Assembly (NCBI GenBank): GCA_964619405.1
Contig: CAZUCF010000005.1
Location: forward strand, 1-61,589
Source: an uncultured archaeon
GTDB lineage: Archaea; Iainarchaeota; Iainarchaeia; Iainarchaeales; JAAZKV01
DNA length: 61,589 nucleotides
Reading direction: 5' to 3'
Shown: positions 1 to 61,589 of the stretch, piece after piece
Position numbering within the stretch: the stretch's first letter is position 1
Layout: each line of letters starts with the position of its first letter
Notes under the pieces: model-generated
Told to the model about the DNA's origin: nothing
What the model saw: only the letters and a program-made list of their open reading frames with translations
Databases searched by the model: none
Translations under genes and position numbers: made by a program

Positions 1-185
1 AAAAACACTAAAAAAAACAAAAAATAACCAAATCAACTACTTTTGTCCCAAAACCTTTGTTATGGATATTCTTTTATATTTCAAAAACTTATTTATAATA
101 TAATTATATTGTAATTAATTATAATTATCATAATTAATTGTGGTTTTTGTGATTGGTTTTGTGATTATTTTGTTTGGTGCTTTTA

Positions 186-3100
186 ATGGTTTTAAGAAAT
201 TCTTGTAAGAGTTCTATTGCTCAAGGTACTATTGAGTACTTGACCATTATGGGCGTGGTTATTGTTATTAGTTTAGTTGTGGTAGTTTTAGCTTCTAATG
301 TTTTTAGTGGGAATGATGTTGTTTTGGATGCTAGTCAAGATATTTCTTTACAGTTAAAAGAAATTGCTATTCTTGATGTTTTGTTGTCTCCTGATGGGAA
401 TTATATTGTTAGTTTGCAATCTAATTTAGTTGAGAATGTTACTATTACAAGAATTAGTTTTGATGATGCTTTTGAGGATTTTGTTAGTAACAATGTTTTA
501 ATGCTTAGAAGCAAAAAGATTTTTTTGGTTAGTATTCCTGATTTGAGGAGGCCTGATCGTTGTGTTAATGGTTCGCTTTTAACTAAAACGATTACTATTA
601 GTTATACTACTTCTCATGGTTTGGCTAAAACCCAATCTTTTTCTGGTTTGAGGGTTCCTTGTCAAGAATATGGTTTTAATGATGATATTGTTGCTTTGAG
701 TGATTGTGAGGTTGGCGAGTTCAAGCTTGGTAATGAGTGTGTTGTTTGTGCAAATAATGTTGAAGGGTTGTTTGCTTATGGTTCTGGAACAAGTAGTGAT
801 CCTTATTTGATTTGTAGTTGGGAACAATTAAATAATGTTAGGGAAAAATTGAGTAGTAGTTTTTTACTTGTTAATGATTTGGATTCAAGTAGTACTGGTT
901 ATGCGGATTTTGCTTCAGACACTGCTAATAATGGTGTGGGCTGGTTATCAATTGGGAATGAATTAAATCCTTTTGTCGGGATTTTTAATGGTGGTGATTA
1001 TTCTATAAGTGATTTGTATATTGATAGTTCGGGCACATCTGCTGGTTTGTTTGGTTTTACTAATTCTGCTATTTTATCTAATGTGAATTTATTGGATGTG
1101 ACTGCTGTTGAACAATCAGCAAATTATACTGGTGGTTTGATTGGTTATTCTATAAGCACAGTAATTAGTGATTCTTCTGTTTCGGGTAGTGTGGCTGGTG
1201 GGGCTTATGTTGGTGGTTTGGTTGGTTTGGCGGAGGATAATAATATTAAAAATTCTTATAATTTAGCATCAATTTCTTCTGGTGCTGATGCTGGTGGTTT
1301 GATTGGTTCTGATAATTCTAGTGTTTCAACAAGTATTACTAGTTCGTATAATACTGGTGTTGTTGATGGTTTTAGTAATGCTGGTGGTTTGGTTGGTTAT
1401 AGTTCAAGTTCAATAAGTGTTTCTAGTTCGTATAATACTGGTGCAATTTCAAGTGATTCTCTAGCGGGGGGTATTGCTGGTTATTTTGGAGCAAATAGTT
1501 TAATTGAGGGTTCTTATAATTCGGGAACAATAAGTGGTTTTGAGTATTCTGGTGGTATTGTTGGTAATGGTTTAGGTGACATAAATAATTCAAAAAATTC
1601 AGGGGTTATTTTGAATAGTGATGTAGGTGGTTATGCTGGGGGTATTGCTGGTAATTTTAATGGTACAATTTCTGATTCTTATAATGCTGGTAGTGTGACT
1701 TCAACTTATAATTATGCTGGTGGGATTGTTGGGCAAAGTTCTAATTCAATTTCTTTGAGTAATTCTTATAATCGTGGTGCGATAATTGGCGGGGTTAATA
1801 ATTTTGAACATTGTGATATGTTGGATTGGAGTTATTGCAATAATTTTTCTGGTAGTCCTGATGATTGTTATGGTGCTAGTTGTGAGTGGTATGAAGATAT
1901 TTGGATGGGTTGGTGTGTTGGAGGAGGAGAGTGTGATCCAATTTGGGACCCAGGGGAGTGTGCTGCTAATCCTAATTGTTATTGGGAAACTTTTGGTATA
2001 TGTGAGACTGCTTGTTGGAATTATGATTATGATGAGTGTAATGATAATTCAGTACAATGTTATCCTGTTGGTGATGTTTATGGTGGTGCTGGGGGTATTG
2101 CTGGTTTATTAAATACTGGTAATGTTAATTATTCTTTTAATACTGGTGCTGTTAGTGGTGGGGCTTTTTTAGGCGGGATTGTTGGTGGTGAATTAAGCAT
2201 GTGGTCAATTTCTAATTCTTATTGGGAGTCTAATTTGAGTGGGCAATCAGATTGTTATACTGGGGGCAATGTTGGGTGTTCTTCTACTTCTAGTGGTGCT
2301 TCTGATTATTATTCTTCTAGTAATCCTCCTTTGAGTTCTTGGGATTGGGGTGTTGGTGGTGATTGGTTAGAGGTTGGTTCTTCTTATCCTATGCTTACTT
2401 GGGAAGGAGTGAGTACTCCAATAGTTTCTTTGTCTTCTCCAGCAAGCAATGCTTATTTATTACCTAATGAAATAATTTTTAGTTATACTGTTTCAAGTGC
2501 TTTTTATGACATTAATTATTGCAAGTTTTATGTTGATAGTAGATTAATTGAAACTGATAATTCTATTTCACAGGGAGCAAATTCTTTTACTTATAGTTTT
2601 TTAGAGCATACTCCTGAAGAAGGCGTTTATTATTGGGATGTTATTTGCACTGATAGTTCTGGTGTTTCTTCGAGTAGTGTTGAACAAACTTTTAATGTGT
2701 TTTTTGTTGAGCCATCAATTAGTTTGTCAACACCCGATGATGAAATATATTTGCCTAGTGTAATTGATTTTGTTTTTACTCCGTCTTTTACTTATCCTAT
2801 TACTAGTTGTGATTTATTATTAAACGATGTTGTTGTTGATTCTGATGATAGCATTGATAATAATTCTTCAAACACTTTTTCTGTAACAGTTAATGATGTT
2901 AACGAGTATTCTTGGAGTGTGAGTTGTACTGCTTTTAATAATGAGGTTGAAAATAGCAGTAGTCTTGATTTTAATGTTGTTTCTGTTTGTCCGAGTGATT
3001 TGGTTGAGTATAATGGTATGTGTGTTGAGTGTGTTGAGGATTCTGGGGGATTGTATTTTGGTGGTACTGGTACTGCTGTGAATCCTTATTTGATTTGTAG

Positions 3101-4274
3101 TTGGAATCAATTAGCTAATATTAATAGTAATTGTTCAAAGAATTTTAAGTTGTTAAGAAACTTATCTGATGCTGATGATGATTATGTAACTTACGCTTCC
3201 CCCACAGCAAACGATGGAAAAGGTTGGCAGGCTTTGTGTAACAATGCTTGGGGTTTAGATGGTTATTTTAATGGTAACAATCACACAATAAGTGATTTAC
3301 ATTCAATTGGTAATTCTTATGGTTGTTTATTTAAACAGATTGATGGGAATGTTTCAAATTTAGGGATGATAGATGTTAATATCAGCGGAGCGACTCGCGG
3401 TGGAGGAATTTCTTGTAGCACTTATGCTTATTTATCTAATGTTTATGTTACTGGAAGTGTAAGTGGAAGTGATGTTGGAGGATTAGCTAGTTATATTGGT
3501 GGTAGTCGACCAACGGGTATTGAAAATTCGTATAACCTAGCAACTATTAGTGGGAGTAGTGAAGTTGGTGGTTTAAGTGGTTCTAGTGAGGGGGGGTCTA
3601 GGTATCCAAAAAAAATAATTAATTCTTATAATAGTGGAATTATAACATCGACTGATTATGCGGGTGGTTTAATAGGGCATGGTGAGTATGTACAAATATT
3701 TAATTCATTTAATGATGGATCGGTTTTTGGAGAAAGAATAGTTGGGGGTTTAATTGGTCTAAATGATGGTGGAAAAATATATAATTCATATAATTTAGGT
3801 TACGTAACAGGAAATTCAGATCATGTAGGTGGTTTAACGGGGTATGATAGATATGCTTTTGTTATAGAAAATAGTTATAATGTTGGAGATGTTGATGGGG
3901 GGAGTAATACTGGTGGATTAATAGGGTTTTTTACTTTTGCTAATGTGGGTAATTATGTGAAAAATTCTTTTTCAACGGGGCTTGTTACTGGAGATGTTAA
4001 TGTTGGAGGATTAATTGGTTGGAGAAGAGACGATTTTGTTAATAATCGTTTTATTGTTGCAGATAATCTTTATTGGGATACTATTTTATCGGGGCAGGAT
4101 CATTGTAATGATACTAATGAACAAGGATGTGTTTCTACTAGTACAGGAAATGCTTCTTATTATTATTCTTCTGCTAATGCTCCTTTGAGTTCTTGGACTT
4201 GGGGAGAAGATGGTAATTGGACAGCAAGAGACAATAATTATCCTATTCTAACTTGGCAGGTAGAAGACAGTTAA
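186..4274 (+). CDS. Large surface/adhesin-like protein: class III (pilin-like) signal peptide, two GLUG-repeat beta-helical modules, Ig-like domains, Cys-rich segments
   Basis: N-terminus ...SIAQGTIEYL plus hydrophobic stretch; many GGLIG/GGIAG (GLUG-type) repeats; motif G.GT..DPYLICSW.QL occurs twice. ATG at 186 preferred over the TTG at 174. Confidence 0.8.
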   Translation: MVLRNSCKSSIAQGTIEYLTIMGVVIVISLVVVVLASNVFSGNDVVLDASQDISLQLKEIAILDVLLSPDGNYIVSLQSNLVENVTITRISFDDAFEDFVSNNVLMLRSKKIFLVSIPDLRRPDRCVNGSLLTKTITISYTTSHGLAKTQSFSGLRVPCQEYGFNDDIVALSDCEVGEFKLGNECVVCANNVEGLFAYGSGTSSDPYLICSWEQLNNVREKLSSSFLLVNDLDSSSTGYADFASDTANNGVGWLSIGNELNPFVGIFNGGDYSISDLYIDSSGTSAGLFGFTNSAILSNVNLLDVTAVEQSANYTGGLIGYSISTVISDSSVSGSVAGGAYVGGLVGLAEDNNIKNSYNLASISSGADAGGLIGSDNSSVSTSITSSYNTGVVDGFSNAGGLVGYSSSSISVSSSYNTGAISSDSLAGGIAGYFGANSLIEGSYNSGTISGFEYSGGIVGNGLGDINNSKNSGVILNSDVGGYAGGIAGNFNGTISDSYNAGSVTSTYNYAGGIVGQSSNSISLSNSYNRGAIIGGVNNFEHCDMLDWSYCNNFSGSPDDCYGASCEWYEDIWMGWCVGGGECDPIWDPGECAANPNCYWETFGICETACWNYDYDECNDNSVQCYPVGDVYGGAGGIAGLLNTGNVNYSFNTGAVSGGAFLGGIVGGELSMWSISNSYWESNLSGQSDCYTGGNVGCSSTSSGASDYYSSSNPPLSSWDWGVGGDWLEVGSSYPMLTWEGVSTPIVSLSSPASNAYLLPNEIIFSYTVSSAFYDINYCKFYVDSRLIETDNSISQGANSFTYSFLEHTPEEGVYYWDVICTDSSGVSSSSVEQTFNVFFVEPSISLSTPDDEIYLPSVIDFVFTPSFTYPITSCDLLLNDVVVDSDDSIDNNSSNTFSVTVNDVNEYSWSVSCTAFNNEVENSSSLDFNVVSVCPSDLVEYNGMCVECVEDSGGLYFGGTGTAVNPYLICSWNQLANINSNCSKNFKLLRNLSDADDDYVTYASPTANDGKGWQALCNNAWGLDGYFNGNNHTISDLHSIGNSYGCLFKQIDGNVSNLGMIDVNISGATRGGGISCSTYAYLSNVYVTGSVSGSDVGGLASYIGGSRPTGIENSYNLATISGSSEVGGLSGSSEGGSRYPKKIINSYNSGIITSTDYAGGLIGHGEYVQIFNSFNDGSVFGERIVGGLIGLNDGGKIYNSYNLGYVTGNSDHVGGLTGYDRYAFVIENSYNVGDVDGGSNTGGLIGFFTFANVGNYVKNSFSTGLVTGDVNVGGLIGWRRDDFVNNRFIVADNLYWDTILSGQDHCNDTNEQGCVSTSTGNASYYYSSANAPLSSWTWGEDGNWTARDNNYPILTWQVEDS

Positions 4275-4450
4275 TAATTTAGTTCAAATAATAGTGGTTA
4301 GAAAATAAGCATTAATTTAAATAAAAAATTACCTTTAGTTTAGTTATTTGTTTTTTTTAATTATTAAATAAGTTTAATTTTTTATTTTAATTTGAAATAA
4401 TTATTTTTTTGTTTTTTATAAAAATGTATTGTTTTTTATTGATATTTTTT

Positions 4451-4575
4451 AATCAACCCAAAAGAAATCTCCAACGTTTACGTTGGAGTTTGAGATTTCT
4501 TTTCCGTTGACGGAAAAGTGAATACTTCTGCTGTAAACCAGCAGAAGCCACACCCTTTAGGGTGTGGTAATTCAC
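4451..4575 (+). mobile_element. 125-bp non-autonomous IS200/IS605-type element / TnpB omega-RNA-like scaffold, copy 1
   Basis: 124/125 identical to 14599-14723; four hairpins; ends GAAGCCACACCCTTTAGGGTGTGGTAATTCAC, typical of IS605-group right ends (subterminal hairpin + TCAC). Confidence 0.7.
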
Positions 4576-4674
4576 AATTTGTATTTTAAGTATTGTTTTT
4601 TTGTAAATTTGTTTTGATTAAAAAAGTTTTTTCCCAATCGCAATGTTTATTTATGTCTTTTACTTATTATTCTA

Positions 4675-5304
4675 ATGGATAAATTTTTTTCTAGTAACAG
4701 AAAAGCTTTTTTGTTTGTTCTTGAAGAATTCTTCCTAATTTTTTTAATAATTCTACAAGCTTTTTTCTTATTAGGAATTGAGAGGAATGGCTTGAACTTA
4801 TTTTTTTTTACTAAGCCTATTCTCCCACAAAACGTTTTATGGTTTGCTTCAACAATCCTTTTTTTCCTAACATTATACTTTGGTATTTCTATTAGAGACA
4901 AGAAGGTTGTTGCTGTTCACAAAGAATTCTCTAAATTATTATTGGGTACAACAAAACAAAAATTTTTTGGTTTAGAAAAAGAAGTTATTGTTTTATTGTT
5001 TTTTGAATTTGTTTTTGCTATTATTATTGCTTTTGCAATTTTTTTTTATCTTGACCCCGAAATGAGTTTTCCTTTTCTTGAGAAAGTTAAATGGCCTTTT
5101 AATTTAATAGCGTTCCTTGCTTTCATTGGTTTTGGTTTGTATGTTTTTTCTTTGACAAAAACTTTTAGGCAATCAGTTTATGGGCCTTCATTATTAAAGA
5201 AAAAAATTCTTCCTGCTGAGCGATTATTTCCCATGCGGAGGATAACTAATAAGAAGACTGGTACGATTAGGTTTCATAGCAAAAAATCTTTGAAAAAAAA
5301 ATAA
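4675..5304 (+). CDS. Hypothetical multi-pass membrane protein with basic C-terminus
   Basis: 209-aa ORF with about 4-5 hydrophobic segments. Confidence 0.6.
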   Translation: MDKFFSSNRKAFLFVLEEFFLIFLIILQAFFLLGIERNGLNLFFFTKPILPQNVLWFASTILFFLTLYFGISIRDKKVVAVHKEFSKLLLGTTKQKFFGLEKEVIVLLFFEFVFAIIIAFAIFFYLDPEMSFPFLEKVKWPFNLIAFLAFIGFGLYVFSLTKTFRQSVYGPSLLKKKILPAERLFPMRRITNKKTGTIRFHSKKSLKKK

Positions 5305-5514
5305 TTTTTTTTGAATTCAATATTATTCAATATTTTTTGTTTTTGATTTTAGTATTATTTAAGTATTTTTTTAAGTTTATTATTTATTTTTTTTGTTTAT
5401 TGTTTATTTTTTTTGTTTTTGAATTCAATATTTTTTTTTGGTTTTTTTATTTTCCATTGTTTTGTTTGTTTTTCATTGGTATGTTTATTAACTTGTTTTG
5501 TTATTATTTTTATC

Positions 5515-6894
5515 ATGGCTTTGGAAAGAAGTGTTTCTCTTTGGCAAGCAGTTTTTTATGGGCTTGGCGTTATTCTTGGTGCTGGGATTTATACTTTAAT
5601 TGGTTCTGCTGCTGGAATAATTGGTAATTTTTTGTGGCTCGCTTTTATTATTGCTTCTTTTATTGCTGGTTTAACAGCTTTTTCTTATGCTGAGCTAAGT
5701 TCTTATTTTCCAAGGGTTGCTGCTGAATCAGTTTATGTTGGAAAAGCTTTTGGGAAAGAATTCTTATCTTTTTTCATTGGTTTTGTTGTTCTTGTAACAA
5801 TTCTTTTCTCAATTTCAACTGTTGCTTGGGGTTTCACTTCTTATTTCAAATTATTTTCTTCTTTTCCAGCTATTTTTGTTGCGATAGCATTAATTATTTT
5901 TTGTTCTATAATAAATTTTCTTGGGATACAAGAGAGTGTTAAATTAAATTATATTTTAACATTTATTGGGGGCAGTGGTTTAATATTAATAATAATTTTT
6001 GGATTGCCTTTTGTTGGTTCAACTAATTTGTTAGAGTTTGTGCCAACTACTTCTGGAATTGGTTTGTTCTCTGCCTTGTTTTCTAGTGTTGCCCTAATAT
6101 TTTTTGCTTACATTGGTTTTGAGGGTATAGCAAATATTTCGGAAGAAGTTAATTCTGCGAGGACCACTGTTCCTAAAGCAATTGTTTTGTCATTATTAAT
6201 TGCAACAATATTATATGTTTTGATTGCAATTGTTTCTGTTAGTGTGGTTTCCCCAATCGAACTCGCTAATGCTACTAATCCTGAAAATCTTTTGAGTGCT
6301 GGCCCCCTAGCATTAGTTGCTGAGAAAGCGATTATGCCTGGTTTTGGTGTGTGGTTGAGTTTTGCAGCGCTTTTTGCAACAGCGAGTACAGTACTGCTCT
6401 TACTTGTTGTTTCAAGCAGATTAGTTTATGGTTTATCAAATTTGGGTTTTTTACCATCATTTTTTTCAAGAACGCACTCTAAAACAAAAACACCTGTTTA
6501 TGCTATTATTCTGGCTGGTGTAGCCACAATATTATTTTTGTTTATAGGAAACATAGATGTTCTTGGAAACCTAACAACAATGGGTACTTTTTTGATGTTT
6601 TTCGCAGTAAACGCTTCTTTAATAGCTATTCGCTTTAAAGAAAACCCAAAGAAATTAAACTTCATTTCCCCAATAAATATTGGAAAATGGCCTGTCCTAG
6701 CAATTCTTGGAACAATTTTTTGCTTTTTCATGTTTCTTACCCAATACTGGCAACCAATAAACATTTTCTCAATTAACTTGCCTTTATTTGTTTTAGGAAT
6801 GCTAACTTTTGCAATATCAATACCATTATTTATAATATTTAAAAAAGAAAAAAGTTTTATTGCAAATAACAAGACAAAGCGTTGGCCAAAATAA
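5515..6894 (+). CDS. APC-family amino acid permease
   Basis: GVILGAGIY TM1 motif, FAYIGFEGIANISEE motif, about 12 TM segments; ATG at 5515 is in frame with the called ORF. Confidence 0.9.
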   Translation: MALERSVSLWQAVFYGLGVILGAGIYTLIGSAAGIIGNFLWLAFIIASFIAGLTAFSYAELSSYFPRVAAESVYVGKAFGKEFLSFFIGFVVLVTILFSISTVAWGFTSYFKLFSSFPAIFVAIALIIFCSIINFLGIQESVKLNYILTFIGGSGLILIIIFGLPFVGSTNLLEFVPTTSGIGLFSALFSSVALIFFAYIGFEGIANISEEVNSARTTVPKAIVLSLLIATILYVLIAIVSVSVVSPIELANATNPENLLSAGPLALVAEKAIMPGFGVWLSFAALFATASTVLLLLVVSSRLVYGLSNLGFLPSFFSRTHSKTKTPVYAIILAGVATILFLFIGNIDVLGNLTTMGTFLMFFAVNASLIAIRFKENPKKLNFISPINIGKWPVLAILGTIFCFFMFLTQYWQPINIFSINLPLFVLGMLTFAISIPLFIIFKKEKSFIANNKTKRWPK

Positions 6895-6950
6895 AAAGAT
6901 TTATTTTATTTGATTAGAAAATGTACCCTTTATTTTTTTGGTTATTTTTT

Positions 6951-7961
6951 TTATCTCCAATTAACTTTTATTTGATCTGTTCTTTGCTTTGGTTTTATTT
7001 CTGATTGATTAATACTTGTCTTGTTTTTTGATTTATACATTATTATTCCAAGCCAAGCAATCATTATTGCGTTGTCAACCATCACATTGTTTGGTGGAAT
7101 AAATAATTTTGCGTTTCTTTCTTCACACATTTTTCCAACCATTTCTTGTAATGCTTTTGAACAACCTACTCCTCCTCCTAAAATAACTTGTTTTTTTTCT
7201 GTGTGTGCTAGTGCTCTTTCAGTTACTTCTGTTAGCATTGCGAAAGCGTTGTGCAAAGTAGAATAAACTAAGTCATTTACTTTTTTTTCCTTGTTAATAA
7301 TTTTTTCAGTCTTCATTATTTCATTATATTTTTGTGTTGATGATGTTAGCAAGCCAGAGAAAGCCAAGTCCATTCCTTTTACAGTGTAAGGTAATTCAAT
7401 CAAGTTTTTTCCATTAAAATAGGTTTGGTCTAGTATTGGTCCTGCTGGAAAACCCAAACCAATTTTTCTTCCAAAAGAATCTAAAAAATTTCCTATTCCA
7501 AGGTCAAGTGTTTCACCAAAAACACGGTAATAATTATTCTCAAAACAAATTATTTGTGTGTTAGCTCCAGAAGCATATAATAAAACAGGGTCATTAGCAT
7601 TACACAATTTCCTGCCTATTTCTATGTGCGCGATGCAATGGTTTACTCCAACCAAAGGAATGTTATGTAGCAATGATAATTGTCTTGCGAGTATTGCTCC
7701 AACCCTTAAAGAATTGCCTATCCCTGGGCCTTGCGCGAAAGCAATTAAATCAATTTCATTAATTTTTTTCCCTGATTTTTCTAATGCTTTTTTTAATAAT
7801 TCTGGTGCTAATTTGTAATGGTGTTCTGTTAGTTCTCTTGGTATTAGGCCACCTTGTTTTGTTGTGAACATTTTTTTTTCTTCTACTAAAATATTGCATT
7901 TTTCATCAACTATTGCTATGGCTATAGTGTGAGCGGTTGATTCAATTCCTAAACAAAGCAT
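6951..7961 (-). CDS. kae1: tRNA N6-threonylcarbamoyltransferase Kae1 (not fused to Bud32)
   Basis: LGIESTAH, GPG, VNHCIAHIE, SGANTQ, GETLD, DNAIMIA motifs; ATG 7961 with GGTGA RBS. Confidence 0.95.
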   Translation of the reverse strand: MLCLGIESTAHTIAIAIVDEKCNILVEEKKMFTTKQGGLIPRELTEHHYKLAPELLKKALEKSGKKINEIDLIAFAQGPGIGNSLRVGAILARQLSLLHNIPLVGVNHCIAHIEIGRKLCNANDPVLLYASGANTQIICFENNYYRVFGETLDLGIGNFLDSFGRKIGLGFPAGPILDQTYFNGKNLIELPYTVKGMDLAFSGLLTSSTQKYNEIMKTEKIINKEKKVNDLVYSTLHNAFAMLTEVTERALAHTEKKQVILGGGVGCSKALQEMVGKMCEERNAKLFIPPNNVMVDNAIMIAWLGIIMYKSKNKTSINQSEIKPKQRTDQIKVNWR

Positions 7962-7969
7962 GGTTTCAC

Positions 7970-8518
7970 CTAAATTAAATATAGTATTATTGCTAAACAA
8001 TTATACAATAAGTGCCCAAAATAATTTTGTATTATTGAATTATTCTTTTTGAACCAGTAAGCAAGTATTAATCCTAAAAAGAATACTCCGATTGTTTGTG
8101 TTAAAGATTCATAACCTAAATGAAAAATAGTGAAAACTATTGTTGATAAAATTATTCCCATTTTTTTTACAAGAAATGCTCTGAAAAAAAATTCTTCTGC
8201 AAAAACAGTTATTATTATTGTTGTAATAAAAAATATTGCGTTTGAGTAAAAACCATTTTTTACAAAAGCATTAACATTTTCCATATCAATAATTGGAATG
8301 CTAAAAAAGTATTCTAAAAACATTATTGTTGTTGTTATTAAAAAGAAGCCAATTATTAATGCAAGAAAAAGTTTTATTGAACCAATAGATTCTATTCTAA
8401 ATGATTTTCTTGTTGGTAAAAGTTCTTTTTTTATTTCATCCCAACTAATAACTTTTATTACTCTATAATAAAATAGTGGAATAATAAAAAATAGTAACAA
8501 GAAAATTATTGAAATCAT
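7970..8518 (-). CDS. CPBP/CAAX-protease-family intramembrane metalloprotease
   Basis: AEEFFFRAFL, FTIFHL and GHLLYN motifs in a hydrophobic protein. Confidence 0.85.
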   Translation of the reverse strand: MISIIFLLLFFIIPLFYYRVIKVISWDEIKKELLPTRKSFRIESIGSIKLFLALIIGFFLITTTIMFLEYFFSIPIIDMENVNAFVKNGFYSNAIFFITTIIITVFAEEFFFRAFLVKKMGIILSTIVFTIFHLGYESLTQTIGVFFLGLILAYWFKKNNSIIQNYFGHLLYNCLAIILYLI

Positions 8519-8566
8519 GATATATTAATTAGTAATTAAATTAAAAAAGGATTTTTTATTGTTTTT

Positions 8567-8740
8567 TTACTTTTTTTCTGTGTAACCGCATTTTCCACAA
8601 GAATATCTGTCTTTGTGTTCTGCCATGAATATTCCTGGACCACATTTCAAACAAAACTTTCCTTTTCTTTTTAACTCATTTCCTTCAATAGAATATTTTT
8701 TTGATTTTTTTGTTTTTGCTTTTTGTTTTTTTTCAGCCAT
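8567..8740 (-). CDS. rps27ae: 30S ribosomal protein S27ae
   Basis: [14 protein letters not shown]...CGKCGYTE zinc finger. Confidence 0.95.
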
Positions 8741-8748
8741 AATTATCA

Positions 8749-9054
8749 CTATTCTTTATTCTCTTCTTTTGATTCAATTTTTTTTGTTGTATTTCTTTTT
8801 ATAATATATTTTTTTTCATTTTTTTGTAAATCTTTTTCAGTATCATATGCTCTTGCATGAATTATATTTTTTATTTTTCCAAATTCGCTTGCTATTTTTA
8901 TTATAACAATTTTTTCTTCTGGAGTATTAATTTTTGCTGATAAGTGTTTTCTTATTTCTTCTTTTGAGGGTATTTTTTTTTCTTCAATTTCTGCTATTAT
9001 ATCATACCTATTCAATAATTCGTTTTTATCATTCTTTATAATTGTTAGTTGCAT
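8749..9054 (-). CDS. rps24e: 30S ribosomal protein S24e
   Basis: N.LLNR..I...PSKEEIR motif; position before rps27ae. Confidence 0.9.
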
Positions 9055-9058
9055 TTCA

Positions 9059-9262
9059 TCACCTACTTAATCTTAAAGCGTATTTTCCTGTTCTTGTTAT
9101 GCCCATTTTTTTTGCTATTTCAGAACTCTCAGAATTTATTATTACTACGTATCCTCTCCAAAATGTTGTGAAATTAGTTCCATCGCAATTAGGGCATTTT
9201 TCGCCTTCTTCAATCAAGAATCTACAATCCCTACAAGCTTTTTCTTTAATCATTTTTTTCAC
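9059..9262 (-). CDS. spt4: Transcription elongation factor Spt4 (RpoE'')
   Basis: KACRDC...CPNC...W.G...SEIAK..GI...G.YALR. Confidence 0.95.
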   Translation of the reverse strand: MKKMIKEKACRDCRFLIEEGEKCPNCDGTNFTTFWRGYVVIINSESSEIAKKMGITRTGKYALRLSR

Positions 9263-9282
9263 TCTTTAACAATAATTATTTA

Positions 9283-9906
9283 TTATTTCTTTTGTTTTTT
9301 ATCAGAATCTTTTTTTGGTTTAACTTCTTCTTTTTGTTTTTTTACTTTCTCGTTTTTTTTGTCTTGTTTTGCATCAATTGTTGCCCACTCTGTTTTTCCT
9401 AATCCTGGTTGTCTCATAGTCAAACCAATCTTTGAATTTGATGTGTCATCTTTCATTGATATAGTAACTATTTTTGCTAGGACATCGTCTTCAGGAATTA
9501 TTTTTTTGTCAGTTTTTTTTCCAATAAAACCGGGTAATTTTGCATCATAATTAATAAAATCATCCATTATTTGGCTAACGTGTATTAGTCCTTCTATTGG
9601 GCCTACTCTTACAAATGCTCCAAATTCAGTTGCTTCTGTTATTGTTCCTCTTACTATTTCATGTAATACTGGTTTGTATGATAGCATTTCTATTTCTGCT
9701 TCATAGTATGCTGAACCGTCTCCTGGAATAATGTGTCCTTCTCCGACATTATTTATACTTGTAATAGCTACTATTACTCCAATATTTGATTCAATTCTTC
9801 CTTCGTAATCTTCTTTACAAACCTCTAAAATTGATTCTTTTATTTTTGTTCCAAGTTTTTTTGGTGGAACCCTTATCTTATCTCTTATCTTGGTTTTATA
9901 GAACAT
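9283..9906 (-). CDS. rpoE1: RNA polymerase subunit Rpo7 (E')
   Basis: IIPGDGSAYY, FGAFVRVGPIEGLIHVSQI S1 domain. Confidence 0.95.
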   Translation of the reverse strand: MFYKTKIRDKIRVPPKKLGTKIKESILEVCKEDYEGRIESNIGVIVAITSINNVGEGHIIPGDGSAYYEAEIEMLSYKPVLHEIVRGTITEATEFGAFVRVGPIEGLIHVSQIMDDFINYDAKLPGFIGKKTDKKIIPEDDVLAKIVTISMKDDTSNSKIGLTMRQPGLGKTEWATIDAKQDKKNEKVKKQKEEVKPKKDSDKKQKK

Positions 9907-9980
9907 TTAACTCACCATTAAATTAAAATTAATATAGCTTTTCTAAAAATAACTTTCATAGATTAAATTTATAAACCCAA

Positions 9981-10373
9981 TTAATCGTTTATTTCTTCGG
10001 TTTCTACAAAAGTTAATTTTCGTATAAAAATTGTTTTTCCCCCATTTTTTTTTATTTTTTGTCTTAATTCTTTGTCATTTGTTGCTATTATAAATTCATT
10101 GCTTTTTTCAAGCATTTCTTTGTCAACATTATTTGTTTTTGATTCTAACACAATAATATTTTCTAATTTCAATATTTTTTTTATTATCTCAAATTCTTTT
10201 TTTATTTTCTTGTTTTTTGACAGGCCTTCTAACTCGTTAATTACTCCTTCGGTAGTATAAAATTCTGCACTAATTTTTCTTTTTAATTCTTCTATTCCAT
10301 GGATCTTGTATCTTATCATAGTTAAGAAAAAATTAGTGTCAATCATTATTTTATATGACTTCTCCATAAGCAA
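9981..10373 (-). CDS. PIN-domain protein (Fcf1/Utp24-like) of the eif2g-rpoE cluster
   Basis: IDTNFF, V..EL, IATNDKELR motifs; conserved position after eIF2-gamma. Confidence 0.85.
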   Translation of the reverse strand: MLMEKSYKIMIDTNFFLTMIRYKIHGIEELKRKISAEFYTTEGVINELEGLSKNKKIKKEFEIIKKILKLENIIVLESKTNNVDKEMLEKSNEFIIATNDKELRQKIKKNGGKTIFIRKLTFVETEEIND

Positions 10374-11586
10374 TTAACCTCCATTGACTATTGATATTTT
10401 TGCTTATAGCAATTTTTTCATTTTTTTCAATTATTTCAGGATTTTTCAAATTAATTTCAACTTCATCTTTTTTTATTGATGTTACAAAACCGATTCCAGT
10501 GTTAGTTCCAATTGTTAGAACTAATGGTTCATTCATTTTTAATTCCATGCTTTTTTGTTCAACATTAATCATTCTTTCAAACAAATTAACTTTTACTTTC
10601 ATTTTGTTTGTTGGTTCGGGTAAAGAATCTTTTTTCGCAATTATTTTTCCTCTTAATTGATCATTTTGTGCTATGCTCGGATCCAAATTAGTTCCAATTG
10701 CGATTAGGCCGCCGGGGTGGGCTTCGCTAATTAGTCCTTTGTTTGTTGATATTGACAAAACTTTTATTCTTGTTTTACCATCTAACCCTGGAAAAATTTC
10801 AACTTCGTCTCCAATTTTTATTATTCCTTGTGAAATACTTCCACCGAGAACAGCTCCCTTTATTTTTTGTATTTCTGTTCCTGGTTTGTTTATATCAAAG
10901 CTTCTTGCAATAAACATTTTTAATGGTTTTTTCAAATCATGTTTTAATGTGGGGATAGTTGTTTCTATTGCTTCTTTTAGCAAGTCAATGTTTGCTCCGA
11001 AATTTGCTGATGTTGGTATGATTGGTGCTTTTTCAAAACCGTATTCTTTCAAAAACTTTTTTATTTTTTCATAATTTTCTATTACTTTTTCTTTTGGTAT
11101 TAAATCAATTTTGTTTTGTGCTACAACAATATTTTTTACTCCAGCAAATCTTAATGCCATTAAATGTTCTATTGTTCTTGGTTGTGGGCATTCTTCGTTT
11201 GATGCAACAACTAGTACTGCTCCATTCATTAGAGCTGCCCCGCTTAACATTGTTGTCATTAGTGTTTCGTGCCCGGGCGCGTCAACAAAACTTACTGTTC
11301 TTTGTCCAATTATTTTTCCTTCTTCTTTTTGATTACTATAAATTATTCCTTTTTTTGTTTCTATTTTGTAGAATGTTGTGTCAGCGTAACCTAATCTTAT
11401 TGATATTCCTCTTTTTAGTTCTTCGCTATGCGTATCAGTCCATGTTCCTGTCAAGGCTTTTGTTAGCGATGTTTTGCCATGGTCAACGTGTCCAATCATC
11501 CCAATATTTATTTCTGATTGTGCAACCTCGCTTTTTGGTGTTTTAACAATCTTTTTTGTAATAATCTTTTTTTTTGTTTCCTTCAT
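10351..11586 (-). CDS. eif2g: Translation initiation factor 2 gamma subunit
   Basis: [34 protein letters not shown]. Confidence 0.97.
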   Translation of the reverse strand: MKETKKKIITKKIVKTPKSEVAQSEINIGMIGHVDHGKTSLTKALTGTWTDTHSEELKRGISIRLGYADTTFYKIETKKGIIYSNQKEEGKIIGQRTVSFVDAPGHETLMTTMLSGAALMNGAVLVVASNEECPQPRTIEHLMALRFAGVKNIVVAQNKIDLIPKEKVIENYEKIKKFLKEYGFEKAPIIPTSANFGANIDLLKEAIETTIPTLKHDLKKPLKMFIARSFDINKPGTEIQKIKGAVLGGSISQGIIKIGDEVEIFPGLDGKTRIKVLSISTNKGLISEAHPGGLIAIGTNLDPSIAQNDQLRGKIIAKKDSLPEPTNKMKVKVNLFERMINVEQKSMELKMNEPLVLTIGTNTGIGFVTSIKKDEVEINLKNPEIIEKNEKIAISKNINSQWRLIAYGEVI

Positions 11587-11599
11587 TTTATCATCTCTT

Positions 11600-11632
11600 A
11601 AAAATAAAAGGAGTTAATTATTATAACTCCTT
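11600..11632 (-). terminator. Hairpin plus U-tract downstream of rps6e
   Basis: AAGGAGTT/AACTCCTT 8-bp stem followed by TTATTTT on the minus strand. Confidence 0.4.
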
Positions 11633-11645
11633 CTAATTGAATTTT

Positions 11646-12125
11646 TTAATGTCTACCTTTTTTTGTTGGTGCGTCTCCAAGAGCATCTGTTCCTGCAAGT
11701 TCTTTGCTTTGTTTTAATGCTTTTTCTTTTGCACTTACTTGTTCTTCTTCACTTGTTTTTTCTTTTACAAATATTTCTTCTATTTTTTTTGTTCCTTCTT
11801 TAGTTATTTTTAGGTTTACTTGTGATATTTCTTTGCTTATTGTGTTTCCTCTTACAGAAACCCTTTTTCTCTCACCTTTTCTTTTTGATTTGGTTTTAAA
11901 GCCCAGCCCTTTAGCAGTAAGAATTTTTTTTCTTGCAATTCCTTGTACTGAATTATTCATTGGGAAGCCTTGTTTATCACTTCCTCCTGTTATTACTGCT
12001 TCAAAGCCAGTCAAACCTATGCTATCCAATTTAACCGTTTCACCTATTTTCTTGTTTGTGAATTGGTCTTCATCAGTGCTTGTACTATAAGCCTTTCCAG
12101 ACTTTGTGCTTATTACGAACTTCAT
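11646..12125 (-). CDS. rps6e: 30S ribosomal protein S6e
   Basis: ITGGSDKQGFPM, GER.R.SVRGN.I. Confidence 0.95.
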   Translation of the reverse strand: MKFVISTKSGKAYSTSTDEDQFTNKKIGETVKLDSIGLTGFEAVITGGSDKQGFPMNNSVQGIARKKILTAKGLGFKTKSKRKGERKRVSVRGNTISKEISQVNLKITKEGTKKIEEIFVKEKTSEEEQVSAKEKALKQSKELAGTDALGDAPTKKGRH

Positions 12126-12293
12126 TTTAAATCCTCCTAAACATAATTTTTTAAAATTATTATCTTTGTTTTTTTTCTAAATTTTTTATTCATTTTTTGT
12201 TATTTATTTTTTTTAATTTTTTTTTATTTGTTTAACTTTTTATTCATTTTTTTATTTGTTTTTTTATTGTTTATTAATTTTTTATTTGTTTTA

Positions 12294-14030
12294 TTATTTC
12301 TCATTTTTTGTTTTTATTTCTTCTAACAATTTTCTTTCTTCTTCACTGAATTCATCAATGTATTTGTTTAATTCACAATATTGTTTTGTTGGTATGCAAG
12401 TATACAATTTTTCTCCTTCAAAAAGATTTTTTCCAACATTGCCATCGTCTATTGCTATTGCTACTTCATCACCTTTTTTTGCTTCCTTTACTTTTTCGCC
12501 CTCGCTTTGTATTCCAGTTAGTTTTCCAATTATTTCTCCTTGTTCGTTTATTATTTTCCAGCCTTCTTTTAATTTTCCTTCTTCTATTCGCACTCCAATA
12601 ATTGCTGGTTTGTTGTTTCTAAAAACTTTTCCTTTTAGGAATTGTATTTTTGCTGGTAGTACGAGACAAGAAAAACTTTGTTCTTTCTGAATTTTTTTGT
12701 TTTTTTCAACCCATTCAAAATAATTTTCTATTATCTTGTAAATTACTTTGTCATTAAAAATGGTTATTTCTCTTAGATTTGCTTCTTTTTCAGCATCCCT
12801 ATCAATATTAACATTGAACCCTATTACTACTCCTAAGTATGTGTCCTCGCAAGCTATTGATGCTGCTTCCATAATGTCTTTTCTATTTATGTTTCCTATT
12901 TCAGCTTTTTTCACGCTAATATTTTCTTTTTTAAATAATTCTACTATTGCTTCAAGTGAACCAATTGCGTCTGCTTTTATTATTAGGCCTTTGCCGTCTG
13001 TTTTAAAAAAACTTTTTTTTGCTTCCATTTCTAATTCTTTCACATCATCTTCTTTTTGAATAGTTATTAATGTTGAACCAACTAGTACTTCGTCAAGGTT
13101 TGGCGCAGAAATTTTTAATCCTGATGCTGCAAACGCTTCTTTTACACTAAAAAATTTTTCTTTTGTTTCAAGCATTTCTTCGAGTGGTTTTGTTTGTAAT
13201 AATGCTCTTATTTTTGTTTTTATTATACCATTTTTTCCTATTACAGCGATTTCATCATTTACTCTTATTTTTCCTTCGTACAAAATAATATCAATTGTTT
13301 TTCCTAATCCTTTTTCTTCTTTTGCTTCTAACACTGTTGCTTTTGCTTTTTCATCTAGTTTTATTTCCAAATTTTTTTCTAAATATTTTTGACTTAGCCC
13401 AGCTAGCAAAGTTAGTATTTCTGGTAACCCTTCTTTTGTTTTTGCTGAACATGGTACTATTGGGATTTGTTTTCCAAATTCGCACCTATCAAATCTTTCA
13501 CTTTGAAAACCATTTTCAAATATTTTTCCAATTAAATTATATAGTTTTTCATCAACCCTTGCTTTTACTTCTTCGCTTTGTTTATTAAAATTTGCGATAA
13601 AACTACCTTCTTTTGAATCATAATAATGAATCATATCTATTTTGTTCATTGCTATTATGAACGGGACTTTGTTTATTTTCAAAATATTTATTGCTTCAAT
13701 TGTTTGTGGTTGTATGCCTTGCATTGCATCAACAACAAGTATTGCTAGGTCAGCAATACTTCCTCCTCTTTTTCTTAGGTTTGTGAATGCTTCGTGTCCT
13801 GGCGTGTCAATAACAAGTAATCCAGGAATCTTTAAATCAAAACCAAATTTTTTTATTAGTTCTCCAGCAATTTTTTTTATTGATTCGATTGGTATTTCTG
13901 TTGCACCAATGTGCTGGGTTATAGCGCCTGCTTCTTTAGCAGCTACTCTTGAAGAGCGTATTGCGTCAAGCAAGCTTGTTTTTCCATGGTCAACATGGCC
14001 CAGCACGGTTATTATTGGTTTTCTAATCAT
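12294..14030 (-). CDS. infB: Translation initiation factor aIF5B/IF-2
   Basis: [40 protein letters not shown]. Confidence 0.97.
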
Positions 14031-14032
14031 TT

Positions 14033-14569
14033 TTATTTCCTCTTTGGTTTGGATTTTGCGTATTCTTCTTGATCACTTTTTCTATCGCTTTCTATTGGTT
14101 TGTATTTTTCTCTTTCAGAACCACAGTAAATCCAATTGAAATTTAATTGGTCGTATTCAAAAAGTTCTTCTTCTTTAAAGAATCTTTTTATTTCTTGTTC
14201 GGCAACATCATTGTTTTCTGACGCGTGAACAATGTTAGTTTGAATGCTCATTGCATAGTCTCCTCTTATTGTTCCAATATCTGCTTCTCTACCATTTGTT
14301 GAGCCAACGAGTGTTCTAACAACTTGCACTGCTTCTTTTCCTTCTAAAACCATTAGAACGCATGGTATACTTGTCATGTAATTTAATAGTTCTTGGTAGA
14401 ATGGTTTGCTTTGTAAGTGTGAGTAATGATCCTTTAATGTGTATACATTGAGCCTTTCTAATTTTAACCCAATTATTTTCAATCCTTTTCTCTCAAACCT
14501 TTTTATTACTTCTCCAACCAAGCACCTATTCACACCGTCTGGTTTTACTATTACTAATGTTCTTCGCAT
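14033..14569 (-). CDS. ndk: Nucleoside diphosphate kinase
   Basis: [21 protein letters not shown] catalytic His. Confidence 0.97.
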
Positions 14570-14598
14570 ATAACCCGCCCCGATTTTTTTCCAATTTT

Positions 14599-14723
14599 AA
14601 TCAACCCAAAAGAAATCTTCAACGTTTACGTTGGAGTTTGAGATTTCTTTTCCGTTGACGGAAAAGTGAATACTTCTGCTGTAAACCAGCAGAAGCCACA
14701 CCCTTTAGGGTGTGGTAATTCAC
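14599..14723 (+). mobile_element. 125-bp IS200/IS605-type element / omega-RNA-like scaffold, copy 2, between rpl24e and ndk
   Basis: Near-identical to 4451-4575 (one C>T at 14619); flanks are unrelated beyond an upstream TTTT. Confidence 0.7.
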
Positions 14724-14735
14724 TATTTTAACGTA

Positions 14736-14951
14736 TTATTTTTTTTCACTTGCTTTTGTTGATGCTTGTAAAGTTTTTTTCATTTTGTTGTATGCGTTCG
14801 TCCACTTTGTTTTAATTGGTTTTCTTTTCATTTGAACCATATTTTTCTCGCATTTGTTTGTACAAAAATAACTTATACTCCCATCTTTTTTTGCAAATAT
14901 TTTTCCAGTTCCTTCGGGAATATCTATTCCACAAAAACTACATTTAACCAT
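14736..14951 (-). CDS. rpl24e: 50S ribosomal protein L24e
   Basis: KCSFCG.DI.EGTG...FCTNKCEK. Confidence 0.95.
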   Translation of the reverse strand: MVKCSFCGIDIPEGTGKIFAKKDGSISYFCTNKCEKNMVQMKRKPIKTKWTNAYNKMKKTLQASTKASEKK

Positions 14952-14977
14952 GTTTTCACCTCTTGGTTTTTTGTTAA

Positions 14978-15187
14978 TTATGCTTTTATTTCTTTTGCTT
15001 CTCTTTCAGTATCCAACAAAAGTATGATGTCTCCTTTTCGAATTATTCCCAAAGTGTTTCTCCTCTTTACACGACCTTTTTCTGGGCCTTCAAGAATTCT
15101 ACACAAAATTTGGGTTATTTCGCCGTGCACACCAGTTGATTTAACAATTTCAACTACTTCTGCAGGTGTTCCCATATCGTTTCCCAT
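14978..15187 (-). CDS. rps28e: 30S ribosomal protein S28e
   Basis: TG..GEITQ..CRILEG...RN..G..RKGDI..L..TEREA. Confidence 0.95.
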
Positions 15188-15195
15188 TTTTTCAC

Positions 15196-15555
15196 CTACT
15201 TTCTTAATTCCTCTATTTTTGCGCTCAACTCTTTTATTTCTTTTTCAGCAGAGCTCTCTATTATTGCAATCGCACTTGTAGCCATTCTTAAACCAGCTTT
15301 TTCTCCAAGCTCTTTTCTTGTTTCAATATAAGAGCAAGCAATATTTTTTTCCTTGCACAATATTGGTAAATGCATTACTATTTCTGCAGGAGAAACATCT
15401 TCTGCTATCACAACTAATTTTGCATTACTTCTCTCAATTGCTTTTGTTACTTCGTTCAAACCAGCTTTGATTTTTCCTTTAACTGATTTCTCAATTATTT
15501 TTTTTGTATCATTTTTTAGAGCATCGCTTAACTCTACTTTAACATATTCAGTCAT
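15196..15555 (-). CDS. rpl7ae: 50S ribosomal protein L7Ae
   Basis: [29 protein letters not shown]. Confidence 0.97.
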
Positions 15556-15834
15556 CTTAATTCCTCCACTTCAATTGTCAGAACCAACTAGAATTAGTAT
15601 TGTTAATTCCTCGGCCGATTCTAAACATCAGCTTCATAGGTTAGATTTTTCCTAGAAACTATTAACTATTTTCCTATTAGAAAACTTTAAAAAGGTGGTT
15701 TTTATAAAATCATTTTTAACAAAAAAGTTATGTATAATATAATTTTTATTGTTAGTGAAATTATTTTGTATTATTTGTAGAATTATTTTGTGTTGTTTGT
15801 TAAATTATTTTTTAGTTTTATTTGAATTATTTTT

Positions 15835-17526
15835 TTATTCGTGTGAGAAAACAAAATACATTTTTTCTTTGTCTTCTATTCGAGCGTAACCAATATTATT
15901 AAAGTATATTACTTGTCCTTCTTTTTCTTTCATTAAAATTGGTGTACTCAAACCAATTTTTTCTTTTCCATTACTCATTAGTATTCTTACTTCAACATTT
16001 TCTTTTAACCAATTAATTGTTTTGTAACCTGTTTTTTCATAACCCAAAAAAAATGCTTTTGCTCCAAATTCAGAAGTTTCTTCAATTCTTGCATTAAAAC
16101 CATCTTTGAATCTAACAAGTTCCCCAATTTTAATTTTCTGCATTTCTTTCTTATCAATAATAAACTTTTGTATTGGCCCGTCAATTAGAATTTCTTGTTC
16201 ACTAATAATTATTTTTCCTTTTGAAAAATTGTTGATTTCTATTTCTATTCCTTCTTCTATGAATGGGTAATTTTTAATTTCTCCTAAAAATTTTTTATTT
16301 ATTGAAGCCATGTTCTCTAAACTTATTTTTGCTTCATTAATATTTAAACCTAATTCAAAAACAATTTGTCTAATAGTCTCGGGTTTAAAACCGCGTCTCC
16401 TAAAAGATTTTAGTGTTGCTAGTCTTGGGTCATCATCCCTATTTAAGCCTTGTTGTTCCATCAAAACTTTTATTTTGCTCTTGCTTAGTACCATGTCCCC
16501 TATTTGCGAGATTTTTCCATGGTATTTTGTGTGTGGGTAAACCCAATTAAAATAATCGTATAATTGTCTTTGTTTCTTTTCATTTTGAACATGTTCTTGC
16601 CCGCGTATAATAAAATTTATTTGCATAGTGTGGTCATCTACTGCGCTAGCAAAATTATATGATGGCCAAACATGATTGTCTAATACTTTTTTGTTTGGGT
16701 GTTCTACGTTATCAACTATTTTTGCGAGCCACCAGTCCCTAGTACTAGAATCCTTGTCATTTAAATCTGTTTTCAAGCGAACAACACAACTACCTTCTTT
16801 TAACTCATGTTTCAACATTTTTTTCCAATTCTTTAATTGTTCTCTAGAATTTTTTTCTCTGCATGGACAAGCCTCGCCCTTCCAAATTCTTTCTCTCCAT
16901 TCAATAGGTTTACAAAAACAAATATATGCTTTCTCTTCTGCTAACAAAATTTCTATTATTTTATAATATTGTTTTAGGTTGTTTGAAGCATTACTTGTCC
17001 CGCTAACACTTATTCCTAACCACTTAAATTCTTTAAGAAACTCTTCTTCAATTCCATCTACAGGTTTTTTTATTTTTGGGTCAGTGTCATCAAACCTAAT
17101 AAACAATTTTCCACCATATTTTCTAACAAACTCATCACTTAGTATTGCTGGTCTAGCGTGCCCAAAATGCATTGCGCCACTAGGGTTTGGTGCTACCCTA
17201 GTAATTATTTCTTGTCCTTTTTTCAACCAATCTAATTCTGGGAGAGTTTTTTCTTTCTCAATATGTTTTAACTCCCAACCACTTTCATTAAAAATATTAT
17301 AATCTTCTTCAATTCTTTTTTTGTCTAATTGGTTTACTTGTTCAACAGTTTTTTTTATTATTGGAATAATTTGGCCTATTATTGCTTTTGGGAAAATAGC
17401 TTTTACTTTTCCAACTACCGCTCCCACATCTGCTTTTCCGTGTTCAAAATGATTTTTTATTGAATACTTGTAAGCAATTCTTTCTACTTCGTTATTATTA
17501 CTTGATTCAATAACTATTTTCTCCAT
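15835..17526 (-). CDS. gltX: Glutamyl-tRNA synthetase (archaeal type)
   Basis: TRVAPNPSG..HFGH, RFDDTDP, IIRGQEH, VLSKS. Confidence 0.95.
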   Translation of the reverse strand: MEKIVIESSNNNEVERIAYKYSIKNHFEHGKADVGAVVGKVKAIFPKAIIGQIIPIIKKTVEQVNQLDKKRIEEDYNIFNESGWELKHIEKEKTLPELDWLKKGQEIITRVAPNPSGAMHFGHARPAILSDEFVRKYGGKLFIRFDDTDPKIKKPVDGIEEEFLKEFKWLGISVSGTSNASNNLKQYYKIIEILLAEEKAYICFCKPIEWRERIWKGEACPCREKNSREQLKNWKKMLKHELKEGSCVVRLKTDLNDKDSSTRDWWLAKIVDNVEHPNKKVLDNHVWPSYNFASAVDDHTMQINFIIRGQEHVQNEKKQRQLYDYFNWVYPHTKYHGKISQIGDMVLSKSKIKVLMEQQGLNRDDDPRLATLKSFRRRGFKPETIRQIVFELGLNINEAKISLENMASINKKFLGEIKNYPFIEEGIEIEINNFSKGKIIISEQEILIDGPIQKFIIDKKEMQKIKIGELVRFKDGFNARIEETSEFGAKAFFLGYEKTGYKTINWLKENVEVRILMSNGKEKIGLSTPILMKEKEGQVIYFNNIGYARIEDKEKMYFVFSHE

Positions 17527-17605
17527 GAATGATTTTATTAGAAAAAGGTTTATTATTTGTATTGATTATATTCAAATTGAATTGTTTTGAAAAACAGTTT
17601 TTTAT

Positions 17606-18346
17606 TTAATATTTCTTTGCTTTTTCCCAGTGTGAATTAAAATAATGTGTTAATGCATTTGCCATTGGGGCATTATCAGTTAATATTGTAAAATGGTAAT
17701 CTGGTTTATCTTTTTTAAAATCACTTATTGCCAAAATTACTTTTTTATCATCTATTATAAAAGCGTTTAAACCATGATTTAATTGTTTTACTTCGGATAT
17801 GTCCTTTAAATTTTTTGTTTGGTTTGAGTTAAGAAGTTTTACTTTAATTTTTTTTTCAAAAGCACTTCTTAGTGCATCTTGTATTATTAAATTTTCATCA
17901 GTTATCTCTGTTAACCCTTGTATGTTGTTTTTTGCTTTTCCTATTTCTTGTCCCAAAATTCTTTCAAAATCTTGCTTGTCTTTTACCTTCATTATTTTTT
18001 CGCCTTTTTCTTCAATGCTATCGTCTAAAACAATTTCTTTTTTAAATTTACTTGCTTCATTTTCAAGCACATTTAATTGACTTTTCTTATCACTCATTAA
18101 TGTATCAATTGCTCTTTCGGGTTCTATTGCTCTATAAAGTTTTGGACGCCCTTTTATTTCAATTAGCAATCCTTTTTGTATTAGTTTTTCAAGAACATCA
18201 TATACCCTCGTTTTTGGAACTTGTGCTACTCTAGAAATTACTGGTGCTTCTGCTTCCCTTAATTTAAATAAAGTATTAAGCGTTTTTGCCTCGTATTCAG
18301 TAAGACCCAATCTCTCTAAAAGATAATATGCATTAGAATTAACCAC
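17606..18346 (-). CDS. TrmB-family transcriptional regulator
   Basis: LGLTEYEA...VPKTRVYDVLEKL..KGL wHTH plus C-terminal effector domain; GTG start at 18346 with GAGGGG RBS. Confidence 0.88.
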   Translation of the reverse strand: MVNSNAYYLLERLGLTEYEAKTLNTLFKLREAEAPVISRVAQVPKTRVYDVLEKLIQKGLLIEIKGRPKLYRAIEPERAIDTLMSDKKSQLNVLENEASKFKKEIVLDDSIEEKGEKIMKVKDKQDFERILGQEIGKAKNNIQGLTEITDENLIIQDALRSAFEKKIKVKLLNSNQTKNLKDISEVKQLNHGLNAFIIDDKKVILAISDFKKDKPDYHFTILTDNAPMANALTHYFNSHWEKAKKY

Positions 18347-18415
18347 TAAAAACCCCTCTATACTATAACTTAAGTAAAACAAGTATTTAAATTTACTTGT
18401 TCCGGTTAATAAGCT

Positions 18416-19144
18416 TTAATTTCTTCTTTTAAATGGGCGTCTTGTTCTATTACTAAATCTTGTTTTGCTTTTTGAAGTGTCCTTGTCAGTTAAAATTTGC
18501 TCAAAATCTTCTATTTTTGCATTAAAAGTATTTTTATCAATTTCTTTTCTTTGAATAAGTATTTCTCTTGTTAGTAAGTAAAATATTAATGCTATTGCTT
18601 TTCTTCCCTTATTGTTTGCTGGTATTACTAAGTCAATATTTTTTAATGGTGATTCACTACCAGCTATTGAGAATACTGGAATGTGTGATTCAGTTGCTTC
18701 TTTTAATGCTTGTGAGTCACTTATTGGATCGCAAATCAAAATTATTTTTGGTTCAAAAAAGGATCTTGCTTCTGGATTAGTTATTGTTCCAGGAACAAAT
18801 CTTCCAACAAATGATTTTGCCCCAATCATTGATGCGAATTTTTTTATTGGTGTTTGGCCATATAATTTTCTACATATTACTGCAATTTCATTTGGTTCAT
18901 ATTTTGCTAGAGTGTTTGCAACCATTTTTATTCTCTTGTCAATTGTTTCTATGTTAAAAACCATTAAACCGTCTTTTCTTTTTTTGAATATATATTTTCT
19001 CATTTCTCCACTCTTGAATTTTGTTCCAATGTGTATTCCGCTTTTTAAATAAGTTTCTATGTCAGTTAAAAGTTCTTTGCCCTTGTAAACTTCTGCATCG
19101 TCTTCTTCAATTTTTTCTTCTTGTTTAAATTTTTTTTCAATCAT
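18416..19144 (-). CDS. rps2: 30S ribosomal protein S2
   Basis: YLKSGIHIGT, RFVPGT.TNP, IPANNKGRKA. Confidence 0.97.
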   Translation of the reverse strand: MIEKKFKQEEKIEEDDAEVYKGKELLTDIETYLKSGIHIGTKFKSGEMRKYIFKKRKDGLMVFNIETIDKRIKMVANTLAKYEPNEIAVICRKLYGQTPIKKFASMIGAKSFVGRFVPGTITNPEARSFFEPKIILICDPISDSQALKEATESHIPVFSIAGSESPLKNIDLVIPANNKGRKAIALIFYLLTREILIQRKEIDKNTFNAKIEDFEQILTDKDTSKSKTRFSNRTRRPFKRRN

Positions 19145-19157
19145 TTTTTACCACTCT

Positions 19158-19358
19158 TTATTTTTGATATTTCATTACTTCGTCTGTTAAGTCAATGCTT
19201 GTTAATAACATTTTTCTACAACAGTATTTTTTTATGTTTAAATCGTCAAGGACTTTCCCTGCGTCTTCGCCTTTAGCAACTCTTTCTTGGAATTCTTGGT
19301 AGAAACCAGCAACTGGTTTTCCACAAGAAAAACATCTTATTGGTATAATCATTTCCAT
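19158..19358 (-). CDS. rpoN: RNA polymerase subunit Rpo10 (N)
   Basis: IPIRCFSCGK...LDDL...YCCRKM. Confidence 0.97.
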   Translation of the reverse strand: MEMIIPIRCFSCGKPVAGFYQEFQERVAKGEDAGKVLDDLNIKKYCCRKMLLTSIDLTDEVMKYQK

Positions 19359-19789
19359 TACCTCTTACTTTTTTGCTTTTTTTTCCTTGCTTTTGTTCCA
19401 AGTGGTTTTTTTGTCTCCACTTTTCTCACATCATCAACTAATAATGCTCTGTCATATAACATAAACAAATCTCTATATTTTTTTCCTTTTGCTTTTACTA
19501 TTGCTTTTGCTATTACTGACCTTACTGCAAAAATTTGACTCATTCTTCCTGAACCTTTCACTGTTATATTAATGTCAAATTCATTTATTGTGTCCTCAGC
19601 AATTTTTATTGGTTCGTCAAGCATTTCTTTTATGTGGCCTTCAGCGTAAGCATTTATGCTCAAGTGGTTAATCTTTATTTTTCCATTTCCTTTTTTTATT
19701 GTTGCTCTTGCTATAGCAGTTTTTTTCTTTGATTTAACTTGCATTCCAGCTTTTTTAGTAGCTATTTTTACTTTTTTCTTTTCTTCCAT
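19358..19789 (-). CDS. rps9: 30S ribosomal protein S9
   Basis: KKTAIARA...G.G.I.IN, YDR.LLV.D.R..E.KK...ARKK.QKS.R; ATG 19789 follows the rpl13 stop. Confidence 0.95.
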   Translation of the reverse strand: MEEKKKVKIATKKAGMQVKSKKKTAIARATIKKGNGKIKINHLSINAYAEGHIKEMLDEPIKIAEDTINEFDINITVKGSGRMSQIFAVRSVIAKAIVKAKGKKYRDLFMLYDRALLVDDVRKVETKKPLGTKARKKKQKSKR

Positions 19790-19790
19790 T

Positions 19791-20210
19791 TTACCACTTT
19801 CCACCTAGTTCTTCTGCAACTTCTTTTAAACTCATAAAATCGTGTTTTTCATTACATTTTAATTCAGCAATAGTTTCTGCTTTTTCTAAACTAATATTTT
19901 TTGGTATAAGATTATAAATTGTTACTTGTTTAATCAATCTTTCAGCAGTTTTTTTTCTTGAAGGCAACATGCCCTTAATTATTTTTCTAAGTATTTTACT
20001 TGGAATCCTATCATATTTTGGACCGTAATGTGGGTTTGATTTTACTGCTGCATCCACTCTGCTTTGGTATTTTGGCATTATAGATTGTTTTGTTCCAATT
20101 ATTATTGCTTTCTCAGCATTAACAATAACAATAGTTTCCTTATTAATTATTTTTTTTGCTATTTTACTAGCTAATCTTCCTGCTATTAAACCATCTGCAT
20201 TTATTATCAT
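19791..20210 (-). CDS. rpl13: 50S ribosomal protein L13
   Basis: INADG.IAGRLAS, IVNAEKAII.G, IKGMLP. Confidence 0.95.
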   Translation of the reverse strand: MIINADGLIAGRLASKIAKKIINKETIVIVNAEKAIIIGTKQSIMPKYQSRVDAAVKSNPHYGPKYDRIPSKILRKIIKGMLPSRKKTAERLIKQVTIYNLIPKNISLEKAETIAELKCNEKHDFMSLKEVAEELGGKW

Positions 20211-20564
20211 TTATTTCACCAAAATTAAATTTTTTGTGTCAACTTTTTCGTCAACAAAGTCTTTTAAAAAAATAAATTTTCCTTTTCCCAAAATCTTTTC
20301 AATTGTTTTTTGTGAAGCATTAACAGCAACTATTGTTGCTTTTTCTTCTAATATCCCATTTGACAAAACTTTTCCTGGGATAATAAATGTTTTATCTTTA
20401 TTTTTTAAAGCCATTTTATTTATTTTGTCAAGATTAACAACAATATTATTTCTTGTTGGTTTTTGTAATCTTTCTGCCAAGTCAATCCAAATTTTCTTTT
20501 TAGTCTTACGACCAGTTATTTCCAAACTTGTAACTAACTTTTGTGTTTCTAATTTTTTACTCAT
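20211..20564 (-). CDS. rpl18e: 50S ribosomal protein L18e
   Basis: IW.DLAE.L..P.R...VNL.KI, IPGKVL..G. Confidence 0.93.
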   Translation of the reverse strand: MSKKLETQKLVTSLEITGRKTKKKIWIDLAERLQKPTRNNIVVNLDKINKMALKNKDKTFIIPGKVLSNGILEEKATIVAVNASQKTIEKILGKGKFIFLKDFVDEKVDTKNLILVK

Positions 20565-20666
20565 TCAATTCACCTTTTTATTCGCTTCTCTTTCGAGTCA
20601 CTCGTACAATTCTGTACTAAATTATTTTTTTAATCGTTTTTCTTATTAATATTTGTTTGATATTAA

Positions 20667-20801
20667 TGCAGGGGAGCGGATTCGAACCGCTGAAGACACT
20701 AAGTCACAGGATATCCAAAATTATTTCTTTTACTGAATGTTTTCTTTTTAAAAGAAAAAATTCCTTAAGTCCTGCCCCTTTGACCGCTCGGGAACCCCTG
20801 C
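20667..20801 (-). tRNA. tRNA-Leu (anticodon UAA) with 51-nt intron at position 37/38 (intron 20713-20763); CCA not encoded
   Basis: Acceptor GCAGGGG/CCCCTGC, D-loop GAGCGGTCAAA, anticodon stem CAGGA/TCCTG, long variable arm, T-loop TTCGAAT; the intron forms a long hairpin next to a bulge-helix-bulge. Confidence 0.93.
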
Positions 20802-20897
20802 AATCTGCCACAGCTAGTTGACAACTATTCGCTTACAACTGTGTCAGCCAGCAGGTTTTTTTTTAAAACCGGCAGCTTTTGTCGCTTTGCAACTTAA

Positions 20898-21647
20898 TTA
20901 TAATTTTTTTATTTCTTTTGAAAGTTCTTCTAATTTTTCGTTTAAAACTTCCAAAGCCTTTTTTATTATTTCTTCTCTTGTTAATTGTCCTGTTGTTTCG
21001 ATTGTTAAAACAAATTCATCATTACTATAAATTATTTCTACACCAAATTTTTCTAGAATGTTTACTGGTTGATCATGTAATTTTATGTTGTATGGGTCCA
21101 ATAAAAATAATTTTCCTGCTTTTGATTCAACGCTTCCTTCTGGAACACTCTTCATTAACTCGGTAATATTTTTGTGTGTTTTGTTGTTATCAATACTTGG
21201 TAATTCATTATATGATATTATTGCCGGTTGGTGTTTCACATGTTCTAAACCTGTTTTCATTATTGCACTCATTTCTAATCGTAATTTTTTTTCAGGACCT
21301 AATTTTGTCAAATAAATTTTTTTATCAATGATTTCTATTTTTGGGTCAGTGCATTTTATGTCTTTGCTTGTTACTATTCCTGGTCCTTCTTTTTCAAGAA
21401 TTAATTTTACGCTTTCTCCTTCTTTATAATTTTTTAAATCCGTTTTTATTGGTAATAATCCTAACCTGTTTGCAAGCATTTCATCAAATATTGGTGAATC
21501 ATTTTCATAAAACGTTACTTCGTCAATTGCTAAACAAGGAATTTTTGACATTATTGTTCGTCTTAATGAATTCATAAATGCTGTGTTAGTATCTTTAACT
21601 AAGTATTTTGTAACATTTCCTTCTTCAAAAACTTTTTTTATATCCAT
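20898..21647 (-). CDS. rpoD: RNA polymerase subunit Rpo3 (D)
   Basis: AFMNSLRRTIMS.IP.LAIDEV.FYENDSP.FDE.LA.RLGLLP; ATG 21647 after the rps11 stop. Confidence 0.95.
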   Translation of the reverse strand: MDIKKVFEEGNVTKYLVKDTNTAFMNSLRRTIMSKIPCLAIDEVTFYENDSPIFDEMLANRLGLLPIKTDLKNYKEGESVKLILEKEGPGIVTSKDIKCTDPKIEIIDKKIYLTKLGPEKKLRLEMSAIMKTGLEHVKHQPAIISYNELPSIDNNKTHKNITELMKSVPEGSVESKAGKLFLLDPYNIKLHDQPVNILEKFGVEIIYSNDEFVLTIETTGQLTREEIIKKALEVLNEKLEELSKEIKKL

Positions 21648-21651
21648 AAAA

Positions 21652-22041
21652 TCACTTTTGTATTTTTCCTCTAAACTTTTTCTTTTTTCTACAACCATCG
21701 TGTGGTTGTGGTGTCACATTTTCTATTGAAATAATTCTTAAACCATTTCTTGTTAGCGAGCGAATTGCGGCTTCTGCTCCTGAACCAGCTGATGAACTTT
21801 TATTCCCACCATGGCCTCTTACTTTAACAAATACTTCTGTTATGCTTTTGTCTCTTGCAGAATTTGAAATATTTTCAGCAAGTTTCATTGCAACGTATGG
21901 TGAGCCTTCTTTGTGTTGTGCTTTTGTTTCCATCCCGCCACTAGCTTTTGCTATTGTTTCTGAACCAGTTAAATCCGTTAACAACATTATTGTGTTGTTG
22001 TGTGTTGCATAAATATGTATTATTCCTTTATTATCAGCCAT
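21652..22041 (-). CDS. rps11: 30S ribosomal protein S11
   Basis: HIYATHNNT, SGGM, SPYVAM, ENVTPQPHDG. Confidence 0.97.
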   Translation of the reverse strand: MADNKGIIHIYATHNNTIMLLTDLTGSETIAKASGGMETKAQHKEGSPYVAMKLAENISNSARDKSITEVFVKVRGHGGNKSSSAGSGAEAAIRSLTRNGLRIISIENVTPQPHDGCRKKKKFRGKIQK

Positions 22042-22706
22042 TATTTACTCACCTTTTGTGTGTTATCATTTTTTATTTCTTTTTCAGTATTTGTTTCTTT
22101 TATTTTATTTTCAGTTTTTTCATCAATTGTTTTTTTCACTTCTTCTTCTCTTGATTCTTCAAATTTTTCTCTTAAATTATCCTTGTTTTTTGTTGCTTCT
22201 ATTTTCAAATGTTTTTTACTTTCAATTTGCATTTCTTTTCCATAATATGCTATGCTTTTTTCTTCTTCTGCGTTAACAAGATAACTTGGGATATTTACTT
22301 TGTTTCCTTTTATTGCTATGTGTCCGTGTGTAATGAATTGTCTTGCTTGTTTTGTTGTGTTTGCTAATCCTTTTCTCCAAACAATTGTTTGTAATCTTCT
22401 TTCAAGTAATGCTTCTGGAGTCAATGTTAATACATCATCAAGAGCTGGTTTATCATTTAATATGCCTATTTTTTTTAATGAATCAAGTAATTCTTTTTCT
22501 TTTTTTAATCTTTTCTCAAGATCTAATGCTAATAATTTTCTTGCAGTAGCTCTTTTTGCTCTTATTATTGATTCTGCTCTATAAAATTCTTTTTTATTTT
22601 TTAAACCATAACTCTCTTTAATTGTTTTTTCTTTCATCATTCTTTCTTTTTGGAATGATTTTCTTGGTTTAGAATACTTTTTTTTCCCTTTTTTTGGATC
22701 GCCCAT
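22041..22706 (-). CDS. rps4: 30S ribosomal protein S4 with K/E-rich C-terminal extension
   Basis: [34 protein letters not shown]. Confidence 0.97.
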
Positions 22707-22716
22707 TTCACATCAC

Positions 22717-23196
22717 TTATTTTTTTGCTGGAGTGTTCTCTTTTTTAGATACTCCTATAACCTTTCCTTTACCTTTTCCACGATGTTTGCTTCTTGTTTT
22801 TTGTCCTCTTGTTGTTAGACCCCACATGTGCCTTAATCCTCTGTATGATTTTGTTTCAGCCATTCTTTGGAAATCATTTCTTATTTGGAAGTCCAAATCA
22901 TTCATCGTTAAATGTTTATTTTCACCAGTTTCATAATCTTTTTGTCTGTTTAATACCCATGTTGGTATATCTGATTTGTCTAAAGTTTGAACAATTTTTT
23001 CTAATTCTTTTACTTGTTCATTTTTTAAGTCACCAAGTTTTGTTTCTTGTGCCAAATTATTTTCAACACAAAATTTTGTTGAAATTATTTTTCCCATTCT
23101 ATGGCTTATTCCTTTTATTCGCATTAAACTCTCATTAATGTTTTTTGTACCATCAAGGTCTTTTCCAATTATTCTTACAATTAAATTTTCTACCAT
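22717..23196 (-). CDS. rps13: 30S ribosomal protein S13
   Basis: VRIIG.DLDG, W.LNRQKD.ETG, SYRGLRH..GL..RGQKT. Confidence 0.97.
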   Translation of the reverse strand: MVENLIVRIIGKDLDGTKNINESLMRIKGISHRMGKIISTKFCVENNLAQETKLGDLKNEQVKELEKIVQTLDKSDIPTWVLNRQKDYETGENKHLTMNDLDFQIRNDFQRMAETKSYRGLRHMWGLTTRGQKTRSKHRGKGKGKVIGVSKKENTPAKK

Positions 23197-23200
23197 TTTA

Positions 23201-23416
23201 TCACTTCTTTATTAATTTTAATATTTCATCGTGTTTAGCATCTTTACTGATTTTTATTTTTTGTTTTAATGGGAACAAATGCATTACATTGCATTGTCTT
23301 CTTTTTACTTTTTCTCCGTCAATGAGTACTTTTCCTTCTTTTATTTCTGAAAGTACTACTATTTTCCTTCCAGCTTCTCTTCCCCTTGTTTTTATGCAAA
23401 CTTGTCCTATTTCCAT
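23201..23416 (-). CDS. rpl14e: 50S ribosomal protein L14e
   Basis: IGQVCIKTRGREAGRK.VV...LIDG..VKRR.CN..HL.P. Confidence 0.92.
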   Translation of the reverse strand: MEIGQVCIKTRGREAGRKIVVLSEIKEGKVLIDGEKVKRRQCNVMHLFPLKQKIKISKDAKHDEILKLIKK

Positions 23417-23418
23417 TT

Positions 23419-23745
23419 TTATTCAGCCCTTTTCAATGCTTGTTTAACAAATTTTTTATACTTTTCATCAACATCATCAATGCCTTTTATTCCTACAACA
23501 ACTTTTCCAACTTCAATGAACACTTGTTCTCTTGCTTTTGTGTTTAATATTCCTCCAAAAGGAACGCTTGGTCTTTTTTGTGTTTTACTTTCTTTGCTTG
23601 ATCCCTTGTTTGATGTTCCCAATAATTTTTTTCCAGTTATTGCACAATTCTTTTTTTGTTTTATGTCTCTAAAATAAAATTTTTTGGTTTTTGACGGCGT
23701 CTTTACTGATTTTCTTTTCATTGTTCTTTTTCCTGTTTCAACCAT
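23419..23745 (-). CDS. rpl34e: 50S ribosomal protein L34e (divergent)
   Basis: VKTPS, CAITGKKLLG, SKTQKRPSVPFGG.L; conserved position. Confidence 0.8.
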   Translation of the reverse strand: MVETGKRTMKRKSVKTPSKTKKFYFRDIKQKKNCAITGKKLLGTSNKGSSKESKTQKRPSVPFGGILNTKAREQVFIEVGKVVVGIKGIDDVDEKYKKFVKQALKRAE

Positions 23746-23750
23746 TTAAA

Positions 23751-24257
23751 TCACTTTTTTATTTTTTTATCATAAACTTTTTCAATAATTGTAATTATTA
23801 TTGTTGAGATAAGGTAGTAAAAGAAATATGCTTTGTAATAACCTGTTGTGTTTGTTACTCCAATTGGTATCCATGATATTGGATTCAACAAACCAAAACC
23901 ATCAAATTTTGGTAATGGAATAATTGATTCAAAGCTTGTTCCACCATAAAAAAAACCTAGTCCTGCAAATGCAATTAAAAATATAGGCAAGGATACTAAC
24001 ATCACTTTGTTTGACATTTGTAACATTTTGCCTTGTATTGCAAATAATTCTTTTTGCATTTTTGCGGCTTTTTCTTGGTTTCCTTCTTTTAATGCCTCCT
24101 TAACCTTAATATTAATCTTTTTTATTTCATCTTTGTATTCTTTCATTAAATCTTTGTTAATAAATTTTCTTTGCAATATTTTTGAAACTATTGCTAATAC
24201 AACGCATAAAACCAGTATCATTAATGCTGGTATCATGTCTGGTTGTATTGTACTCAA
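23751..24257 (-). CDS. DUF106 / EMC3-TMCO1 (Oxa1 superfamily) membrane protein
   Basis: TM, coiled-coil, TM architecture; position after secY; TTG start at 24257 with GGTGA RBS. Confidence 0.82.
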   Translation of the reverse strand: MSTIQPDMIPALMILVLCVVLAIVSKILQRKFINKDLMKEYKDEIKKINIKVKEALKEGNQEKAAKMQKELFAIQGKMLQMSNKVMLVSLPIFLIAFAGLGFFYGGTSFESIIPLPKFDGFGLLNPISWIPIGVTNTTGYYKAYFFYYLISTIIITIIEKVYDKKIKK

Positions 24258-24290
24258 TTGCTCACCAATAAATATTTTTTTGATGGGAAT

Positions 24291-24310
24291 GTTATATAAA
24301 GCTTCTCTCC
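24291..24310 (-). promoter_or_regulatory. BRE/TATA promoter for the DUF106 gene
   Basis: Minus strand GAGAGAAGC-TTTATATAAC about 35 bp upstream of the TTG. Confidence 0.5.
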
Positions 24311-24404
24311 AAATATTTCCCATTTTTATTTGGTTTGAAGGCTTGCCCAAAGTTGGCAAGCCACTCTTTTCAGAGCGCCCTTTTACTCAATTTTTGAGTA
24401 TTAA

Positions 24405-25751
24405 TTATAATTTTCCTAATAATGGTGCAAGCAAATCTGCTTGGCTCTTTGCTATTTCTTCGTAGAATCTATAAACAATTCCAACTGTTAACAATATTCC
24501 TGTTCCTGATGATATCCCTGATAATACTAAATCCCCGCCACCGGCTAATAGTGCAACAAATATTGAACCCAATATAGTTATTGGTGGTATGTAGCGTTTT
24601 AAAACTTTTTCTATTACTCTTTTATCTTTTCTGAATCCTGGAATTTGCATTCCTGATCTTTCTAATTGTGCTGCAACCGCGCTAGTACTCTGGTTACCCA
24701 TTTCAACCCAAAACCAACCAAATATAATACAGGATATTATTAATAATACCATAAAAATAATTGCTTGTATTATTGCAGGCATTGTTATTGAGTTTAGGCC
24801 ACCTTGTATAATTATTCCTTGTATTAGGCTTTGCCCGCCTATGTTTGGCATGTTGACTGCCCAACTCAACCATTGCATTATTTGCCCGATTATTGGAACA
24901 TTTTGTACGAACAAGCCCCATAACCTAACATTCATAAATAATGCCATTGCTAAAATTACTGGCATATTACTAACATACAAAAATTTTACTGGGTATCTGC
25001 CGCCTGTTCCCCTGTGCCCCATTGTGATTGGAATATTAACATGTATTCCTTCTGCAAAAACAACTATCAAAAATATTATTATTACTCCTATTAATGGTAA
25101 TAATATTAAAAAATCTCCGGTGTTAAAAAAATTCCATATTAGACCTTCTTGCACGGTTAAACCTATTGCTGGTCTAAATGTTTGCCAGAATATTGTTGCA
25201 CTTACTCCTGCTGCAATAAAAAGGCTTATTCCAGAGCCAATACCATACTTTGATAATAATTCATCTAGGTAAAGTAATATTAGAGAGCCAATTGCTATTT
25301 GTAATACTAATGGTATCAAAAAACCATCCATTGGAGCTAGTAATCCTGATCCAATAAAAATAAATCCTTCTACAAAACAAAGTATTACTGCAAGCACTTT
25401 TTGTAACGCTTGGAACTTTGACCTGCCTTCTCCTGTCCCCAAATCAATATTCAATAATTTTGCTCCAACAAATAATTGTAGAAAAATTGAGGCCATTACA
25501 ATAGGGCCTATTCCTGCTGTTAGTAATGTTCCAACATTACTTGCCAGAATTGTTTGCGCGAACATTATTTGTTGTACTGTTTCAGAATTAAAATTCATTC
25601 CAACAAGAGTTATTTGTCCAAGAATAAAAAATATTATTAATGATATTGCTGTCCAAATTAATTTTTGTTTGAACGGAACTTCTTTTACAGGTGCTTTTAT
25701 TTCAGGTAAAAATTGTGAAATTCTAACCAGTGAATCAATTATTGATACCAA
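24405..25751 (-). CDS. secY: Preprotein translocase SecY
   Basis: GTLLTAGIGPIVMASI.LQL, YGIGSGISLFIAAGV, YP.KF.YVSNMPVI, QIPGFR. Confidence 0.97.
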   Translation of the reverse strand: MVSIIDSLVRISQFLPEIKAPVKEVPFKQKLIWTAISLIIFFILGQITLVGMNFNSETVQQIMFAQTILASNVGTLLTAGIGPIVMASIFLQLFVGAKLLNIDLGTGEGRSKFQALQKVLAVILCFVEGFIFIGSGLLAPMDGFLIPLVLQIAIGSLILLYLDELLSKYGIGSGISLFIAAGVSATIFWQTFRPAIGLTVQEGLIWNFFNTGDFLILLPLIGVIIIFLIVVFAEGIHVNIPITMGHRGTGGRYPVKFLYVSNMPVILAMALFMNVRLWGLFVQNVPIIGQIMQWLSWAVNMPNIGGQSLIQGIIIQGGLNSITMPAIIQAIIFMVLLIISCIIFGWFWVEMGNQSTSAVAAQLERSGMQIPGFRKDKRVIEKVLKRYIPPITILGSIFVALLAGGGDLVLSGISSGTGILLTVGIVYRFYEEIAKSQADLLAPLLGKL

Positions 25752-25762
25752 AAAAACACCTT

Positions 25763-26203
25763 TTATTCTTCAAATTCTGTTTCTTTTCCATTCTCTATTC
25801 TTCCTTTCGCATCAATTATTTTTTGAACAGCTTTTTTTGAAGTACTTATTTTTACTATTAATTTTTTGTCAATTATTCCTTGGCTCAGAATTTTTTCATA
25901 ACCACTTTGCTTGTCTATTATATAAAAATCCTTTTCCATTTTTATTTTCTTTGCTTTAACTAATTTTCCAAGTTGATTATTTAAATCACCTAGTGAAATA
26001 CATTTTCCTTTTGTTCTTGGTTTTAGCCTACATTTTTTTAAATCTAATCTTCCTATTGAAGCAAATTTTCCTTTGTTTGCACCAGCTCTTCCTCTTCCAC
26101 CTCTCGAACCAGCACCCCTATTATTTTTTGTGTCACCCATTCCGTGCGTTCTTTCGCCCCTAACCTTATTCTTTTTTCTTCTTTTTCTTTCAGTCATAAT
26201 CAA
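25763..26203 (-). CDS. rpl15: 50S ribosomal protein L15
   Basis: RG.RTHG.G..KN.RGAGSRGGRGRAG, KILSQG. Confidence 0.95.
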   Translation of the reverse strand: MIMTERKRRKKNKVRGERTHGMGDTKNNRGAGSRGGRGRAGANKGKFASIGRLDLKKCRLKPRTKGKCISLGDLNNQLGKLVKAKKIKMEKDFYIIDKQSGYEKILSQGIIDKKLIVKISTSKKAVQKIIDAKGRIENGKETEFEE

Positions 26204-26218
26204 ATCACTTTTCTAATT

Positions 26219-26641
26219 TCAAATCATTCTCTCAATTAAATCATTAATTTTTTCGTTTCTATTGCCTAATGCCCCGCCCAAACTAAATGGTTTTTTTATT
26301 CCTTTCCTATCAAAACCTTTTCTTGGCGGGCTCAATCTAAATTGATTTCTAAGATTTAATTCTGATGGTTTCTTACCTTCTTTCAAACCACTTATTACCT
26401 TGCTTGTTTCTAATTTTCCTTCAATTGCTTTTCCTCTTTTCTCAATAATTTTTTTTAAAGTTTCATCATTAATTATTCCAAATGTTGCATGATTCTCAAC
26501 AACTTTTATCATTTTTAATGATTTTTGGTTTTCGGGCCAAACACTCATGCTGTTTACTCTGTCTAAACCTAACATATCAAATGTTTTTTTTATTTTTGGT
26601 TGTAAACTAATTTTTCCTCTTATTCTTATTACAGCATACAT
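26219..26641 (-). CDS. rpl30: 50S ribosomal protein L30 (uL30, archaeal long form)
   Basis: YAVIRIRG, FRLSPPRKGF...GGALG.R...IN.LI.RM. Confidence 0.95.
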   Translation of the reverse strand: MYAVIRIRGKISLQPKIKKTFDMLGLDRVNSMSVWPENQKSLKMIKVVENHATFGIINDETLKKIIEKRGKAIEGKLETSKVISGLKEGKKPSELNLRNQFRLSPPRKGFDRKGIKKPFSLGGALGNRNEKINDLIERMI

Positions 26642-26652
26642 TTTTGATTACC

Positions 26653-27378
26653 TCATTTACTTAATTTTTTTTCAATATCTTTTGTTTTCTTTATTTTTCC
26701 TGTTTGTGCAAGCGCGTCAACTGCTGCTCCAACAAAGTTTAATTTGTTTCCCGAGTTGCCTCTTGCTTTTCCCCAAACATTTTGGATTCCTGCTAACTCC
26801 ATTACTTTTCTAATATTTTGTCCTACATTTAATCCTGTTCCTTTTGGAGCAGGTTTCAAAGTAACACTAACACTTCCTGATTTTCCAGTTACTTTAAAAG
26901 GAATTGAGTGTTTGTCTGTTGTTGGTTGTTCTTCCCACGAACCGGATCCTCTATAAACTTTTTTCAAATTTAATCTTGCTTGTCTCTTTGCTTTTACTAT
27001 TGCTGGGAACCTGTCAGTGTCTTTTCCTATTCCGATTCCAACATAACCATCTCTGTTTCCTGTTAAAACAGTTACTCTAAAACTATATTTTCTTCCTGCT
27101 CTAACAACCCTTGTTGTTTTTGCTGTGTCTACTACTTCGTCTTCTAATTTTAATAATGAATCAGATATTTCGGGTTCTCTTATTTTGTAAGAATTATCAA
27201 ATACTTCGTCCATTGAAATTATTTGCCCTTTTTGAACTTTTTTTCCAAGCTCTGTTTTTGGAGTCCAATTTGAAAGTACTTTTTCTTTTTCAATTAATTC
27301 TTTTTCAACTTTTTCTGCTATGCTTTCAGCATCATCCTTTCTTTTTTTCTTTTTCTCAAAAGCTGGTTTTCTATTCAT
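26653..27378 (-). CDS. rps5: 30S ribosomal protein S5
   Basis: W.PKT.LGK.V, GR...FRV.V..GNRDGYVG.G.G, GSGSWE, LKPAPKGTGL. Confidence 0.97.
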   Translation of the reverse strand: MNRKPAFEKKKKRKDDAESIAEKVEKELIEKEKVLSNWTPKTELGKKVQKGQIISMDEVFDNSYKIREPEISDSLLKLEDEVVDTAKTTRVVRAGRKYSFRVTVLTGNRDGYVGIGIGKDTDRFPAIVKAKRQARLNLKKVYRGSGSWEEQPTTDKHSIPFKVTGKSGSVSVTLKPAPKGTGLNVGQNIRKVMELAGIQNVWGKARGNSGNKLNFVGAAVDALAQTGKIKKTKDIEKKLSK

Positions 27379-27920
27379 TCTTTCACCTTTAAAATATCTT
27401 CTTTTGCTTTTTCAAATTTTTTTGTTATATCTGTAATTCCTTTTTTCTCGTAATCTGAAAATTTTTCTTTATTTTCTTTAAAATATTTTTCAAGAATTGT
27501 TCCATTAATTCTTTCTTCTTTTGGTAAAGCTTCTTTTGAGTGAGGTATTTCTATTCCTGCATCAAGCAATCCTTTCAAGCAAGCAAATAATGTTCCGCCG
27601 TGACTTGGTTTCCTTCTACCAATATCAATTATTGCTTTTTTTTCACTCATTCTTTTTCCGAGTAATAATCCTGTTAAATATGATGATGGTGTATTATTGG
27701 TTCCATAAAAACCAAATTTTTCTAATTCGCTTGAATTTGCTTGTGCTATTGTTTCGTCTCCTTTTGGGTTAAATTTTACGGCTTGTGCAACTATTCTCTT
27801 ATTTGTTTTTCTAATAATTATCCTTGTTTTTTTAGATTTTATTAATGCTAATCTTTTAGTATAATTGGTTTTTCCTTTTTGTCTTCGCTTGAATTTTGTT
27901 TGGAATGTTTTGTCTTTCAT
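27375..27920 (-). CDS. rpl18: 50S ribosomal protein L18
   Basis: RR.KGKTNY.KR, N.PS.YLTG...G, G.EIPH. Confidence 0.95.
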   Translation of the reverse strand: MKDKTFQTKFKRRQKGKTNYTKRLALIKSKKTRIIIRKTNKRIVAQAVKFNPKGDETIAQANSSELEKFGFYGTNNTPSSYLTGLLLGKRMSEKKAIIDIGRRKPSHGGTLFACLKGLLDAGIEIPHSKEALPKEERINGTILEKYFKENKEKFSDYEKKGITDITKKFEKAKEDILKVKE

Positions 27921-28372
27921 TTTTTTTCACCTTCAACATAATCTATTAAGTATTTTTTTCCTTTAAAATATCCGCCCTTTATTTTTCTGTATAAATTTGA
28001 ATAACCTATTTCTTCGACTTCTTTTGTTTTTTCTTTTCTTAATTCTCTTAGGGTTCTTCTTTGTGCTCTTACTTTATTCATCCATGTTTTCTTTTTTTCA
28101 ATTCGTGCTTTTTTTGTTCCTTTTCTCTTTCCTTTTCCACTTTTTCTTCCTTTTCTTTTTTGTTCTTTTAGAGCTCTTGCTCTTCCCTTGCTTTGCTGGT
28201 TATCTTGTTTCTTTTTTATTGCTCTGTCAGCAATTAATCCTCGTAAATCATCTTTTGTCATTGCTTCTCTAACTTTTGTTTCAGTTTTTGGATCAATGTA
28301 AATTCTTCCTACTCCAACCTTCATTATTTTTGCTGATAATTCTTTTGCTTTTCTTAATTCCATAATATTCAC
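27917..28372 (-). CDS. rpl19e: 50S ribosomal protein L19e
   Basis: VG..RI.ID, G.G.RKG...AR...K..WM.KVRAQR. Confidence 0.95.
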   Translation of the reverse strand: MNIMELRKAKELSAKIMKVGVGRIYIDPKTETKVREAMTKDDLRGLIADRAIKKKQDNQQSKGRARALKEQKRKGRKSGKGKRKGTKKARIEKKKTWMNKVRAQRRTLRELRKEKTKEVEEIGYSNLYRKIKGGYFKGKKYLIDYVEGEKK

Positions 28373-28373
28373 C

Positions 28374-29027
28374 TTAGTTTAGAATCCAAATTCCTTTTTT
28401 GTTTGCGTTTTTTATTATTTCATTTCTTTTTCTTTTTCCAACAGTTGAACCTATCCTTATAGCATTTTCTTTTACATTTACTTTTTCTAAATCTTTAACA
28501 TTTTCAACTCTTATTTCTTTGTAACCAGAAGGGTGAATATCTCTTATTTCTTTTTTGCTTCTATAACCTATTTTTGGTCTGAAACCATGTTGTAATCCTC
28601 TGTCTAAATCAATTGACCTTGGTTTTCTCCATTTTTGCCATTTTTTATTACTTTTTCTTCTAATATTTTTTTTACCAAATCTTCCTCTAAATGTTGGGTG
28701 CTTTTTTTTGTCCTCAATTATTTTTTGGTTTTCTTTTGCTTCACTACTTTTATTTTTGTTAACCTTTTTTTCTTTTTTAATAAAAATTTTTTTAACTTCT
28801 TTTTCTGTTTTTGATTCTTTTTTATCATTTTTTTCAATCTCTTTGTTAGTAATTTCTTTTTTTACTTCTTTTTTTTCAACTGTTTTGCTAGCAATTTCAG
28901 TTTTATTTTTTGTTTCAATTACTGGTTCTTTTTCAATATTTTTTTTTGTAACAACTGTTTTTTTTGTTTTATGCTCTTTTTTTGCAACCGTTTTAACTTT
29001 TTTTGTTTTTTCTGTCATTTTACTCAC
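28374..29027 (-). CDS. rpl32e: 50S ribosomal protein L32e with about 100-aa K/E-rich N-terminal extension
   Basis: P.FR, KWRKPR, P.IGYRS.K.IR..HPSGY.E..V.N, I.STVG.RKR..I. Confidence 0.92.
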   Translation of the reverse strand: MSKMTEKTKKVKTVAKKEHKTKKTVVTKKNIEKEPVIETKNKTEIASKTVEKKEVKKEITNKEIEKNDKKESKTEKEVKKIFIKKEKKVNKNKSSEAKENQKIIEDKKKHPTFRGRFGKKNIRRKSNKKWQKWRKPRSIDLDRGLQHGFRPKIGYRSKKEIRDIHPSGYKEIRVENVKDLEKVNVKENAIRIGSTVGKRKRNEIIKNANKKGIWILN

Positions 29028-29607
29028 GTCCTTGTATTACCTGAAAATGAAAATCTTCAGGAATTTCTTCAATATTTCCTTTTTTAACTAAATAAATACC
29101 ATCAGTAAATCTTCTAATATCTTTTTTCTGAACTTTTGTTGCTAGTCTAATGTTTGCTGAAGTTTGACTAACTTCTTCCAAATTATTTCCTGTTATTGTT
29201 ATGTCTTGTCCTTTTATCTCAATTTTTGTTTGCCCAACTACTTTTGCTTCTCTTGGGTGTTTTTCTCCTATAAAATTTTTTATAAAAACAATATTATTTT
29301 TTAATTCAGCAGTCATTGGAAAGTGTGAATAAGAAATTTTCATTTCATATTTGTAACCAAACTTTAAACCATAAACCAAATTTTCTATGTGGGAAATTAC
29401 AGTATTCAATAATGCACTTGTTTGCTTGTTTGATGGTTTACCTATAATAATAATTGAGTTACCATTTTTTTCAAGTCTTAACCTGTGGCTCTCAAAGTTC
29501 TTGGTTATCTCGCCTTTTTCAGTTTTTACTGTTACTTTGTGGCCTTCAGCACTAATAGTAATTCCTTCGGGAACTTTCAGAGTTTTTATTATTTCTTCTT
29601 CAACCAT
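29020..29607 (-). CDS. rpl6: 50S ribosomal protein L6
   Basis: YSHFPM, KNFIGEK.PR, KD.RRF.DGIY. Confidence 0.97.
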   Translation of the reverse strand: MVEEEIIKTLKVPEGITISAEGHKVTVKTEKGEITKNFESHRLRLEKNGNSIIIIGKPSNKQTSALLNTVISHIENLVYGLKFGYKYEMKISYSHFPMTAELKNNIVFIKNFIGEKHPREAKVVGQTKIEIKGQDITITGNNLEEVSQTSANIRLATKVQKKDIRRFTDGIYLVKKGNIEEIPEDFHFQVIQGRE

Positions 29608-29615
29608 TTTTTCAC

Positions 29616-30008
29616 CTAATAAATAAATGCTATTAGTCTTCCGCCTAATCCTTTTTCTTTTGCTTGTGTGTGAGACATTATTCCTTTGGGTGTTGAAACT
29701 ATTAATATTCCAACATCTCTTGCGGGCAAATATCTTTTTTCATATTTTTCAAAACCGCTTTTTTTAACAGCATATCTTGGTTTTATTCCTTTGCAAGTAT
29801 TAATTTTTCCATTTAATTTTACTATGACTGAGATTATTCCTTTGTCTTCTTCTAATTTATATTCGCTTATATAATCATTTTCTTTTGCAACTCTTAATAG
29901 TTCTCCCAAAAATTTTGATGCTGGTTTTATGTGGCATTCGCTTTTCGAAATTGCCTCAGCATTCCTTATTTTGGTTAACGCATCTGTTATTGGATCATTC
30001 ATACTCAT
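29616..30008 (-). CDS. rps8: 30S ribosomal protein S8
   Basis: DP..DAL..I.NAE, IKPR, EKRYLPARDVG.LIVST.KG.M.H..AK..G.GGRL. Confidence 0.97.
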   Translation of the reverse strand: MSMNDPITDALTKIRNAEAISKSECHIKPASKFLGELLRVAKENDYISEYKLEEDKGIISVIVKLNGKINTCKGIKPRYAVKKSGFEKYEKRYLPARDVGILIVSTPKGIMSHTQAKEKGLGGRLIAFIY

Positions 30009-30016
30009 TTTAACAC

Positions 30017-30175
30017 CTAATCATATTTCTTGAAGCCTAATCTTTCAGCATTTTGCTTAAAGCATCTCCTACAAATTCCTAATTTATATTTACTAATCAA
30101 TCCCTTGTGAGTTCCGCACATTGTGCATCTTTTTTTTCGTTTAGAGAATTTTTCAGATTTTTCTGCTTCACTCAT
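30017..30175 (-). CDS. rps14: 30S ribosomal protein S14 (zinc-finger type, 52 aa; below the ORF-track length cutoff)
   Basis: Translated by hand: MSEAEKSEKFSKRKKRCTMCGTHKGLISKYKLGICRRCFKQNAERLGFKKYD; ATGA overlap with the rpl5 stop. Confidence 0.93.
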   Translation of the reverse strand: MSEAEKSEKFSKRKKRCTMCGTHKGLISKYKLGICRRCFKQNAERLGFKKYD

Positions 30176-30666
30176 TCTAATTCAACTCCAAGTCCTTTTA
30201 CAAATTCAACTGCTTCTTCTTTTGTTACTCTTTGTTTTTTTCCAACTCTCTTCTTTTTTATTTTTCTAACTTTTACTCTGTAACCTATTTTTTTTAAAGT
30301 TACTAAAACATCAAATCCGAGTATTCCTAATTTCGGATCATATTTTATTCCTGGTAAATCAATATGTTCTCTTATTCCAAAACCAAAATTTCCTTCTTTG
30401 TCAAAGCTTCTTGATTTCATTCTATTTTCTTTTGCTTTAAGAGCTTCTTTTAAAAAAGCCATTGCTTTTTCGCCTCTCAAAGTGACTTTTAATCCTAATG
30501 GAACACCTGGTCTAACACCCCAATCAGGAATTCTTTTATTGCCATGTGTTTTTACTGGTTTTCTTCCAGTTATCAAAGTTATTATTTGTTCTCCTTTCTT
30601 CATTTTGTCGTTATCTGCACCAACGCCCATATTAACAACAACTTTTTCTAATAATATTTTCTGCAT
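30172..30666 (-). CDS. rpl5: 50S ribosomal protein L5
   Basis: KVVVNMGVG, KVTLRG..A..FL, GNF.FGI.EHID.PG.KYDP..GI.G.DV. Confidence 0.97.
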   Translation of the reverse strand: MQKILLEKVVVNMGVGADNDKMKKGEQIITLITGRKPVKTHGNKRIPDWGVRPGVPLGLKVTLRGEKAMAFLKEALKAKENRMKSRSFDKEGNFGFGIREHIDLPGIKYDPKLGILGFDVLVTLKKIGYRVKVRKIKKKRVGKKQRVTKEEAVEFVKGLGVELE

Positions 30667-30677
30667 TTAAACACCTT

Positions 30678-31379
30678 TTAAAATTGAACCTCTTTTTCAT
30701 CATTGCTAATGGCAATTATATTTTTTGCTATTGTTTCAAATATTATTCCATTTTGTTCTATTTTTACTAATTTTTCTCTTTTTACTGTTGAAGGAGCAAT
30801 TTCTTTTATTATTCCTTTTTCAGAACAATGCGAACCTTTTATTATGTATACAACAGCGTTTTCTTTTAGTTTAATTATTTTTTTTATTTTTCCTTCTGGT
30901 ATACTTACTTGTATTGAATCGCCTACTTTCACTTCATTATTAATAAATGTTCTTCCATCATTTGTTGTTATTTGAACTTTGCCTTTGTAAGAATTTTTGT
31001 GAGTAATTTTACAAATCTTTTCTTTTGGTTCTTCTTTAATTTCTTTTAATGTTAATCTTCCATTTTTATCAAATATTGTTATGAAAAATAATTTTTGTTT
31101 TTCTATTGTAATGGTATCAAATAAACCAATTCCATGTCTATAATCAATTTTTATTTTACCATTAATTTTTACTTCCTTGTTCAACAAAATATTTTTGGCT
31201 TCTTTTAAATTACTTGCAATTTTTATGTAATCTCTTAATATAATTCCTAATGGTATGGCATTAGCATCGTGTGCGCCTGCTCTGTTTTTTATTGTCCAAA
31301 CATTTTCCTTTCTTTTTATTTTCCTTGTTTTTGGTGCATTTATTGCCTTTAATTTTTTATTTTGTCCTTTCTTACTCAT
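30678..31379 (-). CDS. rps4e: 30S ribosomal protein S4e
   Basis: LK...AP, GAH....IPL..ILRD, V.ING....D....GLFD.I, G.H...G.I. Confidence 0.95.
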   Translation of the reverse strand: MSKKGQNKKLKAINAPKTRKIKRKENVWTIKNRAGAHDANAIPLGIILRDYIKIASNLKEAKNILLNKEVKINGKIKIDYRHGIGLFDTITIEKQKLFFITIFDKNGRLTLKEIKEEPKEKICKITHKNSYKGKVQITTNDGRTFINNEVKVGDSIQVSIPEGKIKKIIKLKENAVVYIIKGSHCSEKGIIKEIAPSTVKREKLVKIEQNGIIFETIAKNIIAISNDEKEVQF

Positions 31380-31735
31380 TTTTTCACACTCTTAATTTTT
31401 TTTAATCTTTTTTTATCACTTGTTTCTAATTCTCTAACAATAACTTTTGATGGGTCAATTGCTACATCAAATTCAGTCCCATCACTTTTTTTTCTTATAA
31501 CTTTTTCAACAAATATTTTTCCATTTTTTCTATCTAATTTAATTATTTTTCCTTCGCTTCCTTTAAAAGAACCCCTTACTATTTTTACAACATCATTTTT
31601 TCTTAATGGGATACTTCTTGTTTTAAGTTCTTTTCTTAATCTTTCACTTAAATGTCCTGCAAGAGTCTTTGCTTTTTTTTGGATTGGTGCAGTAAATGCA
31701 TTTTTTCTCGTTTTTCTTGGTTTACTTGAATTCAT
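31376..31735 (-). CDS. rpl24: 50S ribosomal protein L24
   Basis: SSKPRK.RK, LS..LR.E...RS.P.RK.D.V...RG.FKG, IDPSKV. Confidence 0.95.
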   Translation of the reverse strand: MNSSKPRKTRKNAFTAPIQKKAKTLAGHLSERLRKELKTRSIPLRKNDVVKIVRGSFKGSEGKIIKLDRKNGKIFVEKVIRKKSDGTEFDVAIDPSKVIVRELETSDKKRLKKIKSVKK

Positions 31736-31745
31736 TTTATCACAC

Positions 31746-32144
31746 TCACACTACTACTGAAGCCATTCCGGCTATTTTTGGAAACCTTTCTCCAACTTCT
31801 TTTGCAACACAACCCTTAATTTCTGATGCTTTTGGTAAACCATCTACATCAACAAGGACAACTGCGTTATCTTCAAATTTAACTCTCATTCCGTTTGCTC
31901 TTCTGAATTCTTTTCTTGTTCTTACTACTACTGCTTTTTCTATTTTTCCTCTCATCTCTGGTTTTCCTTTTTTTATTACAACATTAACCATTGAACCAAT
32001 TCCTGCTTTTGGAATAGCTCTTTTCTTGTTGTGATATTTGAAAACTGATATAATATAAACTTCTTTTGCTCCACTATTATCAGTGCAAGTAACCATGCTT
32101 TTAAGCGTTAACGCTTTATTATTTTTTATGCTCATTGATCTCAT
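31746..32144 (-). CDS. rpl14: 50S ribosomal protein L14
   Basis: DNSGAKE, GKPEMR, VVRTRKE.RR..G.RV.FEDNA.V. Confidence 0.97.
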   Translation of the reverse strand: MRSMSIKNNKALTLKSMVTCTDNSGAKEVYIISVFKYHNKKRAIPKAGIGSMVNVVIKKGKPEMRGKIEKAVVVRTRKEFRRANGMRVKFEDNAVVLVDVDGLPKASEIKGCVAKEVGERFPKIAGMASVVV

Positions 32145-32473
32145 TTTTTTTCACCGGTAATAACTTTCATAACAACAAAATTTTTTGTTTTACTGATTTT
32201 TCTTGTTTCTCCAATAATAACTTTGTCGCCTTCTTTAACAATCATTCCTTCAGGAACGTGTGCTTTGATTTTTGAAAATACTTTCTTGTATCTTTCATAT
32301 TTTGAAATATAATGTGTTATTTCTCTTTTCACAGTTATTGTTTTATTTGCTTTTGCTGAAGTAACAATTCCCTCGAATATATTTCCTCTTATGGGATATT
32401 GTTTTTCTTTTTTAACTTCAACTTTTTTTTCAGGAACTTCCTTTTTAATTTTTTTTGTAACCATAAAAATCAC
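32141..32473 (-). CDS. rps17: 30S ribosomal protein S17
   Basis: IRG..FEG.V.S.K..KT..V, KYERY.K..SKI.AH.P, ETR.ISKTK.FVV. Confidence 0.95.
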   Translation of the reverse strand: MIFMVTKKIKKEVPEKKVEVKKEKQYPIRGNIFEGIVTSAKANKTITVKREITHYISKYERYKKVFSKIKAHVPEGMIVKEGDKVIIGETRKISKTKNFVVMKVITGEKK

Positions 32474-32739
32474 CTATTAATTCTGTCTTCGGGTCTCTTA
32501 AGAATTTTTTTTCCATCCACAATAATTTTTTCTCCAACATCAAATTCAAAAACACATTCTTTTTTTGGAATAACTTTTTTGTTTTCCAAAACAAAAGTGT
32601 TTTTTGTTTCATCAATTATTTTTCCTTTAATTCCAATTCTGTGTGGATCCGAGCTTTCAACAACTTTAACATTTAATCCAATCATCTCGTGAACTAAAAT
32701 ATTATTGTTATTTATCTCATAATTCATTCCCTTTATCAT
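32470..32739 (-). CDS. rnp1: Ribonuclease P protein subunit Rpp29
   Basis: HEMIGL.V.V..S.DP...GI.G.IIDETKNT...IPK....FEF...VDG..I..RPEDR. Confidence 0.93.
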   Translation of the reverse strand: MIKGMNYEINNNNILVHEMIGLNVKVVESSDPHRIGIKGKIIDETKNTFVLENKKVIPKKECVFEFDVGEKIIVDGKKILKRPEDRINR

Positions 32740-32747
32740 CTTTCCCC

Positions 32748-33050
32748 CTACATTTCAATTAAATCTTCATTAAATCCTTTGGCAATGAGAAACGCTTTTA
32801 ATTTGTTTTTGTGATCTCCTTGTAATTCTATTATATTATCTTTTACTGTTCCCCCGCAAGCAAATTTTTGTTTCATTTCTTTTCCCAATTCTTTAACCAT
32901 TTCTTTTTCCTCAATTCCGGTTATTATTGTTACCATTTTTTTGAATCTAATTCTTTTGACTTCGATTCTAATTTTTTGTTGCCCTTTGGTTATATTTGCA
33001 ATATCAAACAAATCTTTTGGTAACCCGCTAATTTTATCAATTTCTTGCAT
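32748..33050 (-). CDS. Translation initiation factor aIF1 (SUI1/YciH)
   Basis: GLPKDL, K.VTII.G, LGKEMK.KFACGGTVK...IELQGDH. Confidence 0.93.
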   Translation of the reverse strand: MQEIDKISGLPKDLFDIANITKGQQKIRIEVKRIRFKKMVTIITGIEEKEMVKELGKEMKQKFACGGTVKDNIIELQGDHKNKLKAFLIAKGFNEDLIEM

Positions 33051-33249
33051 CACTTGCCTCCTTCTCATTTATTAATGTAAGTAATCTTGCAATATCTTTT
33101 CTAATTTTTTTTATTTTTCCTGGATTCTCACTTTTTGTTCCTGACGCTATTGTTGATCGTTCTTTGCTTAATTCTTGTTTTAATTCAATAACATTTTGTT
33201 CTAATTCATTAATACTCAAACCAATCATTTCTTTTTTTTTCAAACTCAT
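33037..33249 (-). CDS. rpl29: 50S ribosomal protein L29
   Basis: EL..EL..ER...ASG...ENPGKIK.IRK.IAR.LT. Confidence 0.93.
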   Translation of the reverse strand: MSLKKKEMIGLSINELEQNVIELKQELSKERSTIASGTKSENPGKIKKIRKDIARLLTLINEKEASDARN

Positions 33250-33254
33250 TTTAA

Positions 33255-34211
33255 TCACTTTTTAATTTTTTCTTCCTTGTGTTTTATTTTCTCAACTTTC
33301 TTACTTATTTTTTCAACAATACCTTCTTTTTTTGGCTTATCTTCTTTTTCATTTGTATTTTTTGTTTCATTACTTACTTCTTTTTGTTTTGTTGTTTCTT
33401 CGCTTGTTTTATCTTTAAGTTCTTTTTCATTATTTGTTTTTTTTACATCAATTTTTGTTTCTTTGTTTTTATCTTCTTTTTTAATTTCAATTGCTTCTTC
33501 TTTGTTTTGTTTTGTTGTTTCTTCGCTTGTATCTTTTACTTTTTCATTATCTTCTTTTTTTTCGCTTTCAATTTCTTGTTCTTTCTTTTCTTCTTTAACC
33601 TTTTTCATATTTTCCATGACTTTTTTTACATCAATTTTGTCTGGGAAAATAACTTCTGGGTGAATAATACTTAATTTTATTCCAATTGCGCCTATTTTTG
33701 GGTTTGCTGATGCTTGTGCTCTGTCAACAAGTTTTGATTGTGCTCCAATTTTTTTCATGTATCCTATGGCAATTCTTTGTTTTCTTTTTCTTGCTCCTTT
33801 TGCTCCTAAAGCTCCTTTAAATACTAATTCAACACCTTGTGCGCCAGAATCCATTATGTCTTTTACTACTCTAAAAGAAATGCTTCTCCAAGAATAACCT
33901 CTGTTCATCATTGAAGCCATTTTTTCAACAATTATTTTTGCATTTAAATTTGGTTTCTTTATTTCTTGTATTTCTATTTGGGGGTTATCAATTTTGTATT
34001 TTTTTGCAATTACTTCTGTCAAAGTTTTTATTGTTGAACCGCTTTTTCCTATTGCTAAACCTGGTTTTGCAGCATGTAAAACTATTCTTGTTACTAATGG
34101 TGTTTTTATTATTTCTAAATGACTAAATCCAGCTCTATCTAATTTTTTGGTTAGATAATTTTCTAATTCCATTCTATTGTAATTTTTTTTGATAAATGTT
34201 CTTTCAATCAT
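33255..34211 (-). CDS. rps3: 30S ribosomal protein S3 with about 115-aa K/E/T-rich C-terminal tail
   Basis: KTPL.TRI...A.KPG..IG..G..I, M.SGA.G.E....G.LG..G.R. Confidence 0.95.
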   Translation of the reverse strand: MIERTFIKKNYNRMELENYLTKKLDRAGFSHLEIIKTPLVTRIVLHAAKPGLAIGKSGSTIKTLTEVIAKKYKIDNPQIEIQEIKKPNLNAKIIVEKMASMMNRGYSWRSISFRVVKDIMDSGAQGVELVFKGALGAKGARKRKQRIAIGYMKKIGAQSKLVDRAQASANPKIGAIGIKLSIIHPEVIFPDKIDVKKVMENMKKVKEEKKEQEIESEKKEDNEKVKDTSEETTKQNKEEAIEIKKEDKNKETKIDVKKTNNEKELKDKTSEETTKQKEVSNETKNTNEKEDKPKKEGIVEKISKKVEKIKHKEEKIKK

Positions 34212-34221
34212 TTTTTCACCT

Positions 34222-34695
34222 TTATGCTTTCATTTCAGAAACAATTACTTCTAAATGTGTCGCGTTTTTTCTCCTTGATTTTCCACCGATTTTTCCTTTG
34301 CTTTGATGACTGTACCTTGTAATTCCTTTTGATGCAAATAAATTAAGTATGTTTAATTTTTCAGCATCCAATCCTTTTCCATCAGCATTATTTTTAACTG
34401 ATTCTAATAATTCAATAAATGTTTTAACAACTTTTTCTGGGTATCTTCCTGATTTAACTCCTTTTTTTGAATCACCTTTTCTGTGTGCTACTTTTTTATG
34501 ATACATTTTTAATGGTAAATATTCTTCGTGTGAATAAATTTTTTCAAGCCAACTTATTGCTTTGTTAACATACATTCCTCTTAAATGATTACTAAGTTCT
34601 GTAGAATATTTTAGTGAAACATTGGCGTTAGTAATTATTGCTCTCGCTGTCTTGCTTTCTTTTCCTACTTCTGCTTGATAATTTTTTTTAGCCAT
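34222..34695 (-). CDS. rpl22: 50S ribosomal protein L22
   Basis: VS.K.S.E....RGM...A...L, AHR.G, GRYP.K, NA..KGL, THLE. Confidence 0.95.
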   Translation of the reverse strand: MAKKNYQAEVGKESKTARAIITNANVSLKYSTELSNHLRGMYVNKAISWLEKIYSHEEYLPLKMYHKKVAHRKGDSKKGVKSGRYPEKVVKTFIELLESVKNNADGKGLDAEKLNILNLFASKGITRYSHQSKGKIGGKSRRKNATHLEVIVSEMKA

Positions 34696-34706
34696 TTTTA
34701 TTCACT

Positions 34707-35099
34707 TTATCCTCTTGCTGTTATTGCAGTAGAACTCTTTGTTGCTCCTATTCCTGCTTTTCCGTGTTGTAATTTCTTTCGTGTAAAAACAAATTCTCCT
34801 AAATATTGTCCTAACATTTCTTCTTTTATGTCAAGTAATTCAAAATTATTTCCCCTGTAAACAGCAAATCTTACTCCGACCATTTCTGGGATAACAATTA
34901 AATCTCTACTATGTGTTCTAACTGGTTTAGCTTTTTCATTTGCTTTTGCTTTAACTATTTTTTTGAAAATGTGTTTATCAAAACCTTTTTTCAAACTTCT
35001 TCTTGATCTTGAATCGCATAATTCAGCAAACTCGTCAATACTCATTTTCTTTAGTTCTTCTAAGTTCTTACCCTTAAAAGTAAATTCTTTTTTAACCAT
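34707..35099 (-). CDS. rps19: 30S ribosomal protein S19
   Basis: F.FKG..LEEL..M, VRTH.RD...IPEM.G, I..EM.G.YLGEF..TRK...HG.AG.GAT.SS. Confidence 0.97.
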   Translation of the reverse strand: MVKKEFTFKGKNLEELKKMSIDEFAELCDSRSRRSLKKGFDKHIFKKIVKAKANEKAKPVRTHSRDLIVIPEMVGVRFAVYRGNNFELLDIKEEMLGQYLGEFVFTRKKLQHGKAGIGATKSSTAITARG

Positions 35100-35132
35100 T
35101 CAAACACCTTTTCATTTTAATTATTTATTATC

Positions 35133-35843
35133 CTAATTCTTTTTTCTCCGTCCTGTTCTCTTTGAAGCTATTGCTCCAACTTTTCTTCCTACTGGAGCGT
35201 TTCTTGCTGTGCTCTTTGATTTTCCAGGGTGGTGTTGTGCTCCACCAAAAGGATGGTCAACAGCATTCATTGCTACTCCTCGCACAGTAGGCCAAAATAT
35301 TTTCTTTGATTTCATTGCAAAATATTTTCTCCCTGCTTTAATAAAAGGTTTTTCGCTTTTTCCACCACAAGAAGTATTTCCAATTGTTGCTCTAACATTT
35401 AGTGGTAATGAAACCATTTTTCCTGAAGGGAATTTTAATGTGATTCCTTTCCTGTCTTTTGACATTATTAAAGCGTAACTCCCTGAACTTTTTATGAATG
35501 TTCCCCCGTCTCCCGAAATTTTTTCAATATTGAATACTGGGCAACCTTCTGGCAATTCGCCTAATAATGCAACATTACCAATTTCTATTTTTGCATTTGG
35601 GCCTTGTTCTATTTTTTGTCCAACATAAACTCCTTCTGCTGCAACAACGTTTTCTATTTGACCATCATCAAACACAATTTTTTGTAAGATAGCATTTCTT
35701 CCAGTGTCTTTAATAAGATCAACTATTTGTCCTTTTTTTAATTCATCTGTTTGTGTTAAATAAGCTGATTTGATTCCGTCTAACTTTGCTTTAAAAGTAT
35801 TGGTTCCTCGTCCTCTTCTCTGACTATACAATCGTTTTCCCAT
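35133..35843 (-). CDS. rpl2: 50S ribosomal protein L2
   Basis: MGKR...QRRG.G, LPEG.PVFNIE, WPTVRGVAMNAVDHPFGG. Confidence 0.97.
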   Translation of the reverse strand: MGKRLYSQRRGRGTNTFKAKLDGIKSAYLTQTDELKKGQIVDLIKDTGRNAILQKIVFDDGQIENVVAAEGVYVGQKIEQGPNAKIEIGNVALLGELPEGCPVFNIEKISGDGGTFIKSSGSYALIMSKDRKGITLKFPSGKMVSLPLNVRATIGNTSCGGKSEKPFIKAGRKYFAMKSKKIFWPTVRGVAMNAVDHPFGGAQHHPGKSKSTARNAPVGRKVGAIASKRTGRRKKN

Positions 35844-35868
35844 ATTATCAACCTTAAAAATAATTTAT

Positions 35869-36255
35869 TTACAATACTCCGAGTTTGGTTGCAAGGTCTT
35901 GTGCCTTGAATTCTTTTTTTAATTTTATTATTGCTTTTTTTCTTCCTTTTCTGTCTCTAATAATATTTATTTTTTCAACTTTTATTTCATACGCTTTTTC
36001 AACAATTTTTTTAACATCTTTTTTTGTCGCCTTATCAGAAACAATAAATGTTATTTTGTTTTCCGAATCAATCATGTTAACTGCTTTTTCAGTTACTAGT
36101 GGAAACAATATTATGTCTAAATCATTTAGGGTTAGTTTAACTTTTATTGGTTTGCTTTGTTTTACTTCTTTTTTTGTTTCAACTTGTTTTTTGTTTTCTT
36201 CTTGTTTCCTTTGTTTTTTTTCTTGTTCATTAAGTTTAACCATAATATTCACCAA
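35869..36255 (-). CDS. rpl23: 50S ribosomal protein L23 with K/E/Q-rich N-terminal extension
   Basis: I..P..TEKA...I...NK..F.V...A.K..VK..VE, K.KKA..KL....A..LA..LG. Confidence 0.93.
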   Translation of the reverse strand: MVNIMVKLNEQEKKQRKQEENKKQVETKKEVKQSKPIKVKLTLNDLDIILFPLVTEKAVNMIDSENKITFIVSDKATKKDVKKIVEKAYEIKVEKINIIRDRKGRKKAIIKLKKEFKAQDLATKLGVL

Positions 36256-37164
36256 TTACTTTTTTGTTTTCTTTGAAACCTTTTTTGTCATTGCTTTTTT
36301 CTCAACTATTTTTTTTACAATTTTCTCTTCTTTTTTTGTGTTTGCTTTTATTTTTTTTGAATTTTTTCCTTCTTTCTCGTTCAAAAAATCTATTGCGCTT
36401 TGAGTCCAAACAACTAATCTTCCTGCTTCGGCTCCCGGAGCAAGTAATTCAGTGTTTAATGATTTTATTGTTACAGAGTCAACGCCAGGTAAATTTCTTG
36501 ATGCTTTCAAAACAGGTTTATTGTTTCCTGTTATTATTAGAACACTCTTCTTTACTTTCTTTGTTCTGCCCCTTGCTTTTCCTTTTCCAGCTCTTTTTCT
36601 TATTTTTTCCTTTGCATTTCTAATATCATTTCCAACACCAATTTTTTCAAGTATTTTGCAAAGCTCTTTTGTTTTTTTAACATCTTCAAAAGAATCTTCT
36701 ATTATTATTGGTAGTTCATTATCAAAAATAAATCTCTTTTCTACTAATTCCTTCATTTTTGTAGTGGCAATAGCGCTTTCTAAAGCAAGTTTTCTTTCTT
36801 TCTTATTTATTTTTTCTACTATAACTTTCCATGATTTTGGTGCATTAGGCGATCTTCCGCCAACAGATTGTGATACTCTCCCAACTCTCCCGTGTAATAA
36901 ATATCTCCTATTTCTCGTTCTTGGTAATCTAGCCATGTTAGTGTTAATAGTTCTTCTTGGTGTTGGTTTGTCTCTTACAGCAACATACAATGCTGTTGTT
37001 TTGAATCCTGCTCTTTGATCAGCACCCTTTGGTTGTAATCTTGCTGTTTGCATTGATAAAACAGCTCTTTTTATTAGAACTGGCTTGTATTCAGTGTCAA
37101 ATACTCTTGGTAATTCGATACTACCTTTGTTTGAACCGTCGATTCCTAATAATTTTGCTTTCAT
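36256..37164 (-). CDS. rpl4: 50S ribosomal protein L4 with basic C-terminal tail
   Basis: VGGR...PK.W...EKIN.KER.LA..SAIA, RAGKGK.RGR, RNLPGVD, LAPG...GRL..WT. Confidence 0.95.
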   Translation of the reverse strand: MKAKLLGIDGSNKGSIELPRVFDTEYKPVLIKRAVLSMQTARLQPKGADQRAGFKTTALYVAVRDKPTPRRTINTNMARLPRTRNRRYLLHGRVGRVSQSVGGRSPNAPKSWKVIVEKINKKERKLALESAIATTKMKELVEKRFIFDNELPIIIEDSFEDVKKTKELCKILEKIGVGNDIRNAKEKIRKRAGKGKARGRTKKVKKSVLIITGNNKPVLKASRNLPGVDSVTIKSLNTELLAPGAEAGRLVVWTQSAIDFLNEKEGKNSKKIKANTKKEEKIVKKIVEKKAMTKKVSKKTKK

Positions 37165-37169
37165 AAAAA

Positions 37170-38168
37170 TCACTTGTTAAAAATTTTTTCAACTCTTTCT
37201 ATTTGTAATCCTGCTTTCCTTGCTGGTCTCTGACTTTTCCTAATTGCAATACATCGCTTGCTTGGTCCAGGTAATGAACCAGCTATTAAAACAAATTTTC
37301 CATTAACATTCCCGTATTTAGAATAACCACTTTTACCATTAATTTCTTTTATATCATCAGAAATCTTCAACAATTTTTTATTGTATTCTGTTCTATTATG
37401 ATAACCCATTTGTCCTGCTCTTGCAACAGTGAACATTACAGTACTTGGATTCCACGGGCTAATACTTCCAACAATTCTTCTTTTTTTTGCTTTTGGTCTT
37501 TGTTGTTTGATTCCAAATCTCTTTATTACTCCTTGAAAACCCTTTCCTTTTGTAACTGCTCTTGTATCTAAAAAGTCTCCTTCTTTAAAAATGTCTTCAA
37601 CATTTATTTCTTTTCCAATTAGTTCTTTTGCTTTTTGTAATTGTTCTTCTTTTGTTCCACCTAAATCAATTTCTGTTAAATCTGGTTTCTTTTTTAATTC
37701 AATTTGTTTTGGTTGAGTATTAATAATAAGAGTAAAATAATCAATTTCATTAATCTTTTTTTCAAAATCTTCAATTGTATTTTTAACTTTTGTTTCTTTT
37801 TTTTCTTTCTTTGAAACTTTTTTCTTAAAATTTGGTATTTTTCTCTCTAATTCTCTATCAAACTTTTCGCTTAAAACATCTCCCAAAACACAGTAACCGA
37901 TTTCGTCTTTTATGTATGCTCTTACTCCAAGCACTTTTAATGCTGGGCACTCAACAATTGTTGCTGGTAAATAAACGGTTTGGCCAAAAGTAGGGCTTCC
38001 TTTGTGAATATTTTTCCCTAGTACTTGTGTCATCCCAACTTTGTATCCAAGAAAACTTAAAGCGCCTGCTTCATTACTATTAGCGTTCATTGAAGGGGTT
38101 TCTTTTTTTGCTCTTACTCTTGGGTAAAAAGCCATTGAACCCTTTCTTGATGCATTATAACTTGCCAT
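37170..38168 (-). CDS. rpl3: 50S ribosomal protein L3
   Basis: RKGSM.FYPR.RA, GYKVGMT, VTKGKGFQGVIKRFG, RAGQMGYH.RTE.NK. Confidence 0.97.
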   Translation of the reverse strand: MASYNASRKGSMAFYPRVRAKKETPSMNANSNEAGALSFLGYKVGMTQVLGKNIHKGSPTFGQTVYLPATIVECPALKVLGVRAYIKDEIGYCVLGDVLSEKFDRELERKIPNFKKKVSKKEKKETKVKNTIEDFEKKINEIDYFTLIINTQPKQIELKKKPDLTEIDLGGTKEEQLQKAKELIGKEINVEDIFKEGDFLDTRAVTKGKGFQGVIKRFGIKQQRPKAKKRRIVGSISPWNPSTVMFTVARAGQMGYHNRTEYNKKLLKISDDIKEINGKSGYSKYGNVNGKFVLIAGSLPGPSKRCIAIRKSQRPARKAGLQIERVEKIFNK

Positions 38169-38393
38169 TTTTATTCACTTTAATTTATTATCTTGTTAAA
38201 TGAAATTCGTTCAAACTCGCGTTTGATTTCGTATTTACTCTCACTCACCAAGAGAGCAGTGTACTAAGCTTCATTATCAACAAAGCTCAAATATAATGAA
38301 TTTTTCCAGAGAAACCTTTATAAACCAAACTCTGGCTCTTTTGAAAACAATTCTTTTCATTAAAACAATTCTTCTTTTGAGTTAATTCCATTA

Positions 38394-40259
38394 TTATTCC
38401 CAATTTTCTTTTGGTTTATTTTTTGGTTCATTAAAAACAATTATCAAAACTATTACTACTATTGTTATTAAAAGAATCAAACCAATTATTGAATAATTAA
38501 TTCCGAAAGCAAATAATCCTGTGAAAGTTGGTGTTTGTGCTTCATTTAATTCTAATTTTTGTTCTTCTCCATTAGAAACAAAAGAAATGCTTCCTTTTGC
38601 TATTTTTTCTTTGTTAATTAAGAATTCATTATAACTTTCTCCGCTTGGAACAGCAATAATTCTGTCATCAATTACTTGGCCTTCTAAATTTAATCTTAGT
38701 ACACCCAAAAAGGTTTTTGTTGTTGGGTTGTTAAAAATAATTCTCAATATTTTTTCATCATCATTTTCTTCAATCTTCGTACTCATTGAAACACTTTCTA
38801 AATTTCCTTTAGCAGTGTTTGTAACATTTACAACAATTGGTGTAATATTACAACCTTCTATAATTGTTTTGAATGTTATTTTTCCAGTTTTTTCGTTTAT
38901 ACCAATTATTAATTCATCTGATATTGATGAATTGTTTGGAATTATTTTTGAACTCCTATTAATACTTAAATTACTTTCAAATTGTATAATTGCTTTTTTT
39001 CCTGTATTATTTGTTATTGAATAATTTAATTTACCACTATTTTCTATGTTTAATTCTGTTTGAGTGTTTATTGAAAAGTTTTCACAATTTGTAAATGTAT
39101 TATTACTTAAATCATTTATTGTTACAAAAAACTTTTTGTCCCCAATATTTGAATAAGAACATGTTTTTCCATCGCTAAATTTACCACTTACTCTTAAAAC
39201 TTGTTCATAATTACTTGTTTGAAAAACATTGTTTGAATTAAGTTCTAGTATTATGTCTCCAATATTCCCTGGAAAAACATATTCTTCAAAATAAAATGGT
39301 TTTATAGTTAATCCTGAATCAATAACACTAACATTTGTTATTTGAAATCTTTTGTTGCTATTATTTTGTAAGTAAAATGCTTCTTTTGTTGTTGTGTTTT
39401 CATTTACTTCAATATTTCTTGTTACTATTCTCAAATCATTACATTCAGAACTGCTTGTAGGTGTATAATTATTAGTTACGTTTCTTACTGTTGTTTGAAA
39501 GGTTTTTCTTCCTATTTGTGTTTCTGAACAAAAAGTGTTTCCTAAATAACCTGAAACAGCGAATGTTCCACTTATTGTTTGATCGTAAGAAATATTTCCT
39601 GCGTTCAAAGAAACGCTAATATTTTGGTTATTGTGTTTTCCAACAAAATCAGTGTAATCTACTGAACCAGAAGTTATTAATGTGTTTGTAAAATATACTC
39701 TGAGATTACTTATATCAAAATCTTGGTTAGTATTATTTTCAATTCTAAATGTTTTTGTTGTTTCTCTTCCTTCGTCAATAATAAAATTTTCTGTTATTAG
39801 TTGTATTCCTGAACAAGAATTATCTTCTACATCAATAAATGCTTCTCTGACATCTAATTCATCTGTTCCTTCTAAAATAATTCCTTCTATTTTGTATCTT
39901 TCGTAATTAGAATTAACTTCAAATTCGTTAGACCAAATAAAAACTATTTCGCCTTCTTCAAGAGATTGAGTTTTAGTCGAAGTGGTTTTTACTAAATCCC
40001 AGTCACCATCATCTAACCTATATATTTTTGTTTTTGCAGTTATGGTGCTTGCACAATCTGTTCCAGAAACATCATCAATAATAAAAGAAATTCTAATATC
40101 AATTTCGTCATTATTTTCTGCCGAAATAGTTTCTAAATAATCTCCTTCAACCCTAGTCTCCAAATTAATATTACTTAAATCTACTGAACAAGCATTAACA
40201 AAACCAGTTAATGCAATTAATACTAAAATTATTCCGAACAATTTAATCTTTGAATCCAT
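38394..40259 (-). CDS. Secreted, C-terminally anchored surface protein with Ig-like beta repeats
   Basis: N-terminal signal peptide (MDSKIKLFGIILVLIALTGFVNA), T/N/S-rich beta segments with paired Cys, C-terminal PTFTGLF plus TM helix. Confidence 0.7.
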   Translation of the reverse strand: MDSKIKLFGIILVLIALTGFVNACSVDLSNINLETRVEGDYLETISAENNDEIDIRISFIIDDVSGTDCASTITAKTKIYRLDDGDWDLVKTTSTKTQSLEEGEIVFIWSNEFEVNSNYERYKIEGIILEGTDELDVREAFIDVEDNSCSGIQLITENFIIDEGRETTKTFRIENNTNQDFDISNLRVYFTNTLITSGSVDYTDFVGKHNNQNISVSLNAGNISYDQTISGTFAVSGYLGNTFCSETQIGRKTFQTTVRNVTNNYTPTSSSECNDLRIVTRNIEVNENTTTKEAFYLQNNSNKRFQITNVSVIDSGLTIKPFYFEEYVFPGNIGDIILELNSNNVFQTSNYEQVLRVSGKFSDGKTCSYSNIGDKKFFVTINDLSNNTFTNCENFSINTQTELNIENSGKLNYSITNNTGKKAIIQFESNLSINRSSKIIPNNSSISDELIIGINEKTGKITFKTIIEGCNITPIVVNVTNTAKGNLESVSMSTKIEENDDEKILRIIFNNPTTKTFLGVLRLNLEGQVIDDRIIAVPSGESYNEFLINKEKIAKGSISFVSNGEEQKLELNEAQTPTFTGLFAFGINYSIIGLILLITIVVIVLIIVFNEPKNKPKENWE

Positions 40260-40280
40260 AATTATGTTTCTCCACCAAAC

Positions 40281-40300
40281 ATTTATAAAAGCTTTTCTCT
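40281..40300 (-). promoter_or_regulatory. BRE/TATA promoter of the surface protein gene
   Basis: Minus strand AGAGAAAAGC-TTTTATAAAT about 22 bp upstream of ATG 40259 (leaderless geometry). Confidence 0.5.
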
Positions 40301-40586
40301 TATTCACTGGAAGAAGTTTTTGTTCTTTTTTTAAAATTTCTTACTATTTGTCATTAAAAAACCATTTGAACAATTTATTTCTTAAAGAAATAGATTTTTT
40401 CTTAATTGTTTTTGCTTATTTTTAATTTTAATTACAATTTATTGGATTAAATTGTGTTTTTTGATTAATTGTTGTTGTATTTTTAATTTTTGTTTATTGA
40501 ATTAAATAGTGTTTTTTGATTAATTACTATCCTATTTCTTTTCTTTGTAGTTCTTTGTCAAAAAATAATTATGTAGCATTAAAGTT

Positions 40587-40700
40587 GTTTGTTTATTTTA
40601 ATTTAGTTTGTTGATTTTTGTCTAGTTTGTTTATTTTAATTTAGTTTGTTGATTTTTGTCTAGTTTGTTTATTTTAATTTAGTTTGTTGATTTTAGTCTA
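40587..40700. repeat. Tandem repeat, 3 x 38 bp (each unit is two degenerate 19-mers)
   Basis: GTTTGTTTATTTTAATTTAGTTTGTTGATTTTTGTCTA at 40587, 40625 and 40663 (one mismatch in copy 3). Confidence 0.9.
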
Positions 40701-40772
40701 GTTATTATTTTTTTTAAATCATTTTTTGTTAACTATTATTTATTTTGCTTTTTTTTGTTTGACTTCATTTTC

Positions 40773-41708
40773 TTATTTGTTATTAATACTCTTTTTTTGT
40801 TTAATTTCTTTTGTTTCATTGTCTTCTTTTAATATTGTATACACGTTTGCCATAACACAAGTTTGGATTAATATTAAGTATGCTGATGCCAAATAAATTG
40901 GTAGCATTAGCAAATTGTAAATAGGATTAAATAAAGTTATTAACTCTTGTTCTAAGGTTGTTGCCAAGGGCAAACTTGTTGAATACAAGATTAAGGGTAT
41001 TGTAAAAACCATGCTGATTACATATATTATAACAAAAAAAACAATCAAAATCACTATTAAATTTATGATATTGTTTTCAGTTAGTTGCCAAGATTTTTTT
41101 AACGCACTTTTTATTCCTTTTTCTTCGATGAACGCAACTTGTGAAACACCCAATCTTAATAATTCATAAATTACAATGCAAAAATAAATTATTCCAATAA
41201 TCAAACCTAATGCAACAAAAATTATTCCAAGAATATTATTAATCATTGTGCTTGATAATACTCCAATTATTATTAGTATTATTGAAAATATTCCAATGAA
41301 CAAAAATTTTATTTTGAAAACTGAGAATAACGCGTACAAAAAAAGTATTATTGGAAATACTAAAAATTTTATGAATTTAATAATATTTAATTTTTCTACT
41401 TTTATTTTTTTTGTTCTCAAAATTTCTGAAAATATTTTGTACTCAAAAAAAGTTTGTATTACTCCAAAAGGAATAGATATTATTGTAATCCAAATAAAAA
41501 GAATAAATATTATTTGAATATATAATTCCAAAGTAATAGCATTTCCTTTTATTATTGAACCCACGCTTCCAACAATTAAGATGTATGTTATAAAATAAAA
41601 AAGAAGTAATATTATCAAGCATAAAAAATATTTTTTTAGTTTATTGTTTTTTAAAAAATCAATTAAACTGAATTTAAATATCTCGTTCAAACTTTTTTCT
41701 AAATTCAT
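40773..41708 (-). CDS. Hypothetical multi-pass membrane protein
   Basis: About 7-8 TM segments with an E.KGIK.ALKKSW.LT motif typical of DUF7544/DUF4013-like membrane domains; TATA 22 bp upstream of ATG 41708. Confidence 0.65.
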   Translation of the reverse strand: MNLEKSLNEIFKFSLIDFLKNNKLKKYFLCLIILLLFYFITYILIVGSVGSIIKGNAITLELYIQIIFILFIWITIISIPFGVIQTFFEYKIFSEILRTKKIKVEKLNIIKFIKFLVFPIILFLYALFSVFKIKFLFIGIFSIILIIIGVLSSTMINNILGIIFVALGLIIGIIYFCIVIYELLRLGVSQVAFIEEKGIKSALKKSWQLTENNIINLIVILIVFFVIIYVISMVFTIPLILYSTSLPLATTLEQELITLFNPIYNLLMLPIYLASAYLILIQTCVMANVYTILKEDNETKEIKQKKSINNK

Positions 41709-41861
41709 ATTATAACAATATTTCAAAAGTATTTAAATGTTATTTTCAAAAAAATAATTATTATTTTTAAAAAATAAAACAAGTCTCGTTCATTATTAAA
41801 AACGAGCTTGTGTTTAATAATTCTTAATTTTTTTAAGAATTCTTGGTTTTATTTTTGTTTT

Positions 41862-41920
41862 GTTTGTTTTTATTTTAAATTGGTTTGTTTTTATTTTAAA
41901 TTGGTTTGTTTTTATTCTAA
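41862..41920. repeat. Tandem repeat, about 3 x 21 bp, overlapping the stop codon of the 41912-42232 gene
   Basis: GTTTGTTTTTATTTTAAATTG at 41862, 41883 and (partial) 41904. Confidence 0.75.
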
Positions 41921-42232
41921 TTTTATTTTTAGTCCTTCAGTTAATCTCACAATAATATAATTATATATTATTGCTATCAAAACCCCGTATACTGCTCCCA
42001 TTATTAACCCGAATATTATTGCTGCAAAAAATACTATTATGCTTATTCCTGCTCCTAATCCTGCTAATGGCATAGTATTTGTCATTCCTGGTATTGCAGT
42101 CATTAGTGCTCCAAATATTCCAAAGATTATTGCTGCAAATAATCCGTAGATTAGTCCAACTATTCCTCCGCAAACGGCTCCTACTTTTAAAGCAGAGTTT
42201 ATTTCAATTTCTTTTAAAGTTTTGTAAGTCAT
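41912..42232 (-). CDS. Small membrane protein (DUF3566-like)
   Basis: LK.I...SA.KVG...G plus Gly-rich TM helices ending IYN......GG/EGL.IKLE. Confidence 0.6.
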   Translation of the reverse strand: MTYKTLKEIEINSALKVGAVCGGIVGLIYGLFAAIIFGIFGALMTAIPGMTNTMPLAGLGAGISIIVFFAAIIFGLIMGAVYGVLIAIIYNYIIVRLTEGLKIKLE

Positions 42233-42310
42233 TTTTATTCCTCCTTTTGAATTAATTATTCATTTAATAAATTTAAACTAATCGTTTAAATAAAAAGTTT
42301 TTGTTTTTTA

Positions 42311-42341
42311 AAAAATAGAAAAAGTGAAGCTTTCGCTTCAC
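42311..42341 (-). terminator. Hairpin plus U-tract terminator after the DUF4013-like gene
   Basis: GTGAAGC-GAAA-GCTTCAC followed by TTTTTCTATTTTT on the minus strand. Confidence 0.6.
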
Positions 42342-42352
42342 CCAAATTAATT

Positions 42353-43024
42353 TTACTTGTATGCTTCAGCAGTTAATGTTATTGCGAATACGCTTAGTAC
42401 AAACCCAACTATTGATGAAAGTAAGTACATTATTATTCCTGCTCCCATTAATGTGCCTATCATAGCCATTATTTGAGCTGGGTCAGTTATTACTGCGCCA
42501 GTTAGCATTGTTGGCATTAATGCTGCACCAAATATTGCGATAACTATTACTCCAATTATTGCATAAATTATCCATGATATTATTAATGCAACAATTACTG
42601 CAATTATGAATTGAGTGCTCTTTGCTTTCTTGAATAATTCTGGTATGTTGATTGCTGCTCCAATACTCTTTGTTTGAGCCAAAGTTAGTACTCCTGAAAT
42701 CATTATGAATGAAAAAACTATCATCCAAATTAATGCCAGAATTGGACCAACTATTGGTATTATTGCTAGTATGAGTGCAACTATCATGTAAACGATTACG
42801 TGAATGAATAATGTTACAATTGCTTTCAAACTATCAACAACAAGTTCGCCAAAATTATCAAATTTTGGTAATGCCTTGTCTCCGTTCATAACTTTGCTAG
42901 CAACTCGCAACAAGTACCCTGGAATAGTTAAAAAGTTTATTATTGGTATGATTAATAGTATAATTCCCATAATCAGTGTTTTTACATCGCTAAATGGTTT
43001 TGATATTGCTGTTCCGATATCCAT
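42353..43024 (-). CDS. DUF4013-family membrane protein
   Basis: AISKPF, IIPIINFL..PGY..RV...G...LP.FD.FGEL..D.LK. Confidence 0.8.
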   Translation of the reverse strand: MDIGTAISKPFSDVKTLIMGIILLIIPIINFLTIPGYLLRVASKVMNGDKALPKFDNFGELVVDSLKAIVTLFIHVIVYMIVALILAIIPIVGPILALIWMIVFSFIMISGVLTLAQTKSIGAAINIPELFKKAKSTQFIIAVIVALIISWIIYAIIGVIVIAIFGAALMPTMLTGAVITDPAQIMAMIGTLMGAGIIMYLLSSIVGFVLSVFAITLTAEAYK

Positions 43025-43203
43025 ATTTCTACCTCCCTTGCCTTTGTTTTATTATAAGAGAACTTAACACATATTTAAAGGTTTTTATTGTAAAAAAGTT
43101 AACAATTATTTGGTTAATACTTTTTTTGAAAATAGTTTATTTTTTTTGTATTAATTTTAGTCTTTTTAATTTGTCACATAATTTTTTTGTTTTACAATCT
43201 TAA

Positions 43204-43287
43204 TTTTTTTTATTTAATAATGATTAATATTTTTTATTTTATTTATTTGTTTTTTTTTATTTAATAATGATTAATATTTTTTATTTT
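43204..43287. repeat. 37-bp direct repeat (43204-43240 / 43251-43287) overlapping the rtcB stop
   Basis: TTTTTTTTATTTAATAATGATTAATATTTTTTATTTT twice, 10-bp spacer. Confidence 0.75.
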
Positions 43288-44444
43288 GTTTGTCTGTTTT
43301 CAATTCCCTTCCAATTAATTATTGGTTTTAAATGTTTGTGTATTTTCACACTTTCTTTTTGCGAGTTCATTACATCAAAAATGTTTTTGTAAGCAAAAGG
43401 GCTCTCGTCAATAGTTCCTTTTTCAATAACAGCTGTTATTCCTTTCATTGTGTTCTCGAATTCTTTCAAAGTTATTTTTTCTTTTACAGTTCTTTTACTC
43501 ATTGCTCTTCCAGCGCCATGACTACTTGATTCCAAAAAATTTTTGTTGCCTTTCCCAATAACCAAAAAAGTTCCATCCCTCATGTTTCCAGGAATAACTC
43601 CTTTCTCTCCTTTCTTGCTTGGAGTCGCCCCCTTCCTATGAATAAAATTATTTGTTTTTCCTATTCTCTCTGCATTATTATGGTTTTTGTTAGCCCAAAC
43701 AATCCATTCTACTTTTTTATTAATTGTTTTCTCAAAAATATTAATAAAATCTCTTGCTATTTCAAGTCTATTTAGTAAAGCAAATTCTAAGCAAAATTCT
43801 AGTATTACTAAATATTCTTTTCCTATTGTTGATCTAACATCAAAACCAAATGTTCTCTCAACATTTCCTTTTTCACCATTCAATTCCATTGCTTTTCTCA
43901 TATAGTGTTCAGCAATATGGTGTCCAACATTTCTTGAACCAGAGTGAATTATTAACCACAAGTCTTTTCCAGAAGTATCAAGTTCAATAAAATGATTGCC
44001 GTGTCCAACTGTTCCCAAATTGCTTTTTGCTTTTCTCTTAACCCAATCAACTAATTCCTTGTCTTTCAATTTTTTGTCGAGTTTAGAAAAAATTTTTTCA
44101 AACTCTTTTTTTCCTTCAATGCTTAATCTGTGTTCTGCTCTTAATTTTCCTAAACCCATTGGTATTTCTTTTTTAATTTCAAGAAAAATTTTTTGAGAAT
44201 TATTGTTTACTTTTGGTAAAAGGTTTTTCCCATTGATTTTTATTGCTGTTACGCCACAACCAATATCGTATCCAACCCAAGATGGAACAATAACTCCTTT
44301 TGTTATTAGCACTGAACCAATTGGCGCAACATAACCATAATGAGCATCAGGCATTAATGCTCCGTCAACAACAAAATCTTGTGAAAAGCATTCTTTGAAT
44401 TGTTTTAAAGTTGATTCATCAATATTTTTAACAAATACTTTCAT
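43281..44444 (-). CDS. rtcB: RNA-splicing/repair ligase RtcB (short, bacterial-like)
   Basis: MPDAH.G, VGYDIGCG, G.GNHFIE, IHSGSR, NHN, HRKGAT, SHGAGR, DESPFAYK. Confidence 0.95.
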   Translation of the reverse strand: MKVFVKNIDESTLKQFKECFSQDFVVDGALMPDAHYGYVAPIGSVLITKGVIVPSWVGYDIGCGVTAIKINGKNLLPKVNNNSQKIFLEIKKEIPMGLGKLRAEHRLSIEGKKEFEKIFSKLDKKLKDKELVDWVKRKAKSNLGTVGHGNHFIELDTSGKDLWLIIHSGSRNVGHHIAEHYMRKAMELNGEKGNVERTFGFDVRSTIGKEYLVILEFCLEFALLNRLEIARDFINIFEKTINKKVEWIVWANKNHNNAERIGKTNNFIHRKGATPSKKGEKGVIPGNMRDGTFLVIGKGNKNFLESSSHGAGRAMSKRTVKEKITLKEFENTMKGITAVIEKGTIDESPFAYKNIFDVMNSQKESVKIHKHLKPIINWKGIENRQTK

Positions 44445-44674
44445 ACAAAAATTATTGTTGAACATGATTTAAAGATTGTTGTTTTTTAAATAATATTAAT
44501 TTTTAATAAAATATTTTGCAATCTTTAATTAATTTTATTTTTTTTAATTAGTTTTTTACTTTGTAATTATTTTGACTAGTTAATTAAAATTTTAATTATT
44601 TCAAACGTAGTCTTTTTAGTTTGATTTTTGTTTTATTAAACAATTTAATAAGTTTTGTGCTAATGTAATAAGTT

Positions 44675-44983
44675 TTACGCTTTGATTTCTATTTCAAGGT
44701 GGACTTCTTCTGGTATTTCTACTCGCATTACTCTTTTCAATGTTCTTTCATCAGCTTGTATGTCCAGTAATCTTTTGTGGATTCTCATTTGCCATCTCTC
44801 GTATGTTTCTGTTCCACCACCACAAGGACTCTTTCTTGTTGGTATAATTAGTTTTTTTGTAGGCAATGCTATTTTTCCAGAGTGCTTTGCGCCAGTTCTT
44901 TCTGTAACGTCAAGTATCTTGTCGCATATTTCTTCTAATTTTTTGTAATCATTGCTTGATAATTTTATTCTTGCTGTTTGCAT
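44675..44983 (-). CDS. rps10: 30S ribosomal protein S10
   Basis: ARI.L.S, LPTK.L...TRKSP.G.GT.T.ERW.MRIHKRL.DI. Confidence 0.97.
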   Translation of the reverse strand: MQTARIKLSSNDYKKLEEICDKILDVTERTGAKHSGKIALPTKKLIIPTRKSPCGGGTETYERWQMRIHKRLLDIQADERTLKRVMRVEIPEEVHLEIEIKA

Positions 44984-45057
44984 TTAATCCTACTCCTTTA
45001 TATTTTTAAATATAAAATTGATGTAAAGAAAAACCTTTACACCAAATTCAAATATTT

Positions 45058-46323
<1,266 letters not shown>

Positions 46324-46402
46324 TTTTTACACCTCGTATTTTACCTTCCTTTAAACAAAAAACCCATTAAAGTGGGCTCACATTGATTTATTTCCACTAA
46401 AA

Positions 46403-46418
46403 AAGCTTTATAAAGCTT
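46403..46418. promoter_or_regulatory. Palindromic TATA element upstream of tuf
   Basis: Perfect 16-bp palindrome AAGCTTTATAAAGCTT; minus-strand BRE GAGAAGC matches other promoters in the window. Confidence 0.55.
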
Positions 46419-46522
46419 CTCTTGAACCCTTTCGTTGGTTCTCGCCGAGAGCGCATCTTCGTTTTAACTCGATGCACTTTAATAATTATTTTTTGTGTTC
46501 CTTCGGTAACACTTTATTAATT

Positions 46523-46614
46523 TTAATCTATAAAGAATTGCCAGCACTTTTTAAATTCTTTTAGAATTTAAAACCTGCACTAAAATGTGGCAATTAATCT
46601 ATAAAGAATTGCCA
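46523..46614. repeat. 21-bp direct duplication of the fusA 3' end flanking a 50-bp hairpin insert
   Basis: TTAATCTATAAAGAATTGCCA at 46523-46543 and 46594-46614. Confidence 0.85.
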
Positions 46615-48786
46615 TGGTTTAACTTCTTCTGGCATGCCCTTTCTTTTACGTATTTCTTTGATTGTTTGTTGTTGTAATTCTGAAGGCAATTTTTCGTAAC
46701 CATAGTATTCTGCAGTCCAAACAGCTCTTCCTTGTGTTGCACTCCGCATAGCATTACTAAAACCAATTAATTCTTTTACAGGCGCTTTACCAATTATTAT
46801 GCTTGAGTCACCCTCGGTTCTCATCTCTGTTATTTGTACTCTTCTCGCGCCCAATTCTCTTGATGCTGAACCCATTTGGTTTTCTGGTACATTCACTGTT
46901 AGTAATTGTTTTGGCTCGTATAATTCTACTCCGCCTTGTAACATGCAAGCATATATGCCTCTTGTTATGGCTGGTAGTACTTGTGCTGGCCCCCTGTGTA
47001 TTGAGTCCTCATGCAGTGTTGCATCAATTAACTCAAACATTACTCCTTGGCATTTTTCTTTTGCTAGTGGCCCCTCGTTCATTGCGTCAACAAATGCTTG
47101 TACTAGTAATTCTCTTATCTCGTTTAATGCTTGTATTCCTCTTGTTCTGTCAACTAGAACATTTGCTCCTGAAACAGCCCAAATTTTTCTTGATGTGTCA
47201 GTATCAAAACCAATTTCTTTTAATTTATTGATACTATCAGTGTGCTTTGGTTTTATTTTTCCATCCAAAGATGTTTCCAATAATTTTTCAAATATTGGGC
47301 CGGTTATTGTTGTTGTTCTTATTTTGAATTTGTTGTGTTTGTTTGGACTCTTTGCTTCTAGTACTTCGCTTGCACTTTTTAGTGCTTCGTGGTAAACAAC
47401 TATTGGTGATGATGTTTCAACTTCTAGTTTGTGATTATTTTTTATTCTATAAATGTTTACTTCTAAATGTAATTCTCCCATTCCTGATAACAAGTGTTCT
47501 CCTGTTTCCTGGTTTATTGTTGCTTGCAAGTTAGGATCTTCTTTTGATAATTTTTTTAATACTTCAATTAGTTTTGGTAAGTCCTTTGGATTTTTTGCTT
47601 CAATACTAATAGTCATTACTGGTTTTGCATTACTCATGAAACTCTCAAACGATTTCATTTCTATTGTTGAAACAGTTTCTCCAGCATAAATATCTTTTGC
47701 TCCAACTATTGCTGCAATGTTTCCTGCTCGCGCCTTTTTTATTGTTAGGAAGTCACCACTCATATAAACGCCTAATTTTTGAACCTTTATTTTTTGGCCT
47801 GTTGATAATAATGTTACTTCGTCTCCGGGTTGTATTGTTCCTGAATATAATCTTCCTGTTGCAACGTCTCCTGCGTGTTGGTCAACACTAACATCTGTTA
47901 TTACCATTGATAATGGGCTTTCAGCATCACAATTAGTCATGTGCTTGCTTATTTCTGTTTCTTCTTCTCCGCCCCAAATCTTTTTTATCCTATATTTTTG
48001 TGATTGTATTGGTGATGGTAAGTGATCTATAACCATTTGTAGTACTGCTTCGTGAACAGGTGATTTTTTTGCTAACTCGTCTTGTTGTCCGTTCTTCATG
48101 TACTCGTAAACTTGTTTAAAATTAACTCCTGATTTTTTTATGTATGGTGCTGACACAGCCCATTTTTTCATTGCTGAACCAAATGCAACAGTTCCTTTTT
48201 CAATGCTTACTTTCCATTCGTTTTTGAATTGTTCTGGAGCATTTCTTTCAATTAGAGTGTTAACATGAGTTATTACTTTAATAAATTTTTCTTGCATTTG
48301 TTGTTCGGTAGCATTTAACTCTGAGATTATTCTGTCTACTTTGTTAATAAATAATATTGGTCTAACATATTCTTTTAATGATTGTCTAATTACTGTTTCT
48401 GTTTGAGGCATTACTCCTTCAATAGCGTCAACAACTAGTATTACTCCGTCAACTGCTCGCATTGCTCTAATAACTTCTCCAGTAAAATCAACGTGTCCGG
48501 GAGTATCAATTAAATTAATTAAGTGTTGTTTTCCTTCCCAAGGGTATGCTAGGGAAATGTTTGCAGCGTTAATAGTTATTCCCCTGTCTTGTTCTTGGTC
48601 TTCATAATCCATTAATTGTACTTCACCAGATAATTCAGAGTTTATTAGTCCTGCTGCTGCTATTAAAGAATCACTTAAAGTAGTTTTTCCGTGATCAATG
48701 TGTGCTACTGTTCCAATATTTCTAATATTCTCTCTTTTTTCCATTAAGTTTTCAACTAACTCTACCATGTCTTCTTTTCGTCCCAT
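46594..48786 (-). CDS. fusA: Elongation factor 2 (aEF-2)
   Basis: AHIDHGKTTLSD, EQDRGITI, DTPGHVDF, GMGELHLE, diphthamide loop HEDSIHRGPAQ. Confidence 0.98.
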   Translation of the reverse strand: MGRKEDMVELVENLMEKRENIRNIGTVAHIDHGKTTLSDSLIAAAGLINSELSGEVQLMDYEDQEQDRGITINAANISLAYPWEGKQHLINLIDTPGHVDFTGEVIRAMRAVDGVILVVDAIEGVMPQTETVIRQSLKEYVRPILFINKVDRIISELNATEQQMQEKFIKVITHVNTLIERNAPEQFKNEWKVSIEKGTVAFGSAMKKWAVSAPYIKKSGVNFKQVYEYMKNGQQDELAKKSPVHEAVLQMVIDHLPSPIQSQKYRIKKIWGGEEETEISKHMTNCDAESPLSMVITDVSVDQHAGDVATGRLYSGTIQPGDEVTLLSTGQKIKVQKLGVYMSGDFLTIKKARAGNIAAIVGAKDIYAGETVSTIEMKSFESFMSNAKPVMTISIEAKNPKDLPKLIEVLKKLSKEDPNLQATINQETGEHLLSGMGELHLEVNIYRIKNNHKLEVETSSPIVVYHEALKSASEVLEAKSPNKHNKFKIRTTTITGPIFEKLLETSLDGKIKPKHTDSINKLKEIGFDTDTSRKIWAVSGANVLVDRTRGIQALNEIRELLVQAFVDAMNEGPLAKEKCQGVMFELIDATLHEDSIHRGPAQVLPAITRGIYACMLQGGVELYEPKQLLTVNVPENQMGSASRELGARRVQITEMRTEGDSSIIIGKAPVKELIGFSNAMRSATQGRAVWTAEYYGYEKLPSELQQQTIKEIRKRKGMPEEVKPWQFFID

Positions 48787-48829
48787 TTGCTCACCATTTA
48801 AAATTATTTTTTGTTGTTTTTTAATTTAC

Positions 48830-49546
48830 TTATCTTGATGCCCTCGCGATTCTTTCTACTTCGTCTCTTCTTTTTATTGCCAAGCTTTTTGTTTCTCTGT
48901 TTGCTGCTGCAATAATTTCTTCTGCTAGCGCGCTTGCTGCATCAGTTCTAGAATTAAAAGAGTTGCCAAAACCAGCTAGAGCAATATTTTTTATTGACTC
49001 ATCTAATCTTTTTAAAGGGGAAACATCTACTGCTATAGAATAAGCTACCCCTCCTTTTTTTACTCTTGTAACATCTTCTCTTGGTGCAACATTTTCTATT
49101 GCTTCAACAAGAACTTGTACTGGATTCTTTTTTGTTTTTAATTCAATAATCTCAAATGCTTTTTCAACAATATTTATTACTTGTAATTTTTTTCCGCAAC
49201 TACCTCTTCCCCTAATATATCTTCCACTCAACTTCTTTTTTCCTTGTCCTGAACGCATCATTTTGTTTATTAGTCTTTCAACAAGGTTTATATTAGTTTT
49301 ACCAAATTTAGTTTGGCTTTTTCTTCCAAATGAATGTGGGACCATTACTGGATCAAGGTTAATATAATTTACTAGGCTTAGATCTGAAACAATAACATCT
49401 TTTGTAGACCACTTATTGAACATTTTGTATTCTGAAAAAGGACTGTGTTTTTTAACAAAAACAGGTTTTTCAACTATTTCTTCTTGTTCGTATTGTGCTT
49501 TTTTTTCATCAAAATTTTTTCTAAATTTTCTATTTTGTTCAACCAT
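48830..49546 (-). CDS. rps7: 30S ribosomal protein S7
   Basis: VERL.NK.MR, NP.QVLV.AIEN..PRED.TR, AVD.SP..R.D, EEII.AA, KR.E.ER.A.ASR. Confidence 0.95.
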   Translation of the reverse strand: MVEQNRKFRKNFDEKKAQYEQEEIVEKPVFVKKHSPFSEYKMFNKWSTKDVIVSDLSLVNYINLDPVMVPHSFGRKSQTKFGKTNINLVERLINKMMRSGQGKKKLSGRYIRGRGSCGKKLQVINIVEKAFEIIELKTKKNPVQVLVEAIENVAPREDVTRVKKGGVAYSIAVDVSPLKRLDESIKNIALAGFGNSFNSRTDAASALAEEIIAAANRETKSLAIKRRDEVERIARASR

Positions 49547-49553
49547 AAAATCA

Positions 49554-49985
49554 CTATCTCTTACTCTTCTCTTTTTTTCCACTTCTAAGCATTTCTAATG
49601 CGATTCCATTAACGTGTGTTACTTGGTATTTTACGCCCCATAAATCACCCATTGAACCGCCTTGTGCTCCACCAATTCCTGATACTAGTACTTCATCGTG
49701 CTCGTCAATAAATTTTATTGCCCCGTCTTTTGGTGCTAAAGCTGTTAATTCTTTACCATTTTTTATTAATTGTACTCTAACGCATTTTCGGATTCCAGAG
49801 TTTGGTTGTTTTGCAGTTACACCTCTTTTTTCTAAAACAATTCCCTTTGCTTGTGGCGAACCCTCTAACAAGTCACCCTTGTTTCCTTCTCTTAATTTTT
49901 GTTTTTTTGCTATTCGCCTATCTTTTTTTTGCCATTTTCTTCTCTTTTTTTCAAGACTCAATGCTGCAAATTCTCCTCGACCCAT
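49554..49985 (-). CDS. rps12: 30S ribosomal protein S12
   Basis: [34 protein letters not shown]. Confidence 0.97.
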
Positions 49986-50051
49986 TAATACACCTTACCA
50001 ATTCATTCAAACAAAACTAATATATATGTTTTTTTTAAACATTATTTTTCT

Positions 50052-50456
50052 TTAGTTTAAAATCAACTCCAATTCATAATTCCTTTTAATTAATTCTTTT
50101 ACTATTTTAAATCTCCTACTATTCATAAAAATCTTTTTTTTGTTATCAGCATCAATACTCAATAACAACTTATCATTTTTTTTCTTTACCTCATTTATTT
50201 TAACATTAAATGTTTTTGATAGAACATCTTCTGGGTTATTATAATAACCAATGATTTCTATTTTTTTGTTTAATTTGTGCTCAAGATTTTTTACATTCTC
50301 TGCTTTTTTTCCAATTGCTTTTCCCATTTCTCTTTCTTTAACAAAAAAAGAAATAATATTGTTTCTAACAATACAATCCTTTGCACTAACTTTTGAAATT
50401 TTTTCAAAAGCGTTAATCAACAAAATATCCTCCATTGAAAATTTCATTACAATCAC
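50052..50456 (-). CDS. nusA: Archaeal NusA (KH domain)
   Basis: I..FE.I......DC, G.AIGK...NVK.L...L.K.IE; position between rpl30e and rps12. Confidence 0.9.
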   Translation of the reverse strand: MIVMKFSMEDILLINAFEKISKVSAKDCIVRNNIISFFVKEREMGKAIGKKAENVKNLEHKLNKKIEIIGYYNNPEDVLSKTFNVKINEVKKKNDKLLLSIDADNKKKIFMNSRRFKIVKELIKRNYELELILN

Positions 50457-50465
50457 AATTATAGA

Positions 50466-50789
50466 TTATTTTTTAATAATCTCTTTCTCATTTGAAAGTT
50501 CAAGCACCTTGCTTTTTCCCTTGTCAACAATCATTAACACTGAAATATTAAATGGTTTCCCACAAATATTCCCAAAATTTAAACCATTTTGATCAAAATC
50601 AAAAGTCTTTTTCCCTTCAGTTTTTGAAATGTGCATTAACCTTTCTTTTTGTTCTAAAGGAATATTACTTGAAAAAATAATTAATTCTCCATTGCCCTTT
50701 AATAATTCTTTCAAACATTGTTTTTGTCCGAAAAGAACTTTTCCTGTATCAACAGCTCTTCTGATTTCAGTGCTTGCATCTATTGCCAT
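50466..50789 (-). CDS. rpl30e: 50S ribosomal protein L30e
   Basis: EIRRAVDTGKV.FG, G..CGKPF.ISV..I.D.G.S; ATG 50789. Confidence 0.92.
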   Translation of the reverse strand: MAIDASTEIRRAVDTGKVLFGQKQCLKELLKGNGELIIFSSNIPLEQKERLMHISKTEGKKTFDFDQNGLNFGNICGKPFNISVLMIVDKGKSKVLELSNEKEIIKK

Positions 50790-50863
50790 AATATCAAACT
50801 CTTTTTTTGAGAAGTTTTTAATTTTAAAAACCCTACTCCGTTTCCAGAGGAAACTTCTCAAGG

Positions 50864-51169
50864 CTAAAATAATTTCATTATAGAAGGTTTATAAAGGTGT
50901 TCTAAATTTTCTTTTTCAAATAATCTTTTGCAATATTCTAAACCCAGTTCAGTCCAACAAAATGTGTCTGTTCTATGTTTTCTTAACAAACCAGTTTTTA
51001 TAAAAATTTCTACAATATCTTTTCCAAAATGCCTTTCATGTTTTGGCATGCGTTTTACTAAATTTACAATAGTTGCGTGTTTATTATAACTATTTCCAAG
51101 CTCTTTGTAAATTGATAAAACAGATTTTTTATATTGAGGTAAAGTCTCAAAATTTTTTAATAAAACCAT
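50864..51169 (-). CDS. Hypothetical protein, possible winged-helix fold
   Basis: 101-aa ORF ending L...GLL.......F..TE.G; fold is inferred. Confidence 0.5.
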   Translation of the reverse strand: MVLLKNFETLPQYKKSVLSIYKELGNSYNKHATIVNLVKRMPKHERHFGKDIVEIFIKTGLLRKHRTDTFCWTELGLEYCKRLFEKENLEHLYKPSIMKLF

Positions 51170-51289
51170 AAATGATTCTAATTTTTTTTGTTTTTAAACG
51201 AATTGGTGATTTTATGCCGAATTACAAAAAAAAGTAATATTACAACAAAAAAGAATATTATTAAAATCTTTTCTTATTATTATTTTTTT

Positions 51290-51541
51290 ATGCTTAAAAC
51301 AAAACAAATAACTGTTTCAGACGCTATTGAAAATGAATTAGAAAAAATGCCTAAATGGCAAGTTTTAATGTTCTTACAAAAAAATGGTTCTACTTCTGTC
51401 TATTCTCTTTCAAAAGAACTTAATTGGGCTACTAGTAAAGCACACTCAGTAGTAAACCAATTAGAAAAATCTAATGCAATAAAATCAAAAATAGATTTAA
51501 TTAATGGCCGAGCTGTAAAAATTGTTTCGCTTGTAAAATAA
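51290..51541 (+). CDS. Small winged helix-turn-helix protein
   Basis: VL.FL.KNG..SVY.LSKELNW..S..H..V.QLEK...I; ATG 51290. Confidence 0.7.
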   Translation: MLKTKQITVSDAIENELEKMPKWQVLMFLQKNGSTSVYSLSKELNWATSKAHSVVNQLEKSNAIKSKIDLINGRAVKIVSLVK

Positions 51542-51616
51542 TTTTTTTAAAAAATTTTTTTTCCTCGGTACGATACTTGTGAAATGTTTATAAGGAATTA
51601 TTCTGTTAACGTTATT

Positions 51617-52630
51617 ATGGTTAAAGATATTGTTGTTAGGAATTCTACAATAGATTTCTTAATTTTTACAAAAGATTCTGGCGAAAACATTGAAGCCAAG
51701 TTTTTTGATGATAATGTTTGGTTAACACAAAAATTAATTGCTAAGCTCTTTGATGTAGATAGAAGTGTAATAACAAAGCATTTAACAAATATTTTTGAAG
51801 AGCAAGAATTGAATAGTAATTCAGTTAGTGCAAAATTTGCACACACTGCTGCAGATGGCAAAAAATATAATACATTTTTTTATAATTTAGACGCGATTAT
51901 CTCGGTTGGTTATAGAGTAAATTCCAAGAGGGCAACGGATTTTAGAATTTGGGCAACAAGAGTACTAAAACAATTTGCGATTAAGGGTTATGTGTTGGAT
52001 AGAAAGCGATTAGAAAACGGTTCTTTTTTAAATAAAAATTATTTTGATGAATTGTTATCTGAGATAAGAGAAATTCGTTTGAGTGAAAGAAATTTTTATC
52101 AAAAAATAACTGATATTTATTCAACTAGTATTGATTATGATAAAGAAGCAAAGATAACAAGAGATTTTTTTGCGAAAGTACAAAATAAATTACATTATGC
52201 GATACATGGACACACTGCTCCTGAACTAATTGCAAAACGCGCTAATGCAAAAAAACAAAATATGGGTTTGACTTCTTGGAAGAATTCTCCACAAGGAAAA
52301 ATAATCAAAACGGATGTTTCAATTGCCAAAAATTATTTAACAAAAACAGAATTAGAATCATTTGGAAGAATAGTTAGTGCTTATCTTGATTTAGCTGAAG
52401 AAAGAGCAAAAAGAAAAATTCCAATGACTATGGAAGATTGGGCAAAAAGATTAGACAAGTTTTTAGAATTTGATGAAAGAAAAATTTTGGTTAATGCTGG
52501 TGAAATAAATTCAAAAAAAGCTAGAGAAATTGCGGAAAAAGAGTTTGAGAAATATCGTTTAATTCAAGATAAGTTATTTGAATCAGATTTTGATAAACTA
52601 TTCAAAAAAACAAAGAAATTGGAAAAATGA
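51617..52630 (+). CDS. RhuM-family (virulence RhuM / COG3943-like) protein
   Basis: VWLTQK.IA.LFDV.RS.ITKHL.NIF, YNLDAIISVGYRVNS.RAT.FR.WA, SERNFYQKITDIY.TS.DY, VQNKLHYAIHGHTA.ELI. Confidence 0.9.
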   Translation: MVKDIVVRNSTIDFLIFTKDSGENIEAKFFDDNVWLTQKLIAKLFDVDRSVITKHLTNIFEEQELNSNSVSAKFAHTAADGKKYNTFFYNLDAIISVGYRVNSKRATDFRIWATRVLKQFAIKGYVLDRKRLENGSFLNKNYFDELLSEIREIRLSERNFYQKITDIYSTSIDYDKEAKITRDFFAKVQNKLHYAIHGHTAPELIAKRANAKKQNMGLTSWKNSPQGKIIKTDVSIAKNYLTKTELESFGRIVSAYLDLAEERAKRKIPMTMEDWAKRLDKFLEFDERKILVNAGEINSKKAREIAEKEFEKYRLIQDKLFESDFDKLFKKTKKLEK

Positions 52631-52692
52631 TTAATTTCATTAGTAATTGCCAGTTTTCGTCTAGGTGAACGAGTTAGGGTACTTGCAGTACC

Positions 52693-53964
52693 CTATTTCA
52701 TTAATAGTTCAACGATTCCTGTTCCTACTTTGATTGGTTGGCCTGCTATTAAATTTTCTACTACGCCTGTTAATTGTTCTTCTTCGCCTTTGAATGCCGC
52801 ATCCAACAAGTGTTTTGTTGTTTCTTCGAATGCTGCTCTTGCGAATGGTGATGCTTTTAATTTGTTTATTCCTGTTCTAACAATCCCTTTTATTTCTCCT
52901 GAATAAGTCATTAAGTCTGCTAGTAACATTATGTGTCTTACATCAACAGCTATTCCATTGTCATCTAAAACTTTTTTTAGTTCTTGCACTGCTAATTGTC
53001 TTGCAGCTTCTATTCCAAGTATTTTTGATGTTTCAATTATATCGTTTGTAAATATTTTTGTTTGGTCAACATCTTCTAATTTTAACACTGCTTTTAAATT
53101 ACTTCCAGATGTTTTTATTATATATTCATCGCCTTCTTTTGTTAGCAATGTTTTTTCAATGCCTTTAATACCGTGTACTTTTTCTTTTAATAATGTTAGT
53201 AATTCTTTTCTTACTTTTAAATAATCTCCTTTCTTTTCGATTTGTAAGTGTATTGTGTTCTCTATTTGTCTTGATTTCAAATCCTTTAAACCATTTTTTA
53301 TTACTTCTGACACATCTTCCATTGCCAAATTCAAATCTTTAACTTTGTTTTTGTCTATTTCTATTGAGAATTTTAATTCTTCAAATTTTTCGCTTAGTGT
53401 TGTTATGTCTTTTACTCTTACATCAATCAAACTTTTAGCAAATTTTTCTGCTTTACTCTTATCTTTTTTTATTTCATCATTTAAATAAATAGTCATTGTT
53501 GGGTACTTTGCTTTGTTTCTACCATCAACTATTTCTTCTACTCTTTGTATTCCTGAGCCAACAGATACTTCTGCTGAACCAGCAAAGTGTTTTGTTCTTA
53601 ATGTTAATTGTGTTCCGGGTTCTCCTAATGATTGTGCAGCAATTATTCCTACTGCTTCTCCTGGTTCAACTAAACAATTATCATATTTTTCTTTTACTTT
53701 ATCAGCTAGTTTGTCTGCTTGTTCTTTTGTTAATTTGAATACTTCTGACACAGCAACTATTTCTTCTAACAATTTTTTTGTTAGGGGTACTTGTTCCCAA
53801 CTTCTTTCTTCGTCCTCATAAACTTTTTTAATATTTTTTTTGCTTGTTTTATCTTCAATATCAGTTTCTTCTTCGTCTTCTTCTGGAGTAACAACATCAA
53901 TTTCTTCTTCTATATCATCTTCCACAATTTCTTTTTCTTCTAAATCAATCATTTCATCAGTCAT
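52693..53964 (-). CDS. rpoA2: RNA polymerase subunit Rpo1C (A'') with acidic N-terminal extension
   Basis: PGEAVG.IAAQS.GEPGTQ.TL.T.HFAG, D.RH..L.AD.MT, ARAAFE.T, ENLI.GQP...GTG. Confidence 0.97.
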
Positions 53965-53972
53965 TTACTCAC

Positions 53973-56573
53973 CTATAATAATTTATTTTTCTTCATTTCT
54001 TCGTACTCTTCTTTTACATTTACTGATACTCCGTTCTTAGTGTTTTTTGGGAATACTCCGTCTTCTCCATAAGAATATTGTACTAGTGCGTTTGAAGCGG
54101 TTCTTACTGTTCCATCAGGTGTTGCAACCAAATCTTTTAATGCGTTTGATAGTCTCCTATACAAGTATCCTGATACTTTTGTTGATACTCCTGTGTCCAC
54201 TTCTCCTTGTCTTCCACCCATTGAGTGGTAAAAATATTCTTTTGCTGTTAAACCGTCAAGGAAATTGTTTTCAATAAAACCACCTGCTTCTAAACCAACA
54301 TCTTCTAATTTGTTGGTTGTTATCAGTCTTTTTGTAAAACCTTTTTTGGGTCGTCCTTCTCTTACTGATGCTTGGCCCCAAAAACCAGCAATATTCATTA
54401 GGTTAATAGTACTTCCTCTTGATTTTGATAGTATCATTGAAATTGTGTTTAACACTGGTTTTTCTCTTGTAACATAATCTAATTTTTCTTTTGTTACTTC
54501 TTTCTCTACTTTTGATTTTGTTTCAAAAGCTAGTCTAACCATGTATTGTTCGAATGATTGTTCTAAAGTTCTTCCTGGAATAATTTCCATTGTTCCTTTT
54601 TCAAATGCTTGTACTATTGCTTCTCCTTTTTCAAAAGCATCGCTTATAGCTTTCTTTTTCATTTTTTTTACTTCGTCGCTTGTCTTGTACTCTTCGAGTG
54701 AAACAGTCATTCCTTTTTGTGTTAGAATAAAACTTGTTATTCTGTTTAATCCGTGATAAAATTTTTCAATTGTTTCGCTTGAGTATTCCCTCGCAATTTT
54801 GTCAACTAGTTTTCCTCTTCCAACGCTCACAGCGCTAGCATCAATTATACCGCTTTTTAAAAAACCATTTTCTATTACAACTTTTTCACCCAAACTATTT
54901 TCAACACCAATTTCCCTCAATACTTTTCCAGTGTATGATTCAAATTCCATGCTCAAATCTTTTGGTAGTATTTGAGAAAAAATTAGTCTCCCAGAATATT
55001 TTTTGCCTCTATCTGGTTTAGGTAATTCTTCTATTCCTATATCAAATAATAATTGCATTGTTTGTGTTTTATCAAATTCTGTTTGTGGTAATGTTAGAGC
55101 AAATAATCCTGATACCCCATCTTCTCCTGGAGCGATTACTGGTGCGCCAAATCTTGGAGAAATTATTTGGTCTCTTGTAAGCATTAACCTTTTTGCTTCT
55201 GCTTTTCCTTCTTCTGTTTGAGGAACATGGCAATTCATTTCATCACCATCAAAATCTGCGTTGTAAGGAGGACAAACAATTGGATTAATTCTAAAAACTT
55301 TTCCAGGCATTATTCTTGCGGTGTGAGCCATCATGCTCATTCTATGCAAAGAAGGTTGTCTGTTAAATAATACTATGTCACCATCTTGCAAGTTTCTCTC
55401 AATTCTGTAACCAACATCAAGTTCAGCAATTATTTCTTCTTTGTTATCCTCAGCAACTTTTCTTCTAGAACCATTAGGCCTAATTATGTATACTGGTTTG
55501 TCTGATTCTTTTATTTGTTTTTTTACTGTTGCTAGATTCCATTCTGTTACAAATTCTGGCACAGTTAATTCTTTTGCAGCTTCTTCTGGTACTCCTAACT
55601 CTGAAATATCTATGTATGGGTCAGGGACAACTGTTGATCTTGCCGCGTGGTTAACTCTTTTCCCTGTTAAATTGTATCTGAATCTTCCTTTTTTTCCTTT
55701 TAATCTTTGTATTATTGTTCTTAATGGTCGCCCACTCCTATGCTTTGCTGGTGGTACTCCTGCAGTATTATTATCAAAGTAAGTTGTTACATGGTATTGT
55801 AGTAAATCCCATAAATCCTCAATTATTAATTGTGGTGCTCCGGCCTCAATATTATCTTTTAACCTATTATTTATTCTAACAATGTCAACTAACTTGTGTG
55901 TTAAATCATCCTCACTTTTTATTCCGCCTTCAAGAGAAATACTTGGTCTAATCGTTATTGGGGGTATTTGTAGTACTGTTGTTACAAACCACTCTGGTCT
56001 TATTCTTGTAACATCGTAACCCATTAGCCTTAATTGTGTTTCAGGAATTTTTTCAACCCACTCTCTTATTTGAGTTGGGTAAATTCTTTCCTTGTTATAA
56101 TAAAAATTAGTTGGCTTGTCTAACTGTACTTTTCCAACGCTCGCATTACAATGAGGGCATTTCTTCATTGTTTTTGCTTTAAACATTATTCTCTTTGACA
56201 AATCCTTTATTCTTCCTTTTGTTTCTTCTTCATATTTTTTTATTTGTTCTTCGCTCAATAATAATTCTCCGCACTCTTTACAAGTATTAATTAGTAATAA
56301 TTCTATTCTCCTACCAAACTCAGAGTGTATTATTGGTCGCTCTAATTCCAAGTGCCCAAAGTGTCCTGGACAATCCCTCATTGTTTGCCCACAAGTCTTA
56401 CATCTTATTCCAGGATTAATTACTCCTAAGTGAGAGTCCATTAAGCCTCCTTCCATTGGAAAACCATCTTTGTCATAAGTTTCAGGAGTTTTTATTTCAA
56501 CAGCACTCATCTTTCTAATCATCTCAGGGCCTAATATAGAGAATTCTATTCCACCAATTTTTTTCATTATCAT
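53973..56573 (-). CDS. rpoA1: RNA polymerase subunit Rpo1N (A')
   Basis: CPGHFGH, RL.GK.GRFR.NL.GKRV, FNRQPSLH, YNADFDGDEMN catalytic motif, GGRQG..DT.V.T..SGY. Confidence 0.98.
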   Translation of the reverse strand: MIMKKIGGIEFSILGPEMIRKMSAVEIKTPETYDKDGFPMEGGLMDSHLGVINPGIRCKTCGQTMRDCPGHFGHLELERPIIHSEFGRRIELLLINTCKECGELLLSEEQIKKYEEETKGRIKDLSKRIMFKAKTMKKCPHCNASVGKVQLDKPTNFYYNKERIYPTQIREWVEKIPETQLRLMGYDVTRIRPEWFVTTVLQIPPITIRPSISLEGGIKSEDDLTHKLVDIVRINNRLKDNIEAGAPQLIIEDLWDLLQYHVTTYFDNNTAGVPPAKHRSGRPLRTIIQRLKGKKGRFRYNLTGKRVNHAARSTVVPDPYIDISELGVPEEAAKELTVPEFVTEWNLATVKKQIKESDKPVYIIRPNGSRRKVAEDNKEEIIAELDVGYRIERNLQDGDIVLFNRQPSLHRMSMMAHTARIMPGKVFRINPIVCPPYNADFDGDEMNCHVPQTEEGKAEAKRLMLTRDQIISPRFGAPVIAPGEDGVSGLFALTLPQTEFDKTQTMQLLFDIGIEELPKPDRGKKYSGRLIFSQILPKDLSMEFESYTGKVLREIGVENSLGEKVVIENGFLKSGIIDASAVSVGRGKLVDKIAREYSSETIEKFYHGLNRITSFILTQKGMTVSLEEYKTSDEVKKMKKKAISDAFEKGEAIVQAFEKGTMEIIPGRTLEQSFEQYMVRLAFETKSKVEKEVTKEKLDYVTREKPVLNTISMILSKSRGSTINLMNIAGFWGQASVREGRPKKGFTKRLITTNKLEDVGLEAGGFIENNFLDGLTAKEYFYHSMGGRQGEVDTGVSTKVSGYLYRRLSNALKDLVATPDGTVRTASNALVQYSYGEDGVFPKNTKNGVSVNVKEEYEEMKKNKLL

Positions 56574-56671
56574 AACTGATCACCTCGCCTGCAAAATCAG
56601 GCGGCACTTTTGGGCACCGTTAGTAGCCCTTAGTTTTTGCCTCCAAATTTTTTTGTACTCATTTTTTTCAC

Positions 56672-58486
56672 CTATACTTTGTCAACCAATTTTATTTTTG
56701 TGAGTATTCCTAGTGCTTTCAATTCTTCTAACAATAATTTGAAACCATAACTCATTTCAACAGGGTACATTCTTCCGCCCTTGCTTCCCAAAGCAACATT
56801 CTTTTTTCTTATTTCATCCCTGTATCCTATCAAACCTGTTTCTTCATCAACAAGTGCAACGAATTTATCTGAATCCTCAATCATTTTTTCATGGAGTAAC
56901 ATTGCTGCTCCGTGTCCAACAAGTGTTTCGCCCTCCATTTCTCCAAACCTTAAACCACCTTCTTTTTCTTTTCCTTCGGTTGGTTGTCTTGTAAGCATTT
57001 GTACTGGGCCCCTTGCTCTTGCTTGTATCTTGTGTGTTACAACGTGGTACAATTTTTGGTAAGGAATTACTCCAGTAAAAATTGCTCCTTCTAATCTTTT
57101 TCCTGTTACACCATCATAAAAAATTTCCATTCCATCATTTCTGAAACCCTTGTCTTCCAACATTTTTTCTAAAACACTTTGCTTTGTTGAATTGAATGGA
57201 GTGCCATCAATAATTTTTCCGTTTGCTGCACCAGCTTTCCCACCAATCATTTCTAATAAATGTCCCATAGTCATTCTTGAGGGAATAGAATGTGGGTTCA
57301 AAATTAAATCTGGTTTTATTCCGTCAATAGTAAAAGGCATGTCTTCTTCTGGAACAATATAACTAACAACACCTTTTTGTCCGTGCCTTGAAGCTAGTTT
57401 GTCTCCAACAGCTGGTTTTAATGTTGTCCTAACCTTTACTTTTACTAGCCTACTACCATCTGGGCCCTCTGTTATTAGTATTGTGTCAACAAAACCATCT
57501 TTTCTTTTTCTAACTATTACTGATGAATCAATTCTTTTTTCTTGTTCTACCCCAAAATCATTCATTTCTTCAAAAAATTTTGGTGGACTAGTCCTACCAA
57601 TAATAGCTTCTCCTTCATGAACCTCTTGTTCCAAATTAATTATTCCGTCTACTCCTAATTTAGAATATTTTTGTTCTTCAATAAAACCAACTTTTTCTTC
57701 TGTTGGTGCTTCAAACTTGTCTCTTTGCCCACCAGGGTACCTTTGTTCTATTGCCTCGTAACCCCTAAAATAACAACCCCTTGCTAGTCCCCTGTCAACT
57801 GCTCCTTGATTTAGTATTACAGCGTCCATTGTGTTGAAACCATAGTAAGGCATTATTGCTACTACAAAGTTTTGTACTTGTGGTCTCTCATCCATTCCAA
57901 GGACATCCATTGTCTTTGTTTTCACAATATTTTTTTCAGGATAATAAAGCATGTATCCTTCAGTATCATGTCTTAACTTAAAATTTGATGAACCAAATCC
58001 AATTGATTGTTTAAACATTTTGTCTCCGTGCAAAGCTTTTCCAGCCATGTCGTGTTCAATGTATGGTACCATGCTTGAGATAACACTTAGTATTGCTGAA
58101 CCATCTATCTCTAAGTGAGTGTGTTCTTTTGTTATCTCATTTTCTTTTTGTGCAACAAAAGTATTTTCTTCTTCTTCAGAATCAAGGTACTCTATAACAC
58201 CCATTTCAACTAGTTTGTTAAAATTTATTTCTCCGTTAGAAACCTTTTCTTGTAATTCGTGAGTGTAAGCACTCTTACCATTTTTTACAACTATTAATGG
58301 TCTTTGTAATCTTCCAGCATCAGTATTAATATAAACTTCGTTAGTGTCCTTGTGCAAAGCGATATTAGTTTCTTTTGGTAGTGCACCATCTCTTCTCGCA
58401 TTAATAGCAATTTTTGTTAGTTCTTCAGCGTTCTCGTGGAAACCAATTAACCTACCATTAATATATACTTTTGCTACATTAGCCAT
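56672..58486 (-). CDS. rpoB1: RNA polymerase subunit Rpo2C (B')
   Basis: INTDAGRLQRPL, GDKLASRHGQKG, LNPHSIPSRMT, RARGP...LTRQPTEG....GGLRFGEME. Confidence 0.98.
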   Translation of the reverse strand: MANVAKVYINGRLIGFHENAEELTKIAINARRDGALPKETNIALHKDTNEVYINTDAGRLQRPLIVVKNGKSAYTHELQEKVSNGEINFNKLVEMGVIEYLDSEEEENTFVAQKENEITKEHTHLEIDGSAILSVISSMVPYIEHDMAGKALHGDKMFKQSIGFGSSNFKLRHDTEGYMLYYPEKNIVKTKTMDVLGMDERPQVQNFVVAIMPYYGFNTMDAVILNQGAVDRGLARGCYFRGYEAIEQRYPGGQRDKFEAPTEEKVGFIEEQKYSKLGVDGIINLEQEVHEGEAIIGRTSPPKFFEEMNDFGVEQEKRIDSSVIVRKRKDGFVDTILITEGPDGSRLVKVKVRTTLKPAVGDKLASRHGQKGVVSYIVPEEDMPFTIDGIKPDLILNPHSIPSRMTMGHLLEMIGGKAGAANGKIIDGTPFNSTKQSVLEKMLEDKGFRNDGMEIFYDGVTGKRLEGAIFTGVIPYQKLYHVVTHKIQARARGPVQMLTRQPTEGKEKEGGLRFGEMEGETLVGHGAAMLLHEKMIEDSDKFVALVDEETGLIGYRDEIRKKNVALGSKGGRMYPVEMSYGFKLLLEELKALGILTKIKLVDKV

Positions 58487-58514
58487 TCAACAACACCTAT
58501 AATTTTTTAACTTT

Positions 58515-58626
58515 ATTTACAATTTCTTTAATCTTACTCCTTGTCCTGTTTCGCCATGACCAGACGAAGCACTATCTGCGCTTCGCTTGATAGAGCGATT
58601 TACAATTTCTTTAATCTTACTCCTTG
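58515..58626. repeat. 29-bp direct duplication of the rpoB'' 3' end flanking a 54-bp GC-rich structured insert
   Basis: ATTTACAATTTCTTTAATCTTACTCCTTG at 58515-58543 and 58598-58626. Confidence 0.9.
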
Positions 58627-60063
58627 CTTGTGCAAGAAGTCCTCAACATTATCTTCAGCAACCTCTGTTGTAACCTCGCTCATAAAACACAAGTTTTTTA
58701 CTAAACCACATTGTGGGCCATCAGGAGTCTCAATTGGATCCAATCTACCCCAGTGTGTTCCGTGAACATCTCTTGCCTCATACAATTCTCTTGTCTTTGA
58801 TAATTGTGACTTAACTTTTCTCATGTCTGTTACTGGTGCCAAGTAATTCACTCTGTCCATGAATTTTGCTACTCCAGTACTCCTACCAATCCAATTACCA
58901 GTGCTCATAGCAAACCTTATTCTCTCGCTAACTGCTCCTGGTCTAACAATAGTAGAAATATTTAGTTTTCTTCTCCTCGTAACAGTCCTATCAACTTGGA
59001 ATCTCAAATCTTTCACAAAATATTTGAATGAGTACCTAAACAAGTGTTCCATTAGTTTCCCACTTAACTCTAGTCTCTTGTTAGCATAATGATCTTTGTC
59101 ATCCTTGCTTCTCAAACCATGGCTCCTCTCAATTGCTTTTGTAGCCATCATTGATAAATAATATGCTTTCGCTAGTTTTGATTCCTCGTCTTGCCCAATG
59201 TGTGGTAACAAGAAACCATTGATTACTTCTCTTGCTCTTCTTAACCTGTAATCAATTACTTGTCCTGGTGCAACAAACTTTCCTATCTTGTCTAAAGCAT
59301 CTTCTTCTTGTCTTATATCACATTCTTCCCAATTCAAACACAAGTCATTTTGTATTTCTATTTCTTCTGGGAAAGCATCAAAAATTTCTTTTCTTGTTTT
59401 TAATCCAAGTGCTTTGAACAAAGTAAATAATAATAATTTTCTTGGACTTGTTGGGAAAGTAGCATACAATAATCCCTCAGGGCTCCTTGTTACCCTTACT
59501 CTTCCCTTGAAAGCTCCTTTTGTTGATATTACTTCAGCAGAAGTTCCTTTTTCTCCTTCTGATATTAGTACTCTGTCACTAGACAAAACTTCTTGTGTCA
59601 TCAAAGCTTTTTCAGAACCATTAACAATAAAATAACCCCCAAAGTCTCTTGGGTCCTCGCCAGCATTAACAAGTTCGTTCTCATTCATGCCATTTAACCA
59701 GCACTTACTTGACTTAACCATTATTGGTAAATCTCCAATAAAAGTTCGTCTAGCATCTTGTTCAACATCTCTCCTAAACAATCTCATTGTCAAATAAATT
59801 GGGCCAGAATAAGTTCTGTTTCTTAGCCTTGCTTCCATTGGCAAGAATTGGTCTCTTGGAGAACCATCCGCCTCAATTATTTTTGGTTTTTCTATTTCAA
59901 TATTGCTTAACTCGATTTTAACTTCCTCTATTTTTGGAATAATCTCTTTATTCTCTTCAACAATATCATTTAATTTAATATCAACAAATTGGTTAAAAGA
60001 ATCTAACTCCATTTGAGCAATATTCTTTTCTTTTAAATAAGAGTTAATTAATTCCCAACTCAT
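58600..60063 (-). CDS. rpoB2: RNA polymerase subunit Rpo2N (B'')
   Basis: P.EARLRN.TY, DPRDFGGYFIVNGSE, DDKDHY.NKRL, HGTHWGR..P.ETP.G..CGLVKNL. Confidence 0.97.
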   Translation of the reverse strand: MSWELINSYLKEKNIAQMELDSFNQFVDIKLNDIVEENKEIIPKIEEVKIELSNIEIEKPKIIEADGSPRDQFLPMEARLRNRTYSGPIYLTMRLFRRDVEQDARRTFIGDLPIMVKSSKCWLNGMNENELVNAGEDPRDFGGYFIVNGSEKALMTQEVLSSDRVLISEGEKGTSAEVISTKGAFKGRVRVTRSPEGLLYATFPTSPRKLLLFTLFKALGLKTRKEIFDAFPEEIEIQNDLCLNWEECDIRQEEDALDKIGKFVAPGQVIDYRLRRAREVINGFLLPHIGQDEESKLAKAYYLSMMATKAIERSHGLRSKDDKDHYANKRLELSGKLMEHLFRYSFKYFVKDLRFQVDRTVTRRRKLNISTIVRPGAVSERIRFAMSTGNWIGRSTGVAKFMDRVNYLAPVTDMRKVKSQLSKTRELYEARDVHGTHWGRLDPIETPDGPQCGLVKNLCFMSEVTTEVAEDNVEDFLHKQGVRLKKL

Positions 60064-60209
60064 TTAAACCACTCTCCGTCCTGTTTCCAAGAAAAATTGA
60101 AATTTTTCTGGACCCGCAAAATTCCATTTTGCTTGGTCGTCAGGACCAAACGAGTAATATCTTCGCAACAAGTTGCTCGATATTGATTTATTCATTTAAA
60201 CCACTCTCC
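60060..60209. repeat. 18-bp direct duplication of the rpoH stop / rpoB'' start junction flanking a 114-bp structured insert
   Basis: TCATTTAAACCACTCTCC at 60060-60077 and 60192-60209. Confidence 0.85.
60064..60195 (-). CDS. Putative 43-aa coupled mini-ORF between rpoH and rpoB''
   Basis: Hand translation: MNKSISSNLLRRYYSFGPDDQAKWNFAGPEKFQFFLETGRRVV*; TAA-ATG abutting at both ends; expression unverified. Confidence 0.35.
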   Translation of the reverse strand: MNKSISSNLLRRYYSFGPDDQAKWNFAGPEKFQFFLETGRRVV

Positions 60210-60438
60210 TATAATAAGTGGTTTGGCCAGCGGTAATAGAATCTCTAATAATTTTTACTACGTCGCCCCTATCTGCTTTCAAAGGTTTTATTGCGGGGTC
60301 AAGTTTAGTTATTTTTGGCAAAGAGTTTTTATTAATACCTAGTTCATTCATTAACTCGTCAGCTTTTTCTTTTCTTATTAGAACGTGTTCGGGAACCAAA
60401 TAATGTCTAATTTCTTCAACCAATAAACCACCAGGCAA
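60196..60438 (-). CDS. rpoH: RNA polymerase subunit Rpo5 (H)
   Basis: H.LVPEH.L...E...L...L.I....LPKI...DPA.....A..GDV.KI.R.S.TAG....YR.V; start may be TTG at 60423. Confidence 0.95.
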   Translation of the reverse strand: MPGGLLVEEIRHYLVPEHVLIRKEKADELMNELGINKNSLPKITKLDPAIKPLKADRGDVVKIIRDSITAGQTTYYRRVV

Positions 60439-60714
60439 CTATCTTTTTTTTTGGGTTCATGCGGATGACAAGCAAATTTTTTTTAAAAAATTGCTCTCAA
60501 AACCACAAAACACCCATTAATCATAAATGGTTCAAGCGAAAACAATTAAATCGCTCACGGCACGGCTACCGCTAAAAAACCATAAACACTAATCAAATTT
60601 AGATTGGAAAAGATTTAAAAGCGTTGTGTGTTCAAAACAATTTTTTTGATAACATTAATAAACTTCATTATTTTTTTGTTTCTTCAAATTATATTTTTTT
60701 ATCAAAATATTTTT

Positions 60715-61589
60715 TTATGGGGAGCAACTAGTGAAATTAGGCATATACTCTGGTAGTAATGGTGAAGAAGTATTGAAATATGAACAAGAGGTTACGCTAC
60801 TTACATCCCAAGAACTAATATCTTGATTAAAATCTGACCACCTAAACATTTGTTTCATATTTGTTACATTTGATACATCCCAACCACTAATATCTTGATT
60901 GAAAGCAGATGTATAAAACATATTTTTCATAGTATTTACTTTTGAGGTGTTCCAGTTATTTAATGGATAATTAAATTTAAGGGTTCCTGCGAGTGCTCCC
61001 TCCATATTTGTTACATTTGAAACATCCCAATGATTAATGTTTTGGTTAAAATCTACGCATATAAAAAACATATATTGCATGGTTGTTACATTTGAAGTAT
61101 CCCAATTATCAACATTTTCATTAAAAAAAGAGCTATAAAACATCCAGTCTAGATTTGTCATATTTGTTGATGCTTCATCAAAAAACGTTGGGCATGAAAG
61201 ACTTGTAAATTCTGTGTTTGCAAACATGCTATCTGCAGAAGTCAAGTTTTTTATTGCAGGGCTTAAAGGAGTAAATATATCATTAAATAATTCTGGTGTG
61301 GAACCATCTTGGCCAAAAGATACTCTGCTTGCTTGCCCCTTCAAAGAAATATTATAATCTCCTATTAAAGAGTATATTTGTGTTCTTAATGCGTTTCCAT
61401 CTGCTAAATTTTCCCAACCATTTCCCAAACCCCAATCAATTTGCATTCCAACAGCATCATCAATCCAAAATTTATATTCTTGATTATTTTCAGTTGTTTT
61501 AATCTGAAAAATAAATGGAGGAATTGGGGTTATAGGTGTTTTTGTTGTTGTTATTTCTGTTTGGCAGTTAACTGTTATTGTTTGGGTTA
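60715..61589 (-). CDS. DUF285/BspA-type repeat surface protein (5' end lies outside the window)
   Basis: Repeats of WD.SNVT.M..MF....FNQ.I..; the frame stays open from the ATG at 61446 to the window edge (TQTITVNCQTE...). Confidence 0.85.
   Translation of the reverse strand, partial: TQTITVNCQTEITTTKTPITPIPPFIFQIKTTENNQEYKFWIDDAVGMQIDWGLGNGWENLADGNALRTQIYSLIGDYNISLKGQASRVSFGQDGSTPELFNDIFTPLSPAIKNLTSADSMFANTEFTSLSCPTFFDEASTNMTNLDWMFYSSFFNENVDNWDTSNVTTMQYMFFICVDFNQNINHWDVSNVTNMEGALAGTLKFNYPLNNWNTSKVNTMKNMFYTSAFNQDISGWDVSNVTNMKQMFRWSDFNQDISSWDVSSVTSCSYFNTSSPLLPEYMPNFTSCSP

Follow-up and report, generated by a model that had tools for sequence, protein, structure and literature searches.

The 123-bp unit that occurs twice in the 61,589-nt stretch of DNA analysed here (the window) is very probably a gene-less, non-autonomous IS200/IS605 element, a PATE, of an IS605-type lineage that inserts at (T)TTAA and ends in TTCAC. 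It resides in a DPANN-like archaeon whose genome is small and AT-rich, and the element is a known kind of selfish DNA. A PATE/MITE-like, non-autonomous nature had been suggested in a first-pass annotation made from the sequence alone, and this reading is sustained by a precise empty site, a TTAA target, a TTCAC end, the guide rule at both ends and a match of the right end to a model of TnpB-element ends.

Both copies lie on the + strand in direct orientation, and a search of the window for further copies or fragments of the element found none beyond these two (Table 1). Self-comparison of the window aligned 4447–4580 with 14595–14728 at 99% identity with one base different in the element, in agreement with the initial description of two near-identical "orphan" copies. 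That description placed a 125-bp unit at 4451–4575; the repeat itself stands, and its bounds were revised to a mobile unit of 123 bp, since the empty site described below shows that the TTAA at 4449–4452 is the target and lies outside the insert. The TT at 4447–4448 is a chance match between the flanks of the two copies. The sole difference between the copies, C4471 versus T14619, falls in the left subterminal hairpin, where it turns the C4471–G4486 pair into T·G on the + strand and into an A/C mismatch on the − strand. Pairing therefore survives on the + strand only; the first-pass annotation had noted that the C-G to U-G change keeps it on that strand.

Table 1. Features of the 123-bp element and its insertion sites, in coordinates of the window.
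Feature	Position	Strand	Remarks
Target TTAA, copy 1	4449–4452	+	Left cleavage site C_L and expected TnpB target-adjacent motif; 5' of every copy seen
Probable PATE, copy 1 (123 bp, TCAACCC...TAATTCAC)	4453–4575	+ (active, "top" strand)	Bounds from the empty-site joint and right-flank divergence after TTCAC
Left guide tetranucleotide G_L, AAAT	4465–4468	+	Abuts the 5' foot of the left hairpin; pairs with TTAA by the IS608 rule
Left subterminal hairpin IP_L, CTCCAACG TTTA CGTTGGAG	4469–4488	+	16 nt from the left end; seen in sequence
Second small left-end hairpin, TTTTCCG TTGA CGGAAAA	4500–4517	+	Seen in sequence
GTGAAT, 5' strand of putative RNA closing helix	4518–4523	+	Complementary to the terminal ATTCAC (4570–4575)
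Hairpin CTTCTGCTG TAAAC CAGCAGAAG	4525–4547	+	Last four bases, GAAG (4544–4547), are the right guide G_R
Right subterminal hairpin IP_R, CCACACCC TTTA GGGTGTGG	4548–4567	+	Counterpart of the last stem of TnpB guide RNAs; model R1
8-nt tail TAATTCAC	4568–4575	+	TCAC (4572–4575) is the right cleavage site C_R; TAA (4568–4570) at the tnpB stop position of relatives
Flank, hypothetical 16-nt guide	4576–4591	+	Would supply the guide, should a TnpB use a read-through transcript; by analogy with ISDra2 and S. islandicus TnpB
Target TTAA, copy 2	14597–14600	+	Retained at the empty site in run X5
Probable PATE, copy 2 (T at 14619)	14601–14723	+	Antisense in the rpl7ae-rps28e-rpl24e-ndk-aIF5B cluster

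An inverted-repeat search of the element returned internal hairpins only, and its ends, TCAACCCAAA... and ...GGTAATTCAC, are without terminal inverted repeats. The sole ORF inside it (40 aa, − strand) is too short for a transposase and is absent from the gene collection; an exact-protein look-up of this ORF, and likewise of three other window proteins, found none on record. Copy 2 is antisense to its flanking genes and lies between rpl24e and ndk.

The site of copy 2 was found empty in a related strain from another metagenome (run X5), where position 14600 runs directly into 14724 on a 517-nt contig that lacks exactly 123 nt ("TC..AC"). TTAA is present once at this empty site, with neither duplication nor scar, and the joint is ambiguous by 1 nt. 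The flanks of the filled and empty populations are ~99% identical, and the insertion site is polymorphic between them. Such a site is compatible with either "never inserted" or "precisely excised". All seven distinct left flanks seen end in TTAA, a tetranucleotide that occupies just 1.2% of window positions. On the right, at least eight flanks lose their similarity directly behind TTCAC, which fits the earlier remark that identity between the copies stops exactly at TCAC.

A genome-wide copy count had been proposed as a check in the first-pass annotation, and unitig depth (element/flank: 125/8.6, 132/10.1 and 158/12.8) gives 12–15 copies per genome, if all copies share one genome. The number varies by strain, with 12–15 copies in runs X1, X3 and X4 versus a single unbranched unitig in X2. 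Both variants have multiplied, as T is carried by about a quarter to a third of left ends. Recent activity is indicated because the copies are 99–100% identical, the site is polymorphic and copy number is strain-dependent. The same three observations argue against the copies being immobile relics of a past burst that persist through slow deletion with no active transposase left, which we consider quite unlikely. This reading would agree with the lack of a transposase gene in the window and in the DPANN loci fetched, with the situation in Haloquadratum, where IS200/IS605 transposase genes are mostly pseudogenes while PATEs abound (PMC3119063), and with an in-frame stop, read by eye, 29 codons upstream in the frame that runs through the right end of a related locus (L007). 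Under the preferred reading as a mobile PATE, single-strand transposition of the IS200/IS605 type has recently been active in a small-genome DPANN-like archaeon whose strains differ from one to about fifteen copies, and one insertion sits inside a conserved gene cluster.

All four hairpins listed in the first-pass annotation are present as given. The two subterminal ones have perfect 8-bp stems and TTTA loops, and their distance to the end of the element is 16 nt on the left and 8 nt on the right. The individual guide and cleavage pairs, whose assignment leans partly on the crystal structures of IS608, are AAAT/TTAA (A:T, A:T, A·A and T:A under the IS608 rule) and GAAG/TCAC. They follow the same pattern as in IS608, where G_L AAAG goes with C_L TTAC and G_R GAAT with C_R TCAA (PMC3201880, PMC5934647), and the fourth pair covaries. 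The chance of finding both guides from base composition alone is about 1e-5 to 1e-4.

The element thus resembles IS608 of Helicobacter pylori in its subterminal hairpins, in guide tetranucleotides placed directly 5' of them that pair with the cleavage sites, in a second left-end hairpin, and in inserting 3' of a tetranucleotide that is not duplicated. Such an additional hairpin downstream of IP_L has been reported as a typical trait of IS608, IS605 and ISDra2 (PMC5934647). The spacers between end and hairpin show the same asymmetry, with 19 and 10 nt in IS608 versus 16 and 8 nt here. IS608 differs in its target (TTAC versus TTAA) and end (TCAA versus TCAC), and it is autonomous, whereas the 123-bp element is non-autonomous. 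Its two hairpins contain imperfections and hardly differ from one another; in the present element the stems are perfect and differ in sequence, and a counter-point to the analogy is that left and right stems are alike at only 4 of 8 positions, plus the TTTA loop.

We propose the following transposition mechanism. When the + strand becomes single-stranded, the left (4469–4488) and right (4548–4567) hairpins have the potential, judged from sequence, to form, and a Y1 (HUH) TnpA encoded elsewhere would bind both. The four bases 5' of each hairpin would then position the cuts, AAAT pairing with TTAA and GAAG with the terminal TCAC. The top strand would leave as a single-stranded circle while the donor reseals without a scar, and the circle would insert 3' of another TTAA without duplicating it. 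This last step is supported by the precise empty site, TTAA at seven of seven left flanks, the lack of target duplication and the 12–15 copies. That the transposase is supplied from elsewhere is assumed because neither tnpA nor tnpB turned up in either the 61.6-kb window or the seven DPANN loci examined; for the window, the first-pass annotation had said the same, and Pfam scans of large ORFs together with tblastn using archaeal TnpA and TnpB agree.

An argument against the PATE reading, from two copies only, is that the top strand would oppose the insertion orientation expected for a lagging-strand template, should the fork move in the direction of the minus-strand core genes. As a test, replication-strand bias was discarded, since GC skew in this DNA tracks the orientation of genes and no origin is known.

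The right end links the element to TnpB-carrying transposons. In a blastn search it matched the last 37 nt of the gene for a 409-aa TnpB of Acidianus two-tailed virus 2, in the gene's orientation; this protein carries the Pfam OrfB_IS605 domain and a Cas12f1-like TNB domain. The right ends of seven TnpB genes from Sulfolobales viruses served to build a covariance model, R1, from which the window sequence was left out. It matches the last 40 nt of both window copies (34.9 bits, E ~1.3e-6), ending exactly at 4575 and 14723, and it also recovers the DPANN genome copies, with no other match at E < 1 in the 88 kb searched. Read in the tnpB frame, the element ends in ...EATPFRVW-stop, and its relatives end in ...EASPFRVG-stop or ...EASPFRAG-stop with an identical stop position; the nucleotide tail is TAGCTCAC or TAGTTCAC in the seven TnpB elements. 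A protein search with the core of the Acidianus two-tailed virus 2 TnpB joined to the DPANN tail found, among the 120 proteins listed, Sulfolobales and Thermocladium TnpBs only, and these show the conserved ...EASPFR(A/V)G tail.

The homology is confined to the right end. A second model, R2, which covers the guide-RNA region of the Sulfolobales relatives in 130 positions, aligns only 4516–4575, with 69 central model positions deleted, and its hairpin part weakly matches IP_L (9.5 bits). The left 65 nt are a transposon left end without detectable sequence similarity to Sulfolobales TnpB elements. Given that the right 40–60 nt are homologous to the 3' end of tnpB and the 3' module of the guide RNA, the element appears to descend from a TnpB-carrying IS605-type transposon through loss of the interior.

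We compared the element with a Sulfolobales set comprising S. islandicus REY15A tnpB1-8 (including TnpB7), the TnpB elements of Acidianus two-tailed virus and ATV2, and SMV3. Common to all are insertion after (T)TTAA, the TTCAC end, a right end composed of GAAG or GATG, an 8-bp hairpin with a tetraloop and an 8-nt tail TA(G/A)(C/T)TCAC, and a stop codon at the same position in the tail; R1, built from these elements, finds the window copies. The S. islandicus IS605-type TnpB has an insertion site/TAM of TTTAA, with NTTAA equally good, and an invariant TTCAC end (PMC11043419). These published motifs agree with the first-pass proposal that the TTTAA at the 5' junction is a TAM/target pentamer. 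In contrast, the Sulfolobales elements measure 1.3–1.9 kb and carry tnpB with or without tnpA, whereas the present one is gene-less and 123 bp long; their left ends are G-rich, unlike its own, and their guide-RNA region has a central domain of ~70 nt that it lacks. The hosts also differ, being thermoacidophilic Thermoproteota in one case and a mesophilic DPANN-like archaeon of wastewater or digesters in the other. Conservation of the right end in guide tetranucleotide, loop, tail length, TTCAC and stop position ties a mesophilic DPANN element to a characterised TnpB lineage and predicts TTAA/TTTAA as the target-adjacent motif of any cognate nuclease.

Close parallels in architecture are the PATEs of Haloquadratum walsbyi and Geobacillus stearothermophilus, which likewise lack inverted terminal repeats and target duplications, carry palindromes near both ends, are too short for a transposase, show strain-specific insertions, have a 5' spacer between end and hairpin that exceeds the 3' one, and share their ends with IS605-type transposons (PMC3119063; PMC10055086). 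Host lineage and sequence differ, and the searches yielded no parent transposon for the present element. The length of 123 bp is near the small end of the reported range, and terminal-only versions of 52 bp have been reported (PMC3119063).

The homology to a guide-RNA 3' module raises the question whether the element is not only mobile but also a working miniature omega-RNA gene, serving in trans a TnpB or nuclease-dead TldR whose gene lies elsewhere. Read-through transcripts would then end in ...UUCAC plus ~16 nt of flank, by analogy with ISDra2 (PMC10097598) and S. islandicus TnpB (PMC11043419), in both of which the guide begins right after the element end, and the protein would cut or bind empty TTAA-flanked sites, resulting in homing and retention of the element or in gene regulation. 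We regard this as unlikely, although several features fit it. The last 40 nt of the element fit the right-end/guide-RNA 3' module captured by R1. As in the ISDra2 omega-RNA of Deinococcus radiodurans, which has a similar length (116 versus 123 nt), a tetraloop (UUUA in ISDra2) lies at −20 to −17 from the end, and the bases just ahead of the would-be guide are predicted here to pair with a segment further upstream (PMC10097598). Omega-RNAs that act in trans are reported to be a frequent product of PATEs (PMC10055086), and S. islandicus TnpB7 functions with a guide RNA transcribed from another location (PMC11043419).

The complementarity of GTGAAT to the terminal ATTCAC, noticed in the first-pass annotation, is borne out, and in RNA folds that include the flank the GUGAAU/AUUCAC pairs have probabilities of 0.86–0.98. 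R2 aligns GTGAAT to the long-range helix predicted for the guide-RNA region of the Sulfolobales relatives. The further likening of this pairing to the 3' pseudoknot of TnpB omega-RNAs does not extend to its topology, as the predicted pairing is a nested helix with its partner 47 nt upstream, whereas ISDra2 has a true pseudoknot with a partner ~100 nt upstream. A complementary hexamer is expected by chance in 3.4% of shuffles, the variant GTGAAC of run X5 weakens the pairing, and in the Sulfolobales TnpB elements the upstream partner is ambiguous, which limits a covariation comparison with the 123-bp element. In the folds, the hairpin at 4500–4517 competes with an outer stem around the first hairpin.

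The penultimate hairpin (4525–4547) varies with compensation, reading CTTCTCAT TTC ATGAGAAG in run X5 and GCGCGT WCTAA ACGCGC in the related repeat families 2 and 3, and GAAG is kept in all these variants and in ATV-type TnpB right ends. Such maintenance of pairing favours an omega-RNA, all the more as a need for this hairpin is not known for IS608-type TnpA. The one base that differs between the copies leaves pairing intact on the + strand only, which points the same way but is equally expected for single-stranded DNA recognised by TnpA.

Against a functional guide RNA stands what is missing from the scaffold. The 69 central positions of R2 have no equivalent, S. islandicus TnpB7 is inactive if the coding-derived part of its RNA is shorter than 113 nt (total ~176 nt; PMC11043419), and ISDra2 requires a 116-nt scaffold (PMC10097598), whereas only ~60 nt are right-end-like here. 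Stems 1–3 and the triple helix of ISDra2 have no counterpart in the element, and its left half is a transposon left end, unlike a guide-RNA scaffold. Moreover, no archaeal TATA-like box was noticed inside the element on reading by eye, copy 2 lies antisense inside a ribosomal-protein/ndk gene cluster, and the window encodes no tnpB. The stand-alone guide-RNA scaffold suggested initially thus has partial support in the 3' module and the predicted terminal pairing; the ~70-nt central domain of the relatives' guide-RNA region is missing.

A further reading is that the element is a naturally minimised stand-alone guide-RNA gene, in which a ~60-nt scaffold of closing helix, one hairpin and terminal hairpin, lacking this domain, suffices for a DPANN TnpB or TldR encoded elsewhere. 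The copies would then hypothetically form a guide array, each of the 12–15 dispersed copies aimed at its own flank. We hold this to be highly unlikely. If true, no smaller natural TnpB guide scaffold would be known, and a symbiont with a reduced genome would possess an RNA-guided system; a compact right half functional as a guide scaffold would be relevant to the design of miniature genome editors.

Folding of the element is far from chance (z = −8.5 for the + strand and −8.9 for the − strand). This very strong predicted structure on both strands, the intergenic position of both copies and a G+C content above that of the surroundings would also suit a host structured RNA or cis-regulatory repeat, such as a terminator or stabiliser, unrelated to transposition. 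We judge that explanation extremely improbable, given that insertion is precise and polymorphic, that the contexts of the two copies are unrelated and their orientations relative to neighbouring genes differ, and that one end is homologous to transposon ends. No Rfam family matched at gathering score; at a relaxed threshold the best was ncS025, with 27 bits versus a gathering score of 46, and hairpin matches were at chance level. A scan for tRNA and tmRNA found none. Ribozyme, H/ACA RNA and riboswitch readings were dropped for want of a matching model and because the empty site marks the element as mobile DNA.

Relatives of the element were sought in several sequence collections. A DPANN TnpB with this right end came up in neither of two protein-database searches, the one with the viral TnpB core joined to the DPANN tail and one with peptides from the related repeat families, which gave no candidates. 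Five pattern scans of viral contigs returned nothing or chance matches, the matches L008 and L009 being GC-rich phage terminators and L019–L021 unrelated; the one blastn match in the plasmid collection was judged to be chance. The middle 22-mer of the element had no match in the genome collection and was found in the metagenome collection in two contig-end fragments only (L001 and L002). The right-end 28-mer has five matches in the genome collection, all at contig ends, and related repeats occur at contig ends in two DPANN assemblies, "archaeon WB02no2_33_12" and "Ca. ainarchaeum sp. STD2_46". The repeat explains assembly breaks in these genomes, and R1 provides a small model for finding such ends. 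Longer related repeats are present in the same metagenomes, on unitigs of 413–418 nt.

Two near-identical copies of the element had been described in the first-pass annotation, and the alignment of 4447-4580 with 14595-14728, two direct repeats, bears this out at 99% identity; the window holds no third copy or fragment. All four hairpins reported earlier are present in the sequence, and the element folds much more strongly than shuffled sequence on both strands (z -8.5 and -8.9). The copies differ only in C4471 against T14619; on the plus strand this leaves a wobble pair, so that pairing survives as previously noted, whereas minus-strand pairing would be lost. In metagenome run X5, which contains a related strain, a 517-nt contig matches 14380-14600 and 14724-14900 at all but four positions and passes directly from 14600 to 14724. 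This joint is the empty site of copy 2. It reads ...CCAATTTTAA/TATTTTAACG...; TTAA occurs a single time, and the joint shows neither a duplication nor a scar. The 123 skipped bases have TC at the start and AC at the end, with a one-base ambiguity. Since exactly these bases are skipped, the insert is 14601-14723, equivalent to 4453-4575; of the 125-bp unit first proposed at 4451-4575, the right boundary stands, while the left boundary and the length are corrected to give 123 bp. Identity was said to stop at TCAC, and every right flank in the window, the other loci and the runs indeed diverges directly after TTCAC. The left flanks end in TTAA in 7 of 7 distinct cases (window, metagenome fragment L002, runs).

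In the metagenome runs X1, X3 and X4, flank words had depths of 8.6, 10.1 and 12.8, and the 91-nt unitig covering the middle of the element had depths of 125, 132 and 158, respectively. The ratio gives 12-15 copies of the element, provided that all sit in one genome. The C and T variants of the left hairpin were both present at multi-copy depth (~114-146 and ~37-50, respectively), and therefore both have multiplied. Run X2 also has the element at the copy-1 site, but there it is located on one unbranched 287-nt unitig at flank depth and appears to be single-copy. The element is thus a multi-copy, polymorphic insertion. Its matches in genome and metagenome assemblies (L003-L006 of MAG WB02no2_33_12 and the metagenome fragments L001 and L002) all lie at contig ends; the element breaks short-read assemblies of these archaea.

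The ends were then compared with those of IS608, whose subterminal hairpins are bound by TnpA, with a small second hairpin following the left one (PMC3201880, PMC5934647). At its left end, IS608 is cleaved at TTAC, which is also its target and precedes the left hairpin by 19 nt; at its right end, it is cleaved at TCAA, which follows the right hairpin by 10 nt. The two sites are recognised by the tetranucleotides AAAG and GAAT, respectively, each adjoining its hairpin on the 5' side (PMC3201880, PMC5934647). With hairpins in parentheses, the left end of the element reads TTAA/TCAACCCAAAAG AAAT (CTCCAACG TTTA CGTTGGAG), followed by a second hairpin, and the right end reads GAAG (CCACACCC TTTA GGGTGTGG) TAAT TCAC, followed by the boundary. 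AAAT/TTAA and GAAG/TCAC follow the IS608 pairing pattern, with the fourth pair covarying. By base composition, the chance of finding both guides together is ~1e-5 to 1e-4, the choice of guide position having no freedom at the right end and almost none at the left. The IS608 rule predicted a TTAA target and an insert starting with TCAACCC before the X5 empty site was seen, and that site matched. Judged from sequence, the ends of the element obey the IS608 rules.

A blastn search of a phage and archaeal-virus collection returned one weak match (E 0.1). It covers exactly the last 37 nt, in the gene's orientation, of an Acidianus two-tailed virus 2 gene for a 409-aa 'putative transposase'. This protein carries OrfB_IS605 and Cas12f1-like TNB domains and is therefore a TnpB. 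Its gene ends in GAAG CCTCACCC TTTA GGGTGGGG TAGCTCAC; six more relatives on viral contigs share this layout, with compensatory stem changes and tails TAGCTCAC or TAGTTCAC. A covariance model trained on these seven right ends alone (R1) detected both window copies (34.9 bits, E ~1.3e-6), with matches ending exactly at 4575 and 14723, as well as the DPANN genome copies; the 88 kb searched held no further match with E <1. In the tnpB frame, the element reads ...EATPFRVW-stop and the relatives' proteins ...EASPFRVG-stop or ...EASPFRAG-stop, the stop codon lying at -8..-6 in all. The right end of the element and the 3' end of tnpB genes are thus homologous. IS605-type TnpB elements of Sulfolobus islandicus are reported to have TTTAA as insertion site and TAM (NTTAA being equally effective) and a fully conserved TTCAC end, after which the guide begins (PMC11043419). 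The earlier reading of TTTAA as TAM or target agrees with this, as the element shares the TTTAA and TTCAC pair; its right end is common to characterised Sulfolobales TnpB elements. In a subgroup of Sulfolobales TnpB right ends (L015 2669-2708, L016 2273-2312, L017 2662-2701), a second hairpin directly abuts the terminal one and GATG replaces GAAG before the latter; L016 has a Y1 tnpA upstream of tnpB.

PATEs are reported often to encode guide RNAs acting in trans (PMC10055086); that the element additionally makes one we consider unlikely. In favour, its 3' module matches the TnpB right ends in R1, its tetraloop, at -20..-17, occupies the place of the UUUA tetraloop of the ISDra2 guide RNA (PMC10097598), and compensatory changes preserve the stem of the hairpin adjoining the terminal one in variants. 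GTGAAT is complementary to ATTCAC, as first noted, and AUUCAC/GUGAAU pairing is predicted with a probability of 0.86-0.98; however, such pairing is expected by chance in 3.4% of cases, a GTGAAC variant weakens it, and the helix is nested rather than a pseudoknot, to which it had been likened. Against a guide RNA, a second model (R2), which represents the 130-nt guide-RNA region in four relatives, aligns only 4516-4575, dropping 69 central positions, and the left 65 nt of the element are the transposon left end. S. islandicus TnpB7 requires ~176 nt of RNA (PMC11043419), and ISDra2 a 116-nt scaffold (PMC10097598). Moreover, no TATA-like box was seen within the element by eye, and copy 2 lies antisense inside a gene cluster.

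The element is a compact, recently active IS605-type PATE in a DPANN-like archaeon. The PATE/MITE-like assignment proposed initially fits the published definition (PMC3119063), because inverted terminal repeats and target duplication are both absent and the element carries palindromes near its ends with a 5' spacer longer than the 3' one, is too short for protein coding and has an end common to IS605-type transposons. The window lacks both tnpA and tnpB, as stated before, and neither was found in the DPANN loci examined. Two further repeat families from the same metagenomes (X1/X3/X4; assembly locus L007, 1-96) carry the element's right end or a covarying version, GAAG CCCCACAC TTTA GTGTGGGG. 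They are found on 413-418-nt unitigs at 2.5-3x genome depth, with a reading frame ending ...QEDIHQTNLSAY-stop open in both, and may be longer parents of the element.

The window is archaeal, with a G+C content of ~30% and a cluster of translation-related genes and ndk (table below); it also encodes Kae1, aIF2-gamma, EF1-alpha, RtcB, RNA polymerase and ribosomal proteins. Near-identical DNA is present in wastewater, bioreactor, manure, digester and landfill metagenomes, and related repeats occur in the assemblies 'archaeon WB02no2_33_12' and 'Candidatus ainarchaeum sp. STD2_46'. On these grounds, the host is taken to be DPANN-like.

Genes of the archaeal cluster in the window
Gene	Position	Strand
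rpl7ae	15196-15555	minus
rps28e	14978-15187	minus
rpl24e	14736-14951	minus
ndk	14033-14569	minus
aIF5B	12294-14030	minus

Copy 2 occupies the space between the rpl24e and ndk genes and is in antisense orientation to the two. Its TTAA target is part of an A/T stretch that resembles a TATA box (window 14569-14600) and precedes the ndk start codon, read on the minus strand, by 28-31 nt. Because (T)TTAA resembles archaeal TATA boxes, elements with this target may tend to land in promoters. Copy 1 has a GLUG-repeat gene on one side and plus-strand ORFs on the other. The 1366-aa GLUG-motif protein (174-4274), probably a surface protein, has internal duplications and ends 175 bp upstream of the copy-1 target site.

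A RhuM-family gene (51584-52630, Pfam E 4e-107) is the sole long plus-strand gene amid a run of minus-strand core genes. A neighbouring gene encodes an RNA polymerase subunit, the G+C content of the stretch is low, and the RhuM-family gene may be an accessory insertion. Between two minus-strand ORFs, a gap of 465 nt with ~21% G+C holds two adjacent repeat arrays: 3.1 copies of a 38-nt unit (98% identity, 40587-40703) and two copies of a 55-nt unit (40438-40548). The region 40438-40703 could be origin-like or regulatory. Further intergenic tandem repeats, a 47-nt unit x2.1 (94%, 43204-43300) and a 21-nt unit x3.7 (89%, 41843-41920), flank the DUF4013 and RtcB genes.

Follow-up and report, generated by a model that had tools for sequence, protein, structure and literature searches.

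What are the short inserts that separate two copies of the same junction sequence in the RNA-polymerase/elongation-factor operon of an Iainarchaeota (DPANN) genome? The window, i.e., the whole analyzed stretch of 61,589 nucleotides (contig CAZUCF010000005.1), contains several such modules (Table 1). According to the original prediction, they may belong to, or be scars of, an undescribed family of miniature inserts that targets gene ends in a core operon. Our best reading is that the modules are insertions of very small mobile elements, present in several copies. The prediction is thereby partly supported: the miniature inserts and their long target duplications stand, but the proposed origin, scope and homogeneity do not. 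A mobile element with a conserved terminal hairpin and a target duplication of 14-70 nt is apparently undescribed, and no description of the family was found in Rfam or in the literature searched.

Table 1. Coordinates of the junction modules in the window
Feature	Position	Strand	Description
rpoH/rpoB'' upstream target copy	60192..60209	-	18 nt GGAGAGTGGTTTAAATGA; rpoH stop and now-orphan ATG
rpoH/rpoB'' insert	60078..60191	-	114 nt, long form of the family
rpoH/rpoB'' insert, 5' hairpin	60156-60184	-	AAUAUC-GA-[GCAAC..GUUGC]-GAA-GAUAUU
rpoH/rpoB'' insert, UCGU..ACGA	60137-60155	-	
rpoH/rpoB'' insert, nested two-hairpin module	60087-60136	-	
rpoH/rpoB'' downstream target copy	60060..60077	-	working RBS and ATG of rpoB''; directly after ..CAGGAC
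rpoB'' end upstream copy	58598..58626	-	last 29 nt of rpoB'', TAA+AT included
rpoB''/rpoB' insert	58544..58597	-	54 nt, canonical short form
rpoB'' end downstream copy	58515..58543	-	29/29 identical
Third, older degenerate rpoB'' end copy	58487..58514	-	AAAGTTAAAAAATTATAGGTG..; by inspection
Old rpoB'/rpoA' module	56570..56673	-	copy 1 AGGTGAaaaaaATGA (56659-56673)
rpoB'/rpoA' insert	56586-56658	-	73 nt; terminal hairpin CGCCUG-AUUUUG-CAGGCG
rpoB'/rpoA' copy 2	56570-56585	-	AGGTGAtcagttATGA; working RBS and start of rpoA'
Old rpoA'' 3' end module	52631..52725	-	copy 1 52693-52725; decayed copy 2 52631-52656
rpoA'' end insert	52657-52692	-	36 nt: GGGUAC-UGCA-AGUACCC UAAC UCGU-UCACCUAG-ACGA
aEF-2 end upstream copy	46594..46614	-	last 21 nt of aEF-2, TAA included
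aEF-2 insert	46544..46593	-	50 nt, AT-rich; different or unknown subtype
aEF-2 end downstream copy	46523..46543	-	21/21 identical
Extra diverged family member, EF-2/EF-1alpha spacer	46424..46480	-	covariance model R1, E=5.3e-4

Junction modules of the window

The three perfect direct repeats of 18, 21 and 29 nt have exactly the predicted coordinates and lengths. All of them exceed every shuffle: when the window was simulated 50 times with a first-order Markov (dinucleotide-frequency) model, no direct repeat within 20-300 nt was longer than 17 nt. The spacers fold into hairpins, and four of the five are GC-rich, as had been claimed: GC content is 0.54 and 0.38 for two inserts and 0.43 and 0.39 for the intergenic gaps holding the two degenerate modules; the genome as a whole has approximately 0.30, and the spacer at EF-2 is AT-rich (0.28). 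At the junctions, the upstream ORFs are intact and each downstream gene keeps its RBS and start codon, again as predicted. The compact essential genes on either side remain intact because the insertion duplicates its target. Other local repeats of the window either lie in coding sequence or are tandem and AT-rich.

The 18-nt sequence repeated at rpoH/rpoB'' comprises the rpoH stop and the rpoB'' start; it is single in the relatives L001 and L009, where stop and start adjoin. The tail of the insert is AAACAGGAC, and a GUCCUG-CAGGAC pairing closes a three-way junction. The orphan ATG opens a 43-codon frame that ends at the second TAA. L029 and L046 also contain the nested module of this insert, but at another position. 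The rpoB''/rpoB' insert starts with a hairpin, GCUCUAUC/GAUAGUGC, that has a GCGAAGC mini-hairpin loop, and its 3' part is UUCGU-CUG-[GUCAUG GCGAAA CAGGAC]. A near-identical element with compensatory changes occupies the same site in L021 and L029. By inspection, the third rpoB'' end copy matches the ancestral stop/RBS arrangement of L001, L002 and L004, and the working RBS of rpoB' sits in it.

The two degenerate repeats, tAGGTGAaaaaaATGA vs AGGTGAtcagttATGA at rpoB'/rpoA' and GGAACAGGAATCGTTGAACTATTAATGAAATAG vs the decayed, gapped AAACTGGCAATTACTAATGAAATTAA at the rpoA'' end, do exist but are weak taken alone. Both modules are credible because homologous, better-preserved modules are present in L033, L036, L007 and L021. 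The L033 homologue of the rpoB'/rpoA' insert differs by a compensatory change in the hairpin and comes with a duplicate of 25 nt, while in L002 this junction is a 21-nt empty spacer. The rpoA'' end is likewise empty in L002; L007, L021 and L036 have independent inserts there, with duplicates of 22-34 nt.

The aEF-2 insert ends in a 3' hairpin, GCA-GG-[UUUUAAAUUC..GAAUUUAAAA]-AG-UGC, which abuts the downstream copy. It has no relative among the loci at hand, and L056, L025 and L026 each have one copy of the EF-2 end. The extra member in the EF-2/EF-1alpha spacer reads GCAUC-GA-GUUAAAAC-GAA-GAUGC, then CUCGG-CGA-[GAACC AACGAAAG GGUUC], and a recognisable duplicate is absent there. A covariance model of the spacers had been suggested, and model R1 indeed matches both this member and the rpoB''/rpoB' insert (E=2.6e-4). 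The five modules do not form one homogeneous family: four of the six window modules share the UCGN + hairpin 3' module, intact or diverged, but the rpoB'/A' insert is a sister type common to the window and L033, and for the EF-2 insert the loci at hand show no relative.

Repeat-induced mis-joins or chimeric contigs could imitate such modules, as 29-nt repeats can make short-read assemblers break contigs or join them wrongly, and Logan contig L160 stops inside the second 29-nt copy of the B''/B' junction. However, the window's rpoH/B'' junction is covered at 100% identity by two Logan contigs, each from a different run, and contig L159 is also identical to the window across the whole B''/B' junction. 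Independent assemblies thus cover these two junctions and refute an assembly artefact for their repeats; for the EF-2 junction no such assembly was found. In addition, the architecture recurs in dozens of MAGs and contigs that come from unrelated studies and different assemblers, and the inserts are unique sequence rather than collapsed repeats. An assembly or binning artefact is therefore hardly credible.

A family of elements with a fixed 3' end

GTCATGRCGAAACAGGAC preceded by TCGT is present in the window, in the Iainarchaeota loci L007, L021 and L029, and in approximately 18 low-GC archaeal metagenome contigs. The looser motif TCGT-N7-11-RCGA2-4-CHGG has 22 matches vs 0 in shuffles. Most copies were found via the exact 18-nt pattern; therefore the invariance of the 18-nt module is partly ascertainment. 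An unbiased scan for direct repeats (at least 14 nt, copies 30-260 nt apart) covered 620 kb of low-GC loci and revealed a dozen further modules with inserts ending in a GC-rich hairpin.

In 27 curated copies, taken from numerous Iainarchaeota MAGs and further low-GC archaeal contigs, inserts of 26-128 nt are accompanied by duplicates of 14-70 nt. The inserts have no protein-coding capacity, and the elements are presumably non-autonomous. A full-length element has about 62-66 nt: AAGCCACUAC-[hairpin]-AUAGUG-UAA-UCGN-NNN-[6-bp hairpin, NCGAAA loop]. At the 3' end, a GC-rich hairpin stem of 5-6 bp closes an NCGAAA-type loop, and UCGN usually stands before this hairpin. Only this end is fixed, at the foot of the terminal hairpin; the duplicate of the local flank begins 0-1 nt past the hairpin in 25 of the 27 copies. 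No duplication accompanies the copies L046, L073, L119, L129 and L021 A'/A''. The hairpin covaries (89.7% of cells paired vs 57% in shuffles), with changes on both sides in five of its six pairs and a score reached by none of 500 shuffles.

The 5' part is variable or truncated. Its junction lies at variable points, and many copies are short at the 5' end (39 nt in L051, 26 nt in L006 S7/EF-2) or have nested hairpins. Among the copies compared there are no terminal inverted repeats and no shared 5' end, and the 5' ends have no complementarity to the fixed 3' end. Many retroposons carry an A-tail or a simple-repeat tail; the element copies have neither. The 5' parts are diverse hairpins and not simple nested truncations of one master. 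Positions 14900-14967 of L021 bear AAATTATAAAT of the rpoB'' end, possibly a carried-over 5' flank.

Single-copy empty junctions, which the prediction proposed to seek in close relatives, were found. The rpoH/B'' and B''/B' junctions are empty (-1 to 32 nt, one copy) in L001, L002, L004 and L009, whose RpoB'' identity is 88-95% (93-95% for the closest relatives), and presence or absence of modules is patchy among close relatives. Some sites are occupied recurrently: the rpoB'' end in the window, L021 and L029, and the rpoA'' end in the window, L007, L021 and L036, each duplicate matching its own lineage. At S7, L006 and L029 have inserts with a duplicate and L022 has an insert at the same junction without a clear duplicate; one upstream locus is occupied in both L002 and L006. 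Repeated events at one site are seen in L051, which reads A-X-A-Y-A; the older third copy at B''/B' in the window and an insert-free tandem duplicate in L020 belong here as well. The predicted undescribed family is borne out by the same element being found at unrelated loci and in other genomes, each time with its own local duplicate.

Copies are also found in r-protein operons, beside tRNA genes and at gene starts, and 22 of 24 are sense relative to the gene whose end is duplicated. The proposed targeting of gene ends in a core operon is too narrow: copies are biased towards gene ends, but some lie elsewhere and two are antisense.

Could the inserts be host intercistronic RNA elements (stabilising, processing or regulatory), vertically inherited and selected, with the repeats being local slippage duplications? 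The covarying structure, the mostly sense copies within highly expressed operons, junctions occupied by one subtype across distant lineages (rpoB'' end, S7/EF-2) and the gene-end copy that stays "coding-like" though untranslated would all agree with it. This is quite unlikely, however, because the element is present at many unrelated loci with an own-flank duplicate beginning exactly at its 3' end, is missing from the closest relatives, occurs in 5'-truncated, nested and (twice) antisense copies, and has duplicates that are identical within a genome and different between genomes. A host-RNA role can be compatible with mobility, as exaptation. For the domestication as RNA regulators that the original prediction considered, however, no direct evidence emerged, and close relatives differ in which modules they have.

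Insertion mechanism and gene-end bias

No known class fits the family: MITE, casposon, CRISPR integration, IS200/605-REP, att duplication and Rfam RNAs each fail a defining feature. No RT, transposase, Cas1 or integrase was found among the ten window ORFs scanned (61 kb of the genome visible) or in the scanned ORFs neighbouring the metagenome copies.

We favour, with about as much confidence as doubt, the copying of a non-autonomous element from its fixed 3' end (retroposition-like or by template switching) at staggered breaks. The template, RNA or single-stranded DNA, would physically end at the hairpin foot; its copying would start there, into a staggered break or at a replication fork, by target-primed (retroposition-like) or template-switch synthesis. 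The enzyme would act in trans. Copying would extend a variable distance toward the element 5' end, and the polymerase would then rejoin the target behind its leaving point, with microhomology helping; therefore the target would be re-copied and the duplication produced. The element tail AACAGGAC shows microhomology to the target immediately left of the duplicate in L045 (GAACAGGA), L051 (GAAAACAG), at rpoA'' ends (GGAACAGGAAT / AACTGGAAT) and in L021 ('AC'), but these cases are anecdotal.

Several observations speak against such copying: no enzyme candidate was found in the scanned ORFs, the copies have no A-tail or simple-repeat tail, their 5' parts are not plain truncations of one master, and some copies lack a duplication. 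The duplicates of the window and L021 have identical boundaries at rpoB'', which is unexpected with random breaks and needs site preference, same-site re-insertion or gene conversion between copies. In L020 the rpoB'' end is duplicated in tandem without an insert, which resembles a cut-and-paste excision footprint; an element that is copied in would not be expected to leave one.

The latter, like the older third copy in the window, would suit a non-autonomous derivative of an IS1634/IS1549-like DDE insertion sequence, moved by cut-and-paste and catalysed in trans. The IS1634 family reportedly makes long target duplications of variable length, from 17 to several hundred bp, and an IS4-family review was among the literature matches. 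The missing terminal inverted repeats, the unshared and non-complementary 5' ends, the variable, truncated 5' extent and the absence of a transposase ORF beside the copies with scanned neighbours make this origin unlikely.

The boundary exactly at the hairpin foot suggests another candidate, a hairpin-recognising HUH/Y1 system (IS200/IS605-PATE, REP/RAYT-like or one-ended rolling-circle) that nicks at this foot, the duplications being secondary products of repair or replication. It would agree with the conserved terminal hairpin and the 4-nt UCGN motif a few bases 5' of it, the single defined end, as in one-ended rolling-circle transposition, the strong orientation bias (22:2) and the GCGAAGC mini-hairpin in the 5' domain, a motif that forms an exceptionally stable DNA hairpin. 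We consider this origin improbable, since known IS200/IS605, REP and IS91/Helitron elements make no target duplication, whereas 14-70 nt are duplicated here; known elements insert beside a fixed short motif, and none was noticed by eye; and no Y1/HUH gene was seen among the scanned ORFs.

Integrases of the Cas1 family attack the target at two points and duplicate what lies between, and in Thaumarchaeota the aEF-2 3' end is a known casposon site. The original prediction named casposases and off-target Cas1-Cas2 integration; a casposase would here act on a mini-casposon, and the A-X-A-Y-A array of L051 is formally like repeat-spacer growth. This origin did not hold up and is very unlikely: the duplication length of 14-70 nt is not ruler-like, terminal inverted repeats are absent, the targets have no sequence relationship, and the inserts, of 26-128 nt, form a structured and conserved family, unlike heterogeneous spacers of ~30-40 nt. 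The repeat scans of the window showed no CRISPR array, and its ten scanned ORFs include no Cas1.

Under the copying mechanism that we favour, survivorship in a genome that is very compact, together with some microhomology, accounts for the gene-end bias better than targeting. Genes in this genome abut or overlap, and both neighbours would be functional only if the duplication includes the stop codon together with the RBS and start codon. Only such insertions would be tolerated; therefore survivors would be found at gene ends or starts, essential operons included. The flanking direct repeats would permit precise loss of the element, which may be why its distribution among relatives is patchy.

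Comparison with known systems

Mycobacterial MIRUs also lie between operon cistrons in sense orientation, and they hold small ORFs overlapping the stop and start of their neighbours, as the 43-codon frame does. Unlike the inserts described here, MIRUs are tandem minisatellite units without flanking gene-end duplication, and of the modules in the window just one is in frame. Casposons and CRISPR spacer integration share with the family a staggered target duplication, the A-X-A-Y-A outcome of repeated events and, for thaumarchaeal casposons, a location at the aEF-2 end. They differ in their fixed duplication (14-15 bp, or the repeat length), in the terminal inverted repeats of casposons and in the heterogeneity of CRISPR spacers.

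REP/BIME, RAYT-mobilised REPINs and IS200/IS605 PATEs are similar as small GC-rich hairpins at gene 3' ends or between cistrons, with an orientation bias and with structure conserved beyond sequence. However, they make no target duplications, carry a conserved GTAG-type 5' motif or use a fixed tetranucleotide as target, and usually form inverted pairs. Insertion sequences of the IS1634/IS1549 type have similarly long and variable target duplications but are 1.5-2 kb long with terminal inverted repeats and a DDE transposase, whereas our elements have 26-128 nt, no inverted repeats and a single defined end.

Eukaryotic SINEs and 5'-truncated non-LTR retroposons are likewise short and non-coding, with only the 3' end defined and abutting the downstream target duplication, duplications of variable length, junction microhomology, and a variable or truncated 5' end that sometimes carries over flank. 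Unlike them, the family has no A-rich or simple-repeat tail, no RT partner found in the scanned ORFs, duplications reaching 70 nt, and 5' parts that are diverse hairpins rather than one head sequence. Its host is an archaeon, and to our knowledge such retroposition is undescribed in archaea. The conserved 3' stem-loop could be the recognition site of a polymerase, as in "stringent" LINE/SINE pairs.

Hairpin inserts between duplicated gene ends

The three perfect direct repeats of the original prediction (21 nt at the aEF-2 end, 29 nt at the rpoB'' end, and 18 nt at the rpoH stop and rpoB'' start) were found exactly as described. A local repeat was never longer than 17 nt in 50 first-order Markov simulations of the window, which has an overall GC content of ~0.30. 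On the coding strand (the minus strand carries the window genes from ~7 kb onward), each module has the structure A-X-A. A is the end of the upstream gene including its stop codon, and in one module it also takes in the start of the next gene. X is an insert of 50-114 nt that folds into hairpins. From the second A the downstream gene regains its sequence context. The genes covered are rpoH, rpoB'', rpoB', rpoA', rpoA'', (L30e, NusA, S12, S7), aEF-2 and aEF-1alpha. A sixth member, not listed originally, lies in the EF-2/EF-1alpha spacer (see the table).

The repeats are real and not an artefact of assembly. Two Logan contigs, each assembled from its own sequencing run, match the window over the rpoH/rpoB'' junction with 100% identity. 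One of the contigs (L159) also covers the entire rpoB''/rpoB' junction with 100% identity. The 3' end of the other, a short-read contig (L160), falls inside the second 29-nt copy of the rpoB'' end. Such repeats may systematically fragment k-mer-based assemblies at essential operons, and the elements would then be hidden from MAG surveys. The observed modules are real and unusual.

A search with RpoB'' among one-genome-per-species contigs resulted in 38 loci at 70-95% identity, all from DPANN MAGs labelled Candidatus Iainarchaeum, ainarchaeum, Forterrea or “uncultured archaeon” (comparison loci and contigs are designated by L numbers). These matches assign the window to a genome of the Iainarchaeota (Diapherotrites). 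The empty sites expected for insertions are present in the closest relatives as compact single-copy junctions. The rpoH/rpoB'' junction reads ..GTTTGA/TAAATG.. in L001 (95%) and L009. The rpoB''/rpoB' junction reads ..AAATTATAGGTGAATTTTATG in L001, L002 and L004, with the RBS overlapped by the stop codon. In L002 the rpoB'/rpoA' spacer is 21 nt long and the rpoA'' end is plain, and the aEF-2 end is single-copy in the three more distant loci reaching that far. Since the junctions of the closest relatives are single-copy, the window modules are insertions that bring a target duplication.

The rpoH/rpoB'' and rpoB''/rpoB' inserts are recent canonical copies. L021 and L029 carry the rpoB''/rpoB' insert at this junction as well, where its 5' hairpin shows compensatory changes, and the copy in L029 additionally holds a nested 54-nt two-hairpin module. 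The rpoH/rpoB'' insert is a long form of this element, with the nested module of L029 in another position. In all three genomes the flank duplicate matches the rpoB'' end of that genome. The rpoB'' gene ends of the window and L021 differ at three synonymous positions, and the second copy mirrors these differences. The rpoB''/rpoB' copy of the window has no AAGCCAC head, which is found in forms of 62-66 nt, and looks like a 5'-shortened relative of their consensus. The rpoH/rpoB'' duplication is in frame (132 nt copy to copy) and gives rise to an open 43-codon ORF, MNKSISSNLLRRYYSFGPDDQAKWNFAGPEKFQFFLETGRRVV, whose ATG overlaps the rpoH stop and whose stop overlaps the rpoB'' start. As the ORF overlaps both neighbours, translational coupling could be relayed through the insert.

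The two degenerate modules of the original prediction are weak if taken singly, and it is their better-preserved homologues in relatives that validate them. The module at the rpoA'' end is an old copy. Its X ends with UCGU-loop-ACGA, and its duplicate has decayed with a deletion. The rpoB'/rpoA' insert belongs to a sister type, with a GGGC..GCCC hairpin followed by AAAGUGC and the terminal hairpin CGCCUG-AUUUUG-CAGGCG. In its L033 homologue a compensatory change turns U-A into C-G, and the duplicate is 25 nt long. In the EF-2 insert, the 21-nt perfect duplicate is adjoined by the 3'-terminal hairpin. As it is AT-rich and no relative was found in ~700 kb of related sequence, this insert is only a possible member of the family.

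Several other structures were observed in the window and the relatives. A three-gene island, absent from the closest relative L002, lies between rpoA'' and the L30e leader, and the old element copy at the rpoA'' end is at its border. Many relatives share the conserved motif GCCUUGAGAAGC...GCGGAGUAAGG upstream of the L30e gene; it is seen downstream of rpoA'' in L008, L010, L016, L022-L024, L027 and L037, and its form in the window is GCCTTGAGAAGTTTCC. The motif may represent a conserved leader, or a regulatory RNA, belonging to the L30e-NusA-S12-S7 unit. Some relatives have a different kind of junction insert, namely ORFs of 230-280 nt between RNA polymerase subunit genes (rpoB''/rpoB' or rpoB'/rpoA') that apparently code for small peptides of a hydrophobic, membrane-like kind. 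The RtcB gene stop is overlapped by the second copy of a perfect AT-rich direct repeat of 37 nt (spacer of 10 nt), another duplicated gene end, here without a structured insert. A 262-nt intergenic region with GC raised to 0.34 and several strong hairpins (e.g., CCACACCC-UAAA-GGGUGUGG and CUUCUGCUG..CAGCAGAAG) has no Rfam match and may be an unannotated structured RNA. There are also other GC-rich hairpins, and AT-rich tandem repeats in large intergenic regions that flank two ORFs without a Pfam match.

Coordinates of the elements and of other structures in the window and in comparison loci
Sequence	Positions	Strand	Feature
Window	46424-46480		Sixth member, EF-2/EF-1alpha spacer
Window	52657-52692		X at the rpoA'' end
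Window	58487-58514		Third, older copy of the rpoB'' gene end
Window	60061-60195	-	rpoH/rpoB'' duplication
Window	50864-52630		Three-gene island
Window	51584-52630	+	RhuM-family protein (Pfam E=4e-107)
Window	51188-51541	+	MarR/wHTH-like ORF
Window	50864-51169	-	101-aa ORF without assignment
Window	~50840-50862	-	L30e-upstream motif
Window	43204-43240, 43251-43287		37-nt direct repeat
Window	43281-44465	-	RtcB gene
Window	14570-14831	-	Intergenic region with hairpins
Window	24360-24404, 20822-20897		Other GC-rich hairpins
Window	40587-40694, 41862-41916		Tandem repeats (38-nt and 21-nt periods)
Window	38394-40307, 40773-41726		ORFs flanked by tandem repeats
L144	1490-1570		Element tandem or array
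L051	1015-1260		Element tandem or array
L007	12627-12800		Gene-end copies with synonymous differences
L036	6593-6720		Same
L033	9470-9590		Same
L106			Same
L008	6592-6730		Same
L003	2084-2365		Small hydrophobic ORF
L005	13306-13542		Same
L010	11464-11720		Same
L030	13293-13545		Same
L033	11464-11694		Same

Copies in other loci and lineages

The suggestion that the inserts represent a family of miniature elements was borne out: the same element was found at other loci and in other lineages. Further copies lie between rpoA' and rpoA'' in L021 and upstream of L30e in L007. A metagenome scan with an 18-nt motif of the 3' end gave at least 120 loci. Among the matches listed, most are chance matches in high-GC bacteria, and bona fide copies occur in at least ~18 low-GC (0.28-0.40) archaeal contigs. 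Their locations are r-protein operons, the neighbourhood of tRNA genes, and the starts and ends of genes. The canonical 3' module (UCGN and a terminal GC-rich hairpin with an NCGAAA-type loop) is absent from viral contigs. When 620 kb of low-GC loci were scanned without bias for direct repeats (14 nt or longer, 30-260 nt apart), another dozen A-X-A modules emerged. In these, X terminates in a different GC-rich hairpin whose loop is similar, e.g., GAACCG-AGCGAA-CGGUUC, GCCCUG-CCGAAA-CUGGGC, GGAUC-GGCGAAAG-GAUCC and CACCAG-GCGAAA-CUGGUG.

In 13 diverse members the 6-bp hairpin is paired in 89.7% of cases vs 57% in shuffles. Five of its six pairs change on both sides and none of 500 shuffles reaches the observed score, a test that is partly ascertained as these members were picked for having a terminal hairpin. 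A covariance model of the 3' module found 21 sites in the loci at E<1 and, in the window, only the two expected ones; being short, the model misses nested-insertion copies (the rpoH insert) and the diverged rpoA'' copy. The whole-element MAFFT alignment was left out of the model because the variable 5' hairpins were mis-aligned. The fuller copies (L022, L070, L129, L144 and L148) suggest a consensus of 62-66 nt: AAGCCACUAC-(hairpin)-AU(A/G)AGUG-UAA-UCGN-NNN-(hairpin, NCGAAA loop).

Elements also occur in tandems or arrays. In L144 the first 3' module is followed by a second diverged one (UUCGU-ACC-..-GGCGAAACUGGUGA), which adjoins a tRNA gene of the opposite strand. In L051 the target is present in three copies with two different inserts between them.

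Insertion pattern and possible mechanism

Insertion rules were drawn from 27 curated copies. The 3' end of X is sharp: the duplicate begins 0-1 nt past the hairpin foot in 25 of them. The duplicates are 14-70 nt long, many of them perfect, and their length varies even among copies of one subtype. The length of X is 26-128 nt, and there is no sequence common to the 5' ends. No terminal inverted repeats were found, and the 5' ends of the sharp-boundary copies are not complementary to the fixed 3' end GTCCTGTTTCGCC. The shortest copies, of 26 nt (S7/EF-2 in L006) and 39 nt (L051), hold the 3' module only; the 5' hairpins vary between copies and are not nested truncations.

The duplicated sequences include more than 20 unrelated ones. 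A Shine-Dalgarno-like left boundary (AAGGAG, GGAGAG, AGTGAT) looked promising as a target preference in the first copies and was gone in the unbiased set. No common target motif was noticed by inspection of the curated copies. In several anecdotal cases (L045, L051, rpoA'' ends) the target just left of the duplicate resembles the element tail AACAGGAC; the rpoA'' ends encode ..GTG.. as GGAACAGGAAT. The rpoA'/rpoA'' copy of L021 has no duplicate, and the 11 nt before it exactly match the rpoB'' gene end located before its sister copy, which is suggestive of a carried-over 5' flank.

The elements form a mobile, or at least repeatedly inserted, family in which one hairpin end is fixed, the 5' extent varies, and the target duplications are long and of variable length. 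We infer that this combination is the signature of copy-in from a template whose end is the hairpin foot. Either target-primed (retroposition-like) synthesis or template switching at a fork could achieve this, and re-annealing behind the departure point would yield the duplication.

The proposed targeting of gene ends holds in part. We attribute the location mainly to survivorship: stop, RBS and start overlap, so only duplications spanning them leave both genes working, and after insertion each duplicated copy would keep one role. Copies also occur outside the polymerase operon, as in r-protein operons and beside tRNA genes. Some gene ends were struck repeatedly across lineages, sometimes by differing subtypes: the rpoA'' end (window, L007, L021, L036), the rpoB'' end (window, L021/L029), the S7 end (L006, L022, L029) and one upstream locus (L002, L006; duplicates of 62-70 nt). 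Successive events at single sites are seen as A-X-A-Y-A in L051 and as the third, older rpoB'' end in the window. In 22 of 24 copies the element is in sense orientation to the gene with the duplicated end. L020 has a tandem duplicate without an insert.

Where the two copies of a gene end differ (L007, L036, L033, L106 and L008), they do so almost only synonymously, including stop-to-stop changes, so the untranslated copy stays coding-competent. For L008, polarisation with L010 as the outgroup places four changes in the translated copy and a single one in the untranslated copy. Possible explanations are recurrent precise excision that exerts selection, gene conversion between the copies (perhaps with hairpins looping the insert out), and removal of the insert from the RNA. 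If the insert were lost precisely through the repeats, this would explain the patchy distribution among relatives.

Comparison with known classes of elements

Apart from non-LTR retroposons (see below), the elements do not correspond to the classes of mobile DNA that we considered. MITEs need terminal inverted repeats of ~10 bp or more and a fixed target-site duplication of 2-10 bp, whereas these elements have no inverted repeats and variable duplications of 14-70 nt. MITE surveys, which demand inverted repeats and 2-10 bp duplications, would miss them (PMC11602168). A casposase origin, suggested originally, disagrees with the same features, as it implies terminal inverted repeats and a 14-15 bp duplication. 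Another suggestion, off-target CRISPR spacer integration, implies heterogeneous inserts of ~30-40 bp with a fixed repeat-like duplication; we found a conserved structured family of 26-128 nt, duplicating arbitrary gene ends over a variable length, and no Cas1 among ten window ORFs scanned with Pfam. IS200/IS605-PATE and REP/RAYT systems leave the target unduplicated, insert beside a fixed 4-5 nt target and carry subterminal hairpins at both ends, whereas here the duplications are long and the conserved hairpin is at one end only. Duplication of an att site by a tyrosine or serine integrase needs a single specific site, rebuilt on either side, and the element's own integrase, whereas here the targets are many and unrelated, and no insert of 26-128 nt holds an integrase ORF. 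Among broader rivals, a DDE element with long variable repeats, a HUH/Y1 hairpin system, a Cas1-family integrase and a vertically inherited regulatory RNA each disagree with at least one tested feature.

Known RNA classes were considered as well. The window has no Rfam match at the gathering score and no tRNA found by ARAGORN, and permissive Rfam searches gave no match within any insert. The sole ribozyme-family match, a partial twister-P3 (E=1.8, 18.6 bits vs the gathering score of 39.9), is located in the rpoB'' coding end and its duplicated copy, not in the insert. A hammerhead would require a topology other than that of CUGACGA...GAAA in the rpoH insert, where the would-be stem I and III strands pair mutually, and the short form has no CUGANGA. 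By inspection, the C/D boxes RUGAUGA and CUGA are absent, and a defining feature is missing for each of K-turn, H/ACA, tRNA-like minihelix and group II domain V. Inspection of folds gave no bulge-helix-bulge of archaeal introns (3-nt bulge, 4-bp helix, 3-nt bulge) joining both boundaries.

No enzyme candidate was seen among the scanned ORFs of the window (61 kb of the genome) or of the copy neighbourhoods; in particular, there is no reverse transcriptase in either set. Beside the duplicate-less copies no reverse transcriptase, transposase or integrase was found, and the scanned ORFs there are ordinary archaeal genes (Nre, HVO_2753 zinc finger, GNAT, MATCAP and a weak LAGLIDADG-like match).

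The literature searched holds no description of such elements, and they are probably a new kind of prokaryotic mobile element, with an inferred mechanism. If so, what defines this class of mobile DNA is one hairpin end together with long target duplications of variable length, instead of inverted repeats and a fixed duplication. Standard IS and MITE finders need inverted repeats and duplications of 2-10 bp, therefore the class is invisible to them and may be widespread in reduced DPANN genomes. Because the duplication regenerates overlapping stop, RBS and start signals, an element can occupy the most essential, compact operons (those of RNA polymerase, ribosomal proteins and elongation factors) and do no harm there. 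By inserting, the elements separate signals that overlapped, give rise to small in-frame ORFs and to hairpins between cistrons, and leave behind repeats that are reversible and prone to recombination, i.e., raw material for operon evolution and markers of strain-level polymorphism. Finding the enzyme could reveal a new integration or reverse-transcription activity.

A bolder reading, which we regard as rather unlikely, is that Archaea possess retroposon-like (SINE-like) elements, of which these would be the first. Reverse transcription would start from the 3' hairpin of a small structured RNA, or of an operon transcript ending at the hairpin foot, at nicked or replicating DNA and would create long variable duplications. 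With precise loss through the repeats and with re-insertion the process would become reversible, and this reversibility would account for the coding-competent untranslated gene ends. Were the elements SINE-like, target-primed retroposition would not be limited to eukaryotes and group II introns, and DPANN genomes would harbour an unknown reverse transcriptase or polymerase specific for 3' hairpins. The defined 3' end adjoining the downstream duplicate and the variable duplications are both features of non-LTR retroposons. In behaviour, eukaryotic SINEs are the nearest known elements; in location, the nearest are REP or MIRU elements.

Follow-up and report, generated by a model that had tools for sequence, protein, structure and literature searches.

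What kind of sequence separates the genes for the RNA polymerase (RNAP) subunits H and B'' in this Iainarchaeota (DPANN) archaeon is the question raised by this locus, where a 43-codon open reading frame, ORF43, is coupled perfectly to both neighbors and could be taken for a small gene, a regulatory leader, a relay selected to keep the two genes coupled, or the trace of an insertion. We favor the last reading, with a probability of about 0.65: the 132 bp would derive from a single insertion of a 114-nt hairpin-rich family element that duplicated its target at the rpoH/rpoB'' junction, ORF43 being a passive relay and the element being kept for its nucleic-acid structure.

Positions below refer to the window, the whole 61.5-kb stretch of DNA analyzed. 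The rpoH gene (60196..60438, minus strand), taken from the open reading frame list and supported by 100 homologues with PF01191, is listed as an 80-aa product starting with TTG at 60438; the TTG at 60423 (75 aa), preceded by a GGTGG Shine-Dalgarno (SD) sequence, is the more likely start. The YYRRVV C-terminus of RpoH, directly followed by the stop, is kept in relatives. The rpoB'' gene (58600..60063, minus strand) encodes a 487-aa subunit recognized by Pfam PF04563/04561/04565. On the minus strand, GGAGAGTGGTTTAAATGA occurs twice, at 60192-60209 and 60060-60077, in exact copies spaced by 132 bp; no third copy appeared even when three mismatches were allowed, and two copies arose by chance in none of 100 shuffles. 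The first copy, T1 (60192..60209, minus strand), is the original target and contains the last rpoH codons (..YYRRVV), the TAA stop and, immediately after it, ATGA. The second, T1' (60060..60077, minus strand), is the duplicate and provides an SD-like GGAG, the TAA that ends ORF43 after RRVV and, without a gap, the ATG of rpoB''. Between them lies the inserted element I1 (60078..60191, minus strand; 114 nt). The features first read from this repeat, namely GGAG, the rpoH stop, the ATG and the 132-bp period, all hold on the minus strand.

ORF43 (MNKSISSNLLRRYYSFGPDDQAKWNFAGPEKFQFFLETGRRVV; 60064..60195, minus strand) contains no in-frame stop across its 43 codons and is joined by TAA-ATG at both ends, which confirms the open, doubly coupled 43-aa frame ending in RRVV that had been claimed. 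Its start context, from -14 to +4, is the same as that of rpoB''. The openness of the frame is only mildly unlikely by chance: with a length divisible by three, 5% of mononucleotide and 15% of dinucleotide shuffles are open, and multiplication by 1/3 for the length gives ~2-5%. As a peptide, ORF43 had no homologue among 5.8 billion proteins, no match in an exact-product look-up and none in Pfam, and it is absent from the gene calls, never having been annotated as a gene. Its codon-usage score (0.03) falls below that of every 43-codon window of real genes in the stretch (mean 0.42, sd 0.13). ORF43 is probably translated as a relay but shows no sign of an independent function; most likely the insertion created this apparent gene as a side effect.

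This arrangement is seen at three places in the window, namely the ends of rpoH, rpoB'' and EF-2, and again in genomes of related Iainarchaeota. We call it T-I-T': the 3' end of a gene up to and including the stop codon (T) precedes a hairpin-rich insert (I), behind which T is repeated exactly (T'). At the end of rpoB'', T2 (58598..58626, minus strand) comprises the first copy of the gene's 3' end with TAA and AT (CAAGGAGTAAGATTAAAGAAATTGTAAAT), a 29-nt exact direct repeat with a spacing of 83. It is followed by I2 (58544..58597, minus strand), a 54-nt short-form family member (..AAGCGAAGCGCA..GUGCUUCGUCUGGUCAUGGCGAAACAGGA) recognized by its homology to I1, and by the exact second copy T2' (58515..58543, minus strand), after which come a normal spacer and the rpoB' start ATG at 58486. 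The third unit (46523..46614, minus strand) lies at the end of the EF-2 gene, identified from Pfam, and has a 21-nt exact repeat with a period of 71. Its T (TGGCAATTCTTTATAGATTAA, 46594-46614) and T' (46523-46543) enclose a 50-nt hairpin (46544-46593) which, on comparison, is unrelated in sequence to I1 and I2. This unit is present in strains X4, X5, X8 and X16, the X8 T' carrying one SNP that T lacks. In the EF-2/EF-1alpha spacer, a motif scan located a second hairpin with a GA/GAA internal loop (GCAUC-GA-G-UUAAAA-C-GAA-GAUGC; 46451..46477, minus strand).

The insert at the rpoH end belongs to a family. Homology to I1 was detected for the insert of L029 (z=14), for I2 (z=6.2) and for the L007 spacer (z=5.6), with 0/1000 shuffles in each case, and the inserts have in common ..CGUYUGGUC.. 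and a terminal GAAACAGGAC right before T'. Copies were found at the rpoH end, at the rpoB'' end (4 genomes) and, with other flanks, at another gene end in X1-X3 and X32; motif scans of the available related DNA recovered only already known copies. I2 exists as a long-form variant with 48 additional nt in strains X4, X8 and X16, and its orthologous copies are short in L021/L056, with a duplication of 30 nt, and long in L029/L057, with a duplication of 24 nt. In three genomes T and T' are exactly equal at the orthologous rpoB'' site, though T differs between the genomes, a pattern that, as these alignments read, a single old insertion does not explain. Decayed T-I-T' copies were identified in L067, L002 and L020; in L067, T and T' differ at 4 positions, with 4/4 changes synonymous, and the T' of L029 carries a 2-nt deletion. 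The layout is enriched at stop codons (7 exact 18/18 matches vs 0 in the internal control), and the inserts are always oriented like the genes. Literature searches on mini-elements of DPANN archaea and on long target duplications located at stop codons found nothing comparable, and this is apparently an undescribed family of small structured insertions at gene ends.

A peptide is not conserved within this family. Periods of 83 or 89 bp were measured for homologous inserts; those at the rpoB'' end, with a period of 83 bp (mod 3 = 2), have in-frame stops and lack a start codon after the stop, and none of the periods 83, 83, 71 and 89 is a multiple of 3. The GAAACAGGAC motif is in different reading frames in the two long copies, and in L007 the homologous hairpin sits in a spacer starting with TAG, with its own SD present. 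Both long forms (I1 and the L029 insert, with a period of 135) are open from stop to stop, which has ~p=0.02 by chance over ~6 events and leaves some room for selection on translatability. The original prediction had seen in the insert a possible leader peptide or attenuator whose frame should recur in homologous inserts; these turned out to be out of frame, with stops and without start codons, which contradicts it.

What the inserts do keep is structure. The 114-nt spacer folds better than shuffled sequences (-29.4 kcal/mol, z=-2.9; z=-2.8 with flanks), and I1 comprises a 5' hairpin, a linker with ..CUCGUUUGGUC, a branched domain and the 3' end GAAACAGGAC. The predicted hairpin 1 (AAUAUC..GCAA/UUGC..GAUAUU; 60156..60184, minus strand) has an outer stem AAUAUC/GAUAUU, a conserved GA/GAA internal loop and a variable apical stem GCAAC-UU-GUUGC. 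Its motif TCGAG..CGAAGA is found 2 times in the window vs 0.03 expected, and 3 compensatory pairs were counted across three copies, with more variants on other contigs. The branched domain (60078..60146, minus strand), also obtained by folding, is closed by the stem GUCCUG/CAGGAC and holds two inner hairpins, GCAAAAU-GGA-AUUUUGC and AGAAAAAU-UUCA-AUUUUUCU. In L029 this domain has the same layout, with the first hairpin kept, the second swapped for a different perfect hairpin, and a U-A to A-U flip in GGUCC/GGACC vs GACC/GGUC. With one hairpin swapped for an unrelated one, the structure is kept and the peptide is not. I1 allows the alternative pairings CCAAG/CUUGG and GACC/GGUC, and contains a T5 run. 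Of the fold first proposed, the GTCCTG/CAGGAC closing stem, the AATATC..GATATT hairpin and the significance of folding were upheld; in place of the CCAAG/CTTGG stem, RNAfold favors GACC/GGUC with an 8-bp hairpin, while CCAAG/CUUGG is preserved in the L029 homologue. Judged by compensatory changes, by the hairpin swap in L029 and by periods that are not multiples of 3, it is structure that is conserved in the inserts, not a peptide.

Known RNA classes did not account for this structure. At permissive thresholds (E<=10), Rfam gave nothing credible for the three loci, and a tRNA-like reading of the insert was dropped when ARAGORN found no tRNA in it. I1 contains CUGACGA and GAAAC, as in a hammerhead, but its CUG is taken up by CAG in the closing stem, which covariation supports; there is no G12 in register, CUGANGA is absent from the short form and Rfam has no match. 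For a kink-turn (L7Ae site), the core letters fit (GC-GAA-GA / C-GA-GC) but the register is wrong, covariation in 3-4 copies backing another one that places this GA in Watson-Crick pairs. An origin of the spacer as a diverged tandem duplicate of rpoH or rpoB'' sequence was also discarded, as it has no similarity to the flanking 114 nt. The window holds no other copy of I1, and the X1 metagenome no second one at >=85% identity. The insert DNA had no match in phage and plasmid collections, an exact scan of viral contigs for the insert core returned 0 matches, and so did a scan of JGI metagenomes for the hairpin-1 pattern.

The insert is present or absent depending on the strain. In run X8, one contig skips exactly 60060-60191; T1 is a single copy there, its 18 letters fitting either side of the joint, and 5 substitutions distinguish the 251 flanking nt (~98% identical). 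X11, from the same study, carries the insert. The closest species have compact junctions (TGATG in L001, TAATG in L009/L043, and L085-L087). Because a ~98% identical strain precisely lacks it, I1 is, on this genomic comparison, dispensable. Across ~10 runs, I1 has 0 substitutions, against 4 segregating synonymous sites in the 233 nt of rpoB'' next to it, an invariance that hints at constraint or very recent spread. Since X8 has SNPs in common with filled strains that are probably derived (60222C with L083; 59980G with X4 and X5), the insert may have been precisely lost there in a second step, and we infer the direction of the event; polarization by outgroups is not firm, third-codon positions being saturated at 78-89% DNA identity.

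On the insertion reading, a family element (I) would have entered the rpoH/rpoB'' junction with duplication of 16-18 bp of target. In the uninterrupted allele, rpoH has the end ..GGAGAGTGGTT-TAA and rpoB'' starts at the adjoining ATG. As T holds the SD-like GGAG, the stop and the start, the whole junction would be remade on both sides, rpoH retaining its end through copy 1 and rpoB'' its SD and ATG through copy 2. The ATG of copy 1 would then open a frame into the element, and a 44-codon stop-free unit would run to the TAA of copy 2. This would be why ORF43 ends in RRVV and abuts the rpoB'' ATG, and both junctions would be identical by construction because the duplicated target contains SD, stop and start. 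Ribosomes finishing rpoH may re-start at the copy-1 ATG because its context matches that of rpoB''; they would then cross the hairpins, stop at copy 2 and begin again at rpoB''. In this scheme ORF43 would be a passive relay maintaining coupling, not a regulator, and the element may be retained for its RNA or single-stranded DNA structure, whether that structure serves a selfish insertion, acts in the mRNA between the two cistrons, or does both. The insertion could have proceeded by staggered cleavage, by Campbell-type integration of an I+T unit or by microhomology-guided template switching, for which it was noted that T1 and T2 both begin with GGAG and end with TAAAT. The idea that the insert was selected to keep translational coupling survives in part: there is an insert and coupling is formally intact, but the cause appears mechanical, the duplicated target itself holding SD, stop and start.

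Against a mobile element stand the low copy number, the lack of terminal inverted repeats and the long and variable duplications (16-30 bp), the last two setting it apart from prokaryotic transposons known so far, and no transposase, integrase, reverse transcriptase or Cas1 genes were found in the 61.5-kb window. We advance only tentatively the broader proposal that Iainarchaeota harbor tiny (~50-115 nt), modular, structured mobile elements that would integrate at gene 3' ends with duplication of 16-30 bp including the stop, without inverted ends or a nearby enzyme gene, through an RNA or single-stranded circle or by template switching, and that, with stop, SD and start remade by the duplication, would colonize even overlapping junctions of essential RNAP genes, creating translated relay ORFs such as ORF43.

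Compatible with the insertion reading, and possible although we would not expect it, is a co-opted cis-acting RNA, in which the GA/GAA loop of the 5' hairpin and the ..CGUCUGGUC..GAAACAGGAC core would form a protein-binding or processing/stability signal in RNAP/EF polycistronic mRNAs. The constant orientation with the genes, the compensatory changes with hypervariable apical stems and the location of all three window copies in highly expressed operons point this way. The core is moreover better conserved than the adjacent coding repeat between this window and L021 (28/28 vs 26/29 identical), and many relatives have covarying hairpins in the same rpoH-rpoB'' spacer. Rfam, however, offers no match, the element is dispensable in close strains, its conservation could equally serve transposition, and the kink-turn, hammerhead, bulge-helix-bulge and tRNA-like readings fail on inspection.

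A little less probable is a selected relay, according to which I1 persists at an essential coupled junction only because it is stop-free and a multiple of 3 in length, ribosomes unwinding the hairpins and reinitiating at rpoB'' while out-of-frame insertions are purged. The shared start context, the ~2-5% chance of an open frame, the open L029 long form, the stable fold (-29 kcal/mol) and the invariance of I1 beside varying synonymous sites are all consistent with it. With a single event, however, selection and chance are inseparable; the L029 insert lacks a start codon after the stop, and the short forms are out of frame at an uncoupled junction. Coupling is not obviously required either, as copy 2 has its own SD and the rpoB'' SD/ATG is predicted to be equally accessible with and without the insert (mean unpaired probability 0.32 for either allele), a result that also led us to drop sequestration of the SD by I1. 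This copy might still have survived because its frame was open, as a relay ORF.

Far less credible is a functional small protein, leader peptide or attenuator that would sense a signal and tune RNAP subunit B'' through alternative hairpins. A short ORF does overlap hairpins directly upstream of rpoB'', and the insert has its T5 run and is invariant among strains, but the product has neither homologue nor Pfam match nor gene-like codon usage, and the insert is missing in the near-identical X8 and in all closest species. Runs of regulatory codons and a conserved terminator/antiterminator alternative were not found, and the frame differences among homologous inserts and their shared motifs weigh against it. 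Equally improbable is an RNA-level intervening sequence, whereby one I+T unit would be spliced out to give an mRNA equal to the empty allele, T' being the real gene end. The synonymous differences in L067, the equality of T and T' in three genomes and an RtcB ligase gene in the window could speak for it; yet changes confined to the coding copy T would be expected to be synonymous as well, the X8 EF-2 unit and L029 have T' changes (a SNP absent from T and a 2-nt deletion), and the empty allele exists as DNA. An archaeal bulge-helix-bulge intron could not be drawn by hand for T1/T1', where only a UUAA/UUAA central helix with 2-bp flanking helices forms. A search of RNA runs for the region returned none that contains it. 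An assembly or sequencing artefact concatenating two bubble alleles can be set aside as having next to no probability: all repeats (18-30 nt) are below common k-mer sizes, but their lengths are not k-1 of any one assembler, the structure is identical in two independent Logan assemblies (L081, L082), the insert start is also on an ENA MEGAHIT contig (L083), single contigs span both junctions, and the insert was recovered by different assemblers and from the metagenomes of at least seven studies.

The "perfectly coupled" mini-gene would then be a geometric consequence of target duplication, a warning for searches for small ORFs and leader peptides. An essential coupled junction can apparently tolerate such an insertion, the element having no signals of its own and the duplicated target supplying them twice. 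Mobile elements of DPANN archaea are poorly known, and very small structured elements with unusually long duplications at their gene ends could reflect a new mechanism. If ORF43 is translated, as its start context predicts, it would represent a dated, strain-polymorphic de novo ORF birth in a core operon. The conserved GA/GAA hairpin and the covarying hairpins of relatives also suggest an unexplored post-transcriptional control of archaeal RNAP subunits.

Several known systems resemble this family in part. Leader-peptide attenuators and the bacterial rplL-rpoB attenuator are conserved and fixed, with a terminator/antiterminator pair and diagnostic codons. The junction shares with them a short ORF and hairpins upstream of an RNAP beta-subunit gene, but diagnostic codons were not found at rpoH/rpoB'', I1 allows alternative pairings among which no defined pair is evident, the short ORF is not conserved in homologous loci, and the insert is not fixed in the lineage (it is lacking in X8 and in L001, L009, L043 and L085-L087). 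The att sites of integrative elements are direct repeats of gene 3' ends that flank kilobases of integrase-encoding DNA, and excision restores the empty site. As in these, a gene 3' end is repeated on both sides, with element-proximal synonymous differences as in L067; unlike in these, the whole insert measures 50-115 nt, and targets vary among related inserts, which sit at the ends of rpoH and rpoB'' and at a third gene end in X1-X3. Spacer integration by Cas1-Cas2 and casposons duplicates a 14-30-bp target, R becoming R-S-R, the same geometry as T-I-T' with its duplicated target around inserted DNA. Here, by contrast, the insert is conserved and structured rather than a random spacer, casposon inverted ends and a Cas1 gene in the window are lacking, and the targets are gene ends instead of a leader-proximal repeat.

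REP/BIME and REPIN sequences of bacteria are short hairpins after stop codons within operons that can stabilize upstream mRNA; REPs are moved by RAYT (HUH) transposases without target duplication and reach hundreds of copies. Like them, the inserts are imperfect palindromes after stop codons, GC-richer hairpins in AT-richer intergenic DNA within operons, oriented with transcription and with low information beyond structure. Unlike REPs, each clear copy of the insert lies between duplicated gene ends of 16-30 bp, copies are few, no HUH/RAYT gene was seen in the window and the host is an archaeon. MITEs, such as Correia elements and the SM elements of Sulfolobus, are small non-autonomous insertions with direct target repeats, sometimes co-transcribed and ORF-making. 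The resemblance includes a small non-coding insert between direct target repeats, multiple related copies, presence or absence by strain and ORF modification. The differences are ends that are not complementary (I1 ATAAATCA.. / ..GAAACAGGAC; I2 CGCTCTATC.. / ..GAAACAGGA), long and variable duplications (18, 29, 30, 24 and 21 bp) instead of a fixed 2-10 bp, a strict orientation to genes and no known parent IS, the window holding no autonomous IS with a transposase. Finally, Rickettsia palindromic elements are ~100-150-nt palindromic selfish elements that are inserted in-frame inside essential genes and translated. The insert at rpoH/rpoB'' differs in lying between two genes, where it yields a separate 43-aa product from a duplicated stop and start, and in that other members of its family are out of frame; like these elements, it is a palindromic insert of the ~100-150-nt class surviving in an essential context while open.

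The RNA-polymerase operon occupies the minus strand of the window, with rpoH (60196-60438), rpoB'' (58600-60063), rpoB' (56672-58486), rpoA' and rpoA'', followed further on by S7, EF-2 and EF-1alpha. The window has a GC content of ~30%, and every relative identified through RpoB'' is a DPANN MAG of the Iainarchaeota/"Ca. ainarchaeum"/Forterrea type. At the rpoH/rpoB'' junction, GGAGAGTGGTTTAAATGA is present in two exact copies 132 bp apart, which none of 100 shuffles matched. The rpoH end (..YYRRVV-TAA) lies in the first copy, with an ATG after it; the other copy closes a 43-codon ORF (60064-60195, minus strand; ..GRRVV-TAA) and leads into the ATG of rpoB''. The predicted fold of the 114-nt spacer (60078-60191) comprises a 5' hairpin plus a three-way domain (z ~ -2.9). 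The original prediction had described the repeat, its 132-bp period, the 43-codon ORF and a coupling at both ends, and this description is accurate, the repeat being exact and both junctions reading TAA then ATG.

Around this junction, the TTG at 60423 (MVEEIRHYLVPEH.., with a GGTGG SD upstream) is a likelier rpoH start than the TTG at 60438, which is used in the ORF list and by the gene callers. RpoB'' and RpoH of two relatives show discordant identities to the window (95% and 77% for contig L001, 93% and 88% for L002), which suggests recombination breakpoints near the junction. Within the otherwise co-directional rpoA''..S7 cluster, a RhuM-family gene (51584-52630, PF13310, E=4e-107) lies on the plus strand and is likely an inserted island gene. 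Elsewhere, the window encodes a 1366-aa protein with Glug motifs and internal repeats (174-4274, plus strand) and a DUF285 (BspA-like) repeat protein flanking the core operons (60715-61446, minus strand); the segment 40420-40713 (21% GC) carries tandem repeats of 19 nt (40587-40713) and 55 nt (40420-40529).

Two independent Logan assemblies (L081, L082) contain the 132 bp and an ENA contig of another project (L083) contains their beginning; words of the insert were found in runs of at least seven studies of wastewater, manure, landfill, digester and biofilm samples. Aligned to the window, contigs of ten sequencing runs (X1, X2, X4-X7, X10-X12, X18) carry the 114-nt insert with zero substitutions. 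In a contig of run X8, 60059 is joined to 60192 with exactly 132 bp missing, the 18 letters fitting both sides, and 5 substitutions occur in 251 flanking bases. This contig is an empty site in a strain ~98% identical, and the 132 bp are real DNA, polymorphic among strains. Since the junction is also compact in the closest species (TGATG in L001, TAATG in L009/L043, TAAATG in L033, overlapping in L085-L087), the overlapping, uninterrupted stop/start appears ancestral and the 132 bp an insertion. The X8 strain, however, has two probably derived states in common with filled strains, namely 60222C (RpoH T73A), also found in L083, and 59980G, also found in X4 and X5, so its empty site may reflect a secondary precise loss or recombination, the polarity of these sites resting on outgroups too diverged for certainty.

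The same layout, a gene 3' end with its stop (T), a hairpin-rich insert (I) and a copy of T (T'), is recurrent. A weak BLAST match of the insert to contig L029 of a relative corresponds to the operon's next spacer, at the end of rpoB''. In the window, this site (58515-58626, minus strand) consists of the final 29 nt of rpoB'' with its TAA (58598-58626), a 54-nt hairpin insert of the same family and an exact second copy 83 bp downstream (58515-58543). The orthologous rpoB'' end carries a 30-nt repeat with a period of 83 in L021/L056 and a 24-nt repeat with a period of 135 in L029/L057. A scan for close direct repeats revealed a further unit at the end of EF-2 (46523-46614, minus strand; 21-nt exact repeat, period 71), whose 50-nt hairpin insert is unrelated in sequence to this family. 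Decayed units were found in L067 (T and T' differing at 4 positions, 4/4 synonymous), L002 (16/18 match, perfect hairpin between) and L020 (degenerate T' directly after T, which looks like an excision footprint). Over the window and the relatives' DNA, the last 18 nt of the ORF recur exactly within 300 nt downstream at 7 of 1349 ORF ends, and internal control 18-mers in the same scan showed no recurrence above 16/18.

Compared with the L029 insert, the 114-nt insert reaches an alignment score of 47, against 14.4 +/- 2.3 for shuffles (z=14). The 54-nt insert (z=6.2) and, in L007, the 56-nt spacer between rpoH and rpoB'' (z=5.6) align with it as well. In order, the parts shared within the family are a 5' hairpin, a linker ..CGUYUGGUC, an optional two-hairpin module and a terminal GAAACAGGAC abutting T'. 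In the 5' hairpin, the outer stem is ..UAUC/GAUA.., the GA/GAA internal loop is invariant and the apical stem is hypervariable (GCAAC/GUUGC, GCC/GGC, G/C, plus GUACCC/GGGUAC from a further contig). The L029 insert shares the first inner hairpin of the 114-nt insert apart from the loop; its enclosing stem carries a U-A to A-U flip, and a different, perfect hairpin takes the place of the second one. Conservation concerns nucleic-acid structure and a few sequence blocks. In X4, X8 and X16, the rpoB''-end insert bears an extra 48-nt module just 5' of GAAACAGGAC; the family is thus modular and changes between near-identical strains. Its core also occurs with other flanks, apparently at another gene end, in contigs of X1-X3 and X32. 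No match to the family was found in Rfam, nor to the element in phage, plasmid and viral collections, and no description of such an element was found in the searchable literature.

Other spacers are also structured. The EF-2/EF-1alpha spacer (46324-46522, minus strand) contains a dense array of GC-richer hairpins whose loops are CGAAG/CGAAAG; in one of them (46451-46477) the GA/GAA internal-loop hairpin recurs as a second copy, and a terminator-like CCCA..UGGG with a U-run lies near 46365. Two GC-rich hairpins, GGGCUACUAACGGUGCCC and CGCCUGAUUUUGCAGGCG, occur in the 98-nt rpoB'/rpoA' spacer (56574-56671, minus strand), with no duplicated gene end seen there; the neighboring rpoB''/rpoB' junction measures 9-10 nt in close relatives. 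Several relatives (L003, L010, L033, L046, L051, L055, L060, L063, L069) encode a small hydrophobic, membrane-like ORF (~60-150 aa) between rpoB'' and rpoB', and the close relative L085 has an intein-like insertion in RpoB'' (~2010-2154) after ..ETPDGPQ/C (CIAPNTEIFLDDY..), which explains its gene call of >839 aa. Across Iainarchaeota, the spacer between rpoH and rpoB'' varies in length between -4 and +203 nt. In several sub-lineages (L008, L010, L044-L048; L013, L028, L054, L073, L079; L012, L016, L050), it contains position-conserved hairpins with compensatory changes (for example GGGGCC..GGUCUCC versus GGACC..GGUUCC; UUGGC-GAAA-GCUAA versus UUGGC-AAAC-GCCAA) and a conserved GGGTGAG SD downstream; these may be lineage-specific cis-RNA elements.

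The 43-codon ORF had been interpreted as selected coupling or a leader peptide; this reading gives way to the probable insertion of a family element with duplication of its target. As the 18-nt T holds GGAG, TAA and ATG, its duplication necessarily yields TAA-ATG at both ends and the RRVV ending; the only non-trivial points are that the length can be divided by 3 and that no stop occurs, with a joint chance of ~2-5%. Homologous inserts have periods of 83, 83 and 89, which are not multiples of 3, and, like the unrelated EF-2 unit (71), are out of frame, with stops and no post-stop start, which refutes the leader-peptide idea by the criterion set with the original prediction. The 135-bp L029 unit is open from stop to stop, lacks a start codon and reads GAAACAGGAC in a different frame from the 43-codon ORF; as a caveat, two open copies among ~6 events give p ~0.02. 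No homologue of the ORF was found in a protein search and no Pfam family matched; gene finders do not call it, and its codon-usage score is 0.03 per codon, whereas 43-codon windows of real genes average 0.42 +/- 0.13 and none is that low. The ORF is likely translated, given that its initiation region (-14 to +4) is identical to that of rpoB'' in the empty allele, and is probably a translated by-product. It could act as a relay passing ribosomes on to rpoB''; the predicted accessibility of the rpoB'' SD/ATG is the same in filled and empty alleles, so a dependence of rpoB'' on this relay stays a proposal.

Regarding the arrival of the insert, the element lacks terminal inverted repeats, its target duplications are of variable length (16-30 bp), and the window encodes no transposase, integrase, RT or Cas1. 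The right edge of T falls 0-4 nt past the stop in all clear cases and, in family members, T ends with TAAAT and starts at or near GGAG, suggesting either a preferred target or template switching that is guided by microhomology and starts from another filled gene end. In the window, L021 and L029, T and T' are identical at the rpoB'' site while T itself differs between these genomes, which argues for repeated site-specific (re)insertion or homogenisation. A Campbell-type single crossover of an I+T unit would also give the T-I-T' layout and precise excision. The EF-2 insert opens with 6 nt that are reverse-complementary to the opening 6 nt of T, and its hairpin arm resembles part of T, hinting at a fold-back or template-switch origin. 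That the 132 nt are an intervening sequence removed at the RNA level is unlikely, as the sequence allows no BHB, the T' copies of X8 and L029 have drifted, and an empty allele is found as DNA.

The interest lies in the element family and its harmless seat inside an essential operon more than in the peptide. The element is best placed among the small non-autonomous insertion elements, and there is a modest chance that its mechanism is new. While failing defining features of each of the known systems, it is functionally similar to REP/REPIN as intercistronic hairpins and to MITEs as a non-autonomous insertion, shares with Rickettsia palindromic elements the aspect of surviving by staying translatable, and resembles in geometry the repeat duplication of Cas1-type integrases and the att duplication of integrative elements.
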